Virus record (IMG/VR): IMGVR_UViG_2740892487_000001
Length of the DNA: 34,714 bases
Origin: a virus
Lineage: Duplodnaviria > Heunggongvirae > Uroviricota > Caudoviricetes
Direction: 5' to 3' (one strand)
In this document: in pieces, positions 1 to 34,714 of the stretch
Position numbering within the stretch: the first letter of the stretch is position 1
How the letters are laid out: the number at the start of each line of letters is the position of its first letter
Made by a program: the position numbers and the translations under genes
Notes under the pieces: model-generated
The model's input: only the letters and a program-made list of their open reading frames with translations
Database searches by the model: none
Told to the model about the DNA's origin: nothing

Positions 1-157
1 CATAATAGCGCTGAGGTCTGCCTCGTGAAGAAGGTGTTGCTGACTCATACCAGGCCTGAATAGCTTCATCATCCAGCCAGAAAGTTATGGAGCCACGGTT
101 GATGAGGGCTTTATTGTAGGTGGGCCAGTTGGTGATTTTGAACTTTTGCTTTGCCAC
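1..157 (-). CDS. IS903-family transposase, 5' portion (GTG start at 157; truncated by window edge)
   Basis: Minus-strand translation from GTG reads (M)AKQKFKITNWPTYNKALINRGSITFWLDDEAIQAWYESATPSSRGRPQRY, recalled as the IS903 transposase N-terminus. No ATG in frame; GTG start inferred. Confidence 0.7.
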   Translation of the reverse strand, partial: MAKQKFKITNWPTYNKALINRGSITFWLDDEAIQAWYESATPSSRGRPQRYY

Positions 158-234
158 GGAACGGTCTGCGTTGTCGGGAAGATACGTGATCTGATCCTTC
201 AACTCAGCAAAAGTTCGATTTATTCAACAAAGCC
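1..234 (-). mobile_element. IS903-group (IS5 family) insertion sequence, terminal part; inverted repeat at 216-234, element continues beyond window start
   Basis: Reverse complement of 216-234 is GGCTTTGTTGAATAAATCG, which I recall as the IS903 terminal inverted repeat; the adjacent minus-strand reading frame matches the IS903 transposase N-terminus. Confidence 0.75.
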
Positions 235-337
235 TATCATACAATGTGTTGACTCAATTTTATGGCACGGAACAACTTTTAGAATGAATGTGATAGAATC
301 ACGCGAAATTTCGCATTATATGTAGAGAGAAAACTTA

Positions 338-2340
338 ATGCTTAAGTATAGGAAAGAGCTTGATGGATTGCGTTGTTTGGCAGTGATGGCTGTCATCATT
401 TATCACTCTGGCATTTCTTTGTTTGGAGTAAAGATATTCAAAGGCGGATTCTTTGGAGTTGATGTCTTCCTGGTTCTTTCAGGATATTTAATTACAGATA
501 TCATTATAAATAAACTTGATAGCCGCTCTTTCTCACTAACTGACTTCTATTGGAGACGCATAAAGAGAATTGTTCCTGCTCTTATTGCTATGCTTGTAGT
601 TACATCGATAGTGGCTTATAAAATTCTTCTACCAAATGACTTAGTAAAATTCTCTGAATCTCTCATTTCTGCTATTTATTTTGGTTCTAATTATTATTTT
701 CTTGGTGAAGATAGCTATGTATCAAATGCAAGTATATTTAAACCACTCCTTCATACATGGAGTCTTGCTGTTGAATGGCAATTCTACGTATTTTATCCAT
801 TCTTATTGATTTTTATAAATAAATTTATTAAGAAATACAGAGTATTACTTCTTATATTGATTTCTGTTTCATCTATTGTGTATGCAAATATTATAGTTAG
901 CAGTTACCCTGACTTAGCATTCTATACGCTACTACCAAGGGCATGGGAATTAATTCTTGGTGGAATTGTGTCTTTTTTTTGTAAAAGAAAGAAGAAGCAA
1001 TATACATAAAGACCAATCATCTTTAACTTCGTTTCTGCCAGTAATTGGAATGTTGATGATTGTTTATTCAATGTTGTTTTTTGGAAATAACATCAAACAC
1101 CCTTCATTTATCACCCTAATACCTGTAGCTGGTTCATGTTTGATAATCGCATTTGCAAATGGTGCCGATTTAATATCTAAAATATTATCCTTGCGTCCGA
1201 TTGTCTTTATTGGCTTGATATCATATTCTCTATATTTATGGCATCAACCTGTTTTTGTTTTTTACAGGATATTATTTAGTGAAAATATCACTCCTTATTA
1301 CTGTGTAGTATTAGCATCAATTTCAATTGTTATTTCGTCTTTTTTCATATTTTTTTATTGAAAAACCATATAGAGCAAAACATGTTAAAAGTAAGAATAC
1401 AATAGTATTAGCAACATCTCTGTCAGCATTGCTTGCTTTCTCTATTTATGCAAAGGCCGATGGGGGTTTTCAGTGGCGTCTTGCAGGCATTCTGAAAGAA
1501 ACCTATGAAATGTACAAAGAACCAGAGTTCAGGAAATTGGCAGATTATTCAAATATTGGTAAAAGTTTAAGAGGTGAACCTGATAGTTATTTATGTGGTT
1601 TACGTTCTCTTGATAACCCGTGTAGCTTTGGCGGTGATGACATCATCGTATTAGGAGATAGCTATGCTGGACAATATGCACCAACAATTTTAGATTACTC
1701 AAAAGAAAATAACAAAGGGATGTTATCTCTCACGTATGAGCAATGTCCATTTGTGAGTGATATGTGGTTTGGCAATGTTCCTGAATGTGTGGTTGTCAAT
1801 GAGCAAAGATGGAAAGCCATTGATTCTCTTAAGGGGAAGAAAACTATTTTTATAGCTGCTAATTATGATCAATTCCCGCTTGCTAAGGCTCCTGTGTCAT
1901 CTCCTTTAGAGATGGCGAAGCAAAATTTTAGTGGCGGAGATTTTTTAGGTGGCGAGCAGGCATATATCTCTCTATCGAATAATGTTAAGAAACTCGTGTC
2001 CAAGGGGCATGATGTATATATTGTATACCCAACCCCTAATCCTTCTGAAGATGTTGCCAACATAGTATTCTCAAAACTAAGATCTATCAATTATAAGTTT
2101 GAGACAACATACACAAGCAGCAGAAATGGGCTTAACTTAGCAAAACAACAATCCGATATATTAGATAAATATATTCCTGACATGAAAGGATTGCATAAGA
2201 TAAAACCTATAAAAACTTTATGTGATGACAATGGTTGTAGAATAATTGACCATAACGGCGGATTATATAATGTTGGTTTTCACTTATCTAAATCTGGTGT
2301 TAAAGAAATACTTAATGATAACGGCTTTGTAATTAATTAG
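338..2340 (+). CDS. Membrane O-acetyltransferase (acyltransferase-3 domain, OafA/Oac-like) with C-terminal SGNH-type domain; frame broken twice at T-runs (973-980 and ~1339-1354)
   Basis: The three track ORFs 338-1009, 957-1361 and 1327-2340 join if one T is removed at each run. N-terminus MLKYRKELDGLRCLAVMAVIIYHS and multiple hydrophobic segments are typical of acyltransferase-3; the C-terminal part contains GDSYAG. Visibly AT-rich. Confidence 0.7.
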
Positions 2341-2370
2341 TTTATTTTGTCCACCAACATTATCAATACT

Positions 2371-2402
2371 AAAAAAACAGCGGCAATTTCGCCGCTGTTT
2401 TT
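2371..2402. terminator. Bidirectional intrinsic terminator between the convergent acetyltransferase and tailspike genes
   Basis: A7 - CAGCGGC - aatttc - GCCGCTG - T5: GC stem flanked by A-run and T-run, placed between two convergent stop codons. Confidence 0.7.
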
Positions 2403-4348
2403 ATATAAAATAAGTAACAGAACCAATTATCTCAGCATTATTACCTAGAACATTTAGTTGTACATTCATATTACCAGCGACAGATGTAGCTCCTGTAAAT
2501 GTTATGTAATTACTTTCAGCATCAACCCTAGGCAATAGCGCAGCCACAGCCGTAGTTAAGTTATTGTAATACCCAATAGATCCAACAGAAGTAGCCCCTG
2601 GTCGTGACAAAAAAAGGTAATCCACCTATCCTATAACCATCTCCACTTCCAATAATCGTTATCCCTATGTGAAAACTTGCGGTCACTACATCACCAGTTC
2701 TTGTATAACTTCCAACTTGTTTATAGTAGGAGGCATTTCCGCCTACAGTCGGAATCCAAACTCCAGTTTCTATATCACCACACGACCAGTCTTCTGCTGT
2801 TGTTAGTTTTCCAGTAACAATAAATTTACTTCCACCACCAGAATTATAAGGAACAAAAATTGGTTTTATTCTTGCATAAGTGTTACCGATCTGCTCATTA
2901 AGATCATTTCTATCAATAAGAACTTGACCATTTTCGAAGTTTGAAATCTGGCAGTCTGTTACACTCCAGTCTCTTAACTTCACATCAGCATCCATGACAC
3001 CAATAAGCTTACCAGCATTACCAATTTTTTCTTTATGCATATTTACATACACATTTCTTACCGTAACAGACTGAGGGAACAAATAATTATCAGGATTAGT
3101 TTTATCACTTAAAACAGATATTACCCAAGGTCTGTGTTGAGTACTTACTTCACAATAAAATCCATCAATAAGCGTTCCAGATGCCGCTGGTCCAAGTAGT
3201 ATTCCACCTGTAGAGTGATGCGCACTACCTCCAATTACTCGCCCCTTAACGCAGTTAATATAGGCAAAATATCCTAAATCTTGATTGTTATATGCTGCCA
3301 TGGCGCAATCTCTTATTGTAACTCTAGAGTTCCCACCATCATATGCACTGCCATCCGTTTTTTTACCAGGTAAAGAAATGAAATTACCTATTGCAATATC
3401 ACTAAAAAATGTTTTTTTATAGCATCCTTCTATAAGGATATCCCAGTTTTCAAACTGAGCATATATATCATAAGAATCCTTATTACCATAATCAATAAAA
3501 TCACAATATTGTATTTTTGGTGTAAAAACAAAGCTCTTTACCATTATTCCAAACTTTGCATTTTGACCACCAGTGAATCTAATTCCATAAATTACATAAT
3601 CACCTTGATAAAAATTATCTGCTGTTGGTTGATCTTCGTCAGTTGGATCTCCACACTTAACTGCAGCGTCAGTTCCAGTATAGTTTATTGTTGCTCCTTT
3701 AAAAGAGTATAAAGTAACAGGTCTAATTAAATTCAATGACTCGCTAATAAGATAATTTCCATCTGGAAAGTACACGGATACTGGTGGAGAATATTTAGGT
3801 CTTGTGTTAACGTAATCTTTAAGTTTGAGCACCGCAGCATCATCATTCGTGCCATCACCTTTAAACCCAAAGTCTTTCGCGCTCACAAAATCTGCATTTT
3901 TATCGTGCTGTGCTCTCTCGATTGCCATAGAGAGGGGTTGTTTTACACGAACAACTGAATCATCAACTAATAATGGCCCATTTTCAGATAGCAATCTTTC
4001 CTGAAATTGATCAGGGTCATATTTCAGCACATTAGGGAAATAGAACTGCTGCGTGCCATACGCATCATATACAGCCATAGAATGGCCTTGCACAGTTACG
4101 AATTTGGCAATCTGCCCGTTATATACCGGATATCCAGCAGCGTTAATGATGATTGGCTGTGCAACAGAAACGTGAGAGCCGTCTTCGTTTTCCACATAAA
4201 CCTGAATCTGGTTTTCAGGATTTACAGGGTCAGTGTCAATTTTACCGATATAAATTTTGCCATTGGCTACGGCTTTAAAAGAACGAGCCATAGTGAAGAG
4301 TTGCGAAGGCATGCTTACCACAACATTGGCATTTATTGAATCTGTCAT
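2401..4348 (-). CDS. Tailspike protein: P22-like head-binding N-terminal domain plus a different beta-helix-like receptor-binding/depolymerase domain; frame broken at A7 (2608-2614)
   Basis: N-terminus [60 protein letters not shown] closely matches the P22 gp9 head-binding domain as I recall it; the rest diverges. ORFs 2561-4393 and 2401-2625 join if the run is A6. Confidence 0.85.
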
Positions 4349-4434
4349 TTTAATTTCTCTATATGTTAAGCAAGCAATATTCATTGCTAGCATGTTTTTG
4401 TATAATGAGTGAACTTTATTTAAAGGTGGTTAAC

Positions 4435-4945
4435 ATGAACTGGAACGAAGTATTCGTATTAAAAGACGATGGACTCCTGTACTGGAGTGACCAATATCTT
4501 TCAAGACCCAAAATGTTCAATATCTCTAAAGAAAAGCCTGCAGGACATATATTCAAGGACAAGAACAGGAAAACATCTTATATAATTATCAGGTATCAAG
4601 ATAAAATATACGCCGCCCATAGGATAATATGGGAAATGTTTTATGGTGAAATCCCTTCAGGAATGCAAATTGACCATAAAGATGGTAATGGGTTAAATAA
4701 TTCAATAGACAACCTGCGTCTAGTTAGTCTCGGTGAAAACCTAAAAAAACAAATCTAAATACACAAACAATACATCCGGGTGCGCAGGTGTTTCATGGCA
4801 TAAGACCCATAAAAAGTGGGTGGCATATATTAGCGACGCAGGGAAGCGCATTAATCTCGGATACTTTAAGTGTCTCGATGATGCAATTGCTGTAAGGCGT
4901 GAGGCTGAAAAGACCTATGGTTATCATGAGAATCATGGTAGGTGA
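4435..4945 (+). CDS. HNH endonuclease with C-terminal AP2 DNA-binding domain (homing-endonuclease-like); frame broken at A7 (4743-4749)
   Basis: HNH motif QIDHKDGNGLNNSIDNLRLVS; after the stop at 4758 the +1 frame continues NTSGCAGVSWHKTHKKWVAYISDAGKRINLGYFKCLDDAIAVRREAEKTYGYHENHGR (AP2-like). Shine-Dalgarno-like AAAGGTGG before the ATG at 4435. Confidence 0.7.
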
Positions 4946-5012
4946 TATCTGACATTTCATTGCTCCAGATACAAGGAATCGCCGCAGCGTAGCTACGGTG
5001 AATTTTGGGCAT

Positions 5013-5035
5013 AAAAAAACCCAGCCGAAGCTGGG
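5013..5035 (-). terminator. Intrinsic terminator downstream of ant
   Basis: Minus strand reads CCCAGC-TTCG-GCTGGG followed by T7, just after the ant stop codon. Confidence 0.7.
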
Positions 5036-5054
5036 TCGTTGCGTTGGTTATCTG

Positions 5055-5957
5055 TCAGTAGTTATGTACTGAAGGAGGTAATTCTTTATTCTTAAGTCTC
5101 ATCCATGCGGAAAGATTCGTTGGTCCGTCTGGCTCATTAATATCAACATCTCGTGTGTGGTTTATTAAAACGTCTCTCGCCATTCCGATAACATACGAGA
5201 ATTCATGACCGTAGTCGTAGCATCTGCCGGAATAGTTCGATTGAATTTGTTTTAATGCCGGATACAGTTCGCGGAATAATGCCTGTGAGCGGTTGGCATA
5301 ATCCCATAGCCATACAAGGCTGTTTGCTTCTTTTGCAGAAAGCTCGTTGGTTTTCTTCTCTTGTTTGCCGATGAACTCGCCTTCAAGCACTACCCTGTGG
5401 ATGTACTCTACTGCTTGCGGTATCTGAGATGAATCAAGCTCTTCAATACTTTCCACGTTGAAACGCTGATGAATCATTGCATAAGCTTCTGGGTACATTA
5501 GATGCTTTTTGCTGACTAGCATATTTACAGCATCACGAAGCGGAGTCCTGTCATCAACAGATGTTTTCTTACGTGCATTTTCTGCCTTTCCCTTCGTCCA
5601 GTAGTCATGCAGCACAGTAAAGCATTCTTCCTGGTACTGAATCAGTTTATCGCGGATGTCAGCACGAACTTTCTCAGGGTTGATGCTGAACAGCCATCCA
5701 TTTAACTTCTTCAAAGGAAGGCAGAGTAGCCTACGAAGCTTACCATCAGCGGCAACCATGTTCATATGAACACAGTTGAATTTGCTAATCTGCTTCATGA
5801 GTTTTGTTTGCTGCGTTGACCAGCTCATTCCAAGGTTTTTAACGATTGGCTTCATCGCAACATATGCAACTCCGGCAGTCATGGCGGTGATAATCTGCTG
5901 ACCATTGAAAGGTACGTAAGAGGTGTTCACTGCTTCTAAAATTGCTATACTATTCAT
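5055..5957 (-). CDS. ant: Antirepressor Ant (P22 immI type; N-terminal part conserved, C-terminal half divergent)
   Basis: From the ATG at 5957: [39 protein letters not shown]..., recalled as the P22 Ant N-terminus; sits directly downstream of arc as in P22. Confidence 0.85.
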
Positions 5958-6025
5958 GTTGGTTTTTCTCCACGAATTTACTGACAACAGAAGCCCTGAC
6001 TGTTCCCGCAGTTGGGGCTTCAACT

Positions 6026-6187
6026 TTACGCGCCAATACGCCCTTCCTTCTTAAAGCTGTCCATTACTCTCTGATAAATCTCAGAGTTAACAGACCGACC
6101 ATTCTCTTCCGCCACCTTGCGTACCAAATCCAATACTTCTTTAGGCCACCGCAAATTGAACTGCGGCATTTTGCTCATTCCTTTCAT
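6026..6187 (-). CDS. arc: Arc repressor (ribbon-helix-helix)
   Basis: [53 protein letters not shown] is near-identical to P22 Arc as recalled. Confidence 0.95.
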
Positions 6188-6201
6188 GTTCACCTCACAA
6201 T

Positions 6202-6222
6202 ATAGGTCCACGGTGGACCTAT
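6202..6222. promoter_or_regulatory. Mnt operator (O_mnt), perfect palindrome
   Basis: ATAGGTCCACGGTGGACCTAT, recalled as the P22 mnt operator; lies between divergent arc and mnt. Confidence 0.85.
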
Positions 6223-6229
6223 TGAGAAT

Positions 6230-6250
6230 ATAGTAGAGTGCTTCTATCAT
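6230..6250. promoter_or_regulatory. Arc operator (O_arc) / Pant region
   Basis: ATAGTAGAGTGCTTCTATCAT, recalled as the P22 arc operator; immediately upstream of arc. Confidence 0.85.
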
Positions 6251-6277
6251 GTCAATACACTAACTTGGAGTGATGGC

Positions 6278-6532
6278 ATGGCTAGAGATGATCCGCACTT
6301 TAACTTCCGCATGCCTTTGGAAGTAAGAGAAAAATTAAAATACAGAGCAGAGTCAAATGGTAGATCAATGAACTCAGAATTGTTGCAAATCGTCCAAGAT
6401 GCTCTATCGAGACCATCTCCTGTAAAAGGTTATCGCAATGAAGCTGAACGATTAGCCGAGATGCAGGCTGAACAGTTCAAGTCTGTGGTATTTGAGACAC
6501 TTAAAAACATGTATGGCAAGGATGCAAAATGA
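6278..6532 (+). CDS. mnt: Mnt repressor (ribbon-helix-helix)
   Basis: MARDDPHFNFRMPLEVREKLKYRAESNGRSMNSELLQIVQDALSRPSPVKGYRNEAERLAEMQAEQFKSVVFETLKNMYGKDAK matches P22 Mnt as recalled. Confidence 0.95.
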   Translation: MARDDPHFNFRMPLEVREKLKYRAESNGRSMNSELLQIVQDALSRPSPVKGYRNEAERLAEMQAEQFKSVVFETLKNMYGKDAK

Positions 6533-6590
6533 TCGATTACAACCCAGCAAAAAAAAGAAATCATCGCAGCTAAAAAAGTGCCTAGAGCAG

Positions 6591-7112
6591 ATGAAATCAT
6601 CTACAAACCATGATGATTTTGAAATGCACTGGCGAGAATGTCTTGGGCATATAGAAAAGTCTTTCAGTAAGTTGCTCTGTGCAACAAAGCCGGTTAGTGG
6701 AAAATTTAGCAGCCACTTCAACCAAAAGTTCATGCTTAGAAAAACAGACAAAACACTTGCTTACCTTCACCAAGCAAGAAATGCTGATCATCATTCCACT
6801 ATGGAAATCTCAAAACTTGAACCTCCTTATACTACTCTTGGGGCATTTCCGGGAGCAAGAAGCCATTATATTAAAGAGTTAATCATTGATTCAACAGGGA
6901 AAATAGCAAAATACGAAGGCGACCCTATGATAGTTGAGTTTCATCCAGCAACAACTATGCCTATAACCGTAAGAAACCAAGGCAAAGATTATCCACCTCC
7001 AACAGAACATCTTGGCGAAAAGCTTGTTGATATACATCCATCTGTTCTTGCCTATCTCGGTATACAATTTTATGAAAAATGGATAGATGAGTCGTGTGCA
7101 ACGTTTAGATAG
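6591..7112 (+). CDS. Hypothetical protein, AT-rich cargo gene downstream of mnt (start uncertain; an ATG at 6529 overlaps the mnt stop but runs in another frame across an A8 tract)
   Basis: Long ORF 6492-7112 with a visibly AT-rich composition unlike the flanking phage backbone; no family recognised from sequence. Confidence 0.5.
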   Translation: MKSSTNHDDFEMHWRECLGHIEKSFSKLLCATKPVSGKFSSHFNQKFMLRKTDKTLAYLHQARNADHHSTMEISKLEPPYTTLGAFPGARSHYIKELIIDSTGKIAKYEGDPMIVEFHPATTMPITVRNQGKDYPPPTEHLGEKLVDIHPSVLAYLGIQFYEKWIDESCATFR

Positions 7113-7279
7113 TTATTTTTGATAATTTCAAGTATTTCCTCTTGACTTTGATTTACCCAAACGTGATCACACTCATGAAACCAGATTATGCTTCCTGTTT
7201 CGCCTTGTGCAATATAGGTGATCATGTTTTCATTAACAATTATTACTGAGTTATCATGTGCGCAATTTAGTTTTATCAA
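7070..7279 (-). CDS. Hypothetical small protein (69 aa), AT-rich, 3' end overlaps the preceding gene
   Basis: ORF only; no recognisable motif. Confidence 0.25.
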
Positions 7280-7341
7280 TTCGCATATCCTATCGTGACA
7301 AAGTAACTAGAAAAACTAAAGAGGTTGGTGTGTCTGATTCT

Positions 7342-7825
7342 ATGAGTTACGCTGTGCTAGTTGCCGCAACTCTATTTATGGGGATAGGGTTGCAGATTGC
7401 GTGGTTCTTTTTTTTCTAGTTTTATTAAACGCAAAAGAATTGAATCAAGGATATCTGAGATTTCTATTGCTATAGGGAAAAATGCTGAAAATCCAGAGAA
7501 TGAGGCCTGCGCACTGAATTACCTTAAAGAAAAGTTTTCCCCTGAAAAATTTGAAAATAGAATTACTGATGCTCTTGGATTGGTAATATCAGTAATTCAT
7601 ATGCCACTAAGTTTGCTGATAACAGTGTGGTACTTCGCCATGATCGCCGGAAGAATATTTGGTTTCATGAATATAGAGCCTGTAGTTCTTTGGGTTCCAA
7701 TGATACTGCAACTGTTGTTAAGCGTTGCTATCTTTATTTTTTCTGTTTTTATAAAAATTGTCTTTGGAAGATATCCCGGAGAAGCTAAGGGATTTAATAA
7801 AGAATTCATAAAAACTATAAAATAA
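7342..7825 (+). CDS. Putative inner-membrane superinfection-exclusion protein (SieA-like by position); frame broken at T8 (7408-7415)
   Basis: ATG at 7342 gives [24 protein letters not shown] and rejoins ORF 7397-7825 if the run is T7. Several hydrophobic segments; lies between the gp16 and mnt homologs where P22 carries sieA. Confidence 0.45.
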
Positions 7826-7847
7826 ATGCCGTCCTTGGCTTACAGTG

Positions 7848-9694
7848 CTACTGCCGGGTCGCTTCGTTAGCTAAGAGCGGGCGCACGGCAGTAGCAGCCT
7901 GATTTAGCGCTCTTTCATAAGCTGGCGTTCCAGCTTTAGTGTTTGCCAGACGTAAGAGCGCATTCCTTGCTGCTTTGGACTCATACAAACGCATCATTGC
8001 ACCGAAACCAGCCTCAAGCCCCATTGATACGCCAAGAGTCGCAGTTGCGCCAATCGTCCTTATCCTGTTGGCTTGAGATTGCCCCGTCTGAGTTACTACA
8101 TTTGCGGTGTCTGATCTTGCTGTTTGCTGTAGAACTTCATGAAGAGCATCAAGTTCTTTCATGTGCTTTCCAGAAAAAATAGTGTTGTAAATTTCACCGC
8201 CTGACTGAGATTTCAGCTTATTAACTTCCGTGATGAACTTGGCTGGAGAGTCACCGGCCTTTTCCGCTATTTTGCTGACGTAAGCTGCACGCATAGCATC
8301 TTTCCCTTTATCATCCAATGCGCTCCAGATTCGTTTCACGTCAGATGGTTTTCTGCTTAATACAACGGTATTTATAAGTTCAGGACTGGCTTCACTGTTT
8401 GCCTTGTTGAGCTTGTTAGCAATGTTTTTATTAAGCACCTTATTATAAACGTTTGCATAATCGGAATTTGCTTTAAGGTATTTTGCTGCGTCTGACGCAC
8501 CGAGGTTTTTTGCAACTGCGTTACGAAGGTCTTTTGACATTGCATTCTCTACCATATTGGTAGCTGCTTTTGCCTGGTTGGGGAAGACCATAGCATCTCC
8601 CTGAACATTAGATCTAAATGCTGTTCTGTGCTGACGCAATAGATCAAACGTAACATCCAAATCAGTTGCAGGGTTTGCTAATTCTTCACGTAGGTTACGC
8701 AAGGATGTAAGCAGGCTTTGATTGGCTGAAGTCCCAAGCCGTTCCTGTCTTGCGATCGCTGTATTCAGAGCATTCATGGTATTTGTGGTATCAACTGCGG
8801 CATTACCCATTTTATTGGTGACGTCATTGATAACAGCGCCAGCAGCATCCTTCCGCCCCCTTAACGTGGTGGTCAGAGATTTCACCACATCATCAGGGTT
8901 GTACTCACCAAAACGGTCAAAATAATTGCTTACCAGCTTACTACGCGTTGCATATTGCTCCGCTCGCTTTGAGCCTGTCCCGAGCAAAGCCCCCTCGGCA
9001 TCCTGAGTAAGGCCGCGAGTGAAAGCATTTTTCGGCGGGATAACATCAGATGTCATTGGTGTCACACCCATTGATTCTGAGGTGGCAATTTTTTTTTTTT
9101 CGCTACTTCTGGCGCGATATCGCCTTTTATAGCCGTTATTCCACGCCCTATTCCCTTTGCTGCTGCGGAAAGAACACCCTGAGCGGCAAGGTTAACTCCG
9201 GCATTTATGGCTGCATTTTGCGCGAAATCACCTTTCTGGTTTGCGGCTTCTGCCAGTGATCCAATAGCCATGCTTCCTGCCGTTCCAACTCCTGGAACTA
9301 AATACCCGCCAATTGTTTCTCCAGCTTGCGCATAAGGGTCTGTCGGTCGATCGACAGGGCGATAAACATCATCCAAAACCTTGGGACCACCAAGACCCTG
9401 GCTGATTGCATTAATCAGACTTGCGCCACCCTGCAATACGTCAAATGGTATGTTTACCAGACCACGACCAGCCTGCTCTGCAATTTGCCCTGCACTTTGA
9501 CCACCTGTGAGCCAATCGCCAGCTTGTTGCATCAATGATGGTTCTTCCTGTGTTGGTGCATTATTGGCCTGATTAACTGTTTGTTGCTGAACAGCCTGAC
9601 CAGCAAAATACTCATCAATGGCGGTGCCAATATCTTCGGTGCTCGTACCATCAGGAAAGGTAAATGTCTTACCGTTTGCAGTTACTTTCATCAT
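7848..9694 (-). CDS. Ejection (injection) protein gp16-like; frame broken at the T12 run 9089-9100 (A-run encoding KKKK on the coding strand)
   Basis: N-terminus [32 protein letters not shown] resembles P22 gp16; ORFs 9062-9694 and 7848-9071 join with a length change in the homopolymer. Confidence 0.8.
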
Positions 9695-11157
9695 TCCACC
9701 GTAAATTGAATGCCTGATTTTGAGGTATATGATCCGGATTGACTCTGCTGCGGTTGGGTATTTGTCGGTTGTTGGCTATTGCTCTGTTGTTGACTATTTG
9801 CAGCACTTGAAACCACCAAAGCATCATAAACGCGACCAGACTGACCACGTAACGAGTTATATTGGCCCTGCATTTTTCGCATTTTTGTTTCAGTAGCAGC
9901 CTTGGAATCACCGGGCTGAGGCAGGTACATTTTGGAATACTCCTGCATCTCTGGCAGAGTAATTGCTGCACCTGTTTCTGGGCGCAAAATTGCATACAAG
10001 GCGTCTCTCGCATTTACCATATATTGCTGCTCCGCTGGTGATAGGCTTAAATTTGCAATAGTCCCATCACCAAGAGAGCGATTTATTAATGCAACTCGCT
10101 TAGGGTCAATGCTTTTACTAAGCTGATTCATTGAGTCCATTGAATCTTTTAATCGCAAAGCAAATCCTGCCGCCTTCTTGGAACCCTCATTAGCCTTATC
10201 TATGATGCTTTGCGCTTGTGGCAAGCTAATTGGTTTAATGCCATCACCAGATATAGGTTGGTTTAGTTTTCCGGCTTCCTCGCTGCCATCGGTGTAATAC
10301 TTAGTTACCGAGCCATCAGGATTGGTTTCAACCTTAAGTAATTTCTTAGCATTGGGATTAATTCCCGCCGCTGCCGCAAATGCTGCTGCACCATCTGGAT
10401 CCGCCTTTAACATTTGCGCGTACTGATTGTAATTCTGCATTGCGGCTGTTGGTGCATATGCTGACGTTAACGCATTTGCTCGGCTAATATCCTGCCCTCT
10501 CGCCTGAAGTGCTTCGCTGGCCTGATTGCTGCGGATTGTCTCTGCCAGCCTGCCTCGGTCAATTTCACGACCAGCCATCTTATCCTGAACATTGAAGTAA
10601 TCAATCGGACCAAGCGCGGCCATTCCAAGGTGATCAACAAACTCACCAAATCCTGAAGGATTCTGCTGATACATCTGAGCAACGTTATTAGGGTCAACAC
10701 CGACGCGCGCCAGCTCATTGGCGTTGTTTTGCAGCCATGATTGCATTGCTTCTGGAGACGATGACGCAAGGCGTGCGCCAGCCGCTAAGGTGCCGATAGA
10801 ATTACGCTGATCTTCATCAATGAATCCCATGCCTTTACGAACGGATTCAATCTGGTCTGGATATTGAGTAGCCAACTGACGCAAAGCACCGCGATCACCA
10901 GACGCATAAGCATTAGCGTACGCCTGCTGAAATTCTTTCTGCCGCTGAGCCTGCTTTTCCTGCTGAAACACCCCTGCAATACCTGAAAGACCTTGCAAAG
11001 CAGTCAGCCCAACATTGTTAGCGCCTGAACGCTCAATATCATTGTTCTGCCTGATAAGCTGAAGCGTATTGCCGATGTCATTTACGCTCGGAGCGTTTGA
11101 GTTGACGCCGCCGATACCAGCTAACAATCCACCATTTGATCCTTGCCAAGTAGCCAT
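9691..11157 (-). CDS. Ejection protein gp20-like
   Basis: 488-aa ORF in the P22 gene-20 position between the gp7 and gp16 homologs; assigned by gene order and size. Confidence 0.75.
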
Positions 11158-11166
11158 GATTACCCC

Positions 11167-11858
11167 TTAAAACAACGAGCCAAGCAATCCGATACCAGCA
11201 CCAATGCCAGCGCCCCAAGGTGTTGATGTTCCCAAAAGGCTGGCAAGACCTGCACCTGCAATCGCACCAGACGTGCCACCGCTAATTGCAGTCTGAAGAC
11301 TTGATGGTTTATTGGCATTAGCAGCGGCAAGAGCTGCGCTTTGCTGTGCAATGCTGCTCATGTTGTTGGCGTACGTCTGCCCGGCGTTTGCCTGACCTTG
11401 CAGAGCACCAAGCCAATGTTTGCCAGATTGTTGTAGTTGCTCATCTGGTTCGACAACCACGACTGACCGAGAGTCGGGGCAATCGTGGCCAGTTGATTGC
11501 TTGTGGCTGTCGAGCCAAGTCCACCCGTCGCCTCCGCAGCAGCAAGACTCTGGTAACGCGCCTGACCTGCAAGGTCTTTATACTGCTGAGAGTTGTAATA
11601 CTGATTAAGTGCCTGCCCCTGTCCTTCTAAACTGGAAAGATTCTGAAGCTGGTTAACATACTGCTCCGCAAGCGGCGTGAACGGAGCAAGGTTTTTCATG
11701 ATCGTCTGCCACTGTTGATTTTGCAGGTCTGCGGCATACTTCTGAGCTTCTGCGGCATACTTTGCACTTTTATCAGAACTGCCACCTTTCCCGCCTTTTT
11801 CAGGGCAATAAGGTTCCTCGCCGCGCAGTTTTCTGCCCAGCTTAAATGCATATAACAT
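11167..11858 (-). CDS. Ejection protein gp7-like; frameshift near 11400-11420
   Basis: MLYAFKLGRKLRGEEPYCPEKGGKGGSSDKSAKYAAEAQKYAADLQNQQ... matches P22 gp7 as recalled; the C-terminal part (GALQGQANAGQTYANN...GIGLLGSLF) continues in a second frame, consistent with a missing G in a short G-run. Confidence 0.8.
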
Positions 11859-11860
11859 GG

Positions 11861-12319
11861 CTATCTCCCGTGATTCAGGAAGTCGATTAGTTCTTCGCGT
11901 GTGGCGCTGTAAAACGTCACGTCATCAACGCCTTTGAAGTATTTCTTGATGGTTCCTACACGCTTAAGGCCAATCATTGCGCAGTACATCTGACCGTGGC
12001 GGAATTTGCGTGCAGCGAACGATGTGACGCACTGAACAGTGGTGTTAGTCAGAATGTATCGCCAGAACGCCAGCCCGATTTCCTTGCTGAAGCCACGAAT
12101 CTCTGGCAGGTACATGGCGTGGCAATCGAATGTAAGCGGCTGAATCTCCTGATAGTAAACAATGCCGCCGAACTGCCCGTGCACGTTCACCTCAAAGTAA
12201 CGGCAATCAGGTTTGTAGTCGTATCCATCACCGTTGTTGCTCCCGGCAATAATGTCAGGGTGATTTCCGACTGCTTCGATCAGGTCGATGTTTCGCGTTG
12301 GTTTGAACTGAATCATCAC
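11861..12319 (-). CDS. gp14-like head/ejection assembly protein
   Basis: 152-aa ORF in the P22 gene-14 position between the tail needle and gp7. Confidence 0.6.
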
Positions 12320-13269
12320 TGCTCCGCGATTATCTTGATGGTTGTGGCAGTAAACGCCGCACCATTTGACTGAATGGTTAACGTGCTGCCATTTGTGGCA
12401 AGAAATCCGTCTTTATCCACGCTGAAGAACGTAGCTAACAGGATGTTGTCGGTTGTTGTCGCCGCATTACGACTGCTAACCAGTGTGTCAGGAACAGAGC
12501 CGGAAAAGGTTAGCTGCATTGATCTGTTAGCGGTTCCGCTGGGCCACGTCCCGACGATCGACAGCTTGAAGAACAAGGTTTTGTTCTCGTTGAACACAAC
12601 CATCTTGTTGTTAACGGTGTCGAAGAATGGTGCCAACGTTCCGGATGACGGCGTGAGCGTTTTCAGCAGGCTAACAAGGTTAGTCGGCGCTGTCGGGATG
12701 GTTACAGATACTCCTGAGTAAACAACCTCTGATTTCTTGCGCGTGGTGGCATACTCAAGCGCAGATATTCTTGTTGAGTGATCACCAACTGTGCTTTGTA
12801 GCGTCGAAATACTTCCTTCTGCCGCTGTGAGCCTGGTATCAAGTGCGTCGATATCGGTTGTATTCTGAGTTATGCGCGCATCATGGTTTGCTAACTCAGA
12901 TTCATTGGCAGCAATTCGCGTCTCGTGATCAGCCAGCTCTGTTTCAGCAGCCGTAATCCTTGTTTCATGATCTGCAAGAGTGCTTTCCGCTGCTGCAATT
13001 CTATGTTCATGATTGACGAGAGTTGCTTCAGCAGCTTCAATTCTGGATTCATGGTCTGCAAGGGTGACATCCTGCTCATCATTCTTCACCTGTGCATCAT
13101 AAGCCCCCTTCCCTGCTTCGTTGGCCTTGTTAGCCACGTTACCAACATCAGTGCCCTGTGCGATAACGTAAAGCAGATACGACTGCGAGAAGATATTGCG
13201 TGGAAGAACTGATGTATCGAGCCGCGTAGCTTGGATGATTACCGGCACATTGAGATTCGAATCCGCCAT
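12316..13269 (-). CDS. Tail needle protein (gp26-like) with extended coiled-coil heptad repeats and a C-terminal knob domain
   Basis: N-terminus [43 protein letters not shown]...[13 protein letters not shown] matches the P22 gp26 N-terminus as recalled; followed by repeated ADHE(S/T)RI...AAE motifs. Confidence 0.85.
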
Positions 13270-14687
13270 TACTCAATCCTTATCTGGCAGCCAGACAGAG
13301 TGACAGGTGACTTAGTGATAACGCGCAATTTGAAGCCAACATTTTTCCTGATGCGCCCTACTCGCTTCCACAAAACGCGTTTGTCGTAAACGAACGGTTC
13401 ATTCTGCTCAATCATCTGCTCACGACAGTAATTGATGCCATCAGTGGTTGCCGAGAGGAACAGGCGGTCGGCGTACTGAGCAACACCCGTCGATGATTCC
13501 ACCTCCAGATCAAAGCATCTGGCGTTATCTGCTTTGAAGAGTGGAGTAAACAGCAGGTGTTCTTGCTGTAGCCCATACTGGCTGCTGATATCGAACTGCA
13601 ATTTCCCGGTCACGGACTCCAGCTTATCGCCGCACGTTATCTGATTGCCTTCGTAAATGAAGTCAATGGCGCGGTACACATCGTCATACAGGCCTGTTTT
13701 CAGTACACACCATTGCGGAGCATTGGCGCTTGAAGATGCGTCGTACACCAGAACATGGCGCGGAAGATGGATAATCAGCAGCTCATGAGCATCAAAGCGC
13801 AACGATTCCATCACGCCATCAGCCAGTTCATCAGCAGTGTAGGAGCGGAGGATTTTCTCAATGCTCGCGCTGGCGATTGGTGACACCTGCCCGGAGCCGA
13901 TGATATACACAGACGGCGCACCTGTTGCCGGATTGCTGATGAACGCATACGAATCAGCAAACTGCGTTTTGCAGTAGGTTCCGGCAATGCCTTTCTGCAC
14001 CATCAGCGATGGCTGTGCGACATACAAAGCAGCACCAACGGTGGTTGCGCCAGTCAGGGAGAAATATTCAATCGTCGATGAACCAAAGCAGACGATGAAG
14101 TCTCGCCATGTTCCGATGCCGATGATACCGTCCGGCTGCGATTCTGCGCGATATTGTGCGCTGTATCGGTCAGGGTGCGATTCGTCTTCAAGGTCAGTGA
14201 TAAACCATGAATCAGTACCGTCTTTTGACCACGCATAACGCCCACGTAAGCGCGTAATGTCGCGAACTGAACCTAACTCGTACTGTGTGAATCCGCTGTC
14301 AGTAGGCCAGTTTGAGACGGTTTTAACCGTGCCATCATAGCGGTATTCGACCAGTTGACCATTAACGCCTACCGCCTGTGATGTCCTACCATGCGCCATT
14401 GATACACGACCACTTCCGGCGACGTCACCGACTTCGCTTTCACCCTTATACAACTTGCCACCGCAAACGCGATAAACAGCATTCTGCGCCATGTTGTACT
14501 CGACTCCGCGCGATACACCGTTCACATCAGAACGTTTGGCAATGCCCGGGAATGAGCGAAGATATCCGCTGCTGTTCAGGATTTCTTTGGGTGTAGCCAG
14601 CATATTCACTGGCAGATAGTCGATATAGTCGGCGTTTCGAAAGTCTTTGCCGACACCTTTCATAAGCGGAAGTTGCTGAATCGGCAT
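13269..14687 (-). CDS. Tail accessory protein gp10-like
   Basis: 472-aa ORF, the same length as P22 gp10, in the conserved position between gp4 and gp26. Confidence 0.8.
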
Positions 14688-15165
14688 TTATTCGCTCCCG
14701 TTATCGCAAGGTTCCTTCCGGTGGAAGTAATTCCAACCGTTCCACTTCGCCAACTGGTTACCACTACCAACAGGCATACGGTTTGGATAACCGGACTTAC
14801 ATTTAGCGGCTTTTGCTCTGTCCATTGCAGACAGTTTGACGAGTCGCTCTTTCCCGTATCTGGCAGTGGTTATAAGTTTTGCAGGCGCTTCCAGCGCATA
14901 ATCCGGTGCAATGCGGCAGGCAAGGTTGAAAATAACAGCATTGATAGCGTTATTTGATAAACCGTGCTCATCGCCCGGATCTGGAGCGACATCTGCATCA
15001 GCGAAAATGTAGCCAACGCTGATACCAGGTGACACATCACCGCCAAGCCATTCAGCCATCATCATTTCAAGGTCGTTGACGCCGTCTTCCATAGACTGCG
15101 GTTCGACATCGGTTAACGTGGCATTTGATGCCACACCGAGCTTACGTAATGCTGCAAGGACTAAA

Positions 15166-15188
<23 letters not shown>
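14688..15188 (-). CDS. Tail accessory / head-completion protein gp4-like
   Basis: From the ATG at 15188: [33 protein letters not shown]... matches P22 gp4 as recalled. The upstream (SQ)n extension in the track ORF is the alternative frame of the hexamer repeat. Confidence 0.85.
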
Positions 15189-15438
<250 letters not shown>

Positions 15439-15450
15439 GCTTGTCTCCAG

Positions 15451-15474
15451 ATAAAAAAGGGAGCCGAAGCTCCC
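15451..15474 (-). terminator. Intrinsic terminator-like hairpin immediately downstream of the coat gene
   Basis: Minus strand reads GGGAGC-TTCG-GCTCCC followed by T6, starting 9 nt after the coat stop codon. Confidence 0.6.
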
Positions 15475-15482
15475 TCTGGTTA

Positions 15483-16778
15483 TCACGCAGTCTGGTTAGG
15501 CAGACCAACACCAATTGCCTCTGGTCGTACAGCACATGCTGAATACCACACAGCAATACGGCACTTACCAGACAGAGTGTTGATATCACCCTGCGTTGCG
15601 AAGATGCCGTTAACACCAATGCCAGGAATGCTGAAGGAAGAAGTTTTCATGCCCGCAAACAGTTCATGGGTTACCGGGATCGGCTGAGACAGTAGGCGGA
15701 TTGAGTCATCAGCCCAGAACACGTTAGCGGTGGTTGTTGCCACGTTCAGAACGTTTACCGGAGTGGTATCAGCAAGAGATGTGTTTACATTAGCGTAAGC
15801 CTTCTCTTCTTTTGTCAGTGACGCGTCATCCAGTGCAATCGGTTTCGGCGTGATTTCGATGTGAGTACCATCGATCACACGGGTGATTGAGAAAGTCGCA
15901 TCATCAGTCAGCACGTTCTTCGCCATCTGAGATAGGAATTTCACACCAGTGAAGCTGATTTTGTCGCCGCGCTTAAATCCGGTGGTGGAGGATACGGTCA
16001 CCGTTGCAACACGGTTGTCGACGTTCTCTTTGTTACCATCAGTATCAAGGGTGTATGCCTGCGGCTTAAACTTCTGCGCACCAGAAACAGTTACACCAGT
16101 AGCGGTTGACTTGGTAACTGCAGGAAGTTTCGGTGAGCGAAGAATTTCATCAAAGCCAGCAATCTGACGCTGAATAGTACCGTTGCGATAAGCTTCTTCA
16201 GGAACGCGCCCAAAGATGTCACCATCTACCAGGTTGCGGCCTGCTTTGCGGTAATCGTCAGGGTTCAGGAAGTAACTGATGCCCATGTCGCGGTTGAGTT
16301 CGCGGGAGAACATCAGGCGCTCTGCATCAGACACAAAATCCCAGCCAGACAGGCCAGTAGATGGACCAATTGCGCGGGTATCGTGAACAACAAGTGAGCC
16401 CATTTCAGTTGCCTGTTTGGCAATCGCTGACTCAATGTTATTCGCCAGTTTTTTGGCAGATGCCTGGATGCGGCGACGGTAAGAACGCTCATCACGCAGG
16501 TCATCTGCACGAAGCTCGAAGAAATCGTTATCCGGATCACCCATGTTGCATTTCACGGAGAGTTCCAGAATCCCAGTAGCGTTGCCAGTTAAATCCCAGC
16601 CAGTCTGAGTTGGCGCTTCCTGCTCAACAGGCATCCACACGGTGTTGCTTGAACGTTGCATGGATTCTGCCGGAGGGGTGTATTTTGTCACTTTGGACGC
16701 CATTGGCGTCAGGTTCTGGACGGTTTCGATGATTTCATCCAGAGCATACGTGACCAGTTGACCTTCATTTAATGCCAT
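15483..16778 (-). CDS. Major coat protein (P22 gp5-like)
   Basis: [54 protein letters not shown]... with C-terminus [14 protein letters not shown] matches P22 coat protein as recalled. Confidence 0.95.
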
Positions 16779-17689
16779 TATCGAATTCCTTTATTCAGTT
16801 GCGCCTTGAGCTTGCGGTACGTCTCTACATCCCCTTTGTTTGCTGCCGCTTCCATCTGCTTTTCAATCGCAGATATATTTGCAGCAACAGCGTGTCCCTG
16901 AATGGGTTCATCAGGTAGCGGGGCTTCTGAAACAGGTTTGGCTCGAGGCTTGAGAGTTAAACGTTCTGACAGTCGAGTGAGTTCAATCAGCGCGGATTGC
17001 CCGTCCATCGCCAGCAACTGGCGTGTTTTCTCAGGATTAGCACCAAGGTGATACATGAGAGCGGCGGATTTCTCCGGGAAGAGGAGCATGATGTCGGCAC
17101 CGACTGCTGGCGGCACCAGTTGCATGAATGCATCCTCTTTCTCCTGATAGTCAGGGATATTGAGCTTTTCCGCTGCGTCGTAGTGCTTACGGGCTGCCTC
17201 GACGTATTGCGCTGATTGCTGGGTGAACTCCTGAGTTTTGCGACCCTGCTCGGCGACAGCCTGGCTTCGTGCGTCCATAGCCTTGATCTGCCATTCACTG
17301 TTTGCCTGCTGGAAGGCAGCCAGTGCGCGGCTCTGGTCATAGTCGTACTTAGCCAGCGCATCTTCGGAAAGATAATCGTTAGGGTCTGGTTGTTTTGGTA
17401 ACTCAGGGTTCACCCGCAGGTGCTCCGGCAACTCTCCACGCTTAACCGCTTCCATCTGCTGCTCAAGCTCACGCTGGCGTTTGCGTTCGATGCGGCGACG
17501 GGCAAATTCAGCATTAGTTGCCGGGTCTTGTTTTGGTTTCTCATCGTCTTTCAGGACAATCTCGAAGCCTTCTTCCTGACCTGCGATGTCGTTGGCATTA
17601 TCGACAACTAAGCCATCAGCAGATGCCGCTGCATGATTTCCGGGCAGGGTTAATTCTTCAGAAGCCTGAATGTCGGTGGTTTGGTCCAT
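16778..17689 (-). CDS. Scaffolding protein (P22 gp8-like)
   Basis: 303-aa acidic, helix-rich ORF between portal and coat. Confidence 0.85.
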
Positions 17690-17702
17690 GGTTAACTCTC
17701 TC

Positions 17703-19868
17703 TTATTGAGGTGTCTCGGCTACTCCGCCGGAGGGGATTTGAACTTGACGCATAAGATTCGCGAAATCCATGCGTTGTGAATGAGTCTGGTCTGCATCTT
17801 TAAGAAGCAGCTCAGCGTTAGCACGAGCATCTTTGCTGCGCTGTTGCTGGAATTGACCTACGAGCTTGAGGTACTCACGCAGTTCTGCCTGCTTGTCGAG
17901 GTCCATATTGTTGAAGATTTCCGCAATCTTCGCGGCGTTGAGTTGGTTTTGGGCTTCAACCTTGGCGGCCTCAACCTGAATCTGCGCCTGTTGGTTCTCT
18001 GCCTTGAGCAATTCAGCCTGACCTTGCAGAAGGATACCCTGCGCCTGAATTTGCTCTGCTGATGGCTGCTGCGGCTGCTGTTGAGCCTGCTGTACCATCT
18101 CCATCTCTTCAGGTGTTTCTGGTTTCTTCAGCCCCATCATCACCAGTTGCTTGTTAGCGTACTCTCGCATCATCTCGACGCCTTTACCGTCAAGCAGCGT
18201 GAAGTATTGCAGCATCAGCATCTGGAACTCTGGAGTACCTTGCGGAACCTTAGTGAGCAATTCCTGAATCTCTGCGCGGTTCTGTTCCTTCATGCTCTGG
18301 AAGGATGGCCCAACGTCTGTATAGCACTCATAGCGACCGCGAATGTCGTTGAGTGTGACCACATTACCGGACTGGTAATCTACAACTTGCGCGTAGAGTT
18401 GAACGTCTTTCTCGCTTCCATCTTCAAGTGTCAGCGTTACATGACGAGGAACGTCATAAATATCGTTGACCATTGAGGCATAAATCTCGCCATCACGTCG
18501 CATTGCGGTAGCCAGGTTATCCTGAAACACGTATGTCTCAAGGTCTGCCCGCATGTTCAGTTGATTGACGGTATCGAAAGCGACCTGACCATTTGCCGCC
18601 TGCGCATCCACGCCAAGACTAGCCACTTCTTTCACTGCGTTGGTGGCAGCCTCAAGCATGTAAGCGTTGGCTTGCGGCACTTCAGGGTTTTCCATGTAGG
18701 AGATTGGACCAATCGGCAGGTCGTTACCGTTTTCATCGGTCCTGTTCTGCAGATAGTACGGATAGTCATCATTTCCACCGTACATGTATTCGTAGCCTTC
18801 GATTTGCTCAGGGAAGAAGGTCGGTTTCTTCTTCGGTGTACGAGCAACAATATCGGCGTTGAACGACATGATCATGTTACGAAGGCGTTGACCGTCTTTC
18901 GTCAGCCTTACCACGCCCTCGTAGCACTCCTTGTCACCAGCGAATGACCATTCGCCGTACACAGGAACGATTGGGATATGCTCTCCAGCTATCTTCTCGC
19001 GGTCTTTCAGTATCTGCGTGCAGGTGATGATCGACTTATACACACGCCGACGCTTGACCTTACGCTCTGCTACCTTAATGAATCCACGATTAGCCAGGTC
19101 GTCGATGACGTCTTTGATATCCTGCTGGAAATAGCTGACCGGCTCACCTGTCAGCGGGTCGCGGTAGATGAAGACTTTCTCCTTCTTCTCTTCTACCTCG
19201 TAATACTCAGCGACGTAGACGACATCATTCGATACCCACGGAAACAGCCATGTATCGTTCGGATTCTGGAAAGATGGCAGCGTGTCAGGATCAATGCCGT
19301 AATCCTCTGCGAACTCTTTCCAGCCATTGCGTGACAAAGCGTTAATCACCGTGCAGTGCTTAGCGTCGCTCTTATCCATCTGCTTGCTGTTGGCGTCCCA
19401 TATGACGTGTGAGCAGGCTTCATGGATTGGCAGGCGTCGGATTACCTGATTGTTGCTTGTTGGATCGTTGTCTTCGTACTGCGTGACCAGACGCCATGCA
19501 CCAACGCCTGACTCTATCTGCTCACGAACGCCAACGTTAACGGCAATTTTTGCCGTGTTATGGCGCATATCAGTACGATACATCCCCATCAACACATCGG
19601 CTGCATCAGGATTAGCACCGTCTTTTGGTCGGAAGAGAACGTCGATAGGGTTCCGGCGCATCTCTGCGACCAGTTTCCTGACCACCGGGCGAACAACATC
19701 GAATTGTCCGCGATATTGCAGGGTCGTGTAGTTTGATAGCCAGTCATCCCATTGCGACACTCGGCTAAAATACAGGTCATTTGTCGCCTCGGTTCTGGCT
19801 TCATCGCTCGCCATCCAGTCTGCGTCAAACTTACACAGAATGGAATTGAGTCTGTTTTCGTCGGCCAT
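17703..19868 (-). CDS. Portal protein (P22 gp1-like)
   Basis: [66 protein letters not shown]... matches P22 portal as recalled; Q-rich C-terminal barrel region. Confidence 0.95.
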
Positions 19869-21369
19869 TTAAGTTCTCCGTGCGATGGGCCTGATTGGGG
19901 CTGGTATCTTTTTCTCTTTTGGTTTTTTGATGTCGCGCATCATTTTTGCGAAGCGGCGCATCATGTATGCATAGCGAACGGCTGAGAGAACGTCATCGTT
20001 AAGCTTGACGATCTTCCCGTTTTCATCACGGTGATAGAGGCGGAACTCCTCAAAGAATGGCTCACAGGTGTTGAATACTTTGAAGCGTCCATCGAGCATC
20101 ATGTCGCGCAATTCAGTGATGCCAGGCTCAACAGCATTACCGCCATCAGGCCATGTCGCATGCTCCTGCAACATCATAAAACCAGCGTCCGCGTACTGCC
20201 CTTTAAGCTGCTCACCGCCGCCCTTCTCGTGCTGGTTTCCGTCATGAGGCCATGCGGTTGGCACTTTATGCGCCCAAGATTTAACGGCTCCCCACGCCTG
20301 AACGGCTGTTTTTTTCTTTCGCCTTCCACACGCGTGAAACGTAGATTGTGTCTGCGTCCTTATCCCACCAAAGCTGAACCTGCGCCTGCGGGTGATCCCA
20401 TCCGAAATCCATACCGCCAATTACGTAAAAGTGATCAGGGCACTCGAACGGCTGACACTTAATCGTCTCTTCCGGTATCTGGAAGATTCGCCCGCTACCC
20501 ATCGTAGGAATACCGCGAGCACGCGCCTCTCTCTCATGCTCAGGATAGGATGCGATGATTTGCTCTTTCTGCTCGTCGGTGTAGTGCTCAGCGTCATAGA
20601 TGGTCATGTTGACCACTTTCTGCGACTTGCTGGGATTCTTCAGGAACTTGGTAACAACGTCAGACATCCCCATCAGCGGGGTAAACGTCAGAATTGAGAA
20701 TTGCCCGTATTTGTTGGTACGGGTAAGCCCTTCGCCATAAATGCTGTATGGTGGTTCTTCGTCAAACCACACACCGTGGATTGTGTCACCCTGCCAGCGA
20801 GCACGGCCTTGCGAGTATGGTTTGAAGTAGCAGATTGAAATACCATCTTCAACGCCATCAGCCGTGTGATGCTTAACCAGAAGATGATCAACAAGGTTCG
20901 GAAAGAAAGGAGACTTCTTCCAGCTAATGATGTCCTCTTTCGGTATGGAACCGTAGCCTGGCTCACCATTCTCTTCGATACGACCGCACAGGATGCGTTG
21001 AGTCGTTTTGGTTACAGTCTCGTTTGTCTCTCCACCAATCCAGAAGACAACAGGCTCATAGAAACGCTTACCTTTCCACTCACCGCCATATTTACCATCA
21101 GCAGGATAGCCTTTTGTGCCCGGATAACGACCGGTAAGGTGAAACGCGACTTCAGCAGCACCAGTAAATGACTTACCAAGCTGGTTACCAGCCATAAAAC
21201 ATCGCTCTGGATAGTCATGCCCGGCGTCGATGAACTCACGCTGCTTGCTGTATGGCGTAAATTCATATAGCAGGTGTGTGTTCCGGTAGTTCTCTTCTTC
21301 TTCGAGTAGCTCGAGCAACTCGATTTGCTCTTCGTCGCTCAGGTTATCAAGAATCGCGTCCAGTTCCAC
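19869..21369 (-). CDS. Terminase large subunit; frame broken at T7 (20309-20315)
   Basis: ORFs 20281-21369 and 19869-20420 join if the run is one base shorter; position and size match the large terminase. Confidence 0.85.
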
Positions 21370-21835
21370 GGTTGAATAGCTCCTTGATACGAGAGCGCCG
21401 CTTATCGCGATCTCCCTTATCAGGTGTCACGTCTTCAACTTGCGACTGCTCTTTGAGGCCCAAATCACGGGCGATGATGTTAGCGTTGAGAAGGTCAGCG
21501 GCTGCGCCAGAGAATTTCTGGTCGTAGATGACCTGTTCTGCTCGCGTAACGACTTCAGATAAATCTTCTCGCAGGCGATATGTGCGCCATGTTTCAAGCG
21601 TCACATCAATGAACAGAGTGAGGCCGGTAATGGTCATCGCTCGCATCTTGGCGATAGGCTCTTGTATTACTTCACCCTGATACGAGAACGCCTTCATCTC
21701 CCATAGCGGGTTAGCTTCCACCCACTCGAAGTATTCACAACAAGCAGCCCACAGCGCCTCAGGCGATTCGAATTTAGGATTTCGCCCATGACTACTGCGG
21801 GCCTCCCAAAATCGGTTGCCCTTTGGTGCTGCCAT
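21347..21835 (-). CDS. Terminase small subunit (P22 gp3-like)
   Basis: [72 protein letters not shown]... matches P22 gp3 as recalled. Confidence 0.95.
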
Positions 21836-21870
21836 ATTCATCTCACTTAGTTGTTATTTCAGGTTGAGCA

Positions 21871-22113
21871 TCATGCTCCGGTAGTGAACAGGTCTAACGC
21901 TTCCTTCGATTTACGCACCGCTTCGATAGTTCTGGTCGTGATATCTGAATTAGCGCCGCCTGACTGGAAGTGAATTTTGAATAGCTCAAGCTTCAGCTCG
22001 TCAGTGCCAATGAATTGAAATGCTTCCTCTGCGGCTGCGTTCTGGTTCATGACCAGTTTGTAAATCTCTAACTGGAATTTCTGTTCTTCAGTCATGGGAA
22101 TAATCTCTGCCAT
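21871..22113 (-). CDS. Hypothetical protein (80 aa) upstream of the small terminase
   Basis: ORF in the conserved position preceding the terminase genes; no motif recognised. Confidence 0.5.
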   Translation of the reverse strand: MAEIIPMTEEQKFQLEIYKLVMNQNAAAEEAFQFIGTDELKLELFKIHFQSGGANSDITTRTIEAVRKSKEALDLFTTGA

Positions 22114-22340
22114 TGTTGGCTCCGTTTATCCGTTAAAAGGGATATCAGTTAAGTTATCCCGTGTAGGGTATAAGCCATTGTCGAGACCACTCATTGAATG
22201 GCCTCTGCAATAACCGATGTCTTTCCATCAGTCCGCCACCACAAAGAATCTTTTTTGCCAGAAGGCTGGAGGTTCATCTTTCAGTGGCTGCCAGTGTTAT
22301 TTCCCCACTTTCTGGCTTGGGTTGTTTCGCTGTACTGCCG

Positions 22341-22883
22341 TTAATTGATGAGTCCGGGGATTACGGTTTGCCCGTGCTGTTCAAGGCGTTCAATTCTAGC
22401 CATCAGCTGTGGCTTCTTAATTTTGCCCCAGCGATTTAGCAGGCGACCTGACATGCTGGCAACATCCTTCTCTTTCATGTACTCCAGCATTACGGCATTT
22501 CTCTCTTCTTCAAATTGACGATGACCAACCTGAAGCATGGCGTACATCCAGTTAAATGCGTTGATGTAAGCAATTTTGATACGCATTGCTTCTTTTTTGG
22601 TGTAGGACATAACCAAAAGCATCAACCCATCCTTGCGGAGACGGTAGAATTTTTGCGGCTTACCATTCTGTAACTCATTGTTTTTATAGCAAAGCTCAAA
22701 ATTGAGCTTTGTATCAAACTCAGGAGGGCAAGCTTCTATGGTTCGTTCAATGTCACGAACTACGTTCTTCGGCAGCTTTCCAAATGCTTTTGCCACCATA
22801 AAAGAATCTGTAACCGGATCGTTGTTTGCCACAAAAATCAGATCTCGGAAATCGATGCCGTTAACGATAGTTGGATAATTCAT
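22341..22883 (-). CDS. Rha-family phage regulatory protein
   Basis: N-terminal region (...VTDSFMVAKAFGKLPKNVVRDIERTIEA...) resembles the Rha domain; lies between the lysis genes and terminase. Confidence 0.55.
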   Translation of the reverse strand: MNYPTIVNGIDFRDLIFVANNDPVTDSFMVAKAFGKLPKNVVRDIERTIEACPPEFDTKLNFELCYKNNELQNGKPQKFYRLRKDGLMLLVMSYTKKEAMRIKIAYINAFNWMYAMLQVGHRQFEEERNAVMLEYMKEKDVASMSGRLLNRWGKIKKPQLMARIERLEQHGQTVIPGLIN

Positions 22884-23088
22884 CAGTGCTCACCTTTTAG
22901 TGATGAACCTTGTCACACAGGATTCCGGCCCACAGAAAGGCACCGATCACCAAACCGGCATCCTCAAGGGTCATCCTGAAAGGTTCTGTGTTCATAAGTC
23001 GCGCGTGTGAAGCGCGTTTACTGCGGACATAAAAAAAGCCCTGCATCGCGAGGCTCATTAAATGGACTTTGTGATTTGCAAAAAAAAA

Positions 23089-23526
23089 TTATTTCAGGCA
23101 TTGCGTCCTGATGTACTCCTGCAGGTAGTTAACCTGCGCGGTTATCCTGTCGATTCCACTTCTGAGACGGTAATAATTGAGTTCAGCATCTGCTGTAAGT
23201 CTTGGGCTTTCTCCATCGCCCATGCTGCTGGCTCCGGTCGTTGACTTTGCACAGGTGGCTGCGACTTGCAGGCGCTTACGACCAGCAGAAACATCAGCAC
23301 GGAGACTTTCGATAGTCGCGTTAGCATCAGCAAGCTCCTTTGTGTATCTGGCGTCGAGTTCTGCTACATCACGTTGACGCTTCTGCATGTCAGCGATTGT
23401 GGATGTGGCTTTATCGCGCTGCTCTTTGTAGGCGATGGCGTTATCACGGTAATGATTAACAGCCCATGACAGGCAGACGATGATGCAGATAACCAGAGCG
23501 GAGATAATCGCGGTTACTCTGCTCAT
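23089..23526 (-). CDS. Rz: Rz i-spanin
   Basis: N-terminal transmembrane segment, coiled-coil periplasmic domain; immediately follows the endolysin gene. Confidence 0.85.
23142..23333 (-). CDS. Rz1: Rz1 o-spanin lipoprotein, embedded in Rz in another frame
   Basis: Lipobox LLVVSAC then a proline-rich sequence; fully nested in Rz. Confidence 0.75.
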
Positions 23527-23999
23527 ACCTCAATCTCTCTGACTGTTCCGCCAGCTTCTTTGAATTTTGCAATCAGGCTGTCAGCCTTATGCTCGAACTG
23601 GCCATAACCAGCCCCGGGCAACGAAGCCCAGATATTGCTGCAACGGTCGATTGCCTGACGGATATCACCGCGATCAATCATCGGCAAAGCGCCACGCTCT
23701 TTAATCTGTTGCAATGCCACAGCGTCCTGGCTTTTCGGAGAGAAGTCTTTCAGGCCAAGCTGCTTACGGTATGCATCCCACCAACGCGAAAGAAGCTGGT
23801 AACGTCCGGCGGCTGTTGATTTGAGTTTGGGGTTTAGCGTGACAAGTTTGCGAGGGTGATCGGAGTAATCAGTGAATAGCTCTCCGCCTACAATGACGTC
23901 ATAACCATGATTTCTGGTTTTCTGTCGTCCGTTATCTGTTCCCTCTGACCACGCCAGCATATCGAGGAACGCCTTACGTTGATTATTGATTTCCACCAT
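23523..23999 (-). CDS. R: Endolysin R (lambda-type lytic transglycosylase)
   Basis: [62 protein letters not shown]... near-identical to lambda R as recalled. Confidence 0.95.
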
Positions 24000-24306
24000 C
24001 TTCTACTCCGGCTTTTTTAGCAGCGAAGCGTTTGATAAGCGAACCAATCGAGTCAGTACCGATGTAGCCGATGAACACGCTCGTTATATAAGCGAGATTG
24101 CTACTTAGTCCGGCGAAGTCGAGAAGGTCACGAATGAACCAGGCGATGATGGCGCACATCGTTGCGTCGATTACTGTTTTTGTAAACGCACCGCCATTAT
24201 ATCTGCCGCGAAGGTACGCCATTGCAAACGCAAGGATTGCCCCGATGCCTTGTTCCTTTGCCGCGAGAATGGCGGCTAACAGGTCATGTTTTTCTGGCAT
24301 CTTCAT
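23983..24306 (-). CDS. S: Holin S (lambda S107/S105 type)
   Basis: [64 protein letters not shown]... matches lambda S, including the dual-start MKM motif. Confidence 0.95.
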
Positions 24307-24703
24307 GTCTTACCCCCAATAAGGGGATTTGCTCTATTTAATTAGGAATAAGGTCGATTACTGATAGAACAAATCCAAGCTACTGTGTTTAGTAATCAGA
24401 TTTGTTCGTGACCGATATGCACGGGCAAAACGGCAGGAGGTTATTAGCGCAACCTCATGCCACCCGCTTTCACGAAGGTCATGTGTAGAAGGCCGCAGCG
24501 TAACTATCACTGATGAATTCAGGATAGCCAGTGGCTACGGCTCAGTTTGGGTCGTGCTGTTGCTGGGCGGCGATGACGCCTGTACGCATTTGGTGATCCG
24601 GTTCTGCTTCCGGTACTCGCTTAATTCAGCACAACGGAAAGAGCACTCAATGCATTTAAGCCAAGCCCTATAAGGGAGAATGCTCTTACCTGTTGCACAG
24701 ATA

Positions 24704-24897
24704 TAAAAAATCCCGAAACCGTTATGCAGGCTCTAACTATTACCTGCGAACTGTTTCGGGATTGCATTTTGCAGACCTCTCAGCCTGCGATGGTTGGAGT
24801 TCCAGACGATACGTCGAAGTGACCAACTAGGCGGAATCGGTAGTAAGCGCCGCCTCTTTTTATCTCACTACCACAACGAGCGAATTAACCCATCGTT
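24704..24897 (-). ncRNA. Lambda-type 6S RNA (pR' leader transcript terminated at tR')
   Basis: Span from the predicted pR' start to the tR' hairpin (CCCGAAAC...GTTTCGGG + T-run at 24704-24760) is about 194 nt, matching lambda 6S RNA; sequence matches lambda as recalled. Confidence 0.7.
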
Positions 24898-24932
24898 GGG
24901 TCAAATTTACCCAAGTTTATTCAAAAAGTCAA
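24897..24932 (-). promoter_or_regulatory. Late promoter pR' with overlapping Q-utilisation (qut) region
   Basis: Minus strand TTGACT (24927-24932), 17-bp spacer, TAAATT (24904-24909); flanking sequence matches lambda pR' as recalled. Confidence 0.85.
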
Positions 24933-24974
24933 TATCATGCCGTTAATATGTTGCCATCCGTGGCAATCATGCTG

Positions 24975-25598
24975 CTAACGTGTGACCGCATTCAAAATGT
25001 TGTCTGCGATTGACTCTTCTTTGTGGCATTGCACCACCAGAGCGTCATACAGCGGCTTAACAGTGCGTGACCAGGTGGGTTGGGTAAGGTTTGGGATTAG
25101 CATCGTTACAGCGCGATATGCGGCGCTTGCTGGCATCCTTGAATAACCGACGCCTTTACATCTTCCGCACTCTTTCTCAACAACTCTCCCCCACTGCTCT
25201 GTTTTTGCTATATCAACTGCCCGACCTGTTCCGTGGCAATCTCTGCATCTTGCGCTCGGCGTCGCGGCACTACGGCAATAATCCGCATAAGCGAATGTTG
25301 CGAGCACTTGCAGTACCTTTGCCTTAGTATTTCCTTCAAGCTTTGCCACGCCACGGTATTTCCCCGATACCTTGTGTGCAAATTGCATCAGATAGTTGAT
25401 AGCCTTTTGTTTGTCGTTCTGGCTGAGTTCATGCTTACCGCAGAATGCAGCCATTCCGAATCCGGCTTGTGATTGCGCCATCCCCATAGCAGCCATCACA
25501 TCAGTACCGGAAAGAGAGTCAGAAGCCGTAGTCCGTGGTGAGTCGCTCATCATCGGGCTTTTTGGCGAATGAAATTTAGCTACGCTTTCGAGTCTCAT
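24975..25598 (-). CDS. Q: Late antiterminator Q (lambda type)
   Basis: MRLESVAKFHSPKSPMMSDSPRTTASDSLSGTDVMAAMGMAQSQAGFGMAAFCGKHELSQNDKQKAINYLMQFAHK... near-identical to lambda Q as recalled, including the CRDCHGTG...CGRCKG zinc motif. Confidence 0.95.
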   Translation of the reverse strand: MRLESVAKFHSPKSPMMSDSPRTTASDSLSGTDVMAAMGMAQSQAGFGMAAFCGKHELSQNDKQKAINYLMQFAHKVSGKYRGVAKLEGNTKAKVLQVLATFAYADYCRSAATPSARCRDCHGTGRAVDIAKTEQWGRVVEKECGRCKGVGYSRMPASAAYRAVTMLIPNLTQPTWSRTVKPLYDALVVQCHKEESIADNILNAVTR

Positions 25599-25783
25599 CG
25601 TCTTCCCTTCTTGCCCTGTTTGACCATCAGGACGCCGTTAACTATTACGTGACGCTCGCCTTTGCTGTCTCGGTTGTACTTGAGCACTGTTCCTCTTGCG
25701 CAGGAAAGCATCCTCGCCACTTCGGTCTGATTGCCTCGTGTCTGGATAAGAAGCTCTGGTATCGTTTGAATTGTGGCGTTCAT
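25595..25783 (-). CDS. ninH: NinH-like protein
   Basis: MNATIQTIPELLIQTRGNQTEVARMLSCARGTVLKYNRD... resembles lambda NinH; directly upstream of Q. Confidence 0.75.
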   Translation of the reverse strand: MNATIQTIPELLIQTRGNQTEVARMLSCARGTVLKYNRDSKGERHVIVNGVLMVKQGKKGRR

Positions 25784-26142
25784 ACGTTCTCCAGTTCGGT
25801 GATTTTTATTCCAAGCCTTCCGCCTGGTACTTTCACACCACGAATTACGCGAATGTCATCGAATTGCTCGTCGTCTTCCGCAAATCCGGCGTGGATAAGG
25901 GAGTCGAGTAAACCCTTCAGGATGTTATCGAGGTCGCGGCGGCGGGAGTCTGGAACGTCTGCGATGACTTTGATGCGGAGTCGTGATTTGGTGAAAATGT
26001 CTAACTTGAGTTGGCGGATGATTTGCTGAACGTCTTTTCGGTATTTCTCGCCTTTATCGCTGATGTAGTATTGGCTTCCCCGTCTTCGCCAGTAGGTGTT
26101 CACCGACGGCGGGTATGGAAGCACAAACTGATATTAGTTCAT
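25780..26142 (-). CDS. rusA: RusA-family Holliday junction resolvase; in-frame TAA at codon 3 (26134-26136), GTG restart possible at 26124
   Basis: ATG at 26142 overlaps the upstream stop (ATGA) and reads M N * Y Q F V L P Y P P S V N T Y W R R R G ...; the LPxPPSxN and DxxRRDLDN motifs match RusA. Confidence 0.75.
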
Positions 26143-26429
26143 GGCTTAATCTTCCCCTCCTTCAGCAGTATCGCCTGCGTCCTGATCACGCCTTCGAGGT
26201 GGTAAAGTCTGGCGTCTTTGTTGTCGAGAATCATTGTGCGTCGGTCGATTTCATCGTGACACGCGCTACAAGCCCATGCGCCGATCAGGTCGTCAGGCTT
26301 CATTCCAGTTCCGCAAATTCCAGCCATCCGGTAATGTGCCAGAACTGTAGTTTCAGGATTACCATTGCATACGCCGTAAATACGTACCTGGCATTCTCTG
26401 CCGCGCGCTTCTTTGCGTAGGTTAACCAT
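26139..26429 (-). CDS. YbcO-like small Cys-rich protein (DUF1364-type, putative nuclease)
   Basis: 96-aa ORF with a Cys/His cluster (CNGN...CSACHDEIDRR), immediately upstream of rusA as ybcO is in DLP12 by recollection. Confidence 0.6.
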   Translation of the reverse strand: MVNLRKEARGRECQVRIYGVCNGNPETTVLAHYRMAGICGTGMKPDDLIGAWACSACHDEIDRRTMILDNKDARLYHLEGVIRTQAILLKEGKIKP

Positions 26430-27153
26430 TAAGCAGCCTCTCCTGTTACTTTCAGCATTCCGTTATCGAGCAGCTTTCTGGTCAGCCACTGTTGGCCACG
26501 TCCGGTGATTTTTGTAGTGAACGATATCTGTATTCCGTGATTTGTGTTGACCGCTGTTTCTTTCACTGTGAAATAGCCGCGATCCATATATTCCTGCATT
26601 GGCACATTGCGCCGGGAACCTGAAGCAATAAGGATTTTGTGATCGCGCATCCACGCAAACAGTTTGTTTGGACCAATACCAACAACCTTTGCAAAGTTTC
26701 CAATCAAAATTCCGCTGGCCTCGCCAACGCGATCGGCAAACTCAACTTTAGGTGCGGCAATTGCGAGCTGGTTTTCCAGTTGCATTTTCTGCTCAGCAAG
26801 ATCAGCAGCAAGGCGCAACGCTTCTGGTAGCGTTTTTGGGATATTAACCGCAGTTTCTTCAAGCTCTCGCCAACGGTCAACAAGACGAGCGGTGAATTCC
26901 GGCGACAACTGAGCGACGACAATAATGCTGTCTCGCTTACCTTGTTCGCCCTCAAAAACGTAAGCCTCTACGCCACGAAGTAATCCTAAGTTATTGATTT
27001 TTTTTCGAAAACCACCATTGGGGGATTTCGGATCACACCTCGAGCCGCCAGTCGTTCAATAGATTGTTTCACCTTGTCATGACGACTTCCCACCAACTCA
27101 GCGATTTCAATGCTTGTCATTTTGATGGCATTGCCATTTATTAACTCACTCAT
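26429..27153 (-). CDS. Rha-family regulatory / antirepressor-like protein; frame broken at T8 (26998-27005)
   Basis: N-terminal MSELINGNAIKMTSIEIAELVGSRHDKVKQSIERLAARGVI (Rha-like); the C-terminal part continues in ORF 26429-26908 and is restored by a 1-nt length change in the run. Confidence 0.6.
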
Positions 27154-27322
27154 CGTCTTCTTCCTCGTACATTGAGCTATTCGGATCGCTCATCAGTTCT
27201 GCACAGCAGTGCTCACACATGTGAACTTCCAGCACATGCAGCTTCTGACCGCAGTTAGCGCACGTTAAAGCTCGCTCGACGCTTTCTTTCTGGTATTGAA
27301 GGGATTGGGATGGGCTAAGCAT
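27146..27322 (-). CDS. ninF: NinF-like protein
   Basis: [58 protein letters not shown] matches lambda NinF as recalled; below the track's 60-aa cutoff. Confidence 0.85.
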   Translation of the reverse strand: MLSPSQSLQYQKESVERALTCANCGQKLHVLEVHMCEHCCAELMSDPNSSMYEEEDDE

Positions 27323-27671
27323 TATTGGCGTCCTGCATCATGAGAAAGACAATCATGGCGGCACGGAGTGGATTGTCATATGCGACACCAACATTCGGTC
27401 CGGCATCATCAAACAAGTCCCTTGCGTTGTCTGTGGCGCACGGCATTGAGGGATTGTTTAAAATTATGCTGATGTTGTTTTCAGTGATAATCGGCCATGC
27501 GTCTGCTGGGTTATTGCAGTAGTCGTACCATCGATAATTACCATTTGCTTCATTGCCAACAGACCGTCCATCTGCGTTGTGCGGATAACCTAATGGTTTT
27601 GCCCCAACTATCGCTTTAAATACTCGCTTGTTAATTTCAAAATCACTTAACTGTGAATAATCCATTGTCAT
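27315..27671 (-). CDS. NinX-like hypothetical protein
   Basis: ATG at 27671 overlaps the ninE stop (ATGA); 118 aa; no family recognised with confidence. Confidence 0.55.
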
Positions 27672-27844
27672 TTCCTCGCACGATGTCTTAGCCACCGGAT
27701 ATCCCACAGGTGAGCAGTGTAATTGAATGTTTTCACATCAGATTCTTTTGGGATTGGCTTGGGTTTATTTCTGGAGCGTTTGGTTGGAAGGTATTTGCAG
27801 TTTTCGCAGATGATGTCGGTGAAACTTCGTCGCTGTCGTCTCAT
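27668..27844 (-). CDS. ninE: NinE-like protein
   Basis: [58 protein letters not shown] matches lambda NinE as recalled; ATGA overlap with ninB. Confidence 0.85.
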
Positions 27845-28251
27845 TCGTACCTCCTGTCGGTAAATCTGACACCCTGACCAATAGCCCATGCTGTCGTGTA
27901 CTCAATCAGGCTTGCCATGCGCTTCACGCTCATCTGTGCGCTGCTTTCGCGAATGTTGACGTATTCGCCTTCAAGCCCGGGCAAAGCATCAGCTTCCTGC
28001 TTTGTCGCCACTGCATGACCGCTAATCAACAAAATCTTCCATTGTTCTGGTTTTAACCATTTGCCGCACCATTGAACCTGACGAGCGATATCCGCCAGCA
28101 TCGCGTGAAATTTTGCGTTCTGGTCAAGGTTGCGCTTGTAGTCAGTAATGCGGATGGTGACTGGCTTGTCTTTATCGAGTGGTGTTGCGAGGATGGCGTT
28201 GATTGCGGCTTGCTGTTGTTGCTTACTCCTGAGGAAAATTGTCTGTTTCAT
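27841..28251 (-). CDS. ninB: NinB recombination protein
   Basis: [66 protein letters not shown]... resembles lambda NinB. Confidence 0.8.
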
Positions 28252-28259
28252 GGAATTCC

Positions 28260-28472
28260 TCAGTATGCGTAAAGGCTGTATCCATTTTTATTTGGCCTGG
28301 TGCCATAGCCATATAGGCTCCAGCCATCCTGTTTTCTCTCACCAAAAATATGCTTGCGGTATTCTTCCTGCTGGCGTCTCCATAGTTCCATCATGTCTGG
28401 CTGGTTCTTTTCTCGCATTTTTCGAATCTGCTCAAGGATGAACTCTATTTGCTGCTGATTTGTCATGCTCAC
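28260..28472 (-). CDS. Hypothetical protein (70 aa)
   Basis: ORF co-oriented with the nin operon. Confidence 0.4.
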   Translation of the reverse strand: MSMTNQQQIEFILEQIRKMREKNQPDMMELWRRQQEEYRKHIFGERKQDGWSLYGYGTRPNKNGYSLYAY

Positions 28473-28476
28473 TCCT

Positions 28477-28692
28477 TCACTTTAAATCCAGGTTCCGGAT
28501 AATTCTGTCACACTGAAAATCAGTATCGATTTTAACCAACCGGCGAAGAACGCGGTCACGCGGATAGCTACGTGGCTTAGGGGCGTTTTTCTGTCTCTCG
28601 CCAGTCGGAAGTCTGGAAGCAGACCAGTACCGCTTTGCACGACCAATGTTCTCCTGAAAGTCGGCGCGGACAAGCTCAACTATCGTACTCAT
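28477..28692 (-). CDS. Hypothetical basic protein (71 aa)
   Basis: ORF whose ATG overlaps the stop of the upstream small ORF (ATGA); an alternative frame, 28482-28679, is also open. Confidence 0.4.
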   Translation of the reverse strand: MSTIVELVRADFQENIGRAKRYWSASRLPTGERQKNAPKPRSYPRDRVLRRLVKIDTDFQCDRIIRNLDLK

Positions 28693-28781
28693 TTCTTAAA
28701 GCCTCCAATTACCCTCCCCCAAATAAAAAGGCCTGCGATTACCAGCAGGCCTGTTATTAGCTCAGTGATGTAGATGGTCAT
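28689..28781 (-). CDS. Small hydrophobic peptide (30 aa), putative single-pass membrane protein
   Basis: MTIYITELITGLLVIAGLFIWGRVIGGFKK; start and stop each overlap the neighbouring genes as ATGA. Not in the ORF track because it is under 60 aa. Confidence 0.45.
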   Translation of the reverse strand: MTIYITELITGLLVIAGLFIWGRVIGGFKK

Positions 28782-29047
28782 TGCTTCATCTCCCTTTCCA
28801 TTTCATCAATGTCAACGTCATCAGGAAGATGGGAGCAATACGCCGCTATACCATGATGATTTATCTCATACCCTTTGAACGTTACCATCTGGCGCGTAAT
28901 CTCAACTTCGTTCAGGAATCCGTCATCGCATAACTGCCTGGCTATTTTCGATTTGGTCTGGATTATTGGTAGTGCCTGTTCTTTCAAAGCGCATGATATT
29001 TGTGCATCCCATGCCTTTTCGAGAATGGCTAATTGTTTTTTATTCAT
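28778..29047 (-). CDS. Hypothetical protein (89 aa) downstream of the helicase
   Basis: ORF coupled to the helicase stop (overlapping TGATG). Confidence 0.5.
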   Translation of the reverse strand: MNKKQLAILEKAWDAQISCALKEQALPIIQTKSKIARQLCDDGFLNEVEITRQMVTFKGYEINHHGIAAYCSHLPDDVDIDEMEREMKQ

Positions 29048-30483
29048 CAGAATCCTCCTTTCTTCTTGGACTGCGGTTCCTCGCGTTCACGGCGGCGCAT
29101 TTCAGCAGACTGTTGGTCTGTGTCATAAATAGCGCCATTTGCCTGAATGCAGTACACCGTGCCGGTATTGCCATGACGATTGAGACGAAGGATTAGTTCA
29201 GTTTCACCAGGTGGAACACTGTCATCAAAAGCGCCTTCACGATGGATCCCGACCCAATAATCGCAATCCTGTTCAATCTGCCCTGTATCTCGTGAGTCAC
29301 TTGGTAATGGGCGTTTATTGGTTCTGCTTTCCAGTGCGCGGTTAAGCTGCGTCAGAAGCACAACAACGCAATCAAGCTCTTTGGCAAGGTTCTTCAGTCC
29401 TTTGGTGATCATGCCGTAAGCAAGGTCGTTGCGATCGGCCTTCTCAGCGGTCATTAGTGTCAGGTAATCGACCAGAATCATGCCAACACATCCTTTTTCT
29501 CGCTTGATTCGACGGCTTTCGCTGACGATTTGAGCCAGAGATAATCCCGGCGTGTCGTCGATGTAAAGCAGGTCGATTTCACTCAAGCGATTGGCTGTTT
29601 CGATCGCCCTGTTGAAGTCACCATCGTAATCACCCTGATAGCCGTCATCGGCGTCATTTGTCGCCGGAAGGTAAAAAAATATTCGGGTTAACACCAGACT
29701 TCTGCCCTACCAGTTTTTCCAGTATCTGGTCACCTGGCATTTCAAGGCTGAACATCAGAGCTGGCTTTTTCTCATGCACTGCGCAGTTGATTGCCATCTG
29801 GCTGTATAGCGTCGTTTTCCCCATCTTAGGGCGAGCGCCAATGACAAACAGAGAGCCTTTCACCAGCCTTTCGGTGACAGCATCCTGTCCAGCGATGGGA
29901 TCCCTGTGCTCATTACTCGTTGTTCGCCTGACGGGTCAAATCGCTTCTCAAGGTCGCTAACCCAGTCTTCCATGACCTCACCAAATGAGCGAAGGCCGCG
30001 ACGCGATCCGGTTTTTGCATGGTCTGTCAGTTGCGTGAAAATCGCCTGAATAGCTTCGTACTTCTGCGTTGCAGTCATTCCGTTGCGGGAATAGAGCAAT
30101 TCCGTCGCTTCAGTCATGCGGTTGATGGCGTAGCGTTCCATTGCGGTTTCACGAACCTGCATTGCATAGGCAACGATGTTTGCTGCGCTTGGCGTGTTCT
30201 TTGCGATCTCAGCGATATAAGCAAAACCGCCAACAGACGCCGTTAACGATTTGCGCTCCAGTTCATCGAAAAGCGTCAGCCCATCTACTGGCTTTTGCTC
30301 CCGGTGCATTCTGGTTATTTCTTCGAAAAGGATTTTGTGTGGTCGGCTGTAAAATGAATCGGGCTTCAGCATCGCCAGAACTTTCTGGACGCGCTCACTG
30401 CTGTCATCATCCAGAAGCAATCCACCAATCACCGCCTGCTCAGCCTCGATGCTATGGGGCGGCGCATAAAAATTATCGGTCAT
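29047..30483 (-). CDS. DnaB-family replicative helicase; frame broken near 29860-29870 and at A7 (29673-29679)
   Basis: N-terminal PPHSIEAEQAVIGGLLL; Walker A GARPKMGKTT; downstream IDDTPGLS...ILVDYLTLM. The three ORFs 29860-30498, 29654-29863 and 29047-29694 are collinear pieces. Confidence 0.85.
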
Positions 30484-31363
30484 CGTGTTCACCCTCACGA
30501 ACTTTCAGGTAGGTATTATCGTTAAGCAGGAAATCAAATCCCTTTTTGTGCCAGACGGTTCCGCGTTGATGGTTTGGGCGTTCTTCGAACATCCATCGGC
30601 AATTTTCGCCTACGTAGCTCAAATAATTTCTCCAGTCCTGCATCGTGAACCCATGCCCGTCAAGCTGGCGGGTTATCACTCCGGCTTTGCGCCAGAACGT
30701 TCGGATCTGGTTTTTACGCTTGTCATTCAGTGCGCGGATTCTTGGCGCTTCAGGAAGGATTTCGTGGTAAGCATCGACAACATCCTGACAGCTAACGGAA
30801 GGTTTTTTCTTGTCAGACTTTTTGTCTGCTGTGGCACTCTCTAATACGTCAGTATTAGAGATATTATTTATATTATTGTTTATGGACAACCGTTGGACAA
30901 CCGTTGGACAATCTCCGCTGAGAGCCGCGCCATTACTGGTGTTTGCGTTGGACAACCGTTGGACAACCGTTGGACAATTTTTTGCCTGAAAATCGTCATA
31001 TTTAACGATTGTAAACAGGCTAAATTTCTTCCCCATCGAGCAAATATTAAGCATCCCTTTCGACTCAAAAGTCCGTAATAAGCTCCGAACTTTGTTGTCG
31101 GGGATGAATGTTTCTCTGACCAGCGACGGGCGTCCAGTTATCATCTGACCGCGATCAACAGTTATCGGACCGATATCCGTATTGACGACAGTAGATTCGT
31201 GATTAGCCTTGAGGATTAAGTGAAGCCAAAGATGTACTGCCTGAGAGTCCTTATAGAGCCTGCTGTCCATAAACTGGCGGTGTATAGAGACATACCCCAT
31301 ACTGGATGCCTCCTGATGTTGTACAGGGTTATGCCTGTAATCAGCTAACTTAACGACGCCCAT
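30473..31363 (-). CDS. Replication initiation protein (O-like function; the origin iterons lie inside the gene)
   Basis: Position between cII and the helicase; the iteron arrays encode a repeated CPTVVQRLS segment inside the ORF. Confidence 0.7.
   Translation of the reverse strand: MGVVKLADYRHNPVQHQEASSMGYVSIHRQFMDSRLYKDSQAVHLWLHLILKANHESTVVNTDIGPITVDRGQMITGRPSLVRETFIPDNKVRSLLRTFESKGMLNICSMGKKFSLFTIVKYDDFQAKNCPTVVQRLSNANTSNGAALSGDCPTVVQRLSINNNINNISNTDVLESATADKKSDKKKPSVSCQDVVDAYHEILPEAPRIRALNDKRKNQIRTFWRKAGVITRQLDGHGFTMQDWRNYLSYVGENCRWMFEERPNHQRGTVWHKKGFDFLLNDNTYLKVREGEHDDR
30850..31010. repeat. Replication origin: two arrays of 11-bp iterons (CCGTTGGACAA) flanked by AT-rich DNA
   Basis: TGGACAACCGTTGGACAACCGTTGGACAAT at 30883-30911 and again at about 30947-30978, with AT-rich sequence on both sides. 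Confidence 0.8.
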
Positions 31364-31511
31364 GTTTCACTCCTGCTTTGGCTAGTCTGTAAACACCAAC
31401 AAGGCGCTCTGCGAACGCCCTGTTATTTGCTGCGGCTACCACTAATCCCTCAGGTGAATCAGGGTGTCGAATCTCTTCTTTTTCCTGGTATTTCTTACGA
31501 CGTTTTGTCAT
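31350..31511 (-). CDS. Hypothetical small basic protein (53 aa) between cII and the initiator
   Basis: MTKRRKKYQEKEEIRHPDSPEGLVVAAANNRAFAERLVGVYRLAKAGVKHGRR; ORF only. Confidence 0.3.
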   Translation of the reverse strand: MTKRRKKYQEKEEIRHPDSPEGLVVAAANNRAFAERLVGVYRLAKAGVKHGRR

Positions 31512-31543
31512 AATTACTCCTGTGGATTGATCCAGTAATTCCC

Positions 31544-31840
31544 TCAGAATTGCATATCAATTTGCTCAGAATCCTCGGTGGCAGCCGGGGATTTTTTCTT
31601 TGTGATTCCATCCAATGCATACTTAAAAGCCCTGCTAATCGGACTGATGTCTGATGCCATTCCGAAAGCACACAAGACCGAAGCAATAAATCTCCAGTCC
31701 GTTCTGCTTATCTTCGATTCATGACAGCCAATCATCTTTGCCAGACCGCGCTGGGTAAGCGTTGACAGGTTGATGAGTAAATCAGTTTCAGCGCGATCAA
31801 TTTCTCGCTGTGTTGGCTTGCTATAACTTGCTTGTGTCAT
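31544..31840 (-). CDS. cII: CII-like transcriptional activator
   Basis: C-terminus KKKSPAATEDSEQIDMQF parallels lambda CII (KKRPAATERSEQIQMEF as recalled); HTH segment LAKMIGCHESKISR. Confidence 0.8.
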   Translation of the reverse strand: MTQASYSKPTQREIDRAETDLLINLSTLTQRGLAKMIGCHESKISRTDWRFIASVLCAFGMASDISPISRAFKYALDGITKKKSPAATEDSEQIDMQF

Positions 31841-31922
31841 TTGTTAATTTTCCAATAGTGAATAGTTAGTTGAAAGGTATGCGTGGAAACGCATATGGCC
31901 TTAGTTGGTCAGATATCTTGGG

Positions 31923-31971
31923 GCTCGCTTTGTCAGCGACGTAGGACGAATGTCCATTGTGAAAAGAGCGG
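31923..31971 (-). promoter_or_regulatory. nutR: boxA-like CGCTCTTTTCACA and boxB-like hairpin GTCGCTGACAAAGCGAGC
   Basis: Located between cro and cII on the pR transcript; boxB resembles the P22-type GCGCTGACAAAGCGC. Confidence 0.6.
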
Positions 31972-31977
31972 TGTTAC

Positions 31978-32188
<211 letters not shown>

Positions 32189-32198
32189 TTAGTACAGG

Positions 32199-32272
32199 CA
32201 ACCATTATCACCGCTAGAGGTAAAATAGTCAACACGCACGGTGTTAGAAGTTTATCCCTTGCGGTGATAGAT
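32199..32272. promoter_or_regulatory. OR1-OR2-OR3 with divergent pR and pRM
   Basis: TATCACCGCTAGAGGTA (32206-32222), CAACACGCACGGTGTTA (32230-32246), TATCCCTTGCGGTGATA (32253-32269) match the lambda OR half-site pattern; pR -35/-10 sit on the minus strand. Confidence 0.85.
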
Positions 32273-32276
32273 TTAA

Positions 32277-32995
<719 letters not shown>

Positions 32996-33026
32996 TTGTT
33001 TTATTTTTCACGTAATAGGATGATTT

Positions 33027-33368
33027 ATGACACAATTTCAACTTGCATTAATCGCTAGAGAAGTTGATGGAGAAGTCATCCATCTTCGCACCAAAGACGG
33101 ATACATCAATGCCACCGCGATGTGCAAGTCTGCGGGGAAGCTACTTGCTGACTATACACGACTAAAAACAACACAAGATTTTTTTGATGAATTATCACGC
33201 GATATGGGGATTCCCATATCGGAGTTAATTCAATCATTTAAAGGCGGAAGAGCAGAGAATCAAGGGACTTGGGTTCATCCAGACATCGCAATTAATTTAG
33301 CTCAGTGGCTATCTCCAAAATTTGCAGTGCAAGTATCGAGATGGGTGCGTGAGTGGATGTCAGGTTAA
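33027..33368 (+). CDS. KilA-N domain protein, in the position occupied by rexA in lambda
   Basis: 113-aa ORF directly downstream of cI on the same strand; sequence is consistent with a KilA-N/APSES-type DNA-binding domain (judged by eye, low certainty). Confidence 0.6.
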   Translation: MTQFQLALIAREVDGEVIHLRTKDGYINATAMCKSAGKLLADYTRLKTTQDFFDELSRDMGIPISELIQSFKGGRAENQGTWVHPDIAINLAQWLSPKFAVQVSRWVREWMSG

Positions 33369-33404
33369 AGAGCGCCTGCCGAACTCCCTATCCACCTTAA
33401 GCGG

Positions 33405-33787
33405 TATATGACAAACCGAGGCAGAGTTCCTCATACGCACTTTTCTATGCTTAATGAACTGACGTTTAACTTGGTTGCGCCACTTGAACAGGCCGGATAT
33501 ACGCTGCCAGAAAAAAATGGTCCCTGATATTTCAGAGGGTAGGGTTTTCTCGCAATGGCTCCGTGACAACCGGGGGGTTGAGCCGAAGACATTCCCAACA
33601 TATAACCATGAGTACCCAGATGGCCGGACATTCCCGGTACGTCTATACCCAAACGAATATTGCAGATTTCAAACAATACTTCAACGAAGTGTGGCTGCCT
33701 CAGTACGCTCCTAAATATTTTGCTGAACGAGACCAAAGGGCATTGACGTTGATTGAGAAAATCATGCTACCTGACCTTGATTCCTAA
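33405..33787 (+). CDS. Hypothetical protein downstream of the KilA-N gene, same frame as it; frame broken at A7 (33511-33517) and again near 33640
   Basis: ATG at 33405; coding-like sequence continues through three frames (…PDISEGRVFSQWLRDNRGVEPKTFPTYNHEYPDGRTFPVRLYPNEY / ADFKQYFNEVWLPQYAPKYFAERDQRALTLIEKIMLPDLDS) and ends 9 nt before a terminator. Confidence 0.45.
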
Positions 33788-33795
33788 ATGTTATT

Positions 33796-33822
33796 CCCGG
33801 CCACAGAGCCGGGTTTTCTTTG
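33796..33822 (+). terminator. Intrinsic terminator ending the cI operon (t_imm-like)
   Basis: CCCGGC-cacaga-GCCGGG followed by TTTTCTTTG. Confidence 0.75.
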
Positions 33823-33973
33823 CCTCACGATCCCCCTCACCCAAGAACACATAACCAATTGTATCTATTTGAAAATAAATAGATACAACTCACTAAACAT
33901 AGCAGTTCAGATCTCTCACCTACCAAACAATGCACCCCTGCAAAAAATAAATTCATATAAAAAAACATACAGA

Positions 33974-34037
33974 TAACCATCTGCGGTGATGAATTATCTC
34001 TAGCGGTGTTGACATAAATACCACTGGCGGTGATACT
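33974..34037 (+). promoter_or_regulatory. OL3-OL2-OL1 operators and pL promoter
   Basis: TAACCATCTGCGGTGAT, TATCTCTAGCGGTGTTG, TACCACTGGCGGTGATA; -35 TTGACA (34009-34014) and -10 GATACT (34032-34037), matching lambda pL as recalled with a few substitutions. Confidence 0.85.
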
Positions 34038-34105
34038 AAACACATCAGCAGGACGCACTACTCACCAGGGCGGTGAATATACAACGATTCAAATATGAAT
34101 CTACG

Positions 34106-34120
34106 GCGCTGACAAAGCGC
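34106..34120 (+). promoter_or_regulatory. nutL boxB hairpin (P22 type)
   Basis: GCGCTGACAAAGCGC between pL and the N-like gene. Confidence 0.65.
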
Positions 34121-34248
34121 AATAACCAAAGTGAACTTTGGGGTGAATGCAGAAGCTAACCTTCTCGGCGGAGGCGCTTTGCAATGATTACGCTACCGGA
34201 GTTAGTCGCCCGGCTGTATTCACCGCCAAAGTTCACCAGGAGGTCTAT

Positions 34249-34632
34249 ATGACACGCAGAACTCAGTTCAAAGGCAATTCACGTTCTCGTCGTCGTGAGC
34301 GTTTAAAGGCAAAGGCATTAGCTAACGGCGTACTGGCCCGCGAAGAAGCAATAAGTTCAGAAGTATTACACCGCCCTACTCTAAGCAGAGCGCAGATTCA
34401 GGCTAAAGGTACTCACGAAACGCCTGAGCGCATAGAAGACGCTAAGCCAATTAAGTTCATGGCACAGGACGTGATCTGGCAACAGAAAGAATACAGACGC
34501 AATCTGGAGAGAGCGGCCATTGTGTACGCGAATGAGTTTGGACATAAGCAACCAGAAACTGGTGTATGTCTTCCAAATGTAGCTCTTTACGCAGCAGGAT
34601 ACCGGAAATCAAAACAACTGACGGCGAGATGA
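34249..34632 (+). CDS. N-family antiterminator (P22 gene 24-like C-terminus, not lambda N)
   Basis: AGGAGG 6 nt before the ATG; arginine-rich motif GNSRSRRRERLKAKALA; C-terminus LPNVALYAAGYRKSKQLTAR resembles P22 gp24 as recalled. Confidence 0.7.
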   Translation: MTRRTQFKGNSRSRRRERLKAKALANGVLAREEAISSEVLHRPTLSRAQIQAKGTHETPERIEDAKPIKFMAQDVIWQQKEYRRNLERAAIVYANEFGHKQPETGVCLPNVALYAAGYRKSKQLTAR

Positions 34633-34714
34633 CTTGTGTTGGTCGCCAGAAGCAACGCGGAAAATCAATTCCAGCTTATTACGATTGAGGTGAGCCATGC
34701 TCAAGAAAGTCAAA

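Follow-up and report, generated by a model that had tools for sequence, protein, structure and literature searches.

An IS903B-like end upstream of the acyltransferase gene of a P22-like prophage in Escherichia coli RCE11

The window analysed here is the entire contig LAWZ01000048.1 (34,714 bp) of assembly GCA_001631005.1 from E. coli RCE11, and its left edge falls inside an insertion sequence (IS). The genome LAWZ00000000 belongs to an isolate from a Crohn's disease patient, which was sequenced on the Ion Torrent PGM with a 200-bp kit and assembled with MIRA 4 (PMC5517970). The IS end is followed by a short remnant of an intergenic spacer, an acyltransferase gene and a converging tailspike gene. 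The features to which the following analysis refers are listed below, numbered from the first letter of the window.

1..234, minus strand: IS903B-like left end (IS bases 1-234), cut by the contig end; 99.2-99.6% identity, with one mismatch against the full copy in L006
2..157, minus strand: first 52 transposase codons, read from GTG (157-155), with TTG 202-200 as the alternative start; based on translation, PF13737 and RefSeq
217..234, minus strand: left terminal inverted repeat of 18 bp, GGCTTTGTTGAATAAATC; perfect match, with a single occurrence in the window
235..243, plus strand: TATCATACA, the expected right-hand copy of a 9-bp target-site duplication; single in the uninterrupted comparators L001-L004
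235..337, plus strand: remaining 103 bp of the intS-acyltransferase spacer (170 bp when whole), recognised by identity to L001; includes a promoter-like extended -10 and, directly ahead of the ATG, a purine-rich AGAGAGA
338..2340, plus strand: AT3 + SGNH acyltransferase (Pfam PF01757 and PF19040), in three ORFs through one extra T at each of 973-980 and 1340-1345
2401..4393, minus strand: P22-type tailspike, converging on the acyltransferase gene, in ORFs 2561-4393 and 2401-2625 through one extra A at 2609-2615
973-980, 1340-1345, 2609-2615, 4743-4749, 5013-5019, 6549-6556 and 6572-6577: over-long A/T runs (first part)
7408-7415, ~9094, 20309-20315 (terminase), 23080-23088, 32596-32602 and 32683-32689: over-long A/T runs (second part)

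Positions 1-234 are the reverse complement of bases 1-234, that is the left end, of IS903B. In a search of plasmid records, at least 5000 records matched this segment at 95-99.6% identity, at least 4592 of them at 99% or more, and the matches are annotated under the RefSeq name "IS5-like element IS903B family transposase". Among 5426 complete E. coli genomes, 1949 also contain a match to the segment, some with as many as 47 matching places, so that IS903B is multi-copy in many of them. A full 1057-bp copy located on a Citrobacter plasmid (L006) agrees with the window at 233 of the 234 bases, the sole mismatch being at window position 3. The terminal inverted repeat, read from 234 to 217, was found with 0 mismatches and once in the window (0.04 occurrences expected by chance), and both ends of the full plasmid copy are identical across its 18 bases. 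IS903B belongs to the IS903 group of the IS5 family, is 1057 bp long, has 18-bp inverted repeats and produces a 9-bp target duplication. Every feature visible in the window agrees with this description; one end of the element is on the contig, amounting to 22% of it (234 of 1057 bases), and the copy as a whole could be truncated or otherwise defective. The original prediction of an IS903-type element was borne out, and the near-identity together with the exact 18-bp repeat allows it to be named more specifically as IS903B-like. Judged by this agreement, the segment is the end of an already known element, and its presence here an ordinary event.

The position of the contig edge probably has a technical origin. 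The window would start at IS base 234 because the draft assembly breaks within a multi-copy IS, the assembler having presumably proceeded about one read length into the repeat before it stopped. For annotation purposes, the left edge of the contig is best read as an assembly break in a repeat and not as a biological boundary.

The minus-strand frame of the transposase is open from 223, and the GTG at 157-155 begins VAKQKFKITNW..., the translation from this codon being VAKQKFKITNWPTYNKALINRGSITFWLDDEAIQAWYESATPSSRGRPQRYY. The classical IS903 transposase has 307 residues. In line with the GTG start originally noted, the GTG at 157-155 opens this classical 307-residue frame; it represents one of two annotations, however, since the RefSeq coding sequence for the same transposase has 322 aa and a TTG start, at position 1402 of the plasmid locus L006, which corresponds to window position 202 (TTG 202-200) and lies 45 nt upstream of the GTG. 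The GTG is a reasonable choice of start, with the TTG as an annotated alternative. The 52 N-terminal codons matched the Pfam family PF13737 (DDE_Tnp_1_5) with 30.7 bits, just above the cut-off of 28.1; the catalytic region lies past the contig end.

The site of insertion could be compared with its uninterrupted form in four independent E. coli genomes, namely strain 81 (CP088131, L001), Br_167_kylling (CP182378, L002) and two draft genomes (L003 and L004). The order of genes in these comparators is yfdC, tRNA-Arg (argW), intS, the 170-bp spacer, the acyltransferase gene (666 aa) and the converging tailspike gene. Their empty site reads ...TTTTACATTTCAG / TATCATACA / ATGTGTTGAC..., continuing with ATGTG after TATCATACA, and the junction in the window reads ...TTCAACAAAGCC / TATCATACA / ATGTGTTGAC.... 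Identity to the comparators begins exactly at 235, which makes the IS tip at 234 unambiguous, and positions 235-337 are identical to positions 6001-6103 of the strain 81 locus. The element lies 67 bp past the intS stop and 103 bp ahead of the acyltransferase ATG. Unlike strain 81 and Br_167_kylling, in which intS is directly upstream and the 170-bp spacer is unbroken, the window has IS903B in the spacer, on a contig without intS. The coordinates originally given for the IS end (234) and for the "acetyltransferase" ATG (338), with 103 bp (235-337) between them, are right. The 9-bp target flank had also been sought at the proper place, next to this tip, but the sequence quoted for it, ATCATACAA, corresponds to 236-244 and is displaced by one base; the right one is TATCATACA (235-243).

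A simple insertion predicts that the flank on the far side of the element, next to intS, would read ...TTTTACATTTCAGTATCATACA (also ...CATTTCAGTATCATACA), followed by the right IS end GGCTTTGTTGAATAAATCAG. Exact-pattern scans of genome, metagenome and viral contig collections gave no match to the IS-prophage junction, none of the 5426 complete E. coli genomes spans it, and the predicted left junction was absent from the metagenome contigs in such a scan.

In order to see how often a duplication accompanies this element, we surveyed 39 unique full-length IS903B copies with the same left-end 30-mer in species-representative genomes (L008-L127). A perfect 9-bp direct repeat abuts both tips in 18 of the 39, and no match was found in the other 21. 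The earlier proposal that a missing direct repeat would refute the IS903 assignment is too strong, as those 21 copies are still IS903B; an absent repeat would point to a later rearrangement and not to an element other than IS903B. In the copies lacking a duplication the two flanks are unrelated, which would agree with copies often recombining with one another, and possible reciprocal exchanges can be noticed between L029 and L083, which share ACTAACAGG/GCAGATTAC, and between L046 and L069, which share GATCTGGGC. As a separate observation, the flank of the Citrobacter plasmid copy at 1435-1443 is CATCATACA, which matches TATCATACA of window 235-243 at 8 of 9 bases; this likeness could be due to chance among many sites or could be a hint of target preference.

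The prophage into which the element is inserted appears to belong to the P22-like prophages with an IntS/TorI module that lie between argW and dsdC, the same site as that of CPS-53/KplE1 in K-12. In the related prophage of strain 81 the left end is marked by argW/intS and the right end by torI (excisionase), which adjoins dsdC. This layout places the IS insertion point some 1.4 kb to the right of the left boundary, which is at argW, upstream of intS; the right end of the window falls about 5 kb short of the right prophage boundary. Strain 81 and Br_167_kylling have the same order as the window, with acyltransferase, tailspike, ant, arc/mnt and ejection proteins, at 99.8-99.9% identity over 235-2600; additionally, the right arm of the strain 81 prophage matches window 32144-34714 at 99.3%. 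The window itself contains a P22-type tailspike head-binding domain, ant, arc/mnt and sar RNA, and argW, intS and torI were seen in the comparators only. A tRNA scan found no tRNA gene in the whole window, and Rfam and tRNA scans gave no hit in 1-337.

Two readings of the IS had been offered originally, a boundary marker of the prophage or a later insertion into its accessory region. The first does not agree with the comparators, whose boundaries are at argW, about 1.4 kb to the left, and at torI/dsdC; the second is upheld by the four comparators with an empty site and an identical 103 bp. By this comparison, the IS is internal to the prophage, provided that the far side of the element is still occupied by intS.

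In the two draft genomes L003 and L004 (positions 8673-20672), the prophage is reduced to intS, the acyltransferase gene and the tailspike gene, with an ant fragment in addition in L004. Genes similar to emrYK and evgAS, named from their Pfam domains, follow directly after the tailspike/ant remnant, which indicates that most of the prophage has been deleted there.

The acyltransferase gene appears in the window as three ORFs, 338-1009, 957-1361 and 1327-2340. When compared with the intact 666-aa gene of strain 81, the sole differences over 235-2600 are T8 instead of T7 at 973-980 and T6 instead of T5 at 1340-1345. The 666-aa comparator protein contains PF01757 (Acyl_transf_3) at residues 6-332 (E 2e-35) and PF19040 (SGNH) at residues 425-657 (E 6e-26); this is the AT3-SGNH architecture of the OafA/OafB type, with an N-terminal Acyl_transf_3 membrane domain fused to a C-terminal SGNH domain. 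On the basis of these domains, the gene is likely an O-antigen-modifying, lysogenic-conversion gene. The tailspike, which has 647/648 aa in the comparators, and the terminase large subunit are also split into separate ORFs by over-long runs, and the remaining runs in the list may disrupt additional genes.

It is important to mention that these differences follow a single direction. A 96%-identical prophage (L007) allowed seven homopolymers of at least 7 bases to be checked, and all seven are longer in the window, by 1-2 bases; moreover, every homopolymer length discrepancy against this prophage or that of strain 81 is an insertion in the window, and the window is never the shorter one. At ~9094, the excess over close relatives reaches 5 bases, in a T12 run. 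According to the authors of the RCE11 genome, their correction clears only part of the homopolymer indels (PMC5517970). Since the over-calls are systematic, the data are from Ion Torrent and the homopolymer correction was incomplete, the frameshifts are most likely artefacts; the frameshifts of the window are probably products of sequencing, not signs of prophage decay, and the product of the real acyltransferase gene would then be identical to the 666-aa AT3-SGNH protein of strain 81. Genes of this contig that look like pseudogenes, among them those for the acyltransferase, the tailspike and the terminase, should accordingly not be taken for decayed ones.

A genuine acyltransferase pseudogene was also considered, and was rejected as the default by the homopolymer comparison and the sequencing method, with the T8 tract as a possible exception. 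The T8 allele, with a truncated product of 223 aa, is also found in four contigs of other assemblies, including L003 and L004 (~10636-10643). The T8 loci of these two carry the SNPs of Br_167_kylling at 1836 and 2043, where the window agrees with strain 81. The presence of T8 on a different SNP background means that it is a real allele somewhere, and it could be real in the window too; slippage may recur at the T7 tract, which might even act as an on/off switch of the acyltransferase gene.

As regards the origin of the junction, we consider it probable that it arose by simple transposition of IS903B into the intS-acyltransferase spacer of a P22-like prophage that E. coli RCE11 has between argW and dsdC. 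An IS903B copy would have transposed into the prophage and landed in the 170-bp spacer that leads from intS to the AT3-SGNH acyltransferase gene, with its transposase gene directed away from the latter, and it would have duplicated 9 bp of the target. The junction might instead be the scar of a recombination or deletion, involving another IS903B copy or an adjacent deletion, in which intS and attL were lost and the IS became the left edge of a prophage that could no longer be excised. Such a history has points in its favour: the matching 9-bp repeat is missing from 21 of the 39 surveyed copies, E. coli genomes can hold up to 47 matching places, the related prophages in the two draft genomes and in strain 81 are heavily deleted themselves, and the contig ends in the IS, with visible data starting at IS base 234, so that a deletion or inversion between two copies is possible. 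However, the visible junction is the one that a primary insertion gives, the IS tip being followed by unbroken native sequence; nothing appears to be missing from the remaining prophage on the contig, between the tailspike and antiterminator N; and no positive sign of rearrangement was seen. We regard a scar as unlikely. A chimera formed by MIRA from error-prone Ion Torrent reads, for which the high homopolymer error rate and the location of the IS segment at the very end of the contig could be invoked, is scarcely credible. The two sequences switch precisely where the inverted repeat ends and have no bases in common that might have seeded a false overlap, and a chimeric break exactly at the tip of a transposon is not expected, which counts against an assembly artefact.

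The simple transposition leaves the question of the acyltransferase gene, for which the original prediction envisaged either a displaced native promoter or outward transcription from the IS. Read-through from the transposase gene is excluded because that gene points away. A consensus scan found no plus-strand promoter-like site in 1-337, nor along a complete IS903B element placed in the window's orientation. With a looser scan, two good -10-like hexamers were observed at the junction, TATCAT (235) and TACAAT (240), but their best -35 partners inside the IS match at 2-3 of 6 positions with non-optimal spacing, and no usable -35/-10 hybrid was found. Outward transcription from the IS thus received no support. 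The best native promoter candidate in a hexamer scan is an extended -10, TGaTAGAAT, at 291-299; it belongs to the 103 bp still in front of the gene and does not differ from its counterpart in genomes with an empty site, which speaks against displacement of the native promoter. The insertion separates the gene from the other 67 bp of the spacer and from whatever transcription might run on out of intS. Such transcription is conceivable, as no terminator-like site was detected in the comparator from the intS stop to the acyltransferase ATG, and the IS would interrupt it. The full IS903B copy contains one plus-strand terminator-like hairpin (L006 929-945).

An altered expression of the acyltransferase gene, through an outward or hybrid promoter or through the loss of an upstream promoter or regulatory site, is supported by precedent. 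IS903-group elements of Paracoccus, ISPam1 and ISPpa8, have outward promoters in their 3' terminal part that drive downstream reporters (PMC3281130). These elements belong to the same IS group as IS903B and show that a neighbouring gene can be activated, and in view of this precedent IS903B may have a weak, non-consensus outward promoter. However, they are distant, alphaproteobacterial elements with 3' terminal promoters, whereas the IS in the window turns the 5' end of its transposase gene towards the acyltransferase gene and has no outward promoter-like sequence; in a literature search, an outward promoter was found for the Paracoccus elements and none for IS903B. The one plausible effect is to disconnect the acyltransferase gene from the distal 67 bp and from any transcription running on out of intS. 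We nevertheless consider a change in expression to be quite improbable. For the acyltransferase gene, the most likely outcome of the insertion is no effect or, at most, a mild polar one, because the promoter-like sequence nearest to the gene and its ribosome-binding region are left intact and no outward IS promoter is recognisable. Still less probable, in our opinion, is that the IS rewires a lysogenic-conversion gene in this Crohn's disease isolate, through lost intS read-through and distal spacer or through a cryptic outward promoter; if this were true, O-antigen acylation would be changed and the recognition of RCE11 by phages or by the immune system altered.

The event itself is of low importance, IS903B being among the commonest insertion sequences of Enterobacteriaceae and intergenic insertions in prophages being routine. 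The useful outcomes of the analysis are the corrected sequence of the duplication, the placement of the IS inside the prophage and a warning about homopolymers in this contig.

Three further observations were made in the window. The sar antisense RNA of the P22 immI region was detected at 5958-6025 on the plus strand (Rfam RF00262, 91 bits); as in P22, it has arc on one side and ant on the other. A small ORF at 4363-4758 on the plus strand, between tailspike and ant, has a counterpart of about 169 aa with an HNH-endonuclease motif in strain 81 (L001 10198-10707), and the window version is seemingly shortened by an A7 over-call at 4743-4749. Finally, a 13-pair, GC-containing hairpin flanked by an A-run and a T-run is located at 2373-2402, between the converging acyltransferase and tailspike genes, and by its structure it resembles a bidirectional intrinsic terminator.

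Follow-up and report, generated by a model that had tools for sequence, protein, structure and literature searches.

Why should a phage element whose gene order is complete carry so many frameshifts, most of them at runs of identical bases? The stretch of DNA analyzed here (34,714 nucleotides, the whole of which we call the window) is the entire contig LAWZ01000048.1 of E. coli RCE11 (assembly GCA_001631005.1), as an exact-protein lookup showed. A sequence-only reading of it had listed thirteen long runs in coding regions at which the frame changes, and had preferred miscalled run lengths in the consensus to a heavily decayed cryptic prophage as their cause. That preference is supported by the provenance of the contig, by comparison with independent copies, by a control and by the effect of correction. 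On these grounds we consider it very likely that the reading frames were broken by errors in the consensus of a flow-chemistry draft and not by mutation. Of the A/T runs whose true length is 5–8 bases, 17 carry surplus bases (five in one case, a single one in the other sixteen), and one G is missing from each of two GG doublets. We infer that one or two of the listed sites are real alleles in homopolymers: certainly 26998–27005 and possibly 973–980 and 4743–4749.

The element itself, at positions 235–34714, is a P22-like temperate phage. Its head, ejection and tailspike genes form a module of the Lederbergvirus type, its immunity region (cI/cro/N) is of the lambda type, and it also encodes an O-antigen acyltransferase. 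It resembles the P22-like (Lederbergvirus-type) E. coli phages with lambda-type immunity, such as IME10, APC_JM3.2 and the HK620-like prophages at argW/intS. We found the P22-type portal, scaffold, coat, gp4/gp10/gp26 tail hub, gp14, gp7/gp20/gp16 ejection proteins, tailspike and TerS/TerL as well as the nin region, Q, the lysis cassette, the O/P replication genes and cI/cro/cII/N, all in the usual order. The genes of the window are 95–100% identical to annotated homologues by tblastn, and Pfam families are recorded for the identical genes of two of its relatives (L019 and L014). Nearly the same phage sequence has been assembled independently from numerous isolates and gut metagenomes. Relatives of the element are located beside intS at tRNA-Arg, the region of cryptic lambdoid prophages such as KpLE1/CPS-53 at argW in K-12. 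Positions 1–234 are the end of an IS903B (IS5-like) element, 99.6% identical to the IS903B of over 5000 plasmid records; the contig ends within this repeat and resemblance to the phage relatives begins at base 235. This insertion sequence, at the contig edge, is the only one in the window.

A frame change coincides with all thirteen listed runs in a tblastn comparison of the window with full-length homologues. The genes concerned are those for the acyltransferase (two sites), tailspike, HNH endonuclease, SieA, gp16, TerL, a KilAC/Roi-like antirepressor, the P/DnaB helicase, Cro and cI (two sites), together with a small ORF. The statement that nearly every long coding run is affected was, however, too strong. 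The window holds 24 runs of at least 7 bases, 19 of them coding, and 13 of these 19 lie at a frameshift (12 window-specific, one genuine); the remaining six, at 1350, 3358, 3412, 31989, 32350 and 33179, do not. The list was also incomplete, with five frame-breaking sites (6549–6556, 6572–6577, 11413, ~29866 and a genuine G6 at 33572–33577) and three non-coding over-calls (23031–37, 23080–88 and 33959–65) left out.

When the window was compared with independent assemblies of the same phage (L014, L019, L024 and L025), only one substitution but 19 indels were found over ~34 kb. Seventeen of these indels are added bases in A/T runs, sixteen of one base and one of five, and the other two are losses of one G from GG. 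L014 differs from window positions 16983–34497 by ten one-base gaps and no mismatch, L019 and L024 differ from positions 235–15293 by one mismatch and nine indel events, and L025 shows no mismatch at all. The platforms of these comparison assemblies were inferred from contig names in MEGAHIT and SPAdes styles. At runs of at least 3 bases the relatives are never longer than the window. The probability of a miscall climbs with homopolymer length, as in a flow-chemistry artefact: over-calls by true run length number 0 of 1389 at 3–4 nt, 2 of 81 at 5, 9 of 31 at 6, 5 of 12 at 7 and 1 of 2 at 8. Among runs of at least 7 bases the error rate is the same in coding (12 of 19 over-called) and non-coding (3 of 5) positions. 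As a control, nine independent assemblies were aligned pair by pair, and the 363,909 aligned bases contained 63 substitutions, five other indels and no homopolymer indel; the indels of the window are not common to independent assemblies, with the exception of a genuine T8 at 26998. Since the window is never the shorter one at runs and no homopolymer indel occurs among the nine assemblies, the homopolymer pattern exceeds chance.

Could the run lengths nevertheless be real, so that slipped-strand mutations had inactivated the genes of a cryptic prophage now heavily decayed? Real length variants do occur elsewhere at two or three of the same tracts (T8 in L009 and L010, A7 in L012 and L013, T8 in L014–L018), and the phage is bordered at base 234 by the end of IS903B, so that some real damage exists in RCE11. 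Against decay stand the 19 indels with a single substitution relative to independent copies, the lack of premature stops from substitutions, the common direction of all long-run changes and the fact that non-coding runs are affected at the coding rate. The mixed types of lesion and accumulated substitutions expected of pseudogenization were not found in the window, which shows one substitution, no nonsense change and a complete gene order. Truly degraded copies of this lineage do exist (L001, L009, L010 and L025), and they look different: they have large deletions and IS insertions, whereas the window combines a complete gene content with scattered +1 homopolymer shifts. Thus L001 fuses window position 9152 to 32144 and carries ISSen4, and L025 has two large deletions. 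The sequencing platform, moreover, is known for exactly this kind of error (PMC5517970). With 19 indels against one substitution, and with all long-run changes in one direction irrespective of coding status, we regard decay as very improbable. Mutator-driven decay was considered as well and rejected on the same grounds.

The choice of relatives matters for such a comparison. A first reference panel consisted of annotated phages and complete E. coli genomes, which are mosaics only 95–97% identical to the window; the bias towards +1 was visible there, but error and divergence were inseparable at this level of identity. On this panel the runs at 26998 (T8 versus T6) and 33572 (G6 versus G5) had appeared as errors, and both calls were overturned by closer relatives, which an exact-protein lookup had brought up. 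The prophage of strain 81 (L001) is 99.8% identical to the window, yet it has lesions of its own, which make it an unreliable yardstick: its gp16 tract is T6, its cI has G3 versus G4, its N differs by 2 bases, ISSen4 has inserted and 23 kb are deleted.

In the left part of the element the first break lies in the O-antigen acyltransferase gene (plus strand), where positions 973–980 read T8 versus T7 in the six closest relatives, a +1 frameshift. T8 is also present at this position in two more distant remnant prophages (L009 and L010); in a survey of the tract T7 was found in nine sequences and T8 in two, the latter limited to more distant relatives. Hence the T8 at 973–980 is probably a miscall and possibly a real allele. 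The second break in this gene had been placed at ~1339–1354. The shift itself stands, but the responsible run is T6 at 1340–1345 (plus strand), a +1 over-call of the T5 seen in all relatives, and not the neighboring T7 at 1350–1356, which is correct and unchanged in the relatives. The tailspike gene (minus strand) is broken by A7 instead of A6, a +1 over-call at 2609–2615, one position away from the 2608–2614 given before. The HNH endonuclease gene (plus strand) is broken by A7 at 4743–4749, again +1, versus A6 in the seven others with this tract; A7 occurs also in L012 and L013, two relatives of only 96% identity, and the survey counts are A6 in seven and A7 in two. As the same alleles are real in the L009, L010, L012 and L013 assemblies, an artefact at 973–980 and 4743–4749 is probable and not certain.

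Further along, a 193-aa hypothetical gene on the plus strand (hyp193) carries two +1 over-calls, one near its 5′ end at 6549–6556 (A8 versus A7) and one at 6572–6577 (A6 versus A5), and sieA (superinfection exclusion, plus strand) is broken by a +1 over-call at 7408–7415 (T8 versus T7). The ejection protein gene gp16 (minus strand) is broken at 9089–9100 by five added bases, T12 versus T7. The claim that one base restores the frame at every site does not hold here, nor at 26998, where the run is two bases longer than T6 and equal to that of the closest relatives. Among 29 other sequences, 28 have T7 at this tract and L001 has T6; T12 was found in none of them. This is the sole error of more than one base, and reading T7 as T12 exceeds a typical flow miscall, which counts against an artefact at this tract. 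In gp7 (minus strand) one G is lost at 11412–11413 (GG to G), a −1 frameshift with no long run there.

In the right part the large terminase gene (TerL, minus strand) is broken by a +1 over-call at 20309–20315 (T7 versus T6). Two non-coding runs follow, both over-called by one base: 23031–23037 downstream of Rz (A7 versus A6) and 23080–23088 (A9 versus A8 in L014). The run at 26998–27005 in the KilAC/Roi-like antirepressor gene (minus strand) is different. Its T8 is shared by five independent assemblies (L014–L018), where it divides the gene into a 55-aa and a 159-aa ORF; it is two bases longer than the T6 of three first-panel prophages (L003, L004 and L008). On this comparison it is certainly a genuine allele and no artefact, and the reading of every listed site as a miscall fails here. 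The P/DnaB-like helicase gene (minus strand) has a +1 over-call at 29673–29679 (A7 versus A6) and a lost G at 29865–29867 (GG to G); because these two shifts combine, the gene falls into three ORFs. In the immunity region cro (minus strand) is broken at 32054–32061 (A8 versus A7, +1), and cI (plus strand) is over-called by one base twice, at 32596–32602 (T7 versus T6) and at 32683–32689 (A7 versus A6). The one base by which, according to the earlier reading, cI and cro exceed their lambda counterparts is in keeping with L014 and mEp234, whose cI (237 aa) and Cro (66 aa) are intact. Beyond cI, the small ORF downstream of a KilA-N gene is over-called by one base at 33511–33517 (plus strand, A7 versus A6). 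The frame-breaking G6 at 33572–33577 (plus strand) is genuine, being common to L014, L015 and L025, with G5 in L001 only. A last non-coding over-call of one base lies upstream of gene N at 33959–33965 (A7 versus A6).

Undoing the 19 indels makes the contig 100.000% identical to L014 over 17,507 bp and 99.993–100% identical to L019, L024 and L025. Eleven genes return to full-length single frames: those for the acyltransferase (666 aa), tailspike (648), HNH endonuclease (169), hyp193, SieA, gp16 (612), gp7 (230), TerL (499), the helicase (478), Cro (66) and cI (237). Of nine truncated protein fragments of the window, seven are private to this contig, being absent from a collection of ~15 billion proteins. 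From its sequence, the corrected phage appears to be an ordinary and intact P22-like phage with lambda-type immunity; nothing notable sets it apart from P22-like prophages, and it is identical or nearly so to L014 and L019–L026 in public assemblies.

The provenance of the contig agrees with consensus errors. RCE11 was sequenced on an Ion Torrent PGM with a 318 chip and the 200-bp kit, assembled with MIRA 4.0 and then run through a homopolymer corrector that uses reads plus BLAST (PMC5517970). The source data of LAWZ01000048.1 are therefore those of a flow-based platform with known homopolymer miscalling. According to its own authors the corrector cut artificial indels only ~2.5-fold, i.e. ~60% were removed, and the authors of the RCE11 assembly conceded leftover artificial frameshifts (PMC5517970). 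As in the window, the indels that flow-based sequencers (Ion Torrent PGM, Roche 454) leave behind in drafts, where they show up as artificial frameshifts, are confined to homopolymers, steeply dependent on length, without accompanying substitutions and indifferent to coding status. The direction does not match, however: long homopolymers are reported to be under-called in raw PGM reads (Bragg et al. 2013), whereas all 17 long-run errors in the window are over-calls, one of them by five bases. A bias at the consensus or corrector step therefore has to be assumed, and we infer that it was set while the consensus was built or corrected (MIRA, HomoHomo) and not in the raw reads. The mismatch in direction has no effect on the conclusion that the bases are wrong.

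It might be that a subset of the tracts are hypermutable contingency loci that switch accessory genes, with RCE11 carrying "off" alleles over an artefactual background; the acyltransferase T7/T8, HNH A6/A7 and gp16 poly-T tracts would be the candidates. Phase variation is classically associated with genes for O-antigen modification. In exactly its truncated form (223 aa) the acyltransferase is found in five contigs from at least three assemblies, and the truncated HNH fragment is present in two Logan assemblies. Nevertheless, T7 and A6 are found in all of the closest relatives (0–1 substitutions over 15 kb), gp16 has T7 nearly throughout and T12 nowhere else, and tracts of 7–8 bases are short for efficient switching. 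We give only a slim chance to a minority of the tracts being real slippage alleles in RCE11. The main candidate would be the acyltransferase T7/T8, as the T8 "off" form recurs in independent assemblies, and the 12-base poly-T of gp16 a weaker one.

Runs of A or T are also known slippery sequences, and programmed recoding by ribosomal or transcriptional slippage could in principle still yield full-length proteins. Yet in every relative the same proteins are encoded in one frame with a shorter run, so that the shifts lack conservation, which by itself refutes recoding. Three expanded runs lie outside coding sequence, and some genes have two shifts. Recoding thus has next to no probability.

With consensus errors as the preferred explanation, the frameshift pattern itself holds no new biology, and the result is mainly a warning about data quality in the public record LAWZ01000048.1, which has roughly one artificial frameshift per 2 kb of AT-rich phage DNA. 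The remaining Ion Torrent assemblies of the RCE01–RCE11 series presumably carry a similar error load. Because of the artificial frameshifts, about a dozen pseudogenes appear in the annotation of a P22-like prophage that is intact and widespread, and analyses of pangenomes, pseudogenes, prophage intactness or phase variation that use such assemblies would be misled. If slippage between T7 and T8 in the acyltransferase gene were true, it would suggest homopolymer-based on/off switching of a serotype-modifying gene carried by a prophage.

The open reading frame map of the window, which holds 24 homopolymer runs of at least 7 bases, is broken up in a manner typical of frameshifts. Using tblastn with full-length annotated homologues, frame changes were located in the genes for the acyltransferase (two), the tailspike, an HNH endonuclease, a 193-aa hypothetical protein, sieA, gp16, gp7, TerL, a KilAC/Roi-like antirepressor, the P/DnaB helicase, cro and cI (two), and in a small ORF. 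All 13 places that the sequence-only reading had listed as frameshifts do carry a frame change. The second acyltransferase shift is caused by the T6 run at 1340-1345, not by the T7 run at 1350-1356; the tailspike shift holds but lies at 2609-2615, and the gp16 frameshift, taken to be a change of one base, is a +5 expansion. The claim that nearly every long coding homopolymer is affected was too strong: 13 of the 19 coding runs of at least 7 bases lie at a frameshift and 6 do not. The list also lacked frame-breaking sites at 6549-6556, 6572-6577, 11413, ~29866 and 33572-33577, as well as three non-coding expansions (23031-23037, 23080-23088 and 33959-33965).

Relatives retrieved by exact lookup of other window proteins are independent assemblies of essentially the same phage. 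The alignment of one of them, the MEGAHIT-style metagenome contig L014, to window 16983-34497 is free of mismatches and has 10 gaps of one base each. In nine of these the window has one A or T too many in a run (20309-20315, 23031-23037, 23080-23088, 29673-29679, 32054-32061, 32596-32602, 32683-32689, 33511-33517 and 33959-33965), and in the tenth it lacks one G of a GG at ~29866. Over window 235-15293 the assemblies L019 and L024 differ by 1 mismatch and nine indel events: one additional base in the window at 973-980, 1340-1345, 2609-2615, 4743-4749, 6549-6556, 6572-6577 and 7408-7415, five at 9089-9100, and a missing G at 11413. A second segment of L019, which extends further than L024, reveals an additional +1 at 20309-20315, and a fourth assembly, L025, showed 0 mismatches. 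In total, 1 substitution and 19 indels separate the window from these close assemblies. The control was a pairwise comparison of nine independent assemblies, which over 363,909 aligned bases showed 63 substitutions and 5 indels outside homopolymers, and no homopolymer indel at all. The affected genes are all called at full length in the relatives (acyltransferase 666 aa, tailspike 648, HNH 169, SieA 188, gp16 612-613, gp7 230, TerL 499, helicase 478, Cro 66 and cI 237). Programmed recoding is excluded as an explanation of the frameshifts, since the relatives encode these proteins in a single frame. After the 19 edits, 11 genes each read as one full-length frame again, and the identity of the contig is 100.000% with L014 (across 17,507 bp) and 99.993-100% with L019, L024 and L025. 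Exact lookup in a collection of ~15 billion proteins did not find 7 of the 9 truncated N-terminal fragments. The sequence-only preference for homopolymer miscalls was correct, a verdict that rests on this comparison with independent assemblies.

When each window run of at least 3 bases was anchored by exact 12-nt flanks in close relatives, the frequency of overcalls (runs written too long) increased with true run length: 0 of 1389 runs at 3-4 nt, 2 of 81 at 5 nt, 9 of 31 at 6 nt, 5 of 12 at 7 nt and 1 of 2 at 8 nt. None of these runs was shorter in the window than in a relative. The overcalled runs are all A or T, which tells little about base specificity because there was only one G/C run of at least 6 bases. 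Runs of at least 7 bases were overcalled at the same rate in coding (12/19) and non-coding (3/5) sequence.

Exact lookup of the truncated acyltransferase fragment identified the window as contig LAWZ01000048.1 of GCA_001631005.1 in its full 34,714 bp, and the database sequence L011 is identical to it. LAWZ00000000 corresponds to strain RCE11 of E. coli, which came from a patient with Crohn's disease; sequencing was done on an Ion Torrent PGM (318 chip, 200-bp kit) and assembly with MIRA 4.0 (PMC5517970). After assembly, 'HomoHomo' was applied, a tool made specifically for removing Ion Torrent homopolymer errors and the resulting 'artificial frame shifts', and its authors estimated that artificial indels were cut by a factor of ~2.5 (PMC5517970). 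As the reduction is only about 2.5-fold, residual homopolymer errors of exactly this kind are to be expected. The documented platform explains both the location of the errors in homopolymers and their scaling with run length. However, long homopolymers tend to be called too short in raw reads of the PGM (Bragg et al., PMC3623719), whereas the long-run errors in the window are all over-calls. This direction was probably set during MIRA consensus building, or by the corrector choosing among read variants. That the bases are wrong follows from the independent assemblies, and is unaffected by how the direction arose. The only two under-calls, GG to G at 11412-11413 and 29865-29867, share the context CCA(A)G^GCC and could be examples of the sequence-specific 'high-frequency indel' class reported for this platform (PMC3623719).

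The relatives also reveal exceptions. The T8 at 26998-27005 is genuine: five independent assemblies (L014-L018) are identical to the window there. In all of them, as in window 26429-27153, the tract divides the antirepressor gene (240 aa in the first-panel prophage L003) into ORFs of 55 and 159 aa. A 53-aa variant is on record for 34 contigs. The frameshifted or re-arranged form of this gene is real and widespread. The G6 at 33572-33577 is likewise genuine, G5 being found only in L001, the prophage of strain 81. The T8 at 973-980 also occurs in L009 and L010, and the A7 at 4743-4749 in L012 and L013. These carriers are less closely related to the window (99.5% and 96% identity, respectively), and all closest relatives have T7 and A6. 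With roughly one in three such runs overcalled in the contig, both are most simply read as errors too. L009 and L010 (10001-12002) are remnant prophages in which int, acyltransferase and tailspike are followed directly by the host emrKY/evgAS genes. Their T8 allele shortens the O-antigen acyltransferase to 223 aa, as in the window, and seems to be a natural slippage allele at the tract that is probably miscalled there; phase variation of the acyltransferase tract is at most a weak possibility. At the gp16 tract phase variation is not supported: where the window has T12, T7 is read in 28 of the 29 other sequences, including 21 from dedicated scans of viral/metagenome collections. The T12 is private to this contig, and the sole error of more than one base. 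L020, L022 and L026, otherwise near-identical, have a 380-aa C-terminal ORF called in place of the 648-aa tailspike (e.g. L020 17605-18747); in L022 and L026 a 239-aa N-terminal ORF is called as well. None of the three has an indel relative to L019, and the split presumably stems from a nonsense substitution.

Could the window be a truly decayed prophage? We reject this reading: decay would bring substitutions, nonsense codons, deletions and IS insertions, exactly what real degraded copies of the lineage show, and the window is free of such lesions except for an IS903B end at 1-234, where the contig breaks. Real decay in this lineage is shown by L001 (NZ_CP088131.1, 11830-13260), a 99.8% identical copy in which an internal deletion brings window 9152 next to 32144, ISSen4 has inserted, the gp16 tract is T6 and a run in cI reads G3 versus G4. 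The metagenome scaffold L025 (ERZ28575083 scaffold_511) has two large deletions (window 18510-31754 and 14499-15756): its cro lies directly beside a truncated portal gene, and its coat and gp10 genes are fused or shortened. Either this copy, too, is genuinely degraded or the structure is an artefact of scaffolding. The IS903B (IS5-like) end matches copies in over 5000 plasmid records at 99.6% identity. Base 235 is exactly where similarity to all phage relatives starts, and the relatives have the intS-acyltransferase spacer at that point. An IS thus appears to be inserted between the integrase and acyltransferase genes of RCE11, with the contig breaking within it.

BLAST against phage and E. 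coli collections identified the window as a P22-like temperate phage. It has a Lederbergvirus-type structural module (portal, scaffold, coat, tail-hub, ejection-protein and tailspike genes), a lambda-like nin/Q/lysis region, O/P replication genes, a cI/cro/cII/N immunity region and the O-antigen acyltransferase gene; in relatives the element adjoins intS at a tRNA-Arg gene. At 15236-15293, 9.7 perfect tandem copies of the hexamer TCTGGC lie in a small ORF that separates the coat gene from gp4. The copy number varies among otherwise identical relatives (~17 more in L019, +2 in L020, +1 in L021 and 4 fewer in L022), either as a natural in-frame VNTR or through collapse of the repeat by short reads. 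In conclusion, the comparisons indicate that the frameshift pattern is a sequencing/assembly artefact over a common, intact P22-like prophage and not a real feature, and the value of the finding is as a warning on this set of assemblies.

Follow-up and report, generated by a model that had tools for sequence, protein, structure and literature searches.

Does the convergent gene pair at 338 to 4348 of the window allow a prophage to modify its own receptor? The window is the whole 34,714 bp stretch of viral DNA that was analyzed. It was read as carrying a cassette for host range and lysogenic conversion, part of a P22-like (Lederbergvirus-type) E. coli prophage whose integration site is the tRNA-Arg gene argW. 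In this reading both genes are intact and encode an O7 tailspike and an O-antigen acetylase, and the pair provides exclusion. Its probability was put at about 70%.

Cassette layout and flanking regions

The acyltransferase gene (338 to 2340, plus strand) and the tailspike gene (2401 to 4348, minus strand) stand tail to tail. A bidirectional intrinsic terminator hairpin common to both genes lies at 2373 to 2402 and overlaps the tailspike stop codon (2401 to 2403). It was called in a terminator scan of the minus strand, and its GC-rich stem of 12-13 bp is flanked by an A-run and, at the opposite end, a T-run. Folding energy was -21 kcal/mol on either strand, with z-scores of -6.3 (plus) and -3.9 (minus). 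The convergent arrangement and common terminator proposed in the initial annotation were borne out. Both genes are AT-rich: the GC content is 0.334 in the acyltransferase gene, 0.363 in the tailspike receptor domain, 0.424 in the head-binding part and 0.479 in the remaining window.

The order argW-intS-acyltransferase-tailspike with intact genes was found in strain 81, Br_167 and one Logan contig. The int position of the window is occupied by the terminal part of IS903B (IS5-family; 1 to 234, no strand assigned), and copies of IS903B with 99% identity to it are present in about 1900 E. coli genomes. A distance of 103 bp separates the IS903B end from the acyltransferase gene downstream, and the element replaces the stretch leading back to intS in the relatives. 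Homology to the strain 81 prophage begins at position 235, which corresponds to 67 bp past the intS stop codon. This insertion sequence was missed in the initial annotation. Expression of the acyltransferase may be altered in the window strain by the nearby IS903B.

The upstream region of the acyltransferase gene (235 to 337, plus strand) has 99-100% identity to its counterparts in strain 81 and Br_167. By eye, TGATAGAAT at 292 to 300 was picked out as a possible extended -10 promoter and is a candidate only. A weak Shine-Dalgarno sequence precedes the ATG at 338. No two-hexamer promoter was found upstream of the gene in a consensus scan, and 235 to 337 contained no GATC sites. Cassette identity between the window and Br_167 was 99.2%, while the adjoining phage DNA was 92-98% identical or missing. 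The Br_167 prophage appears to be complete. The tRNA and Rfam scans of the window added only a sar RNA.

Frameshifts and gene integrity

As given, the acyltransferase is split into three plus strand ORFs (338 to 1009, 957 to 1361 and 1327 to 2340) and the tailspike into two minus strand ORFs (2401 to 2625 and 2561 to 4393). The frameshifts lie in the tracts T8 (973 to 980) and T6 (1340 to 1345) of the acyltransferase and A7 (2609 to 2615) of the tailspike. In strain 81 and Br_167, the two complete E. coli genomes in which intact genes were seen, each of these tracts has one base fewer. Deletion of the three extra bases gave an acyltransferase of 666 aa and a tailspike of 648 aa (true start codon 4346 to 4348), both identical to the intact strain 81 proteins. 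The corrected acyltransferase is also identical to WP_060618123.1. Further +1 excesses in A/T homopolymers were located at 4743, 6549, 6572, 7408, 8506, 9089 (T12 compared to T6), 20315 and 29679, giving at least 11 such insertions across the window in many genes. Compared to strain 81 over 7.4 kb, the window had 7 gaps and 2 substitutions. The frameshifts are probable sequencing errors, based on the window-wide +1 pattern and the recovery of proteins identical to intact ones. The three frameshifts almost certainly arose in the reads or the assembly and are not specific to these two genes, both of which are most likely intact. The initial annotation was correct that the given sequence contains homopolymer frameshifts in both genes, but these are most likely not real lesions. 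Homopolymer errors are systematic in the window assembly, which makes its pseudogene calls untrustworthy.

If the frameshifts were genuine the acyltransferase and tailspike would be dead in the window strain, and the pair could be the decaying remnant of an IS-damaged prophage, with both genes pseudogenes. The IS903B end adjoining the cassette and the absence of intS from the position it holds in the relatives are consistent with decay. The strain 81 sister prophage is plainly degraded, as it carries ISSen4, has undergone a large deletion and contains frameshifted genes, and relics of the receptor domain survive in E. coli B. This explanation is nevertheless unlikely, as every one of the indels relative to near-identical relatives, at least 11 in number, was an A/T homopolymer insertion, and they were scattered over many genes. 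The rarity of substitutions relative to indels over the 7.4 kb is an error signature rather than a mutation spectrum, and removal of the extra bases gave 100% identity to intact proteins.

The tracts could also act as a phase-variation switch for receptor modification and the tailspike, similar to the neuO repeats of phage CUS-3. The frameshifts do sit in T8, T6 and A7 tracts, and the CUS-3 receptor O-acetyltransferase beside the tailspike at argW is phase-variable (reference list of PMC9558356). However, a gene with two independent frameshifts cannot switch in this way, and across the window the same +1 pattern occurred in unrelated genes. The tracts are short and have a single length in the intact relatives, and no GATC/OxyR-type element was found upstream of the acyltransferase. 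The gtrC gene of phage BTP1 is not phase-variable (PMC4413052). A switch of this kind is very improbable, and intact genes with artefactual frameshifts remain the preferred reading.

Tailspike structure

The initial annotation proposed a tailspike with a P22-type head-binding N-terminus joined to a different receptor domain, and both parts were upheld. The head-binding domain (residues 1-116; 4000 to 4348, minus strand) matched PF09008 at residues 4-114 (E 8e-65, 216.6 bits). Its matches in the PDB ranged from E 3e-74 to 3e-45 and included Sf6 gp14 (E 3e-74) and the P22 tailspike (E 6e-49). Nucleotide identity of 88-92% to HK620, Sf6 and CUS-3 was confined to 4000 to 4359, and megablast alignment to phages ended at 4000. 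A mosaic boundary is located at about this position, where the GC content falls from 0.424 to 0.363.

The receptor-binding part (residues about 117-648; 2401 to 3999, minus strand) was predicted to form a right-handed beta-helix with a beta-sandwich at its C-terminal end. A domain search placed the start of a pectate-lyase-like beta-helix at residues 154-259. Structure prediction with AF2, a check suggested in the initial annotation for the C-terminal domain, gave a confident beta-helix from residue 150, with pLDDT mostly >85 over residues 150-648. Foldseek matched the domain to the Det7, Sf6, HK620 and CBA120 tailspikes at probability 1.0. Det7, Sf6 and HK620 were the top matches, with structure-aligned identities of only 10-14%. 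No sequence homology to characterized tailspikes was found past residue about 184 using phmmer against the PDB, and no PHROG family covered the receptor domain. The nearest receptor domain from an isolated phage was that of gp63.1 of St11Ph5, which aligned to 95% of the domain at 56.5% identity. The domain was described as new in the initial annotation. It is uncharacterized rather than unseen, being carried by 52 complete E. coli genomes and related to gp63.1. St11Ph5 (Gamaleyavirus) has an N4-like virion and the N-terminus of gp63.1 differs from that of the window tailspike. St11Ph5 infects the O5 strain UP11, apparently without dependence on O-antigen (PMC5764931, PMC6393563).

Association with serogroup O7

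Among 5426 complete E. coli genomes, 52 carried the receptor domain, and 51 of these carriers were serogroup O7. The O7 background in the same collection was 97 of 5426 (1.8%). Given this excess the receptor is most likely the O7 antigen, which the tailspike would recognize and, after binding, probably cleave. The complete tailspike of the window type was present in three genomes, all three O7. The link to O7 is partly clonal, as most carriers share one relic near bio and the independent events number about three. The sole carrier outside O7 was TUM10008 (O11), which has the relic. An artefact caused by E. coli B clones dominating the collection was considered and rejected, as three different prophage contexts were found, all in O7 hosts.

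No O-acetyltransferase was seen in the O7 gene cluster itself, whose gene content served in part to judge the composition of the O7 repeat unit. Literature searches turned up neither an O-acetylated O7 antigen nor a tailspike specific for O7. The O7 serogroup includes extraintestinal pathogens such as O7:K1. If the specificity is confirmed, this would be the first O7-specific tailspike and could be used as a typing or depolymerase reagent.

Acyltransferase domains and predicted target

The acyltransferase was predicted to be an AT3-SGNH membrane enzyme that O-acetylates O-antigen. Acyl_transf_3 (PF01757) was matched at residues 6-332 (E 2e-35, 122.8 bits, gathering cut-off 31) and SGNH (PF19040) at residues 425-657 (E 6e-26, 92.2 bits, gathering cut-off 27). 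Together with the GC content of 0.334 these matches agree with the AT-rich, OafA-like enzyme with a fused SGNH domain proposed in the initial annotation. The two-domain architecture was kept in 120 of the 120 homologues listed. The AF2 model (pLDDT 90) contained about 11 transmembrane helices and a periplasmic alpha/beta domain.

OafA features include R/K-X10-H in TMH1, a GG-F/Y-xGV-D loop, RxxR, a Ser in the TMH3-4 loop and a Glu after TMH10 (PMC7448272). The corresponding AT3 motifs in the acyltransferase are R12-X10-H23, GGFFGVD (36-42), R74-I-K-R77 (RxxR), S117 and E341, all of which were invariant or nearly invariant in a 30-sequence family alignment. GDS (439-441) and H648 of the SGNH part were present and invariant in the family alignment. 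The Cys pairs 419/428, 469/483 and 628/633 parallel the OafA pairs 383/397, 439/453 and 567/572. These OafA pairs and the AT3 motifs have been mutagenized and most of the residues are essential for activity (PMC7448272). The canonical Asp of the SGNH DxxH is not conserved, with G646 at the aligned position. By analogy with OafA, in which the D587A mutant retains about 10% activity (PMC7448272), a Ser-His dyad may be sufficient in this domain.

A single-sequence phmmer search of the PDB gave no match for the acyltransferase, and a family profile was needed to reach 6SE1, the OafB periplasmic domain. This was the only PDB entry matched by the profile (E 5.7e-6). It was also the top Foldseek match (target-normalized TM-score 0.65), with PatB a far weaker fold match. 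OatA was not matched by the profile. The top PHROG was 6705, 'O-antigen acetylase' (E 4e-144). The O-antigen assignment made in the initial annotation therefore stood, with no lead to a peptidoglycan or unrelated acyltransferase. In isolated phages the closest relatives were gtrC/oac genes, located at the equivalent position in Salmonella P22-like phages. Identity to BTP1 GtrC (OafB) was 31% over the full length, which is too low to read off the acceptor sugar or polymer. A partial NCBIfam match to mycobacterial SucT scored 124 bits against a cut-off of 1275; this is below threshold and the protein is not a member. The exact acyltransferase was present in only two complete genomes, strain 81 and Br_167, both of which are O7 (n = 2).

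Acyltransferases with AT3 and AT3-SGNH domains modify many glycans (PMC9558356), and the target could be another envelope glycan such as peptidoglycan, enterobacterial common antigen, colanic acid, capsule or LPS core, with the gene simply placed at a usual moron insertion site. The best identity to a characterized enzyme, about 31%, and the lack of a documented O7 O-acetyl group in the literature searched fit this explanation. It is improbable when set against the profile and fold searches, in which the only solved relative was the O-antigen enzyme OafB and not OatA, and against the conserved OafA/OafB AT3-SGNH features including the three Cys pairs. In addition, homologues were repeatedly convergent with tailspikes of differing specificity, as expected if the substrate is the tailspike receptor. 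The enzyme most likely acetylates O-antigen, with the O7 chain as its predicted target. The architecture, the motifs, the layout, the intact genes of the relatives and the O7 association of the receptor domain were observed directly, and acetylation, its sugar target and O7 cleavage are predicted.

Recurrent pairing and proposed mechanism

Acyltransferase homologues in Buttiauxella (61%) and another E. coli (44%) were each convergent with an unrelated tailspike-like gene. Direct comparison found no similarity between the window tailspike and either of these tailspike-like partners, indicating that it is the pairing that recurs and not the receptor domain. The proposal that the prophage modifies its own receptor draws support from analogy, from the link between the tailspike and O7 and from the recurrence of the pairing.

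The conserved N-terminal head-binding domain would anchor the tailspike on the virion, and the beta-helix domain would bind and probably cleave the O7 O-antigen. By analogy with OafA and OafB, the inner-membrane AT3 domain would move acetyl from cytoplasmic acetyl-CoA across the membrane, and the periplasmic SGNH domain would hand it on to an O-antigen sugar. The O-acetylated O7 chain of the lysogen would then be unusable for the window tailspike and its relatives. The predicted outcome is superinfection exclusion, with the LPS of the lysogen also shielded from free tailspike. Exclusion is a putative function of the cassette.

Comparison with known systems

The arrangement is of a known, textbook type and is described here for a new serotype, O7. 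Salmonella phages BTP1, g341c, SPC32H and SPN9TCW are P22-like and likewise carry an AT3-SGNH enzyme, gtrC (OafB) in BTP1, convergent with the tailspike after int. The order in BTP1 is int, (gtrA), gtrC and convergent tailspike, while the window cassette lacks the gtrA remnant. Both enzymes have two domains, about 640-666 aa and functional motifs in common, but in the window enzyme, whose role is a predicted one, the SGNH DxxH Asp is not conserved. The receptor domains are unrelated, with Salmonella O4/O12 rhamnose as the receptor for BTP1 compared to, most likely, E. coli O7 here. The role proposed for the BTP1 type is acetylation of the O-antigen receptor, blocking the phage's own tailspike, and the same is proposed for the window. 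GtrC was necessary and sufficient for protection against BTP1 by experiment (PMC4413052).

Shigella phage Sf6 is also P22-like and its head-binding domain is close to that of the window tailspike (E 3e-74). The oac gene of Sf6 sits between the tailspike gene and int. Oac is AT3-only without an SGNH domain, unlike the AT3-SGNH window enzyme, and the receptor domains share 12-13% identity in structure-based alignment. Sf6 oac is a lysogenic conversion gene for O-antigen O-acetylation (PMC9558356).

E. coli phage CUS-3 is P22-like, and the N-terminus of its endosialidase tailspike has 90% nucleotide identity to that of the window. CUS-3 integrates at argW, and neuO, the O-acetyltransferase gene for its K1 capsule receptor, adjoins the tailspike. 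NeuO belongs to the soluble hexapeptide-repeat acetyltransferases, is phase-variable through heptanucleotide repeats and goes with a capsule receptor, whereas the window has a membrane AT3-SGNH enzyme, no repeat switch and a probable O-antigen receptor.

Variation of the cassette within O7

A P22-like prophage in E. coli 2018-05-5CC, an O7 host, carried a tailspike allele 85% identical to that of the window. This allele was convergent with an acyltransferase of 381 aa that is AT3-only and had 28% identity in the AT3 domain. One or the other acyltransferase also occurs in draft genomes, with at least 91 cluster members. In the E. coli B relic near bio the acyltransferase is convergent with a tailspike that has lost the head-binding domain. 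A tentative and rather doubtful extension is that the O7 antigen occurs in undescribed, O-acetylated forms made by prophages. At least two unrelated acyltransferases, the 666-aa AT3-SGNH and 381-aa AT3-only enzymes, would have been recruited independently beside allelic O7-specific tailspikes, and the alleles may have diverged against each other's modification. This would amount to an arms race inside a single serogroup, with the E. coli B/BL21 relic as its fossil. A prophage-dependent O-acetyl variant of O7, if confirmed, would bear on serotyping, on the design of glycoconjugate vaccines and on how phage host ranges are predicted. In E. coli B and BL21, two orphan genes near bio, one 'hypothetical' and one an acyltransferase, are explained as a relic of such a cassette.

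Gene Pair and Reading Frames

Two convergent genes occupy 338-4348 of the window. ORF calling split the acyltransferase into three overlapping ORFs on the plus strand (338..1009, 957..1361 and 1327..2340) and the tailspike into two on the minus strand (2401..2625 and 2561..4393), each set belonging to one protein. The same DNA is present in two complete Escherichia coli chromosomes, strain 81 (NZ_CP088131, 99.9% identity) and Br_167_kylling (NZ_CP182378, 99.2%; Br_167 below). In both, the annotation shows single intact genes, one for a 666-aa 'acyltransferase family protein' and one for a 648-aa 'phage tailspike protein'. Along the gene pair, three runs in the window, T8 (973-980), T6 (1340-1345) and A7 (2609-2615), are each one base longer than in strain 81, and these are the only differences. 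With these three bases deleted the translations match the strain 81 proteins exactly, and the tailspike start is placed at 4346-4348.

Compared with strain 81 and Br_167, an extra A or T was also present in homopolymers at 4743, 6549, 6572, 7408, 8506, 20315 and 29679, and at 9089-9100 a T6 of strain 81 is T12 in the window. These sites fall in unrelated genes. Over 7.4 kb the window and strain 81 are separated by seven gaps and only two substitutions. As the excess runs in one direction and stays within homopolymers, the frameshifts in the acyltransferase and tailspike, which had been noticed in the initial annotation, are almost certainly read or assembly errors and not mutations. There is a small probability that the split frames reflect a genuine pseudogene state of the pair. 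Phase variation by the homopolymer tracts is not credible, given two shifts in one gene, the same pattern across the window and, as read from the sequence, an absence of GATC sites from the 103 bp that precede the acyltransferase gene. Homopolymer errors are systematic in the assembly behind the window, and other split ORFs, such as those at 7848-11157 and 19869-21369, are therefore suspect too.

Acyltransferase

In Pfam, residues 6-332 matched Acyl_transf_3 and residues 425-657 matched 'SGNH domain fused to AT3 domains', each far exceeding its threshold. In PHROGs the whole protein was assigned to phrog_6705 'O-antigen acetylase', a moron family (E 4e-144). Features of Salmonella OafA were examined by mutagenesis by Pearson et al. 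and most were needed for activity (PMC7448272). Of these features the acyltransferase has R12-X10-H23 (first helix), the GGFFGVD loop (36-42), R74xxR77, S117 and E341, together with the GDS serine (439-441) and H648 in the SGNH part and three cysteine pairs corresponding to the OafA disulfides. The Asp of the DxxH block is not conserved, with G646 at the aligned position; in OafA it is the least critical residue of the triad (PMC7448272). This Asp excepted, the features tested are those of a predicted OafA/OafB-type AT3-SGNH enzyme.

A profile built from 30 homologues had a single match among solved structures, 6SE1 (E 5.7e-6), which is the periplasmic domain of OafB, the O-antigen acetyltransferase of Paratyphi A; the same search gave no match to OatA peptidoglycan enzymes. 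The AlphaFold model (pLDDT 90.4) comprises a helical membrane domain, a last helix directed toward the periplasm and an alpha/beta domain. In the PDB the model again matched 6SE1 best, with PatB-type domains far weaker. The OafA-like assignment proposed in the initial annotation was thus supported, as the best match of neither profile nor model was a peptidoglycan or unrelated acyltransferase. The best full-length relatives in isolated phages (31% identity) are the gtrC/oac genes of the Salmonella P22-like phages BTP1, g341c, SPC32H and SPN9TCW. The nearest homologues outside E. coli are 57-61% identical and occur in Buttiauxella, Pragia and Cedecea. Together with a GC content of 0.33 for the gene and 0.46 for the window, these homologues fit a probable horizontal acquisition.

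Tailspike

The P22-type head-binding domain spans tailspike residues 4-114 (PF09008, E 8e-65; Sf6 gp14, E 3e-74). At the nucleotide level HK620, Sf6, CUS-3 and other P22-like phages are similar only over 4000-4359, and GC falls from 0.42 to 0.36 across the domain boundary at approximately 4000. For the remaining 530 residues no sequence relative was found in the PDB and no PHROG family was found. In a confident model (pLDDT mostly above 85) they form a right-handed beta-helix followed by a C-terminal beta-sandwich. Among solved structures the phage tailspikes Det7 gp208, Sf6 and HK620 come nearest, at 10-14% identity. Both parts of the earlier description, a retained P22-type N-terminus and a different beta-helix-like receptor domain, were confirmed. 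The protein is a P22-like tailspike and its receptor domain lies outside every characterised family.

The receptor-domain family is small, with 30 clusters among 5.8 billion proteins. It is modular: in relatives the domain follows an N-terminus of the T7-tail (PF03906) or Tail_spike_N (PF18668) type. Among isolated phages, the N4-like St11Ph5 has the closest relative, gp63.1 (56.5% identity); an O5 host was used to isolate St11Ph5 (PMC5764931).

Association with Serogroup O7

Receptor-domain DNA was found in 52 of 5426 complete E. coli genomes. All 52 were checked against the 97 genomes with O7 wzy (1.8% of the collection) and by direct inspection of the rfb region. Of these, 49 proved to be O7, two derive from an O7 strain (EC0026B) and one, TUM10008, is O11. 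Most of these carriers are non-independent: they share one relic near bio, that of E. coli B, BL21 and REL606, where the receptor domain has lost the head-binding part. A full-length P22-type tailspike of this family occurs in three genomes (strain 81, Br_167 and 2018-05-5CC), all with the O7 O-antigen gene cluster. The receptor domain is found in three different prophage contexts, all within O7 hosts. Because of this, and because the sole exception belongs to the relic class, we infer that the tailspike receptor is the O7 antigen. This assignment is the main addition to the initial annotation.

TUM10008 (NZ_CP135658, 888000-904000) is the only non-O7 relic carrier and has an O11 wzx/wzy cluster. 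This suggests replacement of its O-antigen locus after the prophage relic became fixed, and membership of the relic class makes later exchange an easy explanation. The O7 cluster has genes for rhamnose, Qui4NAc, mannose and galactose functions. No O-acetyltransferase gene was found within it, so any O-acetylation would need another source, for example the window prophage.

Pairing of the Two Genes

The gene order in the relatives is tRNA-Arg (argW), intS, acyltransferase and then the convergent tailspike. In the window the two genes have in common a hairpin at 2373-2402 (AAAAAACAGCGGC-loop-GCCGCTGTTTTT) with U-tracts in both directions, which overlaps the tailspike stop codon and bears out the bidirectional terminator described earlier. 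Window and Br_167 share 99.2% identity over the cassette (235-4359), whereas adjoining phage DNA is 92-98% identical or missing, which suggests that the cassette moves as a unit.

Buttiauxella agrestis (JMPI01000030, locus 6001-9958) has an AT3-SGNH acyltransferase of 61% identity whose convergent neighbour is an unrelated Tail_spike_N tailspike. This pair sits in a lambda-like prophage, so the pairing is not confined to one phage type or one genus. In another E. coli, the convergent neighbour of a 44% homologue is a further unrelated gene, whose only match is weak, sub-threshold and pectinesterase-like. The tailspike allele of 2018-05-5CC (85% identical) and the E. coli B relic have a different convergent partner, an AT3-only acyltransferase of 381 aa. 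Recurrence of an acyltransferase beside whichever tailspike is present is as expected if the enzyme modifies that tailspike's receptor.

The relic was also seen in E. coli 'C' (NZ_CP029371, 1311692-1316536), near bio/ybhB, as a 445 aa receptor domain without the head-binding domain, convergent with the 381-aa AT3 gene. The same locus is present in REL606, BL21 and other B strains, and a second AT3 gene (341 aa) is convergent there with a tail-fibre-assembly gene. These laboratory strains have an O7 ancestry.

The pair is an example of the well documented P22-family module of a conversion gene next to the tailspike, as in BTP1 (OafB), Sf6 (Oac) and CUS-3 (NeuO). The order int, gtrA, gtrC and convergent tailspike in BTP1 is the same as in the relatives of the window. 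The BTP1 enzyme GtrC, since renamed OafB, puts acetyl groups on O-antigen rhamnose; it is both necessary and sufficient for protection against BTP1 and keeps the prophage's own tailspike from shortening the O-antigen (PMC4413052; PMC9558356). Modestly new are the assignment to O7, the existence of two alternative acyltransferases and the relic in E. coli B.

Architecture, motifs, gene layout, intact copies in relatives and the O7 association are all established by observation; the steps of the following mechanism are proposed. The virion tailspike would bind, and probably hydrolyse, O7 chains on the way to the outer membrane. None of the O7 sugar genes is for a uronic acid, which makes a lyase mechanism unlikely. 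In the lysogen the AT3 domain would take acetyl from cytoplasmic acetyl-CoA via a membrane pore, and the SGNH domain would move it, in the periplasm, onto an O7-repeat hydroxyl, as in the OafA/OafB model (PMC7448272). The acetylated chain may be a poor substrate for this tailspike and related ones. Such a chain would exclude superinfecting phage and shield the cell's own LPS from tailspike released on induction.

Flanking Regions

The end of an IS903B (IS5-family) element, overlooked in the initial annotation, occupies 1-234 where the relatives have the intS 3' flank. Its end lies 67 bp past the point where intS stops in the relatives, and 103 bp separate it from the acyltransferase ATG. The element could alter how the conversion gene is expressed, or could signal that the integrase has been lost. 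Downstream of it the window retains TGATAGAAT (292-300), a possible extended -10 promoter read by eye only.

Between the tailspike and ant is a plus-strand HNH_3 homing-type endonuclease gene (4363-4875; GC 0.36; 169 aa in relatives), whose frame is shifted in the window by an A7 run at 4743. Strain 81 and 2018-05-5CC have this gene and Br_167 lacks it, which indicates a separate mobile insertion. The region 5055-6532 is a P22-type immI region. It contains the antirepressor gene (5055-6023, minus strand) with two Arc/Mnt-type genes beside it, and the P22 sar antisense RNA at the antirepressor gene start (5958-6025, plus strand; Rfam, 91 bits). In the strain 81 sister prophage (L001 13467-16562 compared to window 7636-32144) ISSen4 has inserted and the counterpart of 9152-32144 has been lost. 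Its acyltransferase and tailspike are still intact.

Follow-up and report, generated by a model that had tools for sequence, protein, structure and literature searches.

An optional cassette with an HNH-AP2 gene of homing-endonuclease type at the tailspike start of a P22-like Escherichia coli prophage

I-HmuI, from Bacillus phage SPO1, is an intron-encoded endonuclease that nicks one strand and whose C-terminal DNA-binding region is helical rather than of the AP2 type. The association of an HNH domain with an AP2 domain is a recognised architecture of phage homing endonucleases (PMC2248197, PMC10448857), and the HNH-AP2 homing endonuclease family is referred to Magnani et al. 2004, as cited in PMC10448857. 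Genes of this kind are carried by the Xanthomonas phages Xp10, OP1 and Xop411 (PMC2248197), and the 'IPA-HNH' genes of ICP1, where gp115 and gp116 form a pair split by a frameshift, belong to the same class (PMC10448857); split or decaying HNH-AP2 genes are documented both in the Xanthomonas phages and in ICP1 (PMC2248197, PMC10448857). According to Barth et al., HNH genes of this architecture can be domesticated. The free-standing homing genes of the T4-like phages are intergenic and optional, and they spread by cutting the allele that lacks the gene, with co-conversion of the flanks (PMC10448857).

The DNA analysed here (the window, 34,714 nucleotides) belongs to a P22-like (Lederbergvirus) E. 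coli prophage, and a gene of HNH-AP2 architecture lies in it between the tailspike gene and ant. Its family is known and its product is already listed in RefSeq as an HNH endonuclease, the gene itself being uncharacterised; a search of the literature on an HNH gene at the P22-like tailspike/ant junction, including the papers on phage Kapi1, returned nothing on this gene. We propose, with a probability of about 0.7, that the cassette carrying this I-HmuI-like HNH ('HNN')-AP2 gene encodes a free-standing putative homing endonuclease and that the A7 run which interrupts its reading frame is an error.

The nuclease gene and its neighbourhood

The tailspike gene occupies positions 2401 to 4348 on the minus strand and carries a Head_binding domain (about 4000-4348, minus strand). 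Its product has 648 aa in the references, the window copy being broken by one additional A at 2615, and its true ATG was placed at 4348-4346 by alignment with relatives. On the other side of the nuclease gene is an intrinsic terminator (5018-5037, minus strand), which corresponds to the ant terminator tANT of the HK620 annotation and constitutes the right-hand conserved flank ('boundary sequence'). It is followed by ant (5957-5055, minus strand) and by the antisense RNA sar (5958-6025, plus strand; Rfam RF00262, 91 bits), which overlaps the start of ant. The match to sar confirms the presence of a complete P22-type immI region (mnt, arc, sar, ant). The annotated flanks are in agreement with the earlier note on this DNA, which had located the gene at a module boundary between the tailspike and the ant/immI region. 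The nuclease gene is divergent from the tailspike gene and stands between the start of the latter and the ant terminator; it is therefore antisense to the late operon. The Rfam search of positions 3900 to 6700 gave the sar RNA as its only match, with no intron or other structured RNA in or around the cassette. An endonuclease encoded in a group I or group II intron was also considered and rejected, since Rfam recognises no intron and the gene is intergenic, on the strand opposite to its neighbours.

On the far side, the tailspike gene adjoins an O-antigen-modifying acyltransferase gene (338-2340, plus strand; Acyl_transf_3 and SGNH domains, 666 aa in the references). In the window this gene appears as three ORFs due to two run-length errors, and no stretch of the window is more AT-rich (33% GC).

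The nuclease ORF starts at the ATG at position 4435 on the plus strand, six bases past a Shine-Dalgarno sequence (AAGGTGG, 4423-4429, plus strand). Its 5' part in frame 0 (4435-4758) encodes a beta-rich N-terminal region and a complete HNH_3 motif, with D80-H81 at 4672-4677 and N102 at 4738-4740; as given, this frame ends at a premature TAA (4756-4758) made by an extra A, and the product has 107 aa. Its 3' part (4748-4945, plus strand) is in the +1 frame, which is open from the end of the A7 run to the TGA at 4943-4945, and encodes a linker and a DNA-binding domain of AP2 fold (three strands and a helix). In relatives the intact form is an ORF of 510 nt encoding 169 aa. All the catalytic residues of the D-H...N...N site are located upstream of the A run; the D and the H are invariant, and the Asn positions invariant or nearly so, in an alignment of 54 sequences.

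In the Pfam search, the fragment encoded by the window matched HNH_3 (PF13392) over aa 59-102 with 74.3 bits (E=5.7e-21) and the intact allele with 72.9 bits, both to be read against a gathering cut-off of 24.8 bits. The AP2 family (PF00847) remained below its gathering cut-off of 33.3 bits, the fragment scoring 26.1 bits and the intact protein 23.3 bits; precomputed PF00847 matches exist for many homologues. With a profile of 54 homologues, the AP2 domain of WRI1 was matched at E=1.3e-5 and that of TEM1 at 1.7e-3. The AlphaFold model of an intact member, 98% identical to the window protein, has a pLDDT of 92.5, and its AP2 part consists of three strands (129-132, 137-144, 147-154) and a helix (157-171); this C-terminal part superposes on the AP2 domain of AtERF1 (1gcc) with an rmsd of 1.2 A over 48 residues and a TM score of 0.64. 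The best solved relative by sequence is I-HmuI (PDB 1u3e), with E=6e-6 from the single sequence and 3e-12 with the 54-sequence profile, and I-HmuI is also the best fold match, 102 residues being aligned with the AlphaFold model. The intact protein matches PHROG 99 ('HNH endonuclease') at 4.9e-59 and, in PADLOC, 'homing endonuclease' models only, without any other defence-system model; NCBIfam has no model for it. Taken together, these matches support a predicted protein made of an HNH domain, recognised at the curated threshold, and of an AP2 domain, recognised at the level of profile and fold only.

The claim of a free-standing HNH-AP2 gene of homing-endonuclease type, made in the earlier note, is thus upheld by the HNH_3 score, the AP2 profile and fold matches and the proximity to I-HmuI. 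The same note had taken AT-richness as a mark of the gene. This was not confirmed: the nuclease gene has 38.4% GC in a window of 46.2%, and the tailspike (37.4%) and acyltransferase (33.4%) genes are equally AT-rich. The dN/dS ratio of the nuclease gene is between 0.03 and 0.23, indicating that the protein is maintained by purifying selection.

The frame break at the A run

The homopolymer at 4743-4749 (plus strand) is A7 in the window and A6 in close relatives, the extra A putting the AP2 part in the +1 frame. All 12 E. coli carrier alleles fetched from complete genomes have A6 and an intact ORF. A6 is also present in the chromosome of strain 81, in the ENA metagenome scaffold L026 and in the assembly L028, three sequences at least 99.85% identical to the window, which agree with one another and in which every gene is intact. 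Over the 11,731 bp compared between the window (235-11964) and L026, there was one substitution, a synonymous C/T at 4777, and nine indel events. The positions of these indels, private to the window, are 980, 1345, 2615, 4749, 6556, 6577, 7415, 9085-9096 and 11413, and each of the nine falls in a single-base repeat: a GG doublet in one case, an A or T run of at least 5 bases in the eight others. Seven of them add one base to an A or T run of 5-7, one turns T7 into T12 and one reduces GG to G. Seven genes are thereby broken, those of the acyltransferase (at two sites), the tailspike, the HNH protein, a 193-aa ORF (at two sites), sieA, gp16 and gp7. Comparison with another P22-like prophage revealed more run-length breaks, in the large terminase (20311) and helicase (29673, 29867) genes, and runs of at least 7 bases number 24 in the window and 5 in a comparable prophage. 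Expansion was observed in none of 97 runs of 4 bases, then in 2/27, 2/7 and 3/8 of the runs of 5, 6 and 7 bases, respectively. Private indels in single-base repeats were also noted at 32602-34665.

Nine private homopolymer indels for one substitution form a signature of sequencing or assembly error and not of natural decay. It is therefore very probable that the frame break at A7 is such an artefact, in which case the real gene is probably intact, with A6. The single A7 run between the HNH and AP2 domains, reported in the earlier note, does exist in the sequence as given; its status as a biological frame break is not supported, an assembly error being the most likely cause. As given, the gene thus matters little: its product is already annotated, its family is known, and the break that gave it an unusual look is most likely an error. 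More broadly, the assembly of the window is prone to errors, its homopolymer runs being systematically too long, and every apparent pseudogene in it should be distrusted. The T12 run at 9085-9096, in the region where gp16 and gp20 meet, corresponds to T7 in both L026 and L028, to T6 in strain 81 and to TTTTCTT in SJC33; its five added bases exceed the other errors in size and may reflect a genuinely unstable run.

A real A7 would make the gene a frameshift-inactivated pseudogene, a stage of decay in the homing cycle with an HNH-only product of 107 aa devoid of AP2. Several records are in agreement with natural variation at this run. The Logan contig L025 carries an independent A7 allele with the identical 107-aa product; its tailspike flank and right context are different, it is more than 100 substitutions away from the nearest fetched relatives, and it has no other coding indel. 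A5 alleles are also on record (a 152-aa product, 8 cluster members), as are other truncated forms of 104 aa and 81 aa. The A7 of L025 and the A5 alleles designate the run as a recurrent natural site of indels, so that the A7 of the window could be real, and split or decaying genes of the family, such as gp115-gp116 of ICP1 and those of the Xanthomonas phages, would provide a precedent. Against this, the A7 of the window is private among near-identical relatives with A6, and it is accompanied by eight more private homopolymer indels that break essential genes, for one substitution in 11.7 kb, a ratio which fits sequencing error. Among exact products of the truncated gene, the 107-aa version was matched only in unrelated Logan contigs, and the versions of 117 aa and 131 aa had no match in the records. 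We thus consider a genuine pseudogene improbable and retain a sequencing or assembly error as the cause of the frame break.

The coexistence of A5, A6 and A7 alleles could also suggest that recoding is programmed at the run, or that the run is a contingency site, so that transcriptional slippage, a +1 ribosomal frameshift or phase variation would yield either the HNH-only or the full-length protein. The downstream frame is +1 and could be restored by the loss of one A during transcription. This possibility appears highly improbable: the A6 run is in frame in every fetched complete-genome carrier allele, the Enterobacter and metagenome orthologues have A5 at the run, in frame, and hence no conserved slippery site, and the error pattern extending over the window accounts for A7. 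A -1 ribosomal frameshift on A AAA AAA was ruled out in particular, since such a shift fails to restore the frame, that of AP2 being +1 and not -1.

An optional cassette between two tailspike starts

The nuclease gene is the only gene of an optional cassette (4357-4945) of about 590-607 bp. Comparison of the tailspike-ant junction with that of relatives devoid of the gene defined the insertion site: empty alleles align to positions 4000-4356 of the window and then again from 4947 or 4941, the same 17 nt being used twice, and the breakpoints are located after 4356 on the left and at 4941-4947 on the right. The left copy of the repeat (4340-4356, minus strand) contains the functional tailspike start (ATG 4348-4346) and 8 nt upstream of it. 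The right copy (4941-4968, minus strand), overlapped by the stop codon of the nuclease gene, is the remnant of a second tailspike start, with GGAGC, a spacer and ATG TCA GAT ATC ACC (MSDIT; ATG 4955-4953). Along the late strand, the first five codons of one start type are thus followed by the nuclease gene in antisense and by another Shine-Dalgarno/ATG, of a different type. As the cassette lies between two copies of the tailspike Shine-Dalgarno/ATG, the tailspike retains a working start. The cassette itself ends on the left, on the minus strand, with AGAG (the reverse complement of 4357-4360), which is the Shine-Dalgarno-like sequence of the tailspike.

Particularly informative is the empty allele L030: it lacks the cassette, its right flank shares 99.75% identity with window 4941-10591, and its real tailspike start (MSDIT...) is identical to the right-hand remnant of the window. 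In other carriers the remnant is of P22 type (MTDIT), like the start of SJC33 and other empty alleles. The two repeat copies lead into different start types (MTDSIN versus MSDIT/MTDIT), which rules out a simple target-site duplication. A 17-nt flanking repeat is not left by classical homing through double-strand-break repair, and the original insertion may therefore have had another origin. From the remnant start a short antisense ORF (4866-4955, minus strand; MSDITYHDSHDNHRSFQPHALQQLHHRDT) extends into the 3' end of the nuclease gene. All alleles conserve the first codons of this ORF, since these are the old tailspike start. At the same boundary in E. coli ES5 (L017, ~3100-3190), an unrelated insert of ~110 bp interrupts the conserved sequence that separates the tailspike start from the ant terminator; its edges carry a duplicated 'ACGGTGAATTTT', and it is a further sign of the boundary being an insertion hot spot.

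The 5' non-coding region of the cassette (4357-4434, plus strand) comprises, besides the Shine-Dalgarno sequence, a palindrome (AGCAAT-ATTC-ATTGCT, 4373-4388), a T5 run (4395-4399) and a -10-like TATAAT (4401-4406), all on the plus strand. The TATAAT, identified by eye, is backed only by its conservation in orthologues: with the palindrome, it recurs (as TGATATAAT) at the same place in those of Salmonella, Enterobacter and the metagenome. No full -35/-10 promoter was found by a consensus sigma-70 scan of 4200-5200. The sequence of the palindrome differs among orthologues, with a compensatory change in Enterobacter (GTAAT...ATTAC), and the T run that separates the palindrome from the -10 has a length of T5 to T7 depending on the E. 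coli allele. The region of the palindrome and the T run may be an operator or a promoter of variable spacing.

The cassette was found in 15 of 5,426 complete E. coli genomes. The uninterrupted junction of the tailspike start with the conserved sequence preceding the ant terminator was found in at least 500 complete E. coli genomes, a number to be read as a lower bound only, since the 76-nt junction queries cross-match and do not separate the start types. Phage HK620 also represents an empty allele. The tailspikes adjacent to the cassette are of at least 10 different bodies (574, 621, 647, 648, 710, 720, 764, 800, 825 and 982 aa), and the right neighbours vary among carriers between ant, mnt alone and gp16. 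The 982-aa tailspike is a CUS-3-type K1 endosialidase, found beside the cassette in L027 (GCA_036614935.1, 7013-10557), and phage CUS-3 itself has an empty junction. Orthologues 66-83% identical occur at the same position, with the same remnant repeat, in Salmonella, in Enterobacter ludwigii and in a metagenome, and the occupied alleles of four genera all have a tailspike start of MTDSI type (or MSDSI type).

The age of the cassette was assessed by comparing the occupied E. coli alleles of the window, of 10 complete genomes and of Logan contig L025, 12 in all. Their mean pairwise identity is 98.9% in the cassette (4357-4945) versus 92.2% in the adjoining head-binding DNA (4004-4339), the cassette being about 7 times less diverged than the neighbouring tailspike DNA. 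The head-binding DNA of empty alleles is 92.6% identical, like the 92.2% of the carriers. The difference between 98.9% and 92.2% indicates that the ancestor of the cassette is far more recent than that of the adjoining essential gene, and points to a recent horizontal spread. The number of variable sites among carriers decreases toward the cassette, from 20 to 3 in 50 bp, and a comparable though weaker decrease is seen in empty alleles; this weak gradient is therefore not counted here as evidence of co-conversion.

These data strengthen the proposal of the earlier note that the gene is a selfish insertion at a module boundary, the presence/absence pattern, the exact borders and the lower age than the flanks all being in its favour. 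Empty-site alleles, L030 among them, are abundant, and the same gene at the same site in all relatives, which would have contradicted an insertion, is not what the genomes contain: 15 carriers stand against hundreds of empty alleles.

The maintenance of the protein could alternatively mean that the gene has been domesticated as an accessory gene, either a nuclease expressed by the prophage to exclude superinfecting P22-like phages or a regulator of AP2 type with the palindrome next to the tailspike start as its target, its patchiness then resulting from mosaic recombination. A -10-like element and a Shine-Dalgarno sequence belong to the gene itself, which is oriented away from the late operon, in a region that houses lysogenic-conversion and exclusion genes of P22-like phages (sieA, immI, O-antigen modifiers). 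Purifying selection on it is strong, it has kept a single site across genera, its promoter palindrome is conserved in position with the compensatory change of the Enterobacter allele, and Barth et al. allow for domesticated HNH genes of the same architecture. However, no defence-system model other than 'homing endonuclease' was matched, and a 600-bp cassette much younger than its flanks, with about 2-3% occupancy, fits a selfish element better; exclusion and homing can, moreover, coexist. Domestication is consequently regarded as quite unlikely, and a selfish, homing-type element remains the preferred reading.

Possible homing and comparison with known systems

Cleavage, target site and homing are here predicted from comparative data. 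In the case where the intact protein would act as a homing endonuclease, its AP2 and N-terminal domains would bind the DNA of relatives without the cassette, at their uninterrupted tailspike-start/boundary junction or close to it. The HNN site would then nick or cut this junction, or nearby tailspike/ant DNA, in a co-resident or superinfecting P22-like phage, and recombinational repair from the carrier would copy in the cassette together with the adjacent tailspike head-binding DNA.

A stronger version of this scheme would see the cassette as an active homing element that targets the tailspike start, rewrites the N-terminus of the tailspike across P22-like phages and promotes host-range exchange. 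The insertion would have taken place behind the fifth codon of a tailspike of P22 or L030 type (MTDIT or MSDIT), the cassette bringing its own Shine-Dalgarno sequence, ATG and first codons (MTDSI...); the empty starts of HK620 type (MTDSINA) would be scars of cassette loss through the 17-nt repeats, and co-conversion of the head-binding DNA would promote exchange of the host-range module. This version seems rather unlikely to us. The earlier note had suggested that the insertion may drive exchange of the adjacent tailspike, and carriers do have at least 10 different tailspike bodies. However, carriers and empty alleles lose homology at the same joint between the head-binding and receptor-binding parts (about 4000-4008), and since this joint is used with or without the nuclease, the nuclease is not needed to explain tailspike swapping, which neither supports nor contradicts a role of the gene in it. 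The anatomy of the insertion offers a concrete and testable case of a homing-type nuclease on a host-range gene of temperate P22-like phages, for which near-isogenic empty alleles, usable as cleavage substrates, are already identified.

With I-HmuI, the window protein shares the N-terminal beta region and the beta-beta-alpha-metal site with the D-H...N...N ('HNN') residues; it differs by the free-standing location of its gene and by its C-terminal AP2 fold. The resemblance to the HNH-AP2 family is more complete, as it includes the N-terminal HNH/HNN and C-terminal AP2 domains, the free-standing and patchy occurrence beside essential or structural genes, and the existence of split copies. The window cassette is distinguished from these relatives by its residence in a temperate P22-like prophage, within the translation-start region of the tailspike and between two copies of it. 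Its HNH domain is a canonical Pfam HNH_3, whereas that of the IPA-HNH proteins of ICP1 is divergent. The seg and mob genes of T4-like phages are, like the window cassette, intergenic and optional genes between conserved genes; their nucleases are of other families (GIY-YIG, or HNH with a zinc finger), and homing has been established experimentally for them, whereas that of the window gene is predicted from sequence comparison.

Among database records, the E. coli protein WP_060618121.1 (RefSeq 'HNH endonuclease signature motif containing protein') is exactly the product of the A6 form of the window gene, from whose gene the window copy differs by one extra A (A7) and by the synonymous C/T at 4777. 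WP_001104356.1, which has the same RefSeq name, is 98-99% identical, and both records occupy the same site in other strains; ADA72691.1 of Shigella flexneri 2002017 is also among the closest records. Kapi1_066, the HNH endonuclease of Escherichia phage vB_EcoP_Kapi1 (L002, 2485-3030), has the same HNH_3 and AP2 architecture, belongs to PHROG 99 and is inserted at the same site, with an identical right junction including the MTDIT remnant of the tailspike start. This protein is only 42% identical to that of the window over 92 aa, and its gene is located 22 bp from a different tailspike start (MPEQLY...), without the palindrome/TATAAT spacer. The orthologues found at one site across genera, together with the right junction shared by the Kapi1 gene, point to a long-fixed site, which at least two divergent nuclease lineages use.

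Follow-up and report, generated by a model that had tools for sequence, protein, structure and literature searches.

A mosaic Escherichia coli prophage joins a lambda-type repressor switch to P22-type virion genes and a P22-type immI module

Does a single temperate phage carry both a lambda-type immC region and a complete P22-type immI region, and, if so, would the two provide two layers of lysogenic control? The question is raised by a whole contig of a draft bacterial genome (LAWZ01000048.1; 34,714 nt), here called the window, which is 100% identical to record L029 (34,714 bp) and whose host is Escherichia, unlike that of the Salmonella phage P22. We compared the window by local blastn with lambda, P22, HK620, Sf6, mEp234 and APC_JM3.2. 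With a probability of about 0.85, the contig represents most of a P22-like (Lederbergvirus-type) temperate prophage, a typical lambdoid mosaic with an immunity core of lambda specificity, in which the frameshifts are assembly errors. The individual modules were identified by alignments, by the Rfam match of sar, and by Pfam, PHROG and PADLOC matches. In near-identical relatives the prophage occupies the argW tRNA site, adjoining yfdC and mlaA; int and att lie outside the contig. At its left edge stands the end of an IS903-family insertion sequence (1-234, no strand assigned; terminal inverted repeat 216-234), which marks the contig boundary and is outside the prophage. This end terminates in CGATTTATTCAACAAAGCC, the reverse complement of GGCTTTGTTGAATAAATCG, which we take to be the IS903 inverted repeat. 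Three near-identical relatives (L008, L010 and L012) part from the window precisely at position 235.

Blastn blocks matching lambda and P22 bear out the preliminary description of a mosaic with lambda-type immC and P22-type immI regions, and the immI is complete. The immunity core resembles lambda (NC_001416) at 92-96% of nucleotides over cro-OR-cI and OL-pL, and in 98% of CI and 97% of Cro. Positions 31964-32996 align with lambda 38255-37226 (95.9%) over cro, OR1-3 and cI, and the match stops 1 nt beyond the cI stop codon; positions 33796-34076 align with lambda 35824-35550 (91.5%) over the end of rexB, OL3-1 and pL, and the homology is gone about 25-40 nt past the pL -10, ahead of nutL. The alignment thus located recombination junctions where they had been proposed, just after cI (32995) and shortly after the pL -10; the part of PMC8585504 that cites Degnan et al. 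2007 describes such positions around cI as known mosaic hotspots. Half of the six operators are exact copies of their lambda counterparts, and the other half deviate at a single position: OR2 and OR3 are identical and OR1 is mismatched (32206-32269, plus strand, with pR and pRM), and OL1 is identical and OL3 and OL2 are mismatched (33975-34037, plus strand, with pL). The earlier view of cI, cro, OR and OL as lambda-like was right as to identity, but it overlooked that neither cI (32280-32995, plus strand) nor cro (31978-32179, minus strand) is open as written. There are two +1 homopolymer insertions in cI (32596-32602 and 32683-32689) and one in cro (A7 to A8 at 32054-32061), which, as argued below, are read as artefacts. 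Corrected CI (237 aa) shares 232 of 237 residues with lambda CI, the differences being T3A, K71N, R129K, D139N and S157Y, and corrected Cro (66 aa) shares 64 of 66; a 99.6%-identical relative (L024) has an intact cro.

Unlike lambda, the window has no rexAB, which is replaced by an abortive-infection pseudogene of the BstA family (KilA-N + BstA_C; 33027-33787, plus strand). An artefactual +1 lies at 33517 of this pseudogene, but two of its lesions are real, being common to strain 81 and E. coli 1008S19: a nonsense codon (33366) and a 2-bp deletion (33660). The intact 253-aa homologue of phage PhiR5_2 matches phrog_6287 (BstA, 1.8e-82), the PADLOC BstA model (2.5e-20) and Pfam KilA-N.

The immI module matches P22 ant-arc-mnt over positions 4986-6459 (87.4%), and 128 of 131 nucleotides of its control region are identical to P22. 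Its antirepressor gene ant (5055-5957, minus strand; 300 aa) is intact and encodes a product 86% identical to P22 Ant; a protein identical to it matches Pfam P22_AR_N and P22_AR_C. The sar antisense RNA (5958-6025, plus strand) is recognised by Rfam RF00262 (91 bits, E = 2.7e-18). Arc (6026-6187, minus strand; 53 aa) has 51 of 53 residues in common with P22 Arc, and Mnt (6278-6532, plus strand; 84 aa) is 76% identical to its P22 counterpart, with the same first 13 residues. Both operators, called intact in the preliminary description, lie in the divergent Pant/Pmnt promoter region (6204-6250, minus strand): Oarc (6230-6250) is exactly that of P22, and Omnt (6204-6220) deviates only by inversion of the central base pair. 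Translationally coupled to mnt through an ATGA overlap is orf193 (6529-7112, plus strand; artefactual +1 at 6556 and 6577), whose corrected 193-aa translation matches phrog_23516 (function unknown) and has no match in Pfam or PADLOC. It is followed by a sieA-like superinfection exclusion gene (7258-7825, plus strand; phrog_7745, 1.2e-108; artefactual +1 at 7415), the product of which in relatives has 188 aa and matches Pfam SIEA.

The virion genes are P22-like, in agreement with the preliminary description. The morphogenesis block (7848-21841, minus strand) has the order 3-2-1-8-5-4-10-26-14-7-20-16, and positions 7312-21868, comprising sieA and this block, are 75-79% identical to P22 by blastn; the E. 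coli P22-like phages APC_JM3.2, IME10 and HZ41 reach 96% over the same region. The Pfam families of the morphogenesis genes were confirmed in identical relatives, and artefactual indels fall in gene 16 (T7 to T12, 9089-9100), gene 7 (11412) and the large terminase gene (20309-20315). P22 (AF217253) and epsilon34 share this gene order and have the same immI module, sited between gene 16/sieA and the tailspike gene, with 87% and 96% nucleotide identity over immI, respectively. However, their structural genes are only 75-79% identical to those of the window, their immC is of the c2/P22 type, and they differ in the tailspike receptor domain, the replication genes and the O-antigen modification gene. 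The tailspike of the window (2401-4393, minus strand; Pfam PF09008, 1.2e-64) combines a P22-type head-binding domain with a pectate-lyase-like receptor domain; corrected for an artefactual +1 at 2609-2615 it is open, and in relatives it has 648 aa. An OafA-like O-antigen acetyltransferase gene with AT3 and SGNH domains (338-2340, plus strand; Pfam PF01757 and PF19040) is intact in relatives (666 aa) and is split here into three frames by artefacts at 980 and 1345. The division of roi in two may be real, since two pieces are also called in the clean scaffold.

The antitermination, lysis and replication genes have mixed affinities. N (34249-34632, plus strand; 127 aa) belongs to Pfam PF25694, the family of P22 gp24, whereas lambda N belongs to PF11438. 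The nutL boxB GCGCTGACAAAGCGC (34106-34120, plus strand) is exactly P22 boxB-left, with no boxA upstream of it. In nutR (31925-31970, minus strand), boxA CGCTCTTTT (31962-31970) is the point at which lambda homology stops, and the P22-type boxB TCGCTGACAAAGCGA (31925-31939) has the same loop as the nutL and P22 boxB; the two boxB matches compare with 0.07 expected by chance. The attribution of N and boxB to P22 thus holds for boxB and the Pfam family; N itself is of the mEp234 type (99%), and its overall identity to gp24 is only 30%, although the two agree in the arginine-rich motif and at the C-terminus. Similarly, the lambda-like nature of the late control and lysis region stands from Q through R and fails at Rz. 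Positions 23278-25605 match lambda 46235-43878 (93.7%) from Q through pR', qut, 6S, tR', S and R into the 5' end of Rz, inside which the match terminates. For Q (24975-25598, minus strand), the identity is 98.6% with lambda Q and 95.2% with P22 gp23. The segment with pR' (24904-24932), qut, the 6S leader and tR' (24705-24763) (24703-24932, minus strand) was aligned to lambda 44490-44800 with about 5 mismatches in 300 nt and an identical tR' hairpin. Among the lysis genes (23089-24306, minus strand), S and R are lambda-type (99% aa), and Rz is 90% identical to P22 gp15 but only 58% to lambda Rz. At the level of the region from Q to R, lambda and the window share 94% of nucleotides and 98-99% of amino acids, and the window shares with P22 the boxB, the N family and the gp15-type Rz. 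The replication genes (29047-31363, minus strand), which encode O (296 aa) and P, a DnaB-like protein, are not lambda-type: this region is 97-99% identical to mEp234, Sf6 and HK620 by blastn, and O is 20% identical to lambda O. P has 478 aa in relatives and carries artefactual indels here at 29679 and 29866. Unlike lambda, the window has P22-family N and nut sites, with N and the boxB sites on either side of the immunity core, unrelated or distant O, P and cII, a P22-type podovirus virion module and an added immI.

From these modules a control circuit can be proposed. In a lysogen, CI would repress pL and pR at the lambda-type operators, and Mnt produced from Pmnt would silence Pant and thereby prevent synthesis of Ant. 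Upon infection, a brief burst from Pant would be followed by the shutdown of ant through Arc and sar RNA. Should Mnt control fail, or should a superinfecting relative supply Ant, Ant would bind CI non-covalently and the prophage would be derepressed. That CI and Mnt/Arc-over-Ant act as two layers of lysogenic control may reasonably be inferred, and we also infer that Ant and CI interact and that the phage is viable. The main competing explanation, improbable but not negligible, holds that both modules are intact and that immI is a moron, acting not over the phage's own CI but mainly through Ant in trans on the repressors of co-resident or resident prophages, or chiefly governing how far late-operon transcription reads through into the tailspike gene. 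Against it stands the conservation in the window of Mnt, Omnt, Arc, Oarc and sar, as if Ant must be kept tightly off. P22 genetics points the same way, mnt being required to hold Ant off in lysogens. The literature speaks on both sides. P22 Ant inactivates the lambda repressor, according to the passage of PMC3121763 that cites Susskind & Botstein 1975, and is reported active on the phage 21 repressor too (PMC3121763); the Ant of the window is 86% identical to P22 Ant, and its action on the CI found here is putative. On the other hand, Ant is not needed for P22 induction, lysis or lysogeny, and cross-talk between prophages has been proposed as its role (PMC3121763); the ant region is the most fluid in the late operon, with a suggested role in tailspike read-through (PMC2629481); and full immI occurs in only 103 of 5,426 complete E. 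coli genomes. Since P22 can complete its life cycle without Ant (PMC3121763), the contribution of immI to control of the phage's own lysogeny may be small.

Two-layer control presupposes working repressor genes, and in the deposited sequence frameshifts interrupt cI, cro, P, the large terminase gene, gp7, gp16 and others. Were these frameshifts real, the window would hold a decaying cryptic prophage whose CI, Cro, helicase, terminase and injection proteins would all be non-functional, and there would be no functioning immC and no two-layer control. We consider this very unlikely, even though at least 20 indel events disrupt at least 12 genes of the sequence as it stands, an IS element adjoins its left end, and the lineage does decay, as witnessed by the bstA-like lesions in independent assemblies and by a 23-kb internal deletion in strain 81. 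Over 29.6 kb (235-29872), the metagenome scaffold ERZ28601831 scaffold_32 is identical to the window except for 1 substitution and 15 indel events; 13 of these indels lengthen a homopolymer in the window, once from T7 to T12, and no homopolymer is shortened. The 22 kb compared with a JGI scaffold (7705-29872) gave the same pattern. Relative to E. coli 1008S19 (31473-34651), in which cI and cro are intact, there are 9 substitutions and 5 homopolymer +1 events. Counting unsubstituted homopolymer runs, 6 of 17 of length 6, 2 of 5 of length 7 and 0 of 30 of length 5 are lengthened compared with relatives. All homopolymer changes are expansions confined to runs of at least 5, one of them +5, which is a technology signature rather than neutral decay. 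Moreover, cI is under purifying selection (19 synonymous and 5 non-synonymous codon changes relative to lambda), and if CI were truly lost, kil and N would be derepressed, with expected toxicity to the host. With 15 indel events for a single substitution relative to scaffold_32, the frameshifts, including those in cI and cro, are on sequence comparison errors in homopolymer length that arose in the draft assembly. The phage behind the contig is probably intact; with the genes listed above not open as deposited, this judgement rests on comparison with relatives rather than on reads.

Least credible of all is an assembly chimera of lambda-like and P22-like prophages joined via shared nin, Q or lysis sequence, so that no single phage would have both immunity regions: long near-identical segments are common among lambdoid prophages, the assembly is a draft, and no independent reference of 100% identity was found for 29872-31473. 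Against this, the window is colinear with each of two independent metagenome scaffolds (scaffold_32, 235-29872; JGI, 7705-29872), and blastn colinearity extends over 29044-31536 with mEp234 and Sf6 and over 29044-32991 with mEp234. The complete YA-1 genome combines lambda-type cI with mnt-arc-ant in a single argW prophage, and in strain 81 window position 9152 is joined straight to 32144 in the same prophage, which fits a deletion derivative of this arrangement.

The pairing of lambda immC with P22 immI is real, and it is not unique to the window, the novelty of which had been overstated. Collinearity with one described phage, which the preliminary description had set against a mosaic origin, was not found: no record in the phage collection covered at least 80% of either half of the window, and its 43 records with full immI and 36 with full lambda cro-cI did not overlap. 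At least three complete E. coli genomes, YA-1 (NZ_CP137162), ij001 and EC_T6, nevertheless have the two modules together in a full-length argW prophage; in strain 81 (NZ_CP088131) the pair survives in a deleted remnant. All four combine P22-like virion genes and a 99.5-100% identical mnt-arc-ant with a lambda-type cro-cI and BstA-like gene (97-99%) in the same argW prophage. YA-1 differs from the window in its replication, nin, Q (phage 21-type), tailspike and gtr genes and in its intact BstA-like gene, and strain 81 in the 23 kb lost.

The immunity core has its closest parallels in wild phages of lambda immunity specificity, namely HK97, mEp234, HK106, HK544, HK244, HK542, CL707 and mEp332 (Degnan et al. 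2007). Together with PhiR5_2, they have, as in the window, a cro-cI core (96-97.5%), a variable cI-OL interval and the same N (99% to mEp234) and boxB; PhiR5_2 shares in addition the block of cI, BstA-like gene, OL and nutL (97%). The window's replication genes are likewise of the HK97/mEp234/Sf6 type. Unlike the window, these phages are siphoviruses or of other non-P22 morphotypes, and all are without mnt-arc-ant.

The lambda immP22 hybrids of Botstein & Herskowitz (1974) are said to have established that the immunity modules of lambda and P22 can functionally replace each other, and that a heterologous genome can run immC alongside immI. Those laboratory hybrids placed P22 immunity in a lambda chassis; the window shows the reverse arrangement in nature, a P22 chassis carrying lambda immC. 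Its mosaicism is of the textbook lambdoid kind, and it is an ordinary mosaic E. coli prophage in which a P22-type virion and immI are joined to a lambda-type repressor switch.

The window corresponds to the whole of contig LAWZ01000048.1 of the draft assembly GCA_001631005.1 (both 34,714 bases, with 0 differences over 22 kb compared) and, apart from its first 234 bases, comprises most of a lambdoid prophage whose late genes are encoded by the minus strand. The left arm is followed, in near-identical relatives, by integrase, tRNA-Arg (argW), yfdC and mlaA. When lambda, P22, HK620, Sf6, mEp234 and APC_JM3.2 were aligned to the window by local blastn, the blocks matching lambda covered cro, OR and cI (31964-32996, 95.9%), the end of rexB with OL3-1 and pL (33796-34076, 91.5%), and Q, pR', qut, 6S, tR', S, R and the start of Rz (23278-25605, 93.7%). 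Those matching P22 covered ant, arc and mnt (4986-6459, 87.4%), and sieA with the morphogenesis genes (7312-21868, 75-79%). The virion module showed DNA colinearity with P22 and APC_JM3.2 in the order 3-2-1-8-5-4-10-26-14-7-20-16, followed by a tailspike gene with the P22 head-binding domain; its Pfam matches were P22_portal, P22_CoatProtein, P22_Tail-4, P22_gp7, Phage_P22_gp16 and Head_binding, and its structural genes were 96% identical to those of E. coli P22-like phages. Thus, the lambda-like cI/cro/OR/OL, the lambda-like Q and pR'/6S/tR', and the P22-like morphogenesis genes of the preliminary description were all recovered. So were the two recombination junctions that it had placed after cI and shortly after the pL -10, as the first lambda match ended one base past the cI stop codon, and the lambda homology downstream of the pL -10 faded at about 25-40 nt, before nutL. 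Collinearity with one described phage, which would speak against a mosaic, was not found: no record in the phage-isolate collection covered at least 80% of either half of the region. The mosaic structure is real, and had been read correctly except for unnoticed sequencing artefacts and some over-labelling; the window is a mosaic P22-like lambdoid prophage, which is a well-known kind.

As written in the window, two runs in cI, a T6 and an A6, each had one extra base, which divided the gene among three frames and ended its open reading frame after 117 codons, and cro was shifted in frame by the change of an A7 run to A8. P (two indels), the large terminase gene, gp7, gp16 (T7 to T12), sieA, orf193, the HNH gene, the 3' end of the tailspike gene, the acetyltransferase gene (two indels) and the gene downstream of cI were broken as well. 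Compared with near-identical sequences, the window had some 20 indel errors (18 homopolymer expansions and 2 single-base deletions), located at 980, 1345, 2615, 4749, 6556, 6577, 7415, 9096-9100 (+5), 11412 (-1) and 20315 in the left part, and at 23037, 23088, 27005, 29679, 29866 (-1), 32061, 32602, 32689, 33517 and 33965 in the right part. Over 235-29872, comparison with scaffold_32 of the metagenome ERZ28601831 gave a single substitution against 15 indel events (13 homopolymer expansions and 2 single-base deletions), and a JGI scaffold gave the same picture over 7705-29872. Over 31473-34651, the window had 9 substitutions and five +1 changes in homopolymers relative to the complete E. coli 1008S19 genome, in which cI and cro are intact; the other frameshifted genes were intact in the relatives. 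Among unsubstituted runs, 6 of 17 of length six, 2 of 5 of length seven and 0 of 30 of length five were lengthened; shortening was seen in no run of at least six. The changes depended on run length and went in one direction. This pattern, together with the comparisons with ERZ28601831 scaffold_32 and 1008S19, shows that the frameshifts are draft-assembly errors. Real pseudogenisation of these genes was rejected, as the indels were nearly all homopolymer expansions relative to otherwise near-identical sequences. The underlying prophage is apparently intact. Taken at face value, the errors would lead to cI, cro and the helicase, terminase and injection genes being annotated as pseudogenes, and the lesson in data quality is that an apparently intact prophage would be labelled defective. 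The sequence of E. coli strain 81 (NZ_CP088131.1) had an error pattern of its own relative to the window and other relatives, with GGCC/CCGG changed to GGTA or deleted, which suggests methylation-context errors of long-read sequencing.

After the removal of two homopolymer bases, CI comprised 237 residues with 5 substitutions relative to lambda CI. Within residues 1-92 only T3A and K71N differed; the QSGVGALFN helix, the AG cleavage site and the C-terminal domain were kept, and the codon changes relative to lambda were 19 synonymous and 5 non-synonymous. Corrected Cro was identical to lambda Cro at 64 of 66 positions. OR2, OR3 and OL1 were those of lambda, while OR1, OL2 and OL3 had one mismatch each, and the 17-bp operators retained their spacing. 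With a CI that has DNA-binding and LexA-like cleavage domains, operators around pR/pRM and pL, and a Cro, the region would be assigned on its sequence to the lambda-specificity immunity regions. The right-hand limit of the lambda homology lay inside nutR boxA (CGCTCTTTT, 31962-31970), a conserved element at which recombination may have joined the P22-type boxB to the lambda-type immunity core.

In the interval between cI and OL, rexAB was absent, and a gene encoding KilA-N and BstA_C domains stood in its place (33027-33787). An intact homologue of 253 residues in phage PhiR5_2 (97% identical in nucleotides) matched phrog_6287 BstA (1.8e-82), PADLOC BstA (2.5e-20) and Pfam KilA-N, and the gene is also intact in E. 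coli YA-1. The window copy was not an intact reading frame, being interrupted by TAA at 33366 and by the loss of 2 bp at 33660, in addition to an artefactual +1. As strains 81 and 1008S19 share the TAA codon and the 2-bp deletion, both are real, and the gene is a pseudogene in the window. According to PMC8585504, BstA genes are known just downstream of cI, as here, and the cI-N interval is a mosaic hotspot described by Degnan et al. (2007), cited there.

The second immunity module had been described as a P22-type mnt-arc-ant with both operators intact, and this held. Ant (300 residues) was 86% identical to P22 Ant, with Pfam P22_AR_N and P22_AR_C matching an identical protein; Arc was identical at 51 of 53 positions, and Mnt was 76% identical overall with an identical N-terminal arm. 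The immI control region was identical to that of P22 at 128 of 131 positions, Oarc being unchanged and Omnt differing solely by an inverted central base pair. As in P22 immI, the ribbon-helix-helix repressors Arc and Mnt were divergently transcribed with Oarc and Omnt between them. The sar antisense RNA was detected across the arc-ant junction (5958-6025; 91 bits for Rfam RF00262, whose gathering score is 43). It was the sole match in the Rfam gathering scan of the window, which returned none for 6S, oop or the nut sites; these were assigned by aligning the window with lambda and P22. Beside mnt, orf193 (6529-7112) is translationally coupled to that gene by an ATGA overlap, and Pmnt therefore probably drives its expression in the lysogen. 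The gene matched phrog_23516 (function unknown) and nothing in Pfam or PADLOC, and is a candidate for a moron or a defence gene active in lysogeny. The stretch separating ant from the tailspike gene contained, in the opposite orientation, an HNH homing-endonuclease gene (4435-4945, 169 residues when corrected), which P22 lacks at this position.

The antitermination and lysis genes were where the labels of the preliminary description had gone too far in part. Its P22-type N analogue matched PF25694 at 58.5 bits (cut-off 27.9), the family that P22 gp24 matches at 152 bits, whereas lambda N belongs to PF11438; at the family level, the label is fair. By identity it did not hold, N being 99% identical to mEp234 N but 30% overall to gp24, and resembling gp24 only in its arginine-rich motif and its C-terminal ~25 residues. 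A true orthologue of P22 gene 24 was rejected, given this 30% protein identity and no blastn match to P22 beyond 28781, and N is of the mEp234/HK97 type. The P22-type boxB was confirmed: the nutL boxB was exactly the P22 boxB-left, and the nutR boxB had the GACAA loop as in P22, closed by a U-A pair. The stretch from pL to the nutL boxB contained nothing resembling boxA; in P22, nutL has CGCTCTTTAAC. Q was close to both phages (98.6% to lambda Q, 95% to P22 gp23); the tR' hairpin was that of lambda, and the pR'-qut region had two mismatches. Of the lambda-like S-R-Rz, S and R stood, but most of Rz did not, as Rz was 90% identical to P22 gp15 versus 58% to lambda Rz. The replication genes and cII were of the mEp234/Sf6/HK620 type, neither lambda nor P22; the O protein and an 89-residue nin-region protein each occurred in more than 4,500 collection blocks, and searches with both gave unrelated mosaics only. 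The roi gene (Rha/ANT-domain, 240 residues in HK620) was split (26429-27153). A T8 artefact at 26998-27005 explains part of this; two pieces were also present in a clean metagenome scaffold, and roi may be truly disrupted.

Bases 1-234 are what we take to be the end of an IS903-family element, with an inverted repeat at 216-234. The near-identical relatives part from the window exactly at 235, and the contig break is attributable to this element end. It adjoins the promoter side of the acetyltransferase gene, where the relatives carry integrase-proximal sequence. The serotype-conversion/receptor arm (338-4393) encoded an OafA-like AT3-SGNH O-antigen acetyltransferase and the tailspike with a pectate-lyase-like receptor domain. 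Below ~3970, the arm had no match in the six reference phages, and the best of the E. coli genome matches listed started near 3970-4008; an identical copy of it was present in several draft or metagenome contigs of E. coli. The tailspike protein, whose gene is frameshifted near its 3' end in the window, had no exact match in a protein look-up. In a small ORF upstream of gene 4, a GGCTCT hexamer was repeated in tandem (15256-15293), with a copy number that varied among relatives (+12 and +6 nt in two of them, L010 and L028, and -6 nt in APC_JM3.2); it looks like a natural in-frame VNTR.

The pairing of immC with immI is not unique to the window. In the phage-isolate collection, the full mnt-arc-ant occurred in 43 records, all of Salmonella phages, and the full lambda-type cro-cI in 36 (lambda, HK97, mEp and HK wild phages, SfI and PhiR5_2), with no record in common. 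The full immI was present in 103 of 5,426 complete E. coli genomes. At argW, E. coli YA-1 has a complete prophage that combines P22-type virion genes with mnt-arc-ant (99.5% identical), lambda-type cro-cI and the intact BstA-like gene; ij001 and EC_T6 have the same pairing, and O111:NM strain 14614 probably carries it too. In strain 81, the prophage is a derived remnant that has lost 23 kb, with window positions 9152 and 32144 now abutting, and its sieA carries an insertion. An assembly chimera, as if the two modules had been joined artificially in the contig, was rejected on the colinear metagenome scaffolds and on the complete YA-1 genome, which holds both in one prophage.

In the control circuit that we propose, CI would repress pL and pR at the lambda-type operators, N would act at the P22-type boxB sites, and Q would act at the lambda-type qut. 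In the lysogen, Mnt at Omnt would hold Pant off, and upon infection Arc and sar would limit Ant synthesis. The passage of PMC3121763 that cites Susskind and Botstein (1975) states that P22 Ant inactivates the lambda and phage 21 repressors, besides c2. Because of this reported activity on lambda repressor, a functional link from the immI of the window to its own CI is plausible by analogy. The main live rival is that Ant serves chiefly in cross-talk between prophages; the same source describes Ant as dispensable for the P22 life cycle and as possibly acting mainly in this way.

The pairing parallels, in nature, the classical lambda-P22 hybrids and is another modular exchange at the known hotspots flanking cI; it matters little beyond cataloguing and is of low specialist interest. 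It also offers a convenient natural system for asking whether Ant and Mnt modulate a lambda-type CI in E. coli. Our tentative reading, to which we give a probability of about 0.4, is that a wild E. coli P22-like lineage has placed a CI of lambda specificity under a P22-type Ant checked by Mnt. The upkeep and breakdown of "lambda immunity" would then hinge on a second, independently exchangeable repressor specificity, and the lysogens, together with any co-resident lambda-immune prophages, could be induced in trans by superinfecting relatives without SOS.

Follow-up and report, generated by a model that had tools for sequence, protein, structure and literature searches.

An mnt-coupled accessory gene of an Escherichia coli P22-like prophage and its family of predicted HEPN-like proteins

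Background

What kind of gene directly follows the repressor gene mnt in the immI region of an Escherichia coli P22-like prophage, and what are we to make of it when its reading frame is broken in the DNA at hand? The question is raised by the locus at 6529–7112 (plus strand) of a 34,714-nt stretch of viral DNA (IMG/VR record IMGVR_UViG_2740892487_000001), referred to here, in its whole length, as the window. The gene, which we call orfX, is frameshifted in the window and would, if intact, encode a 193-residue HEPN-like protein. A preliminary description, made by reading the letters of the window, treated it as a cargo gene of no recognisable family. We examined its genomic setting, its alleles, its family and the predicted fold of its product.

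The immI region and the variable interval downstream of mnt

The window represents a P22-like prophage of E. coli (Lederbergvirus-type), and its immI region contains the P22-type elements in the P22 arrangement: ant (5055–5957, minus strand; Pfam P22_AR_N/C), the sar antisense RNA (5958–6025; Rfam, 91 bits), arc (6026–6187, minus strand; Pfam Arc) and mnt (6278–6532, plus strand). The 84-residue product of mnt consists of an Arc/RHH domain and the Mnt C-terminal domain (Pfam Arc, 2.8e-27; Repressor_Mnt, 3.4e-11) and shares 79% of its residues with P22 Mnt and 82% with CUS-3 Mnt. A consensus scan recovers two divergent promoter-like sites, scoring 10/12 and 11/12, that correspond to Pmnt (6222–6250, plus strand) and Pant (6255–6227, minus strand) as annotated in P22. 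Upstream of this region, a segment of about 590 bp (4360–4950), between the start of the tailspike gene and the ant terminator, is missing in strain ST12468; it contains, within a low-GC stretch (33–36%), an ORF for a 131-aa HNH_3 endonuclease (4363–4758, plus strand; Pfam 9.3e-21) and may be a homing-endonuclease-type insertion.

Downstream of mnt the order is orfX, an AT-rich spacer, sieA and the convergent gene 16. The superinfection exclusion gene sieA (7331–7825, plus strand) has one T too many in the run 7408–7415 (T8 versus T7), which breaks its frame; tblastn needs two reading frames to cover it, and the corrected sequence matches phrog_7745 (SieA-like) with an E-value of 3.6e-106. Within the mnt–sieA stretch, DNA similarity to P22 (about 92%) is limited to mnt and sieA, and the roughly 800 bp between them, which in P22 hold orf59a and the mnt terminator, are unlike P22. 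The whole mnt–gene 16 interval is variable, with orf59a and sieA in P22, no gene in ST64T, a 199-aa ORF, a YafO-like toxin and hkcB in CUS-3, and two unrelated ORFs in vB_EcoP-720R6. In CUS-3 (L017, 2792–3795) the 199-aa ORF overlaps that for the 139-aa YafO-family toxin (Pfam 3.2e-11), and two tandem mnt-like genes are present both there and in the metagenomic scaffold L020. Some carriers of orfX have an unrelated ORF of 122–130 aa in place of sieA (L004, 3830–4198; L020, 7914–8306), for which neither Pfam nor PADLOC has a match, which indicates that the slot adjoining gene 16 is exchanged independently of orfX. In relatives with a different downstream gene, homology stops at about 7333, and the spacer (7113–7330; 33% GC) travels with orfX as one module.

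The preliminary description considered the gene strikingly AT-rich compared with the flanking genes and took this as a hint of foreign origin. The contrast is overstated, since the GC content of orfX (38.5%) is close to that of mnt (40.4%) and above that of sieA (34.8%); ant has 43%, gene 16 has 47% and the window 46.2%. Low GC is thus a property of the entire mnt–sieA accessory block, from which orfX does not stand out, and we do not retain foreign origin on the basis of composition.

A convergent 69-aa ORF (7070–7279, minus strand) does overlap the 3' end of the long ORF, by 43 nt, as had been remarked, and yet nothing supports it as a gene. It matches only copies of the same locus that are at least 94% identical, none of its seven polymorphisms is synonymous, it matches no family, and PGAP leaves it uncalled in four relatives; it probably arose by chance in the AT-rich spacer. 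At position 7279, where its minus-strand start codon begins, the window has A and four relatives have T, which changes the start of the ORF from TTG to ATG, and the ATG variant is called by some pipelines (e.g. BvCmsKSP093_01592). We also considered this ORF as a partner or antitoxin of orfX and rejected the idea given the lack of divergent homologues, the absence of synonymous changes and its lack of relationship to the convergent ORFs found 3' of other homologues. A structured RNA or terminator in the spacer was likewise dismissed, as the plus strand has no terminator-like site there and the RNA structure score (z = 0.36) indicates no excess.

The intact gene and its coupling to mnt

As it stands in the window, the ATG at 6529–6531 overlaps the mnt TGA at 6530–6532 to form ATGA (6529–6532), and the frame that it opens, MIDYNPAKKRNHRS followed by a stop, ends after 14 codons, having crossed an A8 run at 6549–6556; the long ORF, from TTG 6492 or ATG 6591 to 7112, is in a different frame. 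In all of this the preliminary description is confirmed by direct reading, and its suspicion that the A run has an anomalous length was well placed, the run being A7 in all 21 E. coli genomes that carry the locus and in 16 of the 18 compared sequences (which have the pair A7/A5), and A6 in L020. What had escaped it is a second extra A, in a run at 6572–6577 that is A6 in the window and A5 in all relatives. When one A is taken from each run, a 193-aa ORF extends from ATG 6529, and its product is identical to WP_000568382.1.

The intact alleles, carried for example by E. coli YA-1 and MB53, begin where the preliminary description had placed the start of a cargo gene, at the ATGA overlap. PGAP calls in relatives a 582-nt CDS whose first 4 nt lie within mnt; an AGGA Shine-Dalgarno-like sequence is located 6 nt 5' of the ATG, inside mnt; and the mnt–orfX overlap is found in 18 of 18 close alleles. 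The polymorphisms of orfX comprise 8 synonymous and 6 non-synonymous changes. A further 15 viral contigs of IMG/VR contain the same DNA at about 99% identity, with mnt and orfX coupled in the same way. We conclude that this P22-like prophage of E. coli carries orfX as a genuine accessory ("moron") gene.

It might still have been a conserved gene of the mnt–sieA interval of P22 or Sf6. Searches with tblastn and blastn of 50,697 phage records revealed no homologue of orfX in this interval of P22, Sf6 or CUS-3, and GenBank phage records gave no match to orfX. The place that orfX occupies is that of P22 orf59a, with sieA retained downstream in the window. In P22, orf59a belongs to the mnt transcription unit and is followed by a terminator; unlike orfX, it encodes an unrelated protein of 59 aa and is separated from mnt by 100 nt, with no overlap. 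The consensus scan found no terminator-like site between Pmnt and orfX or between orfX and sieA. By analogy with mnt–orf59a, orfX would be co-transcribed with mnt from Pmnt, and through the ATGA its translation would be coupled to that of the repressor that maintains lysogeny, an operon layout that points to expression of orfX in the lysogen.

Frameshifts in the window

Among 5426 complete E. coli genomes, 21 contain the region 6520–7400 at 98.8–99.8% identity, and in each of them the aligned stretch falls 2 nt short of its length in the window. The homopolymers of the window were also compared with those of its closest relative, strain ST12468 (L005), over about 20 kb of alignable DNA. Each window homopolymer of at least 7 nt exceeds its counterpart: A7 versus A6 at 5013–5019, A8 versus A7 at 6549, T8 versus T7 at 7408–7415, T12 versus T7 at 9089–9100, T7 versus T6 at 20309–20315 and A9 versus A7 at 23080–23088; the A6 run at 6572 is similarly over-long. 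The extra bases break sieA, gene 16 and the large terminase gene (terL) into two frames apiece. Since this expansion goes in one direction and affects essential virion genes as well, the frameshifts of orfX are most probably homopolymer-length errors of the assembly, a judgement that rests on sequence comparison, and the pattern suggests systematic over-calling of homopolymers in it. Frameshifts at A or T runs elsewhere in the window should accordingly not be taken as biology without the reads.

The alternative is that the frameshifts are real, the A7 tract acting as a hot spot of mutation or as a contingency locus, with the gene off, or a pseudogene, in this strain. In its favour, independent sequences show the first run in three lengths (A6 in L020, A8 in the window and A7 in most others), and a costly abortive-infection gene would be selected for loss. 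The A6 allele of L020, whose genes apart from orfX are intact, represents an independent −1 frameshift and makes the A7 tract at least a mutational soft spot. Against this reading, the window would need two separate +1 events 15 nt apart, the concerted lengthening of homopolymers in terL, gene 16 and sieA is a signature of over-calling rather than of selection, and few alleles are frameshifted (1 of 17 other compared sequences, none of the 21 complete genomes); we regard it as unlikely. As to phase variability in general, at least 37 sequences have A7, A6 occurs in a single good-quality scaffold, and the A8 of the window is accompanied by many other homopolymer errors. As a bolder reading, the 5' A7 tract might switch a costly defence gene ON and OFF. 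That the 14-codon frame is joined to the long ORF by programmed −1 frameshifting, or by slippage during transcription, at A AAA AAA A was rejected as the primary explanation, as the relatives, with A7/A5, have one continuous frame and a single slip would not give back native residues 10–14.

A large family with a predicted HEPN fold

The product of orfX matches phrog_23516, of unknown function, from end to end (7e-120). For the protein itself, Pfam, NCBIfam and PADLOC contain no model, a sequence search of the PDB returned no match, and no paper was found that mentions WP_000568382.1 or orfX; the DefensePredictor supplements do not contain its accessions. A word-indexed search recovered only 7 clusters; an exhaustive profile search with HMMER recovered 1,776 cluster representatives, of which 1,303 reach E ≤ 1e-10. 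Nearly all members are stand-alone proteins of 170–220 aa. Four carry N- or C-terminal extensions (P0112, 474 aa; P0076, 397 aa; P0072, 311 aa; P0069, 284 aa) that might hint at sensors or partners, and one extended family member has a weak match to DUF6941.

Conservation was computed on an alignment of 148 family representatives. Three residues, W34, R83 and H88, are invariant (148/148), and R70, D73, Y78, A82, P157 and H160 are each conserved in more than 90%. Directly after the invariant arginine, at position 84, 133 of the 148 sequences have N (79), D (38) or H (16). Together with an AlphaFold2 model, these data define an Rx4H motif, R83-N-A-D-H-H88 (6777–6794, plus strand), at the end of helix 3. 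A second conserved motif, P156-P157-x-x-H160-L-G162 (6996–7016, plus strand), lies right before helix 4, with P157 present in 146 and H160 in 140 of the 148 sequences.

The model, built with the family alignment, has a pLDDT of 96.4 and a pTM of 0.88. It places helices at residues 5–23, 27–51, 60–88 and 170–192, which form an up-down four-helix core of about 100–120 residues, as in HEPN domains. These are defined by an Rx4–6H motif at the end of helix 3 in which N, D or H typically follows the arginine (PMC3710099), and the motif of the orfX protein has both this location and such a polar residue. Ahead of helix 4, about 75 residues of β structure are inserted; the β-rich insertion (residues 94–154; 6810–6992, plus strand) comprises eight short strands, flanked by the Rx4H motif on one side and the final helix on the other.

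A Foldseek search of the PDB, along the lines that the preliminary description had suggested, was carried out and gave no significant match, only helical bundles at non-significant scores. In a separate comparison, with a similar outcome in a further one, HEPN structures account for 9 of the top 60 matches, including 7ae2_A, 5yep_B, 2hsb_A, 1wwp_B, 8xdj_A and 1wol_A, and, also among these, Csm6 (6tug_A) and sacsin (3o10_A). Searches of Pfam and NCBIfam with the 148 family members returned no match; in PADLOC, faint matches to "RTasHEPN" occur in 7 of the 148 (best E-value 0.0019), and this is the commonest PADLOC family among them. When aligned with hhalign to three "HEPN family nuclease" sequences, the RNADxH and RNSVSH motifs fall in register, with a probability of only 2.5% and an E-value of 0.019. 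For the β insertion and the PPxxH(L)G motif, no structural relative or counterpart was found.

Taking the model and the motif together, we consider it likely that the orfX protein has a HEPN fold. The earlier statement that no family could be recognised therefore holds as far as curated families and known functions are concerned, and gives way where structure is concerned, a HEPN-fold assignment now being possible. As part of the best explanation developed below, and at the measured confidence that we grant to that explanation as a whole, orfX appears to found a large uncharacterised family of proteins of about 190–200 aa with a HEPN-type four-helix bundle and an invariant R-[N/D/H]-x3-H.

Genomic contexts of the homologues

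A homologue with 62% identity (L012) is again coupled through ATGA to an upstream gene, in this case for an 83-aa Mnt-like RHH protein with only 23% identity to Mnt. Near this RHH–orfX pair, which may be located in a different mobile element, a gene on the minus strand (L012, 291–923) encodes a predicted membrane protein of 210 aa with a faint PADLOC match to "RTasSLATT" (E 0.007), adjoined by a fragment that resembles the C-terminus of UmuC-type polymerases. The homologues with 47–48% identity are stand-alone genes with their own Shine-Dalgarno sequence, one group adjoining the tailspike gene at the prophage end and the other antiparallel beside the tape-measure gene. Those with 30–41% identity are found between terminase/HNH genes and the lysis cassette. 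A homologue in Pseudomonas fluorescens, the sole locus that comes from a pattern scan of genome contigs with a narrower alignment, adjoins genes for Rz, lysozyme and a P2 gpD-like tail protein. Stand-alone homologues occur in at least four other prophage contexts, the pattern of a moron that moves among prophages.

Possible function

The intact gene most resembles, in its overall traits, the HEPN-based defence genes that prophages carry singly. HepS (STM14_3211), encoded by the Salmonella prophage Gifsy-1, is a solo HEPN tetramer that is inactive by default and is activated by a phage tail-tip protein to cut tRNA, which it cleaves in the anticodon loops, conferring abortive infection (PMC13043305). 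Like the orfX protein with its predicted HEPN fold, HepS is a single HEPN protein of about 200 aa with Rx4H; it is also, as we propose for orfX on the basis of operon layout, a prophage accessory gene product with no partner that is expressed constitutively in the lysogen. The family of orfX is similarly stand-alone, prophage-encoded and devoid of a conserved partner gene, its neighbours differing in at least five prophage contexts. Other HEPN-based abortive-infection effectors borne by phages or plasmids include lactococcal and other Abi proteins (AbiV, AbiD/F, AbiJ, AbiU2) and Tha (PMC3710099, PMC11087260); they differ from the orfX protein in domain architecture, and none is linked to it by a Pfam or PADLOC match. 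Of these, Tha comes from prophages of Staphylococcus aureus and has a phage structural protein as its trigger. The HEPN toxins of HepT/MntA-type toxin–antitoxin systems (5yep, 7ae2, 8xdj) and the minimal HEPN proteins (4nqf, 2hsb, 1wwp, 1wol) are shorter, at 120–150 aa, lack the β insertion and have 6–13% sequence identity to the orfX protein; moreover, HepT/MntA-type toxins are paired with a nucleotidyltransferase antitoxin, which orfX lacks.

On these grounds we favour, at somewhat better than even confidence, the view that intact orfX encodes a solo HEPN RNase that is expressed in the lysogen and provides defence of the abortive-infection type. We infer the RNase activity, the defence role and the existence of a trigger by analogy with other solo HEPN proteins of prophages (HepS, Tha, AbiV-type), which serve as the model. 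The protein would by default be inactive in the lysogen; a component of an infecting phage would switch it on, with the inserted β domain as the candidate sensor; and the activated protein would cleave RNA, either tRNA or mRNA, and so abort the infection. The predicted activity would be that of the HEPN superfamily, namely RNA cleavage that needs no metal and takes place at a composite active site of a dimer. Given that many homologues have no partner gene, constitutive toxicity is unlikely.

The geometry of the mnt–orfX pair, in which a small gene for an RHH protein shares 4 nt at its stop with the start of a larger gene, is the classic one of type II toxin–antitoxin systems, and it invites the reading that an RHH protein, Mnt or Mnt-like, neutralises or represses an HEPN-like toxin that is released upon loss of the prophage or of Mnt. 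The overlap is seen twice, with RHH proteins that are only 23% identical, HEPN toxins are common in such pairs (PMC7641770), and a YafO-type toxin is present in the same interval of CUS-3. Across the family, however, an RHH gene is not a constant companion of orfX: most divergent homologues have none upstream and possess their own Shine-Dalgarno sequence (L006/7, L013, L016, L036–L048). Mnt, for its part, is the established repressor of Pant, a separate role, and P22 has mnt without orfX. We therefore hold an addiction function to be quite improbable, although Mnt-family RHH proteins might double as neutralisers of the orfX product. One might also suppose that the four-helix bundle is not an enzyme at all and that the arginine and histidine serve in binding or structure, in a protein that regulates immI, takes part in lysogenic conversion or acts in exclusion together with SieA, for example. 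The conservation of R-x4-H in 148 of 148 sequences at the exact canonical HEPN position, with the usual N, D or H after the arginine, speaks for catalysis instead, and the homologues that occur without sieA or immI, both in prophages of other kinds and in an element of Pseudomonas, argue against a role tied to these loci; we likewise consider this reading improbable.

The preferred reading, of orfX as a solo HEPN defence gene, combines the familiar with the new. The protein was known as a hypothetical protein in databases and as a PHROG of unknown function, and solo HEPN defence borne by prophages is a known kind of system; what would be new is a large family with a distinctive inserted domain and the unusual coupling to Mnt. 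A bolder form, in which orfX represents a new and widespread family of single-protein HEPN abortive-infection systems that use the β domain as sensor and are wired into the immI operon through Mnt coupling, is put forward tentatively, with clearly less than even confidence. If the prediction is true, at least 1,700 cluster representatives would join the small set of one-gene prophage HEPN defences, and the inserted domain could reveal a new mode of sensing infection. The mnt–gene 16 interval, already the site of SieA and, in CUS-3, of a YafO-like toxin, would then be a slot for defence and toxin cargo that is expressed in the lysogen.

Follow-up and report, generated by a model that had tools for sequence, protein, structure and literature searches.

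A hairpin and U-tract directly after the coat gene: a conserved, terminator-like RNA element in the late operon of P22-like phages

The hairpin that directly follows the coat gene in this viral genome appears, judging from its sequence, to represent a conserved RNA element, of the intrinsic-terminator type, that P22-like phages carry. A hairpin at this place was present in 275 of 276 P22-like loci (36 reference or species-level loci and 240 viral loci), with coat identity down to ~25%, and a T-rich tail was retained in 266 of the 276. The reading that we favor, with a probability of roughly 0.5, is that leaky termination at the hairpin and/or its protection of a 3′ end skews late mRNA in favor of scaffold and coat. 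The hairpin would also stop RNA polymerase that lacks the Q modification. The analysis covered the window, that is, the whole 34,714-nucleotide stretch of DNA in the IMG/VR record IMGVR_UViG_2740892487_000001, in which the genes from ~2.4 to 25.6 kb lie on the minus strand.

A post-coat hairpin as such is already known, with annotations in P22, L, and HK97 and a discussion in the literature. The P22 record (BK000583) carries a putative stem_loop at 6102..6119 after gene 5 and likens its location to that of the stem-loops in HK97 and lambda, and the phage L record (MW013503) places a terminator (6356..6392) at the same point, the end of the procapsid module. The terminators of the L element were predicted in silico by Zaworski et al. 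(G3 2021; PMC8022706), who named partial termination or the stopping of un-antiterminated transcription as the options and wrote that the roles "are not known." Therefore, the termination-based ideas put forward for the window in an initial annotation are not new and had already been offered for the orthologous L element (PMC8022706). Our search of the literature for 3′-end mapping, read-through, or half-life data on this site in any P22-like phage returned none.

The element of P22 and L and that of the window are orthologous: they share the strand, the position (5-9 nt past the coat stop), the layout of stem, tetraloop, and U-tract, the place in the late operon, and the genes that follow, namely the same phrog_1175 ORF and then gp4. 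Differences lie in (i) the stem, which is GGGAGC/GCUCCC in the window and GGGGC/GCCCC in P22 and L, a compensatory G-C to A-U change; (ii) the U-tract, which is an uninterrupted U6 in the window as opposed to UUUCUU; (iii) the downstream ORF, which in the window is the allele with an (EP)9 repeat, unlike in P22 and L; and (iv) the Q type, which is the lambda type in the window and P22 and the phage-21 type in phage L.

Read along the coding (minus) strand, the sequence past the coat stop codon TGA (15485-15483) runs UAACC-AGAGGGAGC-UUCG-GCUCCCUUU-UUUAUCU-GGAG-ACAAGC-AUG (Table 1). The GC core of the hairpin (15474-15459) consists of GGGAGC (15474-15469) paired with GCUCCC (15464-15459) around a UUCG tetraloop (15468-15465), and A-U and G-U pairs extend this 6-bp core to a stem of 9 bp (15477-15469 with 15464-15456). 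The distance from the stop codon is 9 nt to the GC core and 5 nt to the extended stem. The U-tract lies directly 3′ of the GC core, with its first three U doubling as the 3′ end of the extended stem. The hairpin has the stem expected of an intrinsic terminator (~5-14 bp, GC rich, with a loop of 3-8 nt, on the transcribed strand), and U6 at 15458-15453 has the position expected of the U-tract, immediately 3′ of the stem. The initial annotation had described a GC-rich hairpin with T6, 9 nt past the coat stop, at 15451-15474; these coordinates do correspond to the core hairpin plus the U-tract, and the features were correctly named, the one omission being that the element lies on the minus strand.

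The gene upstream had been called the coat gene, and this is confirmed by an identity of 73% to P22 gp5 and of at least 99% to the coats of IME10, APC_JM3.2, and Dewey. Its stop codon is separated from the next ATG by a spacer of 44 nt, which, among the ORF coordinates checked, is the only sizeable intercistronic gap of the head-assembly block; from terminase through gp14, neighboring genes either overlap or lie no more than 13 nt apart. The layout of stop, hairpin, U-tract, Shine-Dalgarno sequence, and ATG, with a spacer of 36-57 nt, recurred in 34 distinct loci. Next comes a small ORF with an (EP)n repeat that overlaps the start of gp4 and is annotated as hypothetical in relatives; its family, phrog_1175, also covers P22 orf69, the corresponding ORF of Sf101, and the N-terminus of phage L orf186 (PHROGs). 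The window has the order phrog_1175 and then gp4 that is seen in P22, L, Brookers, Sf101, and APC_JM3.2, and downstream of the hairpin, the gp4 homologue is the first gene for a low-copy virion protein.

Table 1. Features of the coat-gene region and of the late-operon control region in the window
Feature	Coordinates	Strand	Basis
Late-gene antiterminator Q, lambda type, 207 aa	24975..25598	-	Pfam PF03589 5.8e-58; structures 7UBM, 4MO1
PR′ + qut/6S region + tR′ hairpin (CCCGAAAC...GUUUCGGGAUUUUUU)	24700..24932	-	Promoter scan, sequence, lambda identity
Coat (major capsid), P22 gp5 homologue, IME10/CUS-3 type, 431 aa	15483..16778	-	ORF list, tblastn, alignment
Hairpin AGAGGGAGC-UUCG-GCUCCCUUU	15456..15477	-	Sequence, terminator scan, RNA fold, orthologues 275/276, covariation
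U-tract U6 (15458-15453), then A + U (15452-15451)	15451..15458	-	Sequence
Shine-Dalgarno GGAG of small ORF	15445..15448	-	Sequence; 6 nt before ATG (15438), 4 nt past U-tract
Small ORF, 90 aa, phrog_1175, P22 orf69 homologue	15166..15438	-	PHROGs 4.6e-33
Head-completion gene, P22 gp4 homologue	14688..15188	-	Pfam P22_Tail-4, 6.3e-58

Several further observations concern the small ORF. Its (EP)n repeat is encoded by a perfect hexamer tandem repeat, (GAGCCA)9, at 15238-15291 (minus strand), which behaves as an in-frame VNTR, with 0 to 13 copies in a set of 83 relatives whose coat genes are nearly identical. A mosaic breakpoint is located at the hairpin (window ~15160-15455) in 17 contigs, in which identity to the window is 99-100% for the coat and stem, ~80% for the small ORF, and 95-99% for gp4, and in which an inserted middle domain gives rise to a 195-aa ORF that resembles phage L orf186. 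In some deposited records, the start of the post-coat gene lies before or within the hairpin region (the Brookers CDS at 2792..3046, and gene 6 of phage AH02 from 2491). Those deposited starts that fall inside the hairpin are probably wrong, as the conserved GGAG and ATG past the U-tract and the N-terminal motif M..MLYK.G...VWG suggest true starts further downstream.

In a consensus scan from 8 to 24 kb, the post-coat hairpin was the second-best terminator-like site. The top-ranked match, at 9373-9401 (minus strand), has a poor tail and a stem in which only 5 of the 12 pairs are GC, and it sits inside a 210-aa ORF (9062..9694) and not between genes. A 71-nt RNA fold over the hairpin gave -21.1 kcal/mol (z = -2.6), and 3 of 200 shuffled sequences folded as well. 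The plus-strand fold of the site was less distinctive (z = -1.5), and there the extended stem is followed by GGTTATCA, with 3/8 T and no T-run; the element is therefore unidirectional, and a bidirectional terminator was rejected for the window. The phage L record (MW013503) annotates terminators on both strands, by in silico prediction. A generic scan of the whole region revealed no excess of terminator-like sites (22 found versus 16.1 +/- 3.8 expected), so the case against chance rests on conservation.

An RNase III site of the kind represented by the T7 R sites or lambda sib, which needs ~20 bp or more, was rejected, the stem being only 6-9 bp in the window and 5-9 bp in orthologues. With Rfam at the gathering threshold, the sole match in the whole window was the sar RNA, located elsewhere, leaving the hairpin unmatched, and a permissive scan of 15350-15560 yielded only a 13.6-bit match, to the terminator end of CrcZ, for which the gathering score is 95. 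The hairpin belongs to no curated Rfam RNA family.

The statement in the initial annotation that the late operon is transcribed under Q antitermination agrees with what is encoded upstream. The Q protein is of full length and of the lambda type, matching the lambda Q structure (PDB 7UBM) from end to end with E = 5e-137. The promoter PR′ reads TTGACT-17-TAAATT (24932-24904), and the PR′/qut/6S/tR′ region is 94% identical to lambda 44509-45192 and to the annotated promoter and Qut site of HK630. With Q, PR′, qut, and tR′ all found upstream, the hairpin can be placed ~9.4 kb into a late operon under lambda-type Q antitermination. A lambda-type Q region joined to an otherwise P22-like virion module is ordinary lambdoid mosaicism. 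Elsewhere in the window, a full-length sar antisense RNA (5958-6025, plus strand; 91 bits with Rfam) confirms a P22-type immI region.

Other strong terminator-like sites on the minus strand of the operon were found at 5037-5018, directly after the ant-like gene and likewise with a UUCG loop, and at 2402-2373, after the tailspike gene, where a 13-bp stem ends the late operon. Across the ~10 kb from the terminase through the ejection-protein genes, there is only one such hairpin-plus-T site. Within this stretch, one extra A in a homopolymer run at ~20309-20315 (A7 in the window versus A6 in phage APC_JM3.2) breaks the large terminase gene (19869-21369, minus strand) into two ORFs, Terminase_6N and Terminase_6C. 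The split reflects either an error of sequencing or a frameshift that inactivates the gene, and the latter would make the prophage defective.

To quantify conservation, we used a 36-locus set made up of four reference phages (L, P22, Proteus phage Brookers, and Sf101), the window, and 31 loci taken at one genome per species from Escherichia, Shigella, Citrobacter, Tatumella, Symbiopectobacterium, Yersinia, Rahnella, Pantoea, Xenorhabdus, Rosenbergiella, Erwinia, Providencia, Pseudescherichia, Proteus, Morganella, and Kluyvera; the set spans ~16 enterobacterial genera. Under a fixed criterion (a perfect stem of 5 bp or more, including no fewer than 4 GC pairs, that lies within 45 nt of the coat stop), the hairpin was found at 35 of the 36 loci, the remaining locus differing by one G-U pair only, and 32 of the 36 had a T-rich tail as well. 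When the same criterion was applied to the remaining same-strand flanking DNA (~246 kb), four hairpin-plus-T sites were found.

The viral set comprised 240 IMG/VR loci collected with IME10-type, Sf6-type, and Proteus-type queries, the last of these reaching 67-100% identity. A mixed coat alignment used as the viral query had returned near-identical relatives only, hence the separate Sf6-type and Proteus-type queries. The hairpin was present at 239 of the 240 viral loci and a T-rich tail (at least 5/8 T) at 234, and the hairpin was kept even beside Sf6-type coats, which are only 24-26% identical. Among orthologues, the stop-to-stem distance varied from 2 to 21 nt, within the ~30 nt that define a post-coat stem-loop; the nucleotides between stop and stem are unrelated between lineages and their spacing is not kept, whereas the stem is. 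As for distant P22-type coats, the hairpin also occurs in Pseudomonas phage AH02 and in Sortsne and is absent after the coat gene of Ralstonia phage RSK1, where the genes overlap. The conservation after P22-like coat genes that the initial annotation had proposed to look for is thus strongly borne out.

The pattern of substitution distinguishes the stem from the tail. In an alignment of 29 distinct sequences, 90% of stem cells were paired, versus at most 70% in slid-partner controls, and compensatory double changes occurred in three of the seven stem pairs (GC to AU and back in mid-stem; AU, GC, or UA at the base; and CG to UA at the pair closing the loop). Double-change cells numbered 16, as opposed to 4.4 in shuffles, and 0 of 500 shuffles scored as high. 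Stem pairing is therefore upheld across relatives through compensatory changes. Among 82 relatives with coats at least 99% identical, variants fell in the loop (UUCU, UUUG, UUAG) and the tail, never in the stem. The tail held a median of 6/8 T, with at least 5/8 T in 27 of the 29 distinct species-level sequences; it is mostly interrupted among orthologues (UUUCUU...), and the U6 of the window is among the best. Such a tail has the look of a real but often moderate intrinsic terminator.

These data point in two directions. The U-tract is kept almost as well as the stem, which suggests a real terminator for some polymerases and not merely a stabilizer. A Pantoea locus, an Erwinia locus, and five viral contigs have kept the stem and lost the U-tract, which points to a role of the hairpin beyond termination. 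On these comparisons, the hairpin itself is under somewhat stronger constraint than the U-tract.

How such an element might act follows from its place between genes with very different product requirements. Each virion holds hundreds of copies of scaffold and coat and about a dozen or fewer of gp4, gp10, and gp26. In the mechanism that we favor, RNA polymerase loaded with Q at PR′/qut would mostly pass the hairpin, and the downstream genes would still be made. In the transcript, the hairpin would mark a stable 3′ end of the terminase-portal-scaffold-coat segment, arising from residual termination and/or from the stem blocking 3′-to-5′ exonucleases after cleavage further downstream. Steady-state mRNA, and hence protein, would be tilted toward scaffold and coat and away from gp4, gp10, and gp26. 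A polymerase lacking Q, whether it had started at an internal or spurious promoter or was transcribing in a lysogen, would meet the hairpin as an ordinary terminator. The read-through, the 3′ ends, the RNA stability, and the protein ratios in this scheme are all steps that we infer.

Support for differential expression comes mainly from the repeated placement of such hairpins after high-copy structural genes in unrelated phages. In lambda, AUGGCCC-UUCG-GGGCCAU with a U-rich tail lies 2 nt after E and shares the UUCG loop of the window, and a hairpin with U7 follows D (both checked in the sequence); among the lambda head genes, intergenic hairpin-plus-T sites occur after D and E only. The HK97 record has a "terminator, putative" at 5192..5213 after gp5, the major head gene, and more around the major tail gene. 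In both phages, as in the window, a GC-rich hairpin with a U-rich tail follows a high-copy head gene of a Q-antiterminated operon and is itself followed by a Shine-Dalgarno sequence and a gene; the capsid and downstream genes are unrelated in sequence, however, so this is a positional analogy and not orthology. A broader rule that hairpins follow every high-copy gene is only partly true, as the lambda tail genes have a hairpin after I and none after the major tail gene V.

Comparable placements extend beyond the lambdoid phages. In SPP1, a predicted terminator (8775-8815) straddles the stop of the major capsid gene 13 (which ends at 8777) and is followed by a small ORF and then the adaptor gene (PMC6316719). 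In T7, Tphi immediately follows gene 10 (major capsid), and RNA-seq coverage falls downstream (PMC6938266). Like the window hairpin, Tphi stands directly after the gene for the most abundant virion protein and is leaky, with the downstream genes still expressed; it differs in acting on T7 RNA polymerase, without antitermination, and in being established by experiment, whereas the element described here is predicted.

A second kind of precedent is bacterial. [quoted passage not shown] Such stem-loops, for example those of the Clostridium cip-cel operon, are proposed to block 3′ exonucleases and set stoichiometry, and they are kept among related operons; most SRPS stem-loops (28 of 33 in that study) have no U-run, in contrast to the conserved U-tract of the phage element (PMC4423207). 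In that it follows coat, the phage hairpin shares their position, at the 3′ end of the cistron with the highest expression. A high copy number of coat is established P22 biology.

Several points weigh against this reading of the element as one that favors scaffold and coat. A stabilizer alone has no need of a well-conserved U-tract. The link to high-copy genes is imperfect, since lambda V has no hairpin, lambda I has one, and RSK1 has none. Protein ratios could also be set mainly by translation initiation rates. In addition, polymerase modified by Q-lambda strongly resists intrinsic terminators, so there may be next to no residual termination.

The strongest competitor, which we consider possible but on the unlikely side, is that the hairpin is only an insulator, having no effect on Q-modified transcription and terminating polymerases that bypassed PR′/qut. 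Transcription from internal or spurious promoters or from lysogenic read-in would then be blocked, leaving the downstream virion and ejection genes solely under Q control. Conservation of the U-tract with the stem is what a working terminator would show, and the P22-like prophage BTP1 has four mapped coding-strand start sites inside the capsid cluster (PMC7067206). This function is also one of the two options in the phage L paper (PMC8022706). For large conjugation operons, terminators combined with processive antitermination are proposed as a filter of spurious transcription (PMC8955417, PMC8191782). In the pLS20 ConAn system, only polymerase that was modified where the operon begins passes the terminators inside it, and suppression of spurious transcription is likewise proposed; there, several terminators are spread along the operon and the antiterminator is a different one, whereas the window has a single site tied to coat. 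A generic insulator need not adjoin the major capsid gene, yet the hairpin recurs there in P22-like phages, lambda, HK97, SPP1, and T7. Moreover, one site in the ~10 kb from terminase to the ejection-protein genes is sparse for a filter, and several lineages have the stem with the U-tract lost. Insulation and differential expression are not mutually exclusive.

Those same lineages make tenable a variant in which the stem, and not termination, is selected, acting as a barrier to decay and so delimiting a long-lived mRNA for scaffold and coat that is cut from the Q-antiterminated late transcript. We put this forward tentatively and regard it as rather doubtful. If true, SRPS stoichiometry control would have a phage example in the late operons of P22-like phages and, by analogy, of lambda, HK97, and SPP1. 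Free P22 scaffolding protein is known from the older P22 literature to down-regulate its own synthesis post-transcriptionally. The 3′ structure could, more speculatively, be part of the RNA target in this autoregulation.

A role in translation is improbable. Here, the hairpin and U-tract would control translation of the phrog_1175 ORF, and might do so by uncoupling it from coat translation, by occluding or exposing its Shine-Dalgarno sequence, or by providing a U-rich landing site for ribosomes. The U-tract does abut a conserved GGAG/GAGG 4-8 nt before the ATG at all 34 distinct loci, and the minimum-energy folds of the window and P22 pair the coat stop region with the U-tract and part of the Shine-Dalgarno sequence. 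However, the predicted pairing of the Shine-Dalgarno sequence is intermediate (median P = 0.6), falls almost to zero in Sf6-type loci, and involves a partner that is not conserved. In lambda, HK97, and SPP1, a hairpin of this kind precedes genes that are unrelated, and the terminator-like geometry of the conserved stem would be left unexplained.

Still harder to sustain, and in our view very improbable, is a function at the DNA level, with the inverted repeat serving as a linker or recombination hotspot between the procapsid module and a variable small-ORF slot. The breakpoint that coincides with the stem in the 17 mosaic contigs fits this idea, but breakpoints would be expected to survive at any non-coding junction, functional or not, and homologous recombination works poorly on 14-22 bp of shared sequence. 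The compensatory changes keep pairing and not sequence, and the T-run is strand specific, occurring on the coding strand only; this covariation and strand asymmetry favor a function at the RNA level.

Chance, in the sense of a functionless GC-rich palindrome beside a T-run, would agree with the lack of regional excess in the generic scan but is effectively refuted by the occurrence of the hairpin at nearly all loci across coat types that are ~25% identical, by the covariation of a stem that stays invariant among close relatives while loops and tails vary, and by the scarcity of comparable sites in the flanking same-strand sequence.

The window adds no new type of element. What is added here is the quantified conservation of the P22-like version, with covariation, together with the observations that the stem can outlive the U-tract and that the element coincides with a mosaic breakpoint. 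Tailed phages make hundreds of coat and scaffold proteins for every dozen portal or head-completion proteins, from one late transcript, and to our knowledge, the means by which lambdoid phages achieve this stoichiometry has never been worked out. The hairpin lies in non-coding sequence and is easily mutated, and as a hairpin that follows the major capsid gene in P22-like phages, lambda, HK97, SPP1, and T7, it is a candidate part of the answer to how this stoichiometry is reached.

Follow-up and report, generated by a model that had tools for sequence, protein, structure and literature searches.

The short hydrophobic open reading frame that lies between an 89-aa gene and a 71-aa gene in the window (by which we mean the whole stretch of phage DNA analysed, 34,714 nt in length) is very probably, as judged from its sequence, the long-known lambdoid ninA frame carrying the transcription terminator tR2, and not a new gene. 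Our preferred reading, to which we assign a probability of roughly 0.85, is that the frame belongs to the ninA/tR2 module of the lambdoid early-right (pR) operon, in which an N-sensitive terminator, a recombination joint and a short translated bridge are combined. In this reading tR2 would halt pR transcripts unmodified by N before the nin genes and Q are reached, and N-modified polymerase would read through it; both steps have been shown for lambda and are proposed here from sequence identity. The 68-nt module may also serve as a recombination joint where the replication and nin modules meet. The ninA frame would be translated across the terminator, joining the stop of the gene before it to the start of the gene after it within the ATGA-overlapped chain of nin genes, and we infer that such a bridge is the purpose of its translation. 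Finally, the G-rich stretch after the U-tract leads into the ribosome-binding site of the next gene. The features that bear on this reading are collected in Table 1.

Table 1. Positions of the ninA/tR2 module and of neighbouring features in the window
Feature	Position	Strand	Remarks
ninA ORF	28689..28781	minus	from the ORF list and the sequence; ATG start, TGA end
Conserved 68-nt module, lambdoid 'boundary sequence' (ORF nt 1-68)	28714..28781	minus	from nucleotide matches in phage records
tR2 hairpin	28729..28752	minus	stem AGGCCTGC / GCAGGCCT, loop TGGTAATC
tR2 U-tract	28721..28728	minus	TTTTATTT on the coding strand, directly after the hairpin
Shine-Dalgarno-like GGGAG for ninA	28790..28794	minus	8 nt upstream of the ATG, within the 3' end of the 89-aa gene
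Shine-Dalgarno GGAGG for the 71-aa gene	28702..28706	minus	in the ninA tail, 9 nt before the ATG
89-aa gene, PHROG 2239, unknown function	28778..29047	minus	between the helicase gene and ninA; both junctions of the ATGA type
71-aa gene, Pfam DUF7301 / PHROG 1785	28477..28692	minus	ATG (28690-28692) overlaps the ninA stop
NinB	27841..28251		after the 71-aa gene

The ninA frame, its neighbours and its annotation

The earlier note, which was made from the DNA sequence, described an unannotated ORF for a hydrophobic peptide, coupled to its neighbours on both sides. We observed that such an ORF does exist, on the minus strand (the note had not stated the strand), and that its 30-aa product, MTIYITELITGLLVIAGLFIWGRVIGGFKK, is the same peptide that had been quoted. 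A 30-aa ORF is by itself meaningless, because the segment from 26500 to 31000 holds 80 ORFs of at least 20 aa. As judged from its open frame in relatives, its presence in 421 phage records and its conserved overlaps, all of which are described below, the ninA ORF is far beyond what chance would be expected to provide. The PHROG 5907 profile matched residues 1-26 of the window NinA with E=5.2e-17, and the peptide fits the NinA N-terminal pattern MTIYITEL(I/V/M)TGLLVIAGLFIWG.

The ATGA overlaps behind the proposed coupling were confirmed on both sides in the minus-strand sequence. At the start of ninA the strand reads ...gagatgaagcaATGAccatc... (in a longer read, ...GAGATGAAGCAATGACC...), and the ATG is overlapped by the TGA of the upstream 89-aa ORF; at the end of ninA it reads ...tttaagaaATGAgtacg... 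(in a longer read, ...TTTAAGAAATGAGT...), and the TGA of ninA shares bases with the start codon of the 71-aa ORF downstream, both overlaps being of the ATGA type.

The window derives from a lambdoid phage or prophage that is closest to mEp234, HK542 and HK106, and its pR operon (cro, O, helicase, nin genes, Q) is located on the minus strand. Its genes are arranged in the order O-like, DnaB-like helicase, ninA, NinB and NinF, as in mEp234, except that NinA directly follows the helicase in mEp234, whereas the 89-aa gene is inserted between them in the window. Because the helicase gene carries two apparent frameshifts, in the region 29650-29900, the window may represent a defective prophage with an operon that has ceased to function.

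The name ninA dates from 1982, being credited to Kroger and Hobom in the reference lists of later papers. The description of the ORF as unannotated holds for some records and not for others: the frame is omitted in the lambda record J02459, in Bas106 and in E. coli genomes annotated by PGAP, but it is annotated as a CDS in P22 (YP_063725.1), HK620, 24B, Lahn1 and mEp234 ('NinA protein'). Gene 45 of Sf6 is annotated as 'similar to phage 21 NinA', and the exact 30-aa CDS is annotated in phage Dewey. The exact 30-aa protein is also found, as a hypothetical protein, on 284 contigs with NCBI accessions (E. coli), and the 26-aa versions from lambda and P22 are named NinA in UniRef/NCBI. Neither Pfam nor NCBIfam holds a family for the NinA peptide, and PHROG 5907 is without known function.

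The terminator tR2 within the frame

The tR2 hairpin has a stem of 8 bp, 6 of which are G-C, and a loop of 8 nt, and with its tail it reads TTTTATTTGG (28752..28721, minus). It is the sole terminator-like site on either strand between positions 27500 and 30000, and together the hairpin and the U-tract fill nucleotides 30-61 of the ORF. By itself the hairpin folds at -15.1 kcal/mol; the fold of the whole ORF is of no unusual stability (z = -0.76), and within it the local hairpin alone matters. Nucleotides 16-68 of the ORF, hairpin and U-tract included, are the same as those of lambda between ren and ninB, and the map position also matches that of lambda tR2, i.e. past the replication genes, ahead of ninB and on the pR strand. 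Three records, those of HK620, Sf6 and Lahn1, label the homologous segment tR2, and in the P22 record it is terminator L2, 'similar to phage lambda'.

When read in the ORF frame, the hairpin and T-run give GGC CTG CTG GTA ATC GCA GGC CTT TTT ATT TGG, which specifies GLLVIAGLFIW. Thus, the whole 'transmembrane' core of the peptide is the tR2 hairpin and U-tract read in frame, a terminator to which the earlier note made no reference. The prediction of a single transmembrane helix stands with regard to hydropathy, in that the peak 19-residue Kyte-Doolittle window of NinA averages 2.04 and falls in the transmembrane range, but the hydrophobic core is what the terminator spells. We regard this as a cautionary case, in which an intrinsic terminator with a GC stem followed by a T-run spells a convincing transmembrane helix when read in frame; therefore, small hydrophobic ORFs in operons should be checked for a hairpin and U-tract first.

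Lambda tR2 terminates in vivo with an efficiency of ~0.9, and it is repressed only if the upstream stop codon is close to the hairpin, the efficiency being ~0.8 at a stop-hairpin distance of 18 bp in a natural-sequence series and maximal above ~30 bp (Li et al. 2016). In the module, the upstream stop is set 25 nt ahead of the hairpin. One possible role of this gap is that of a spacer which insulates the terminator and lets it function in varied contexts.

Variation within the hairpin indicates that the tR2 RNA element is under selection. In HK544-like alleles the first 32 nt are kept and are followed by another GC hairpin with a T-run, GGGGCTATT-TACAC-AGTAGCCC-TTTTTT, and an allele from a relative (L138) reads GGGGCCACT-TACAC-AGTGGCC-TTTTT. 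One compensatory change, T-A to C-G, distinguishes this allele from that of L132; it was read directly from the sequences, since the alternative hairpin alleles are replacements that cannot be aligned as variants. Among variants of the lambda type, 3 of 5 single stem changes are C-to-T opposite G, so that pairing is kept as G-U. The commonest internal change, T38A, is located in the hairpin loop, and its effect on the peptide, seen in several loci, is Leu13 to Gln. In published work on evolved nin deletions of Sf6 the predicted terminator was retained in all lines, and published work also links nin deletions to N-independence.

Conservation and variation of the module

Among lambdoid phages, 421 records contain ORF nucleotides 1-68 at 92-100% nucleotide identity, irrespective of the flanking genes, and most of these matches stop at query nucleotide 68. 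The records include lambda, P22, Sf6, HK620, 933W and many Stx phages. In order, the 68-nt module comprises the upstream TGA, the ninA ATG, the 25-nt spacer, the tR2 hairpin, the U-tract and GGGGGAG. The genes that end just ahead of it are of at least 7 unrelated kinds, among them ren, two helicase types and the 89-aa gene, and at least 10 different gene starts come after it. In lambda the match lies between the ren stop (40570) and the ninB/Nin146 start (40644), and the Sf6 record labels the segment 'bsq6; boundary sequence'. Because the segment is near-identical in phages with differing neighbour genes, we propose that it also acts as a recombination joint; this reading draws on the conservation pattern and on the annotation of the Sf6 record. 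A literature search on 'boundary sequences' together with tR2 found nothing further.

A scan of contigs for the exact terminator gave 21 matches, many of them on contigs of ~48.4 kb or on tiny contigs of low coverage, assigned to Pseudomonas, Shewanella, Bacillales and others. We rejected these matches as evidence on host range, as they look like contamination with lambda DNA.

Variation in the frame and its overlaps was followed in ~150 IMG/VR loci, which were collected by two exact-match scans that used the hairpin and the first 23 nt as their respective anchors, and in annotated phage loci. The ninA frame is open in all hairpin-anchored loci, at lengths of 20-34 aa, and neither the N-terminus, MTIYITEL(I/V/M)T, nor the core varies among these loci. 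The sequence after W21-G-R varies with the downstream gene, and includes GRGKS, GRVNRG, GRGKCG, GRGK, GRG, GGEK, GRVIGGFKK and others. In addition, the tail shifts frame in Bas106 (GRGNWRL) and in L049 (FYLGESKSWLS), is cut by a stop at W21 in two loci, and in L138 is fused in frame to the next gene. The 'basic tail' GGFKK, to which the earlier note had drawn attention, is accordingly not a conserved part of the peptide.

Conservation of the overlaps in relatives had been suggested as a check, and we found that both overlaps are kept. An upstream stop of the form ATGA, TGATG or TAAATG lies 0-3 nt from the ninA ATG in 110 of 113 loci. Downstream, the overlap of the ninA stop with the following start measures 4 nt in 83 loci and 8 nt in 43, which amounts to 126 of the 141 loci with an assignable downstream start.

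Two kinds of allele depart from this arrangement. In some phages ninA is split by an HNH endonuclease gene inserted after ninA nucleotide ~30; three loci (L014, L086 and L114) have this arrangement as it is found in phage 1717, with tR2 located ~695 nt further on, and their hairpin-less allele, of the HK022/1717 type, encodes a hydrophobic 34-mer, MTIYITELIAGLSLLMVLTVYIIKYILYANKKTN. The allele of Klebsiella phage phiKp_30, MTIYITELVTGMLVIAGLLFVCKQNRF, has a stem mismatch (C34A), a weaker T-run and an open, hydrophobic frame of 27 aa.

Probable translation of ninA and comparison with known systems

Comparative evidence and published lambda reporter data indicate that the ninA frame is probably translated, as had been argued previously from its overlaps with the neighbouring genes. 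In the window, the SD:anti-SD duplex for the ninA start has a predicted free energy of -8.9 kcal/mol. An SD-like sequence is present at -18..-4 of the ninA ATG in 7/7 unrelated upstream gene ends, the duplexes in these seven contexts ranging from -5.9 to -11.6 kcal/mol, and only ~9% of control positions in the same loci reach -6; the joint chance of finding all seven is <1e-6, if the contexts are independent. For codons 2-10 in the hairpin-anchored loci, we counted 7 distinct synonymous changes and 5 nonsynonymous ones, all of the latter conservative (I/V, I/M, T/A, T/S), for which the expected synonymous share is 26-30% (P about 0.02-0.04). Across four hairpin alleles, the ninA frame alone is open and the other two frames are closed. 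The overlaps, as noted above, are conserved.

The published experiments concern the lambda counterpart. When placed in a reporter plasmid with the natural sequence upstream of tR2, the lambda NinA initiation site was found to be 'not weak' (Li et al. 2016). In the construct with the NinA start, output of the upstream reporter was halved, an effect that the authors ascribed to non-stop decay of mRNA ended at tR2; mutation of the NinA RBS or AUG restored the output. Translation of ninA cut the efficiency of tR2 by only ~10%; when a terminator was placed late in a coding sequence, it retained ~40% of its efficiency (Li et al. 2016).

These observations bear on two alternatives that concern the peptide itself. 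On one of them the ORF would be a meaningless by-product, i.e. a non-coding terminator and recombination joint whose frame is open by chance and is untranslated. Near-invariance at the nucleotide level, and not at the amino-acid level alone, is in keeping with this view, as is the omission of the ORF by many annotators and by PGAP; moreover, a short segment between two genes often ends near the next start, and in the tail of the window's ninA 2 of the 3 frames have a stop no more than 10 nt from the downstream ATG. Yet SD-like sequences in all of the seven unrelated upstream contexts, a substitution pattern in codons 2-10 that resembles that of coding sequence, a frame that stays open across four hairpin alleles in which the other two are closed, and the experimentally active lambda start site leave a by-product hardly credible. 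The opposite view takes NinA for a functional single-pass membrane peptide (a toxin, a Kil-like inhibitor or a modulator of host membrane proteins, as suggested by the earlier note), with conservation driven mainly by the peptide. The hydropathy value of 2.04 over 19 residues, the evidence for translation and the synonymous bias in codons 2-10 are all compatible with it, and in the four alleles the ninA frame is not only the sole open frame but also the most hydrophobic one. In addition, the hairpin-less allele and that of phiKp_30 retain a hydrophobic core with K or R after it; some of the data, namely these hairpin-less and weakened-hairpin alleles, would fit a function at the peptide level better than a pure 'bridge'. 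Against this, the core corresponds nucleotide for nucleotide to the tR2 hairpin and U-tract, the L13Q change in the middle of the 'helix' in several loci falls in the RNA loop, and the alternative-hairpin alleles drop to Kyte-Doolittle values of 1.3-1.5. The C-terminal tail is also free to shift frame, to be cut at W21 or to be fused to the next gene, the ORF is split by an HNH gene in some phages, and the nin region as a whole is described in published papers as non-essential and deletable. The peptide has no Pfam or NCBIfam family, its PHROG is without known function, and our literature searches on NinA found no paper that assigns it a function and no report of a growth or membrane effect. 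We therefore consider a membrane peptide unlikely, and the toxin or Kil-like role, in particular, is without positive evidence.

Two further alternatives concern the coupling of translation to termination. In a leader-like form of control, translation of ninA, especially by re-initiation at the ATGA behind RNA polymerase, would mask the hairpin, tR2 would be sensitive to translation, and transcripts ended at tR2 would be non-stop mRNAs that are cleared by tmRNA and non-stop decay. The terminator does lie within a probably translated ORF whose stop codon comes after the point of transcript release, the SD sequences and the overlaps have been conserved, and the reporter results described above (the halved output and its restoration by RBS or AUG mutations, and the reduction of a late-placed terminator to ~40%) point in the same direction. 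However, translation of ninA lowered tR2 efficiency by only ~10%, albeit in a construct that did not contain the native ATGA overlap (Li et al. 2016). We also observed no alternative antiterminator helix: when the 3' arm was blocked, the 5' arm formed only a weak 3-bp contact, and ninA is without regulatory codons. A search of positions 27000-30500 against Rfam with a permissive threshold gave a single match, to Trp_leader, at 21.5 bits (E=0.44), far below the gathering threshold of 41, and this match reflects the hairpin and U-run. We thus rejected a classical attenuator, for which neither an alternative antiterminator structure nor a match to a curated leader family was found, and regard leader-like control more generally as very unlikely. 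The dependence of plating on trans-translation is described in the published work as selective for a lambda-immP22 hybrid, yet lambda carries the same module; a link of ninA to this tmRNA dependence is a low-probability idea. In a related proposal, translation of ninA would be a selected feature beyond the terminator, such that the ribosome re-initiates at the ATGA and trails polymerase into tR2, termination is set by transcription-translation coupling, and the tR2-ended, non-stop mRNAs pass to tmRNA and non-stop decay; in a variant, the peptide would be membrane-active as well, and the segment dual-coded for terminator and protein. This we judge to be decidedly unlikely. If it were true, the mRNA of the early replication genes would gain stability only after the onset of N antitermination.

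The reading that we prefer, the ninA/tR2 module as terminator, joint and translated bridge, makes the element a joint between modules and the N-dependent checkpoint of early transcription in lambdoid phages that is familiar from textbooks. The module is already known, and nothing in it is new biologically. A ribosome-binding site for this frame of 20-34 codons is nonetheless retained at the ends of all seven unrelated upstream genes.

Type I toxins of the Hok/TisB type and lambda Kil are similar to NinA in size and have one hydrophobic segment. On this comparison, which is made from general knowledge, NinA differs from them in showing no sequence or family match, and in that its tail is not conserved. 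The trpL and pyrBI leaders resemble ninA in that a short ORF, probably translated in the case of ninA, is tied to an intrinsic terminator and the position of the ribosome can affect termination. They differ in that ninA has neither an antiterminator structure nor regulatory codons, and in that its terminator lies within the ORF and not after it.

Closer counterparts are found among the lambdoid phages. The 32-aa product gp48 of HK544 (in its record, similar to HK97 gp56) shares with the window its position, the first 32 nt and an in-frame GC hairpin with a T-run, but the hairpin has a different sequence, GGGGCTATT..AGTAGCCC with loop TACAC, and the peptide is less hydrophobic (Kyte-Doolittle 1.5). 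In P22, HK620, Sf6, 24B and mEp234, the ninA module starts at the stop of a helicase gene and overlaps the next gene, and the records of this group give it a CDS as well as a terminator feature. P22 ninA differs from that of the window by five changes in nucleotides 1-25, four of them synonymous and the fifth I9V, and tails and neighbouring genes differ in this group. A further counterpart is lambda tR2/ninA (40567-40647). The neighbours are ren and ninB in lambda, as compared with the PHROG 2239 89-aa gene and the DUF7301 gene in the window, and the tail is GRGKS (26 aa) in place of GRVIGGFKK (30 aa). Nucleotides 1-68 of the ORF, however, differ at one synonymous position, C15T, and the hairpin, the U-tract, the ATGA start overlap and the position in the pR operon are all shared.

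Insertions and additional reading frames at ninA

In some lambdoid phages, ninA is interrupted after approximately nucleotide 30 by a gene for an HNH endonuclease. An AT-rich stretch precedes the inserted gene, and the tR2 terminator hairpin begins 3 nt past the HNH stop codon. The arrangement has the appearance of a homing-type insertion, targeted at the sequence that is conserved most strongly across the family. Many phages also carry a further small hydrophobic ORF immediately to the 3' side of ninA, the GTG start codon of which lies 5 nt ahead of the ninA stop; example peptides begin VAEFMLVAFKCVGVGWILLTFFIVL and VADWQIPIIILAGASLVAGFILLKK. This ORF is annotated as gene 46 in Sf6 and is absent from the RefSeq annotation of HK620.

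Our scan of genome contigs also found the exact lambda tR2 sequence in contigs that were either ~48.4 kb long or very short and of low coverage, from assemblies labelled Pseudomonas, Shewanella, Oceanobacillus, Neobacillus, Bradyrhizobium, Nocardioides and others. These occurrences almost certainly represent contaminating lambda DNA.

Positions of the features described in the text
Feature	Locus	Coordinates	Strand
HNH gene inside ninA	L014	6333-7050
HNH gene inside ninA	L086, L114
HNH gene inside ninA	Phage 1717 (L162), NC_011357	17369-18019
Small hydrophobic ORF after ninA	HK620 (L007)	about 777-990
Small hydrophobic ORF after ninA	Sf6 (L006)	777-1103
Exact lambda tR2	L164, L167, L176, L177, L181 and other genome-contig loci
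Predicted pairing at ninA start	Window	28782-28850	- (RNA)
89-aa gene (PHROG 2239)	Window	28778-29047	-
Helicase region, three ORFs	Window	29047-30498	-
1-nt insertion in helicase	Window	near 29678
1-nt deletion in helicase	Window	near 29866

Predicted RNA pairing at the ninA start

When the region upstream of ninA is folded in silico, the predicted structure is one in which the Shine-Dalgarno/AUG region of ninA (GGGAGAUGAAGCAAUG) pairs with CUCCCAUCUUCC, which is located ~40 nt upstream within the 89-aa gene. Such pairing, if formed, could restrict independent initiation at ninA and favor coupled re-initiation.

The helicase and 89-aa genes

Three ORFs occupy the place of a single DnaB-like replicative helicase gene in the window. 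Relative to the mEp234 helicase, to which it is 97.8% identical, this helicase sequence has a 1-nt deletion (AAAGGTCTGG to AAAGGCTGG), and one of its T-runs is longer by 1 nt (T6 to T7); because of these 2 changes the Walker-A segment is out of frame. Either the prophage is defective or the splitting of the gene is due to errors in sequencing.

The 89-aa gene fills exactly the space from the stop codon of the helicase to ninA. Its junctions at the two ends are TGATGA/ATGA, and it looks like a gene cassette put in at an ATGA joint. In mEp234, by contrast, NinA directly adjoins the helicase.

Follow-up and report, generated by a model that had tools for sequence, protein, structure and literature searches.

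Organization of the cI-OL interval

Alignment of the window (the whole stretch of viral DNA analysed here, 34,714 nucleotides) to phage lambda identified two blocks of homology flanking a short cassette (Table 1). The first pairs lambda 38255-37226 with window 31964-32996 at 95.9% identity, covers cro, OR and cI, and ends at the cI stop codon; the second pairs lambda 35824-35550 with window 33796-34076 at 91.5% identity, begins one base beyond the rexB stop codon, and spans OL and pL. Between them lies a 799-bp insert (32997-33795) which has no counterpart in the lambda alignment. Because the flanking alignments end at the cI stop and restart just past the rexB stop, this insert replaces rexA-rexB exactly. 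Homologs of RexA and RexB are likewise absent from the insert, for which Pfam, PHROG and PADLOC searches returned only KilA-N and BstA. A first-pass annotation of this DNA, made from the sequence alone, had placed a cassette unrelated to rex, closed by a terminator, in the rexAB slot of a lambda-like cI, OR and OL region, and each of these elements was borne out, with homology resuming at the terminator (33796).

Table 1. Features of the cI-N interval of the window
Feature	Coordinates	Strand	Remarks
Lambda-type cI repressor gene	32280..32995	+	95.9% identity to lambda over cro-cI; three ORFs in the sequence as given
Left end of cassette, 30-nt leader	32997..33026	+	AGGA Shine-Dalgarno site at 33017-33020, 6 nt before the ATG
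5' part of probable disrupted bstA, codons 1-113	33027..33368	+	Complete KilA-N domain; ends at the premature TAA
Premature stop, GAA (Glu114) to TAA	33366..33368	+	Interdomain linker; judged a real mutation
Linker and BstA_C remnant, codons 115-253	33369..33787	+	Not in one frame; original stop TAA at 33785-33787
A7 run, A6 in every relative	33511..33517	+	Homopolymer sequencing artefact
2-bp TC deletion	33659..33660 (after 33659)	+	Shifts the frame, with loss of the last ~43 BstA_C residues; judged real
Intrinsic terminator of the cI operon	33796..33821	+	Hairpin CCCGGC-N6-GCCGGG and T tract, from scan and fold
pL promoter with OL operators	34009..34037	+	TTGACA-17-GATACT; 91.5% identity to the lambda OL/pL region
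N gene	34249-34632	+	Downstream of pL; N_peptide Pfam match, E 9.8e-16

The gene carried by the cassette, identified below as bstA, starts about 30-31 nt past the cI stop on the same strand, and a terminator scan found no terminator-like site between cI and 33027. The terminator itself lies directly after the gene, comprising a hairpin at 33796-33813 followed by TTTTCTTT, with a fold of -12 kcal/mol. The matching stretch is labelled 'terminator' in the immunity-region records of HK542 and HK244, and the stem is also kept in the D5, PhiR5_2, H6 and DY612 loci. Taken together, the position of the gene, the AGGA site ahead of it, the interval free of terminators and the terminator after it point to co-transcription with cI. 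Also identified was a broader conservation of the leader of ~30 nt and the 5' coding region, which are kept behind three different repressor genes, including those of E. coli H6 and DY612.

Comparison of the loci L001, L005, L006 and L020 revealed differing contents of the slot behind lambda-type cI genes: rexAB in lambda, a 253-aa BstA clade in E. coli D5, a protein of the 301-aa BstA-Ec type in O178:H19, and hicA-hicB with a further ORF in mEp234, another phage with lambda immunity. That bstA shares its position with lambda rexAB, and that this position is a known mosaic hotspot, was pointed out explicitly by Owen et al. 2021 (PMC8585504), and Degnan et al. 2007 (cited in PMC8585504) had noted the slot as a swap site before. 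Exchange of defence cargo at this position in lambda-immunity prophages is, in this respect, already known.

One gene, interrupted in its linker

The first open reading frame of the cassette encodes 113 aa and matches KilA-N (PF04383) over residues 13-112 (Pfam, E 1.7e-27), in agreement with the first-pass annotation. That annotation had further described a second gene of about 125 aa, in the same frame as the first and separated from it by a single TAA. The TAA is in frame with what follows it, but the downstream sequence, as it stands in the window, is broken up among three frames, and no second ORF of ~125 aa is present after the TAA among the window ORFs.

By megablast (at least 80% coverage), 139 complete E. 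coli genomes carry this cassette, as does phage PhiR5_2. In E. coli D5 (L001) and PhiR5_2 (L003) it consists of a single 762-nt CDS located between cI and the terminator, encoding an intact protein of 253 aa (WP_000191544.1) annotated as "KilA-N domain-containing protein". Once the three lesions described below are repaired, the translation of the window is identical to this protein at 252 of 253 residues. Furthermore, all 120 of the homologs listed are single proteins, ~240-310 aa in length (nearly all ~250 aa) with the exception of the partial sequences P0026 and P0058. Because the intact alleles are one CDS and the listed homologs are single two-domain proteins, we conclude that the locus holds one gene, and reject a two-gene cassette; by comparison with the intact alleles, the supposed second ORF corresponds to residues 115-253 of the same 253-aa protein. 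Both domains are found in one polypeptide in alleles L001, L003 and L008, and not in the window.

A working split system, in which two co-transcribed genes encode a KilA-N protein and a separate C-terminal protein that cooperate in trans in defence or toxicity, was considered in light of E. coli H6, where the TAA is the sole lesion and PGAP annotates two 113-aa ORFs, one for KilA-N and the other for a hypothetical protein matching PHROG 6287 at 1e-38. A few natural homologs consisting of the N or the C part alone are also mentioned by Owen et al. (PMC8585504). In the window, however, the 2-bp deletion replaces the last ~43 residues, among them the invariant F219, W223, Y231 and F232, and no ORF preceded by a ribosome-binding site spans the C domain. 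Against this reading stand also the 120 listed homologs, each a single protein, and the same allele in RefSeq E. coli EC2641, for which only the 113-aa ORF is annotated. We therefore regard a split system as very unlikely.

Assignment to the BstA family

Profile searches placed the intact 253-aa protein in PHROG 6287, "BstA abortive infection system, replication inhibitor" (E 1.8e-82), with residues 1-252 matched to profile positions 6-301 of 304. The same profile is matched by BTP1 BstA (E 2.1e-150) and, over positions 6-121, by the 113-aa product (E 4.3e-28). A match to the PADLOC BstA model extends over residues 120-237 (E 2.5e-20), within the part that the first-pass annotation had left unrecognised as a second protein and that contains BstA_C. 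Pairwise similarity to BTP1 BstA is more limited, with BLASTP aligning residues 133-251 at 29% identity (E 5e-15); hhalign of a 60-member clade profile against BTP1 BstA returned a probability of 97.9% with 187 collinear columns extending across both domains. Precomputed annotations assign BstA_C (PF26567) to 120/120 of the listed homologs and KilA-N to 119/120, the exception being P0058, a 153-aa partial sequence carrying BstA_C only. PF26567 also matches a 55-aa leftover ORF in loci L009-L017.

The features of the BstA family found here comprise an N-terminal KilA-N domain, a C-terminal BstA_C domain in the intact allele, and a position directly downstream of the repressor gene; within the window the BstA_C domain persists only as frame-broken DNA. 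Pfam searches of the intact protein with E values up to 1 identified KilA-N only, and an antirepressor was ruled out, no KilAC, ANT or P63C domain being present. Sequence searches against solved structures gave weak matches to Mbp1, restricted to the N-domain, and no NCBIfam model matches either the intact protein or BTP1 BstA. The 253-aa clade is distant from the BstA proteins that have been assayed, at 22-29% identity limited to the C-domain by BLASTP. The accession WP_000191544.1 was not found in the supplementary material of Owen et al. 2021 (PMC8585504), nor does the first part of their Table S1 contain a 762-nt enterobacterial entry. Together, these findings identify the gene as one already described, bstA, in its published position. 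The first-pass annotation had foreseen that its corrected proteins might match a well-characterised lambdoid gene such as a standard antirepressor; such a match was in essence obtained, to BstA and not to an antirepressor.

Genuine lesions and sequencing artefacts

Three sites in the cassette had been singled out as suspect in the first-pass annotation (33366-33368, 33511-33517 and about 33640), and the window does differ from intact alleles at 33366, in the A run, and after 33659. The six in-gene differences between the window and D5/PhiR5_2 include these three lesions, a synonymous A/G difference at 33035, and T/C at 33677 (H218Y). At 33366, G is found in the intact loci L001 and L003, and T in the window, L002 and L009-L018; the affected codon lies in the interdomain linker, residues 112-121 of which have low pLDDT in the AF2 model of an 86%-identical homolog (P0001). 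The TC dinucleotide is present in L001, L003, L007 and L008, and absent from the window, L002 and L009-L018.

Window 29024-34714 was aligned to L016, a human-gut metagenome scaffold, revealing 0 substitutions in 5692 bp and seven single-base indels. Six of the seven are +1 insertions in A/T runs of at least 6 (29673, 32054, 32596, 32683, 33511 and 33959), the remaining one being a G missing from the window, and the same pattern of homopolymer indels was observed against every other relative. On these comparisons, the homopolymer indels of the window are sequencing or assembly errors rather than biology. The cI gene is split into three ORFs by +T at 32596 and +A at 32683, both of which are absent in every related locus; thus judged, these two cI frameshifts, a frameshift in cro and the A-run lesion of the cassette are artefacts. 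Window positions 29865, 23031 and 23080 also appear on the list of systematic single-base indel sites, and the DnaB-like helicase gene, and probably other genes of the window, look frameshifted from the same indel errors. A separate difference in cI lies in the KKASDSAFW region, where G>A at 32696 changes GAT to AAT (Asp>Asn) compared with D5, EC2641 and PhiR5_2; it is also carried by L016, which marks it as a real variant.

The TAA and the TC deletion present a different picture. Both are shared by RefSeq E. coli EC2641 (L002) and by ten independent NCBI/ENA loci (L009-L018), each with a 760-nt allele that matches the error-corrected window perfectly, and an allele identical to the corrected window was identified in at least 13 independent assemblies. 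A 51-mer spanning the TAA also occurs in RefSeq EC2641, 1008S19 and strain 81. Recurrence in independent assemblies marks the TAA and the TC deletion as real. Were all three lesions instead sequencing errors, the phage would carry an intact, active bstA, as the seven single-base indels relative to L016, the A run among them, might suggest. The TAA, however, is a substitution, in a window with no substitution errors over 5.7 kb, and the TC deletion falls outside homopolymers, with both recurring identically in independent assemblies. Error was hence accepted as the explanation for the A run and rejected for the TAA and the TC deletion, and we give practically no credence to an intact gene. Suppression of the stop by a phage tRNA was also ruled out, the window containing no tRNA gene. 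The true state of the locus, as judged from these alignments, is a gene with a premature stop and a frameshift. With the TAA at codon 114 and the 2-bp deletion, the window copy represents a pseudogene of the BstA family and not a functional member; window 33027-33787 is thus, very probably, a single, inactivated BstA-family gene.

Distribution of the truncated allele

The exact 113-aa product was identified on at least 1000 public contigs, compared with 924 for the intact protein, and is listed in 1970 collection blocks. Among complete RefSeq E. coli genomes the balance differs, with the intact 51-mer found in 15 and the TAA 51-mer in 3. Other truncations of the same gene also exist, ranging from 69 to 239 aa. 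Across L009-L018 (4001-4760), flanking prophage genes vary despite a dead allele that is 100% identical, and its contexts extend from intact-looking early regions (L010, L015 and L016) to remnants next to a pectinesterase gene. The dead allele appears to travel with the lambda cII-cro-cI-OL module.

Codon 114 is also TAA in the H6 allele discussed above (L007 3040-3801), where it reads GGC TAA compared with GGT TAA in the window. This allele has 19 nt differences from that of D5, lies behind a different repressor, and carries no other lesion. Its TAA arose either by repeated nonsense mutation of the linker or through conversion of a very short tract.

The commonness of the truncated allele is not predicted by pure decay alone. 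Because the sampled copies are identical over 760 nt, other truncations exist, and intact and TAA 51-mers stand at 15 to 3, ordinary decay combined with hitch-hiking alongside a successful immunity module is favoured over selection for the truncation. Under the latter, a stand-alone 113-aa KilA-N protein, expressed with cI, would be useful in itself, perhaps by regulating through DNA binding, by easing the toxicity of BstA, or as a decoy against related BstA, possibly together with 5' aba-like DNA. Such selection would account for a stop placed exactly in the interdomain linker, which allows a complete KilA-N domain to be made, for the same codon being TAA on a second haplotype, and for the abundance of the product, including in intact-looking prophages. 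Conversely, the ten identical copies fit one recent hitch-hiking haplotype, the many other truncations are as expected for ordinary decay, intact alleles outnumber TAA alleles in complete RefSeq genomes, and the isolated N-domain of BstA has no known function. We consider it unlikely that the truncation has been kept by selection. Only a slim chance is likewise given to the fuller scenario in which linker nonsense arose at least twice and spread widely, turning a costly abortive protein into a lysogen-expressed KilA-N protein with a role of its own. If true, free KilA-N and 5' aba-like DNA may neutralise or evade related BstA, or regulate phage DNA transactions.

Proposed function and fate of the gene

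BstA is a prophage-encoded abortive-infection protein which localises to the DNA of an incoming phage as it replicates and blocks that replication, with loss of the cell (Owen et al. 2021, PMC8585504). Lytic replication of the prophage itself is protected by aba, a short cognate stretch of DNA that overlaps bstA at its 5' end; such elements are specific to their clade (PMC8585504). Activity has been demonstrated for BstA proteins of BTP1, E. coli and Klebsiella prophages, and bstA is typically located just downstream of the prophage repressor gene (PMC8585504).

By homology, the 253-aa clade may be expected to act like the assayed BstA proteins; in the literature, no experiment on this clade was found. 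In its intact form (762 nt, 253 aa), the gene encodes a KilA-N DNA-binding domain at the N-terminus, joined by a short linker to BstA_C, and would be transcribed from pRM with cI in the lysogen. In the window, GAA>TAA at codon 114 is predicted to cut off BstA_C within the linker, and the 2-bp deletion further on would destroy the domain, leaving the lysogen to make at most a free KilA-N domain of 113 aa. Because the stop precedes BstA_C and the frameshift removes the conserved C-terminal third, the window copy would almost certainly give no BstA defence. The proposal that the cassette is an exclusion, toxin or anti-defence module thus holds for its intact form, which belongs to an abortive-infection family, and fails for this copy as an active system, given its stop and deletion.

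We also searched the 5' end of the gene for an aba-type element. No similarity to the 63-bp BTP1 aba and no terminal direct repeats were detected; inverted repeats were limited to 6-7 nt, a size expected by chance, with no aba-like repeats, and Rfam searches of the region gave no match with E up to 0.1. The conservation of the leader and 5' coding region behind three repressors is compatible with an aba-type element and proves nothing.

These results have modest practical consequences. Inventories of phage defence should leave the dead allele out of their counts of active systems, while the intact 253-aa allele is a reasonable candidate for a defence screen. Beyond correct annotation, the finding matters little.

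Phage context

Window 1-22000 comprises a P22-like virion module, with a tailspike carrying a head-binding domain, the Ant antirepressor, injection proteins, coat, portal and terminase. This module is joined to the lambda immunity region and an N gene of the H-19B/933W type. As a lambdoid/P22 mosaic, the window falls into the same broad class as BTP1, the phage in which BstA was discovered. Also observed, at ~30950-30975 on the minus strand within a 296-aa replication gene, was a tandem arrangement of an 11-bp unit, CCGTTGGACAA, of which loci L011 and L018 contain a different number of copies from the window. These repeats are probably origin iterons inside an O-like replication gene.

Comparison with known systems

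Among characterised systems we compared BTP1 BstA (STMMW_03531; PMC8585504), which has the same two-domain plan, belongs to the same PHROG 6287, and shows collinear homology (hhalign 97.9%). It also occupies the same place, directly downstream of a cI-type repressor gene and upstream of N, in a P22-like phage. The two differ in length (307 aa in BTP1, 253 aa for the intact form of the window gene) and in the N-domain, which is a canonical Pfam KilA-N in the window gene and only 'KilA-N-like' in BTP1 BstA. Furthermore, the BTP1 locus possesses aba, whereas the window copy is, on the present reading, a pseudogene in which no BTP1-like aba was found.

The BstA-Ec type, represented by E. coli NCTC10963 and O178:H19 (WP_000026554.1), is a further member of the family and was assayed by Owen et al. 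2021. In O178:H19 it lies in the same slot, before N and behind a cI (WP_001274755.1) identical to that of D5. At 301 aa, it shares 42% identity with BTP1 BstA and 22% with the intact protein of the window clade, the latter in the C-domain only. The BstA-Ec type represents a different clade from the 253-aa proteins.

Lambda RexA/RexB occupy the same slot between cI and the terminator and OL, with cassette boundaries that coincide to the base, and likewise provide an abortive-infection function expressed in the lysogen. They have no sequence relation to the window gene, however, and RexAB consists of a sensor and a membrane protein, as opposed to one soluble DNA-binding protein. The mechanisms also differ, with BstA blocking replication at phage DNA and RexAB depolarising the membrane (PMC8585504).

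KilA-N proteins of the antirepressor types (P1 KilA, and lambdoid proteins combining KilA-N with KilAC or ANT) share the KilA-N (APSES-like) fold with the window gene. Their C-terminal domains are KilAC, ANT or P63C in place of BstA_C. Genes of these types sit elsewhere, for example beside the lysis genes in mEp234, and not in the repressor operon.
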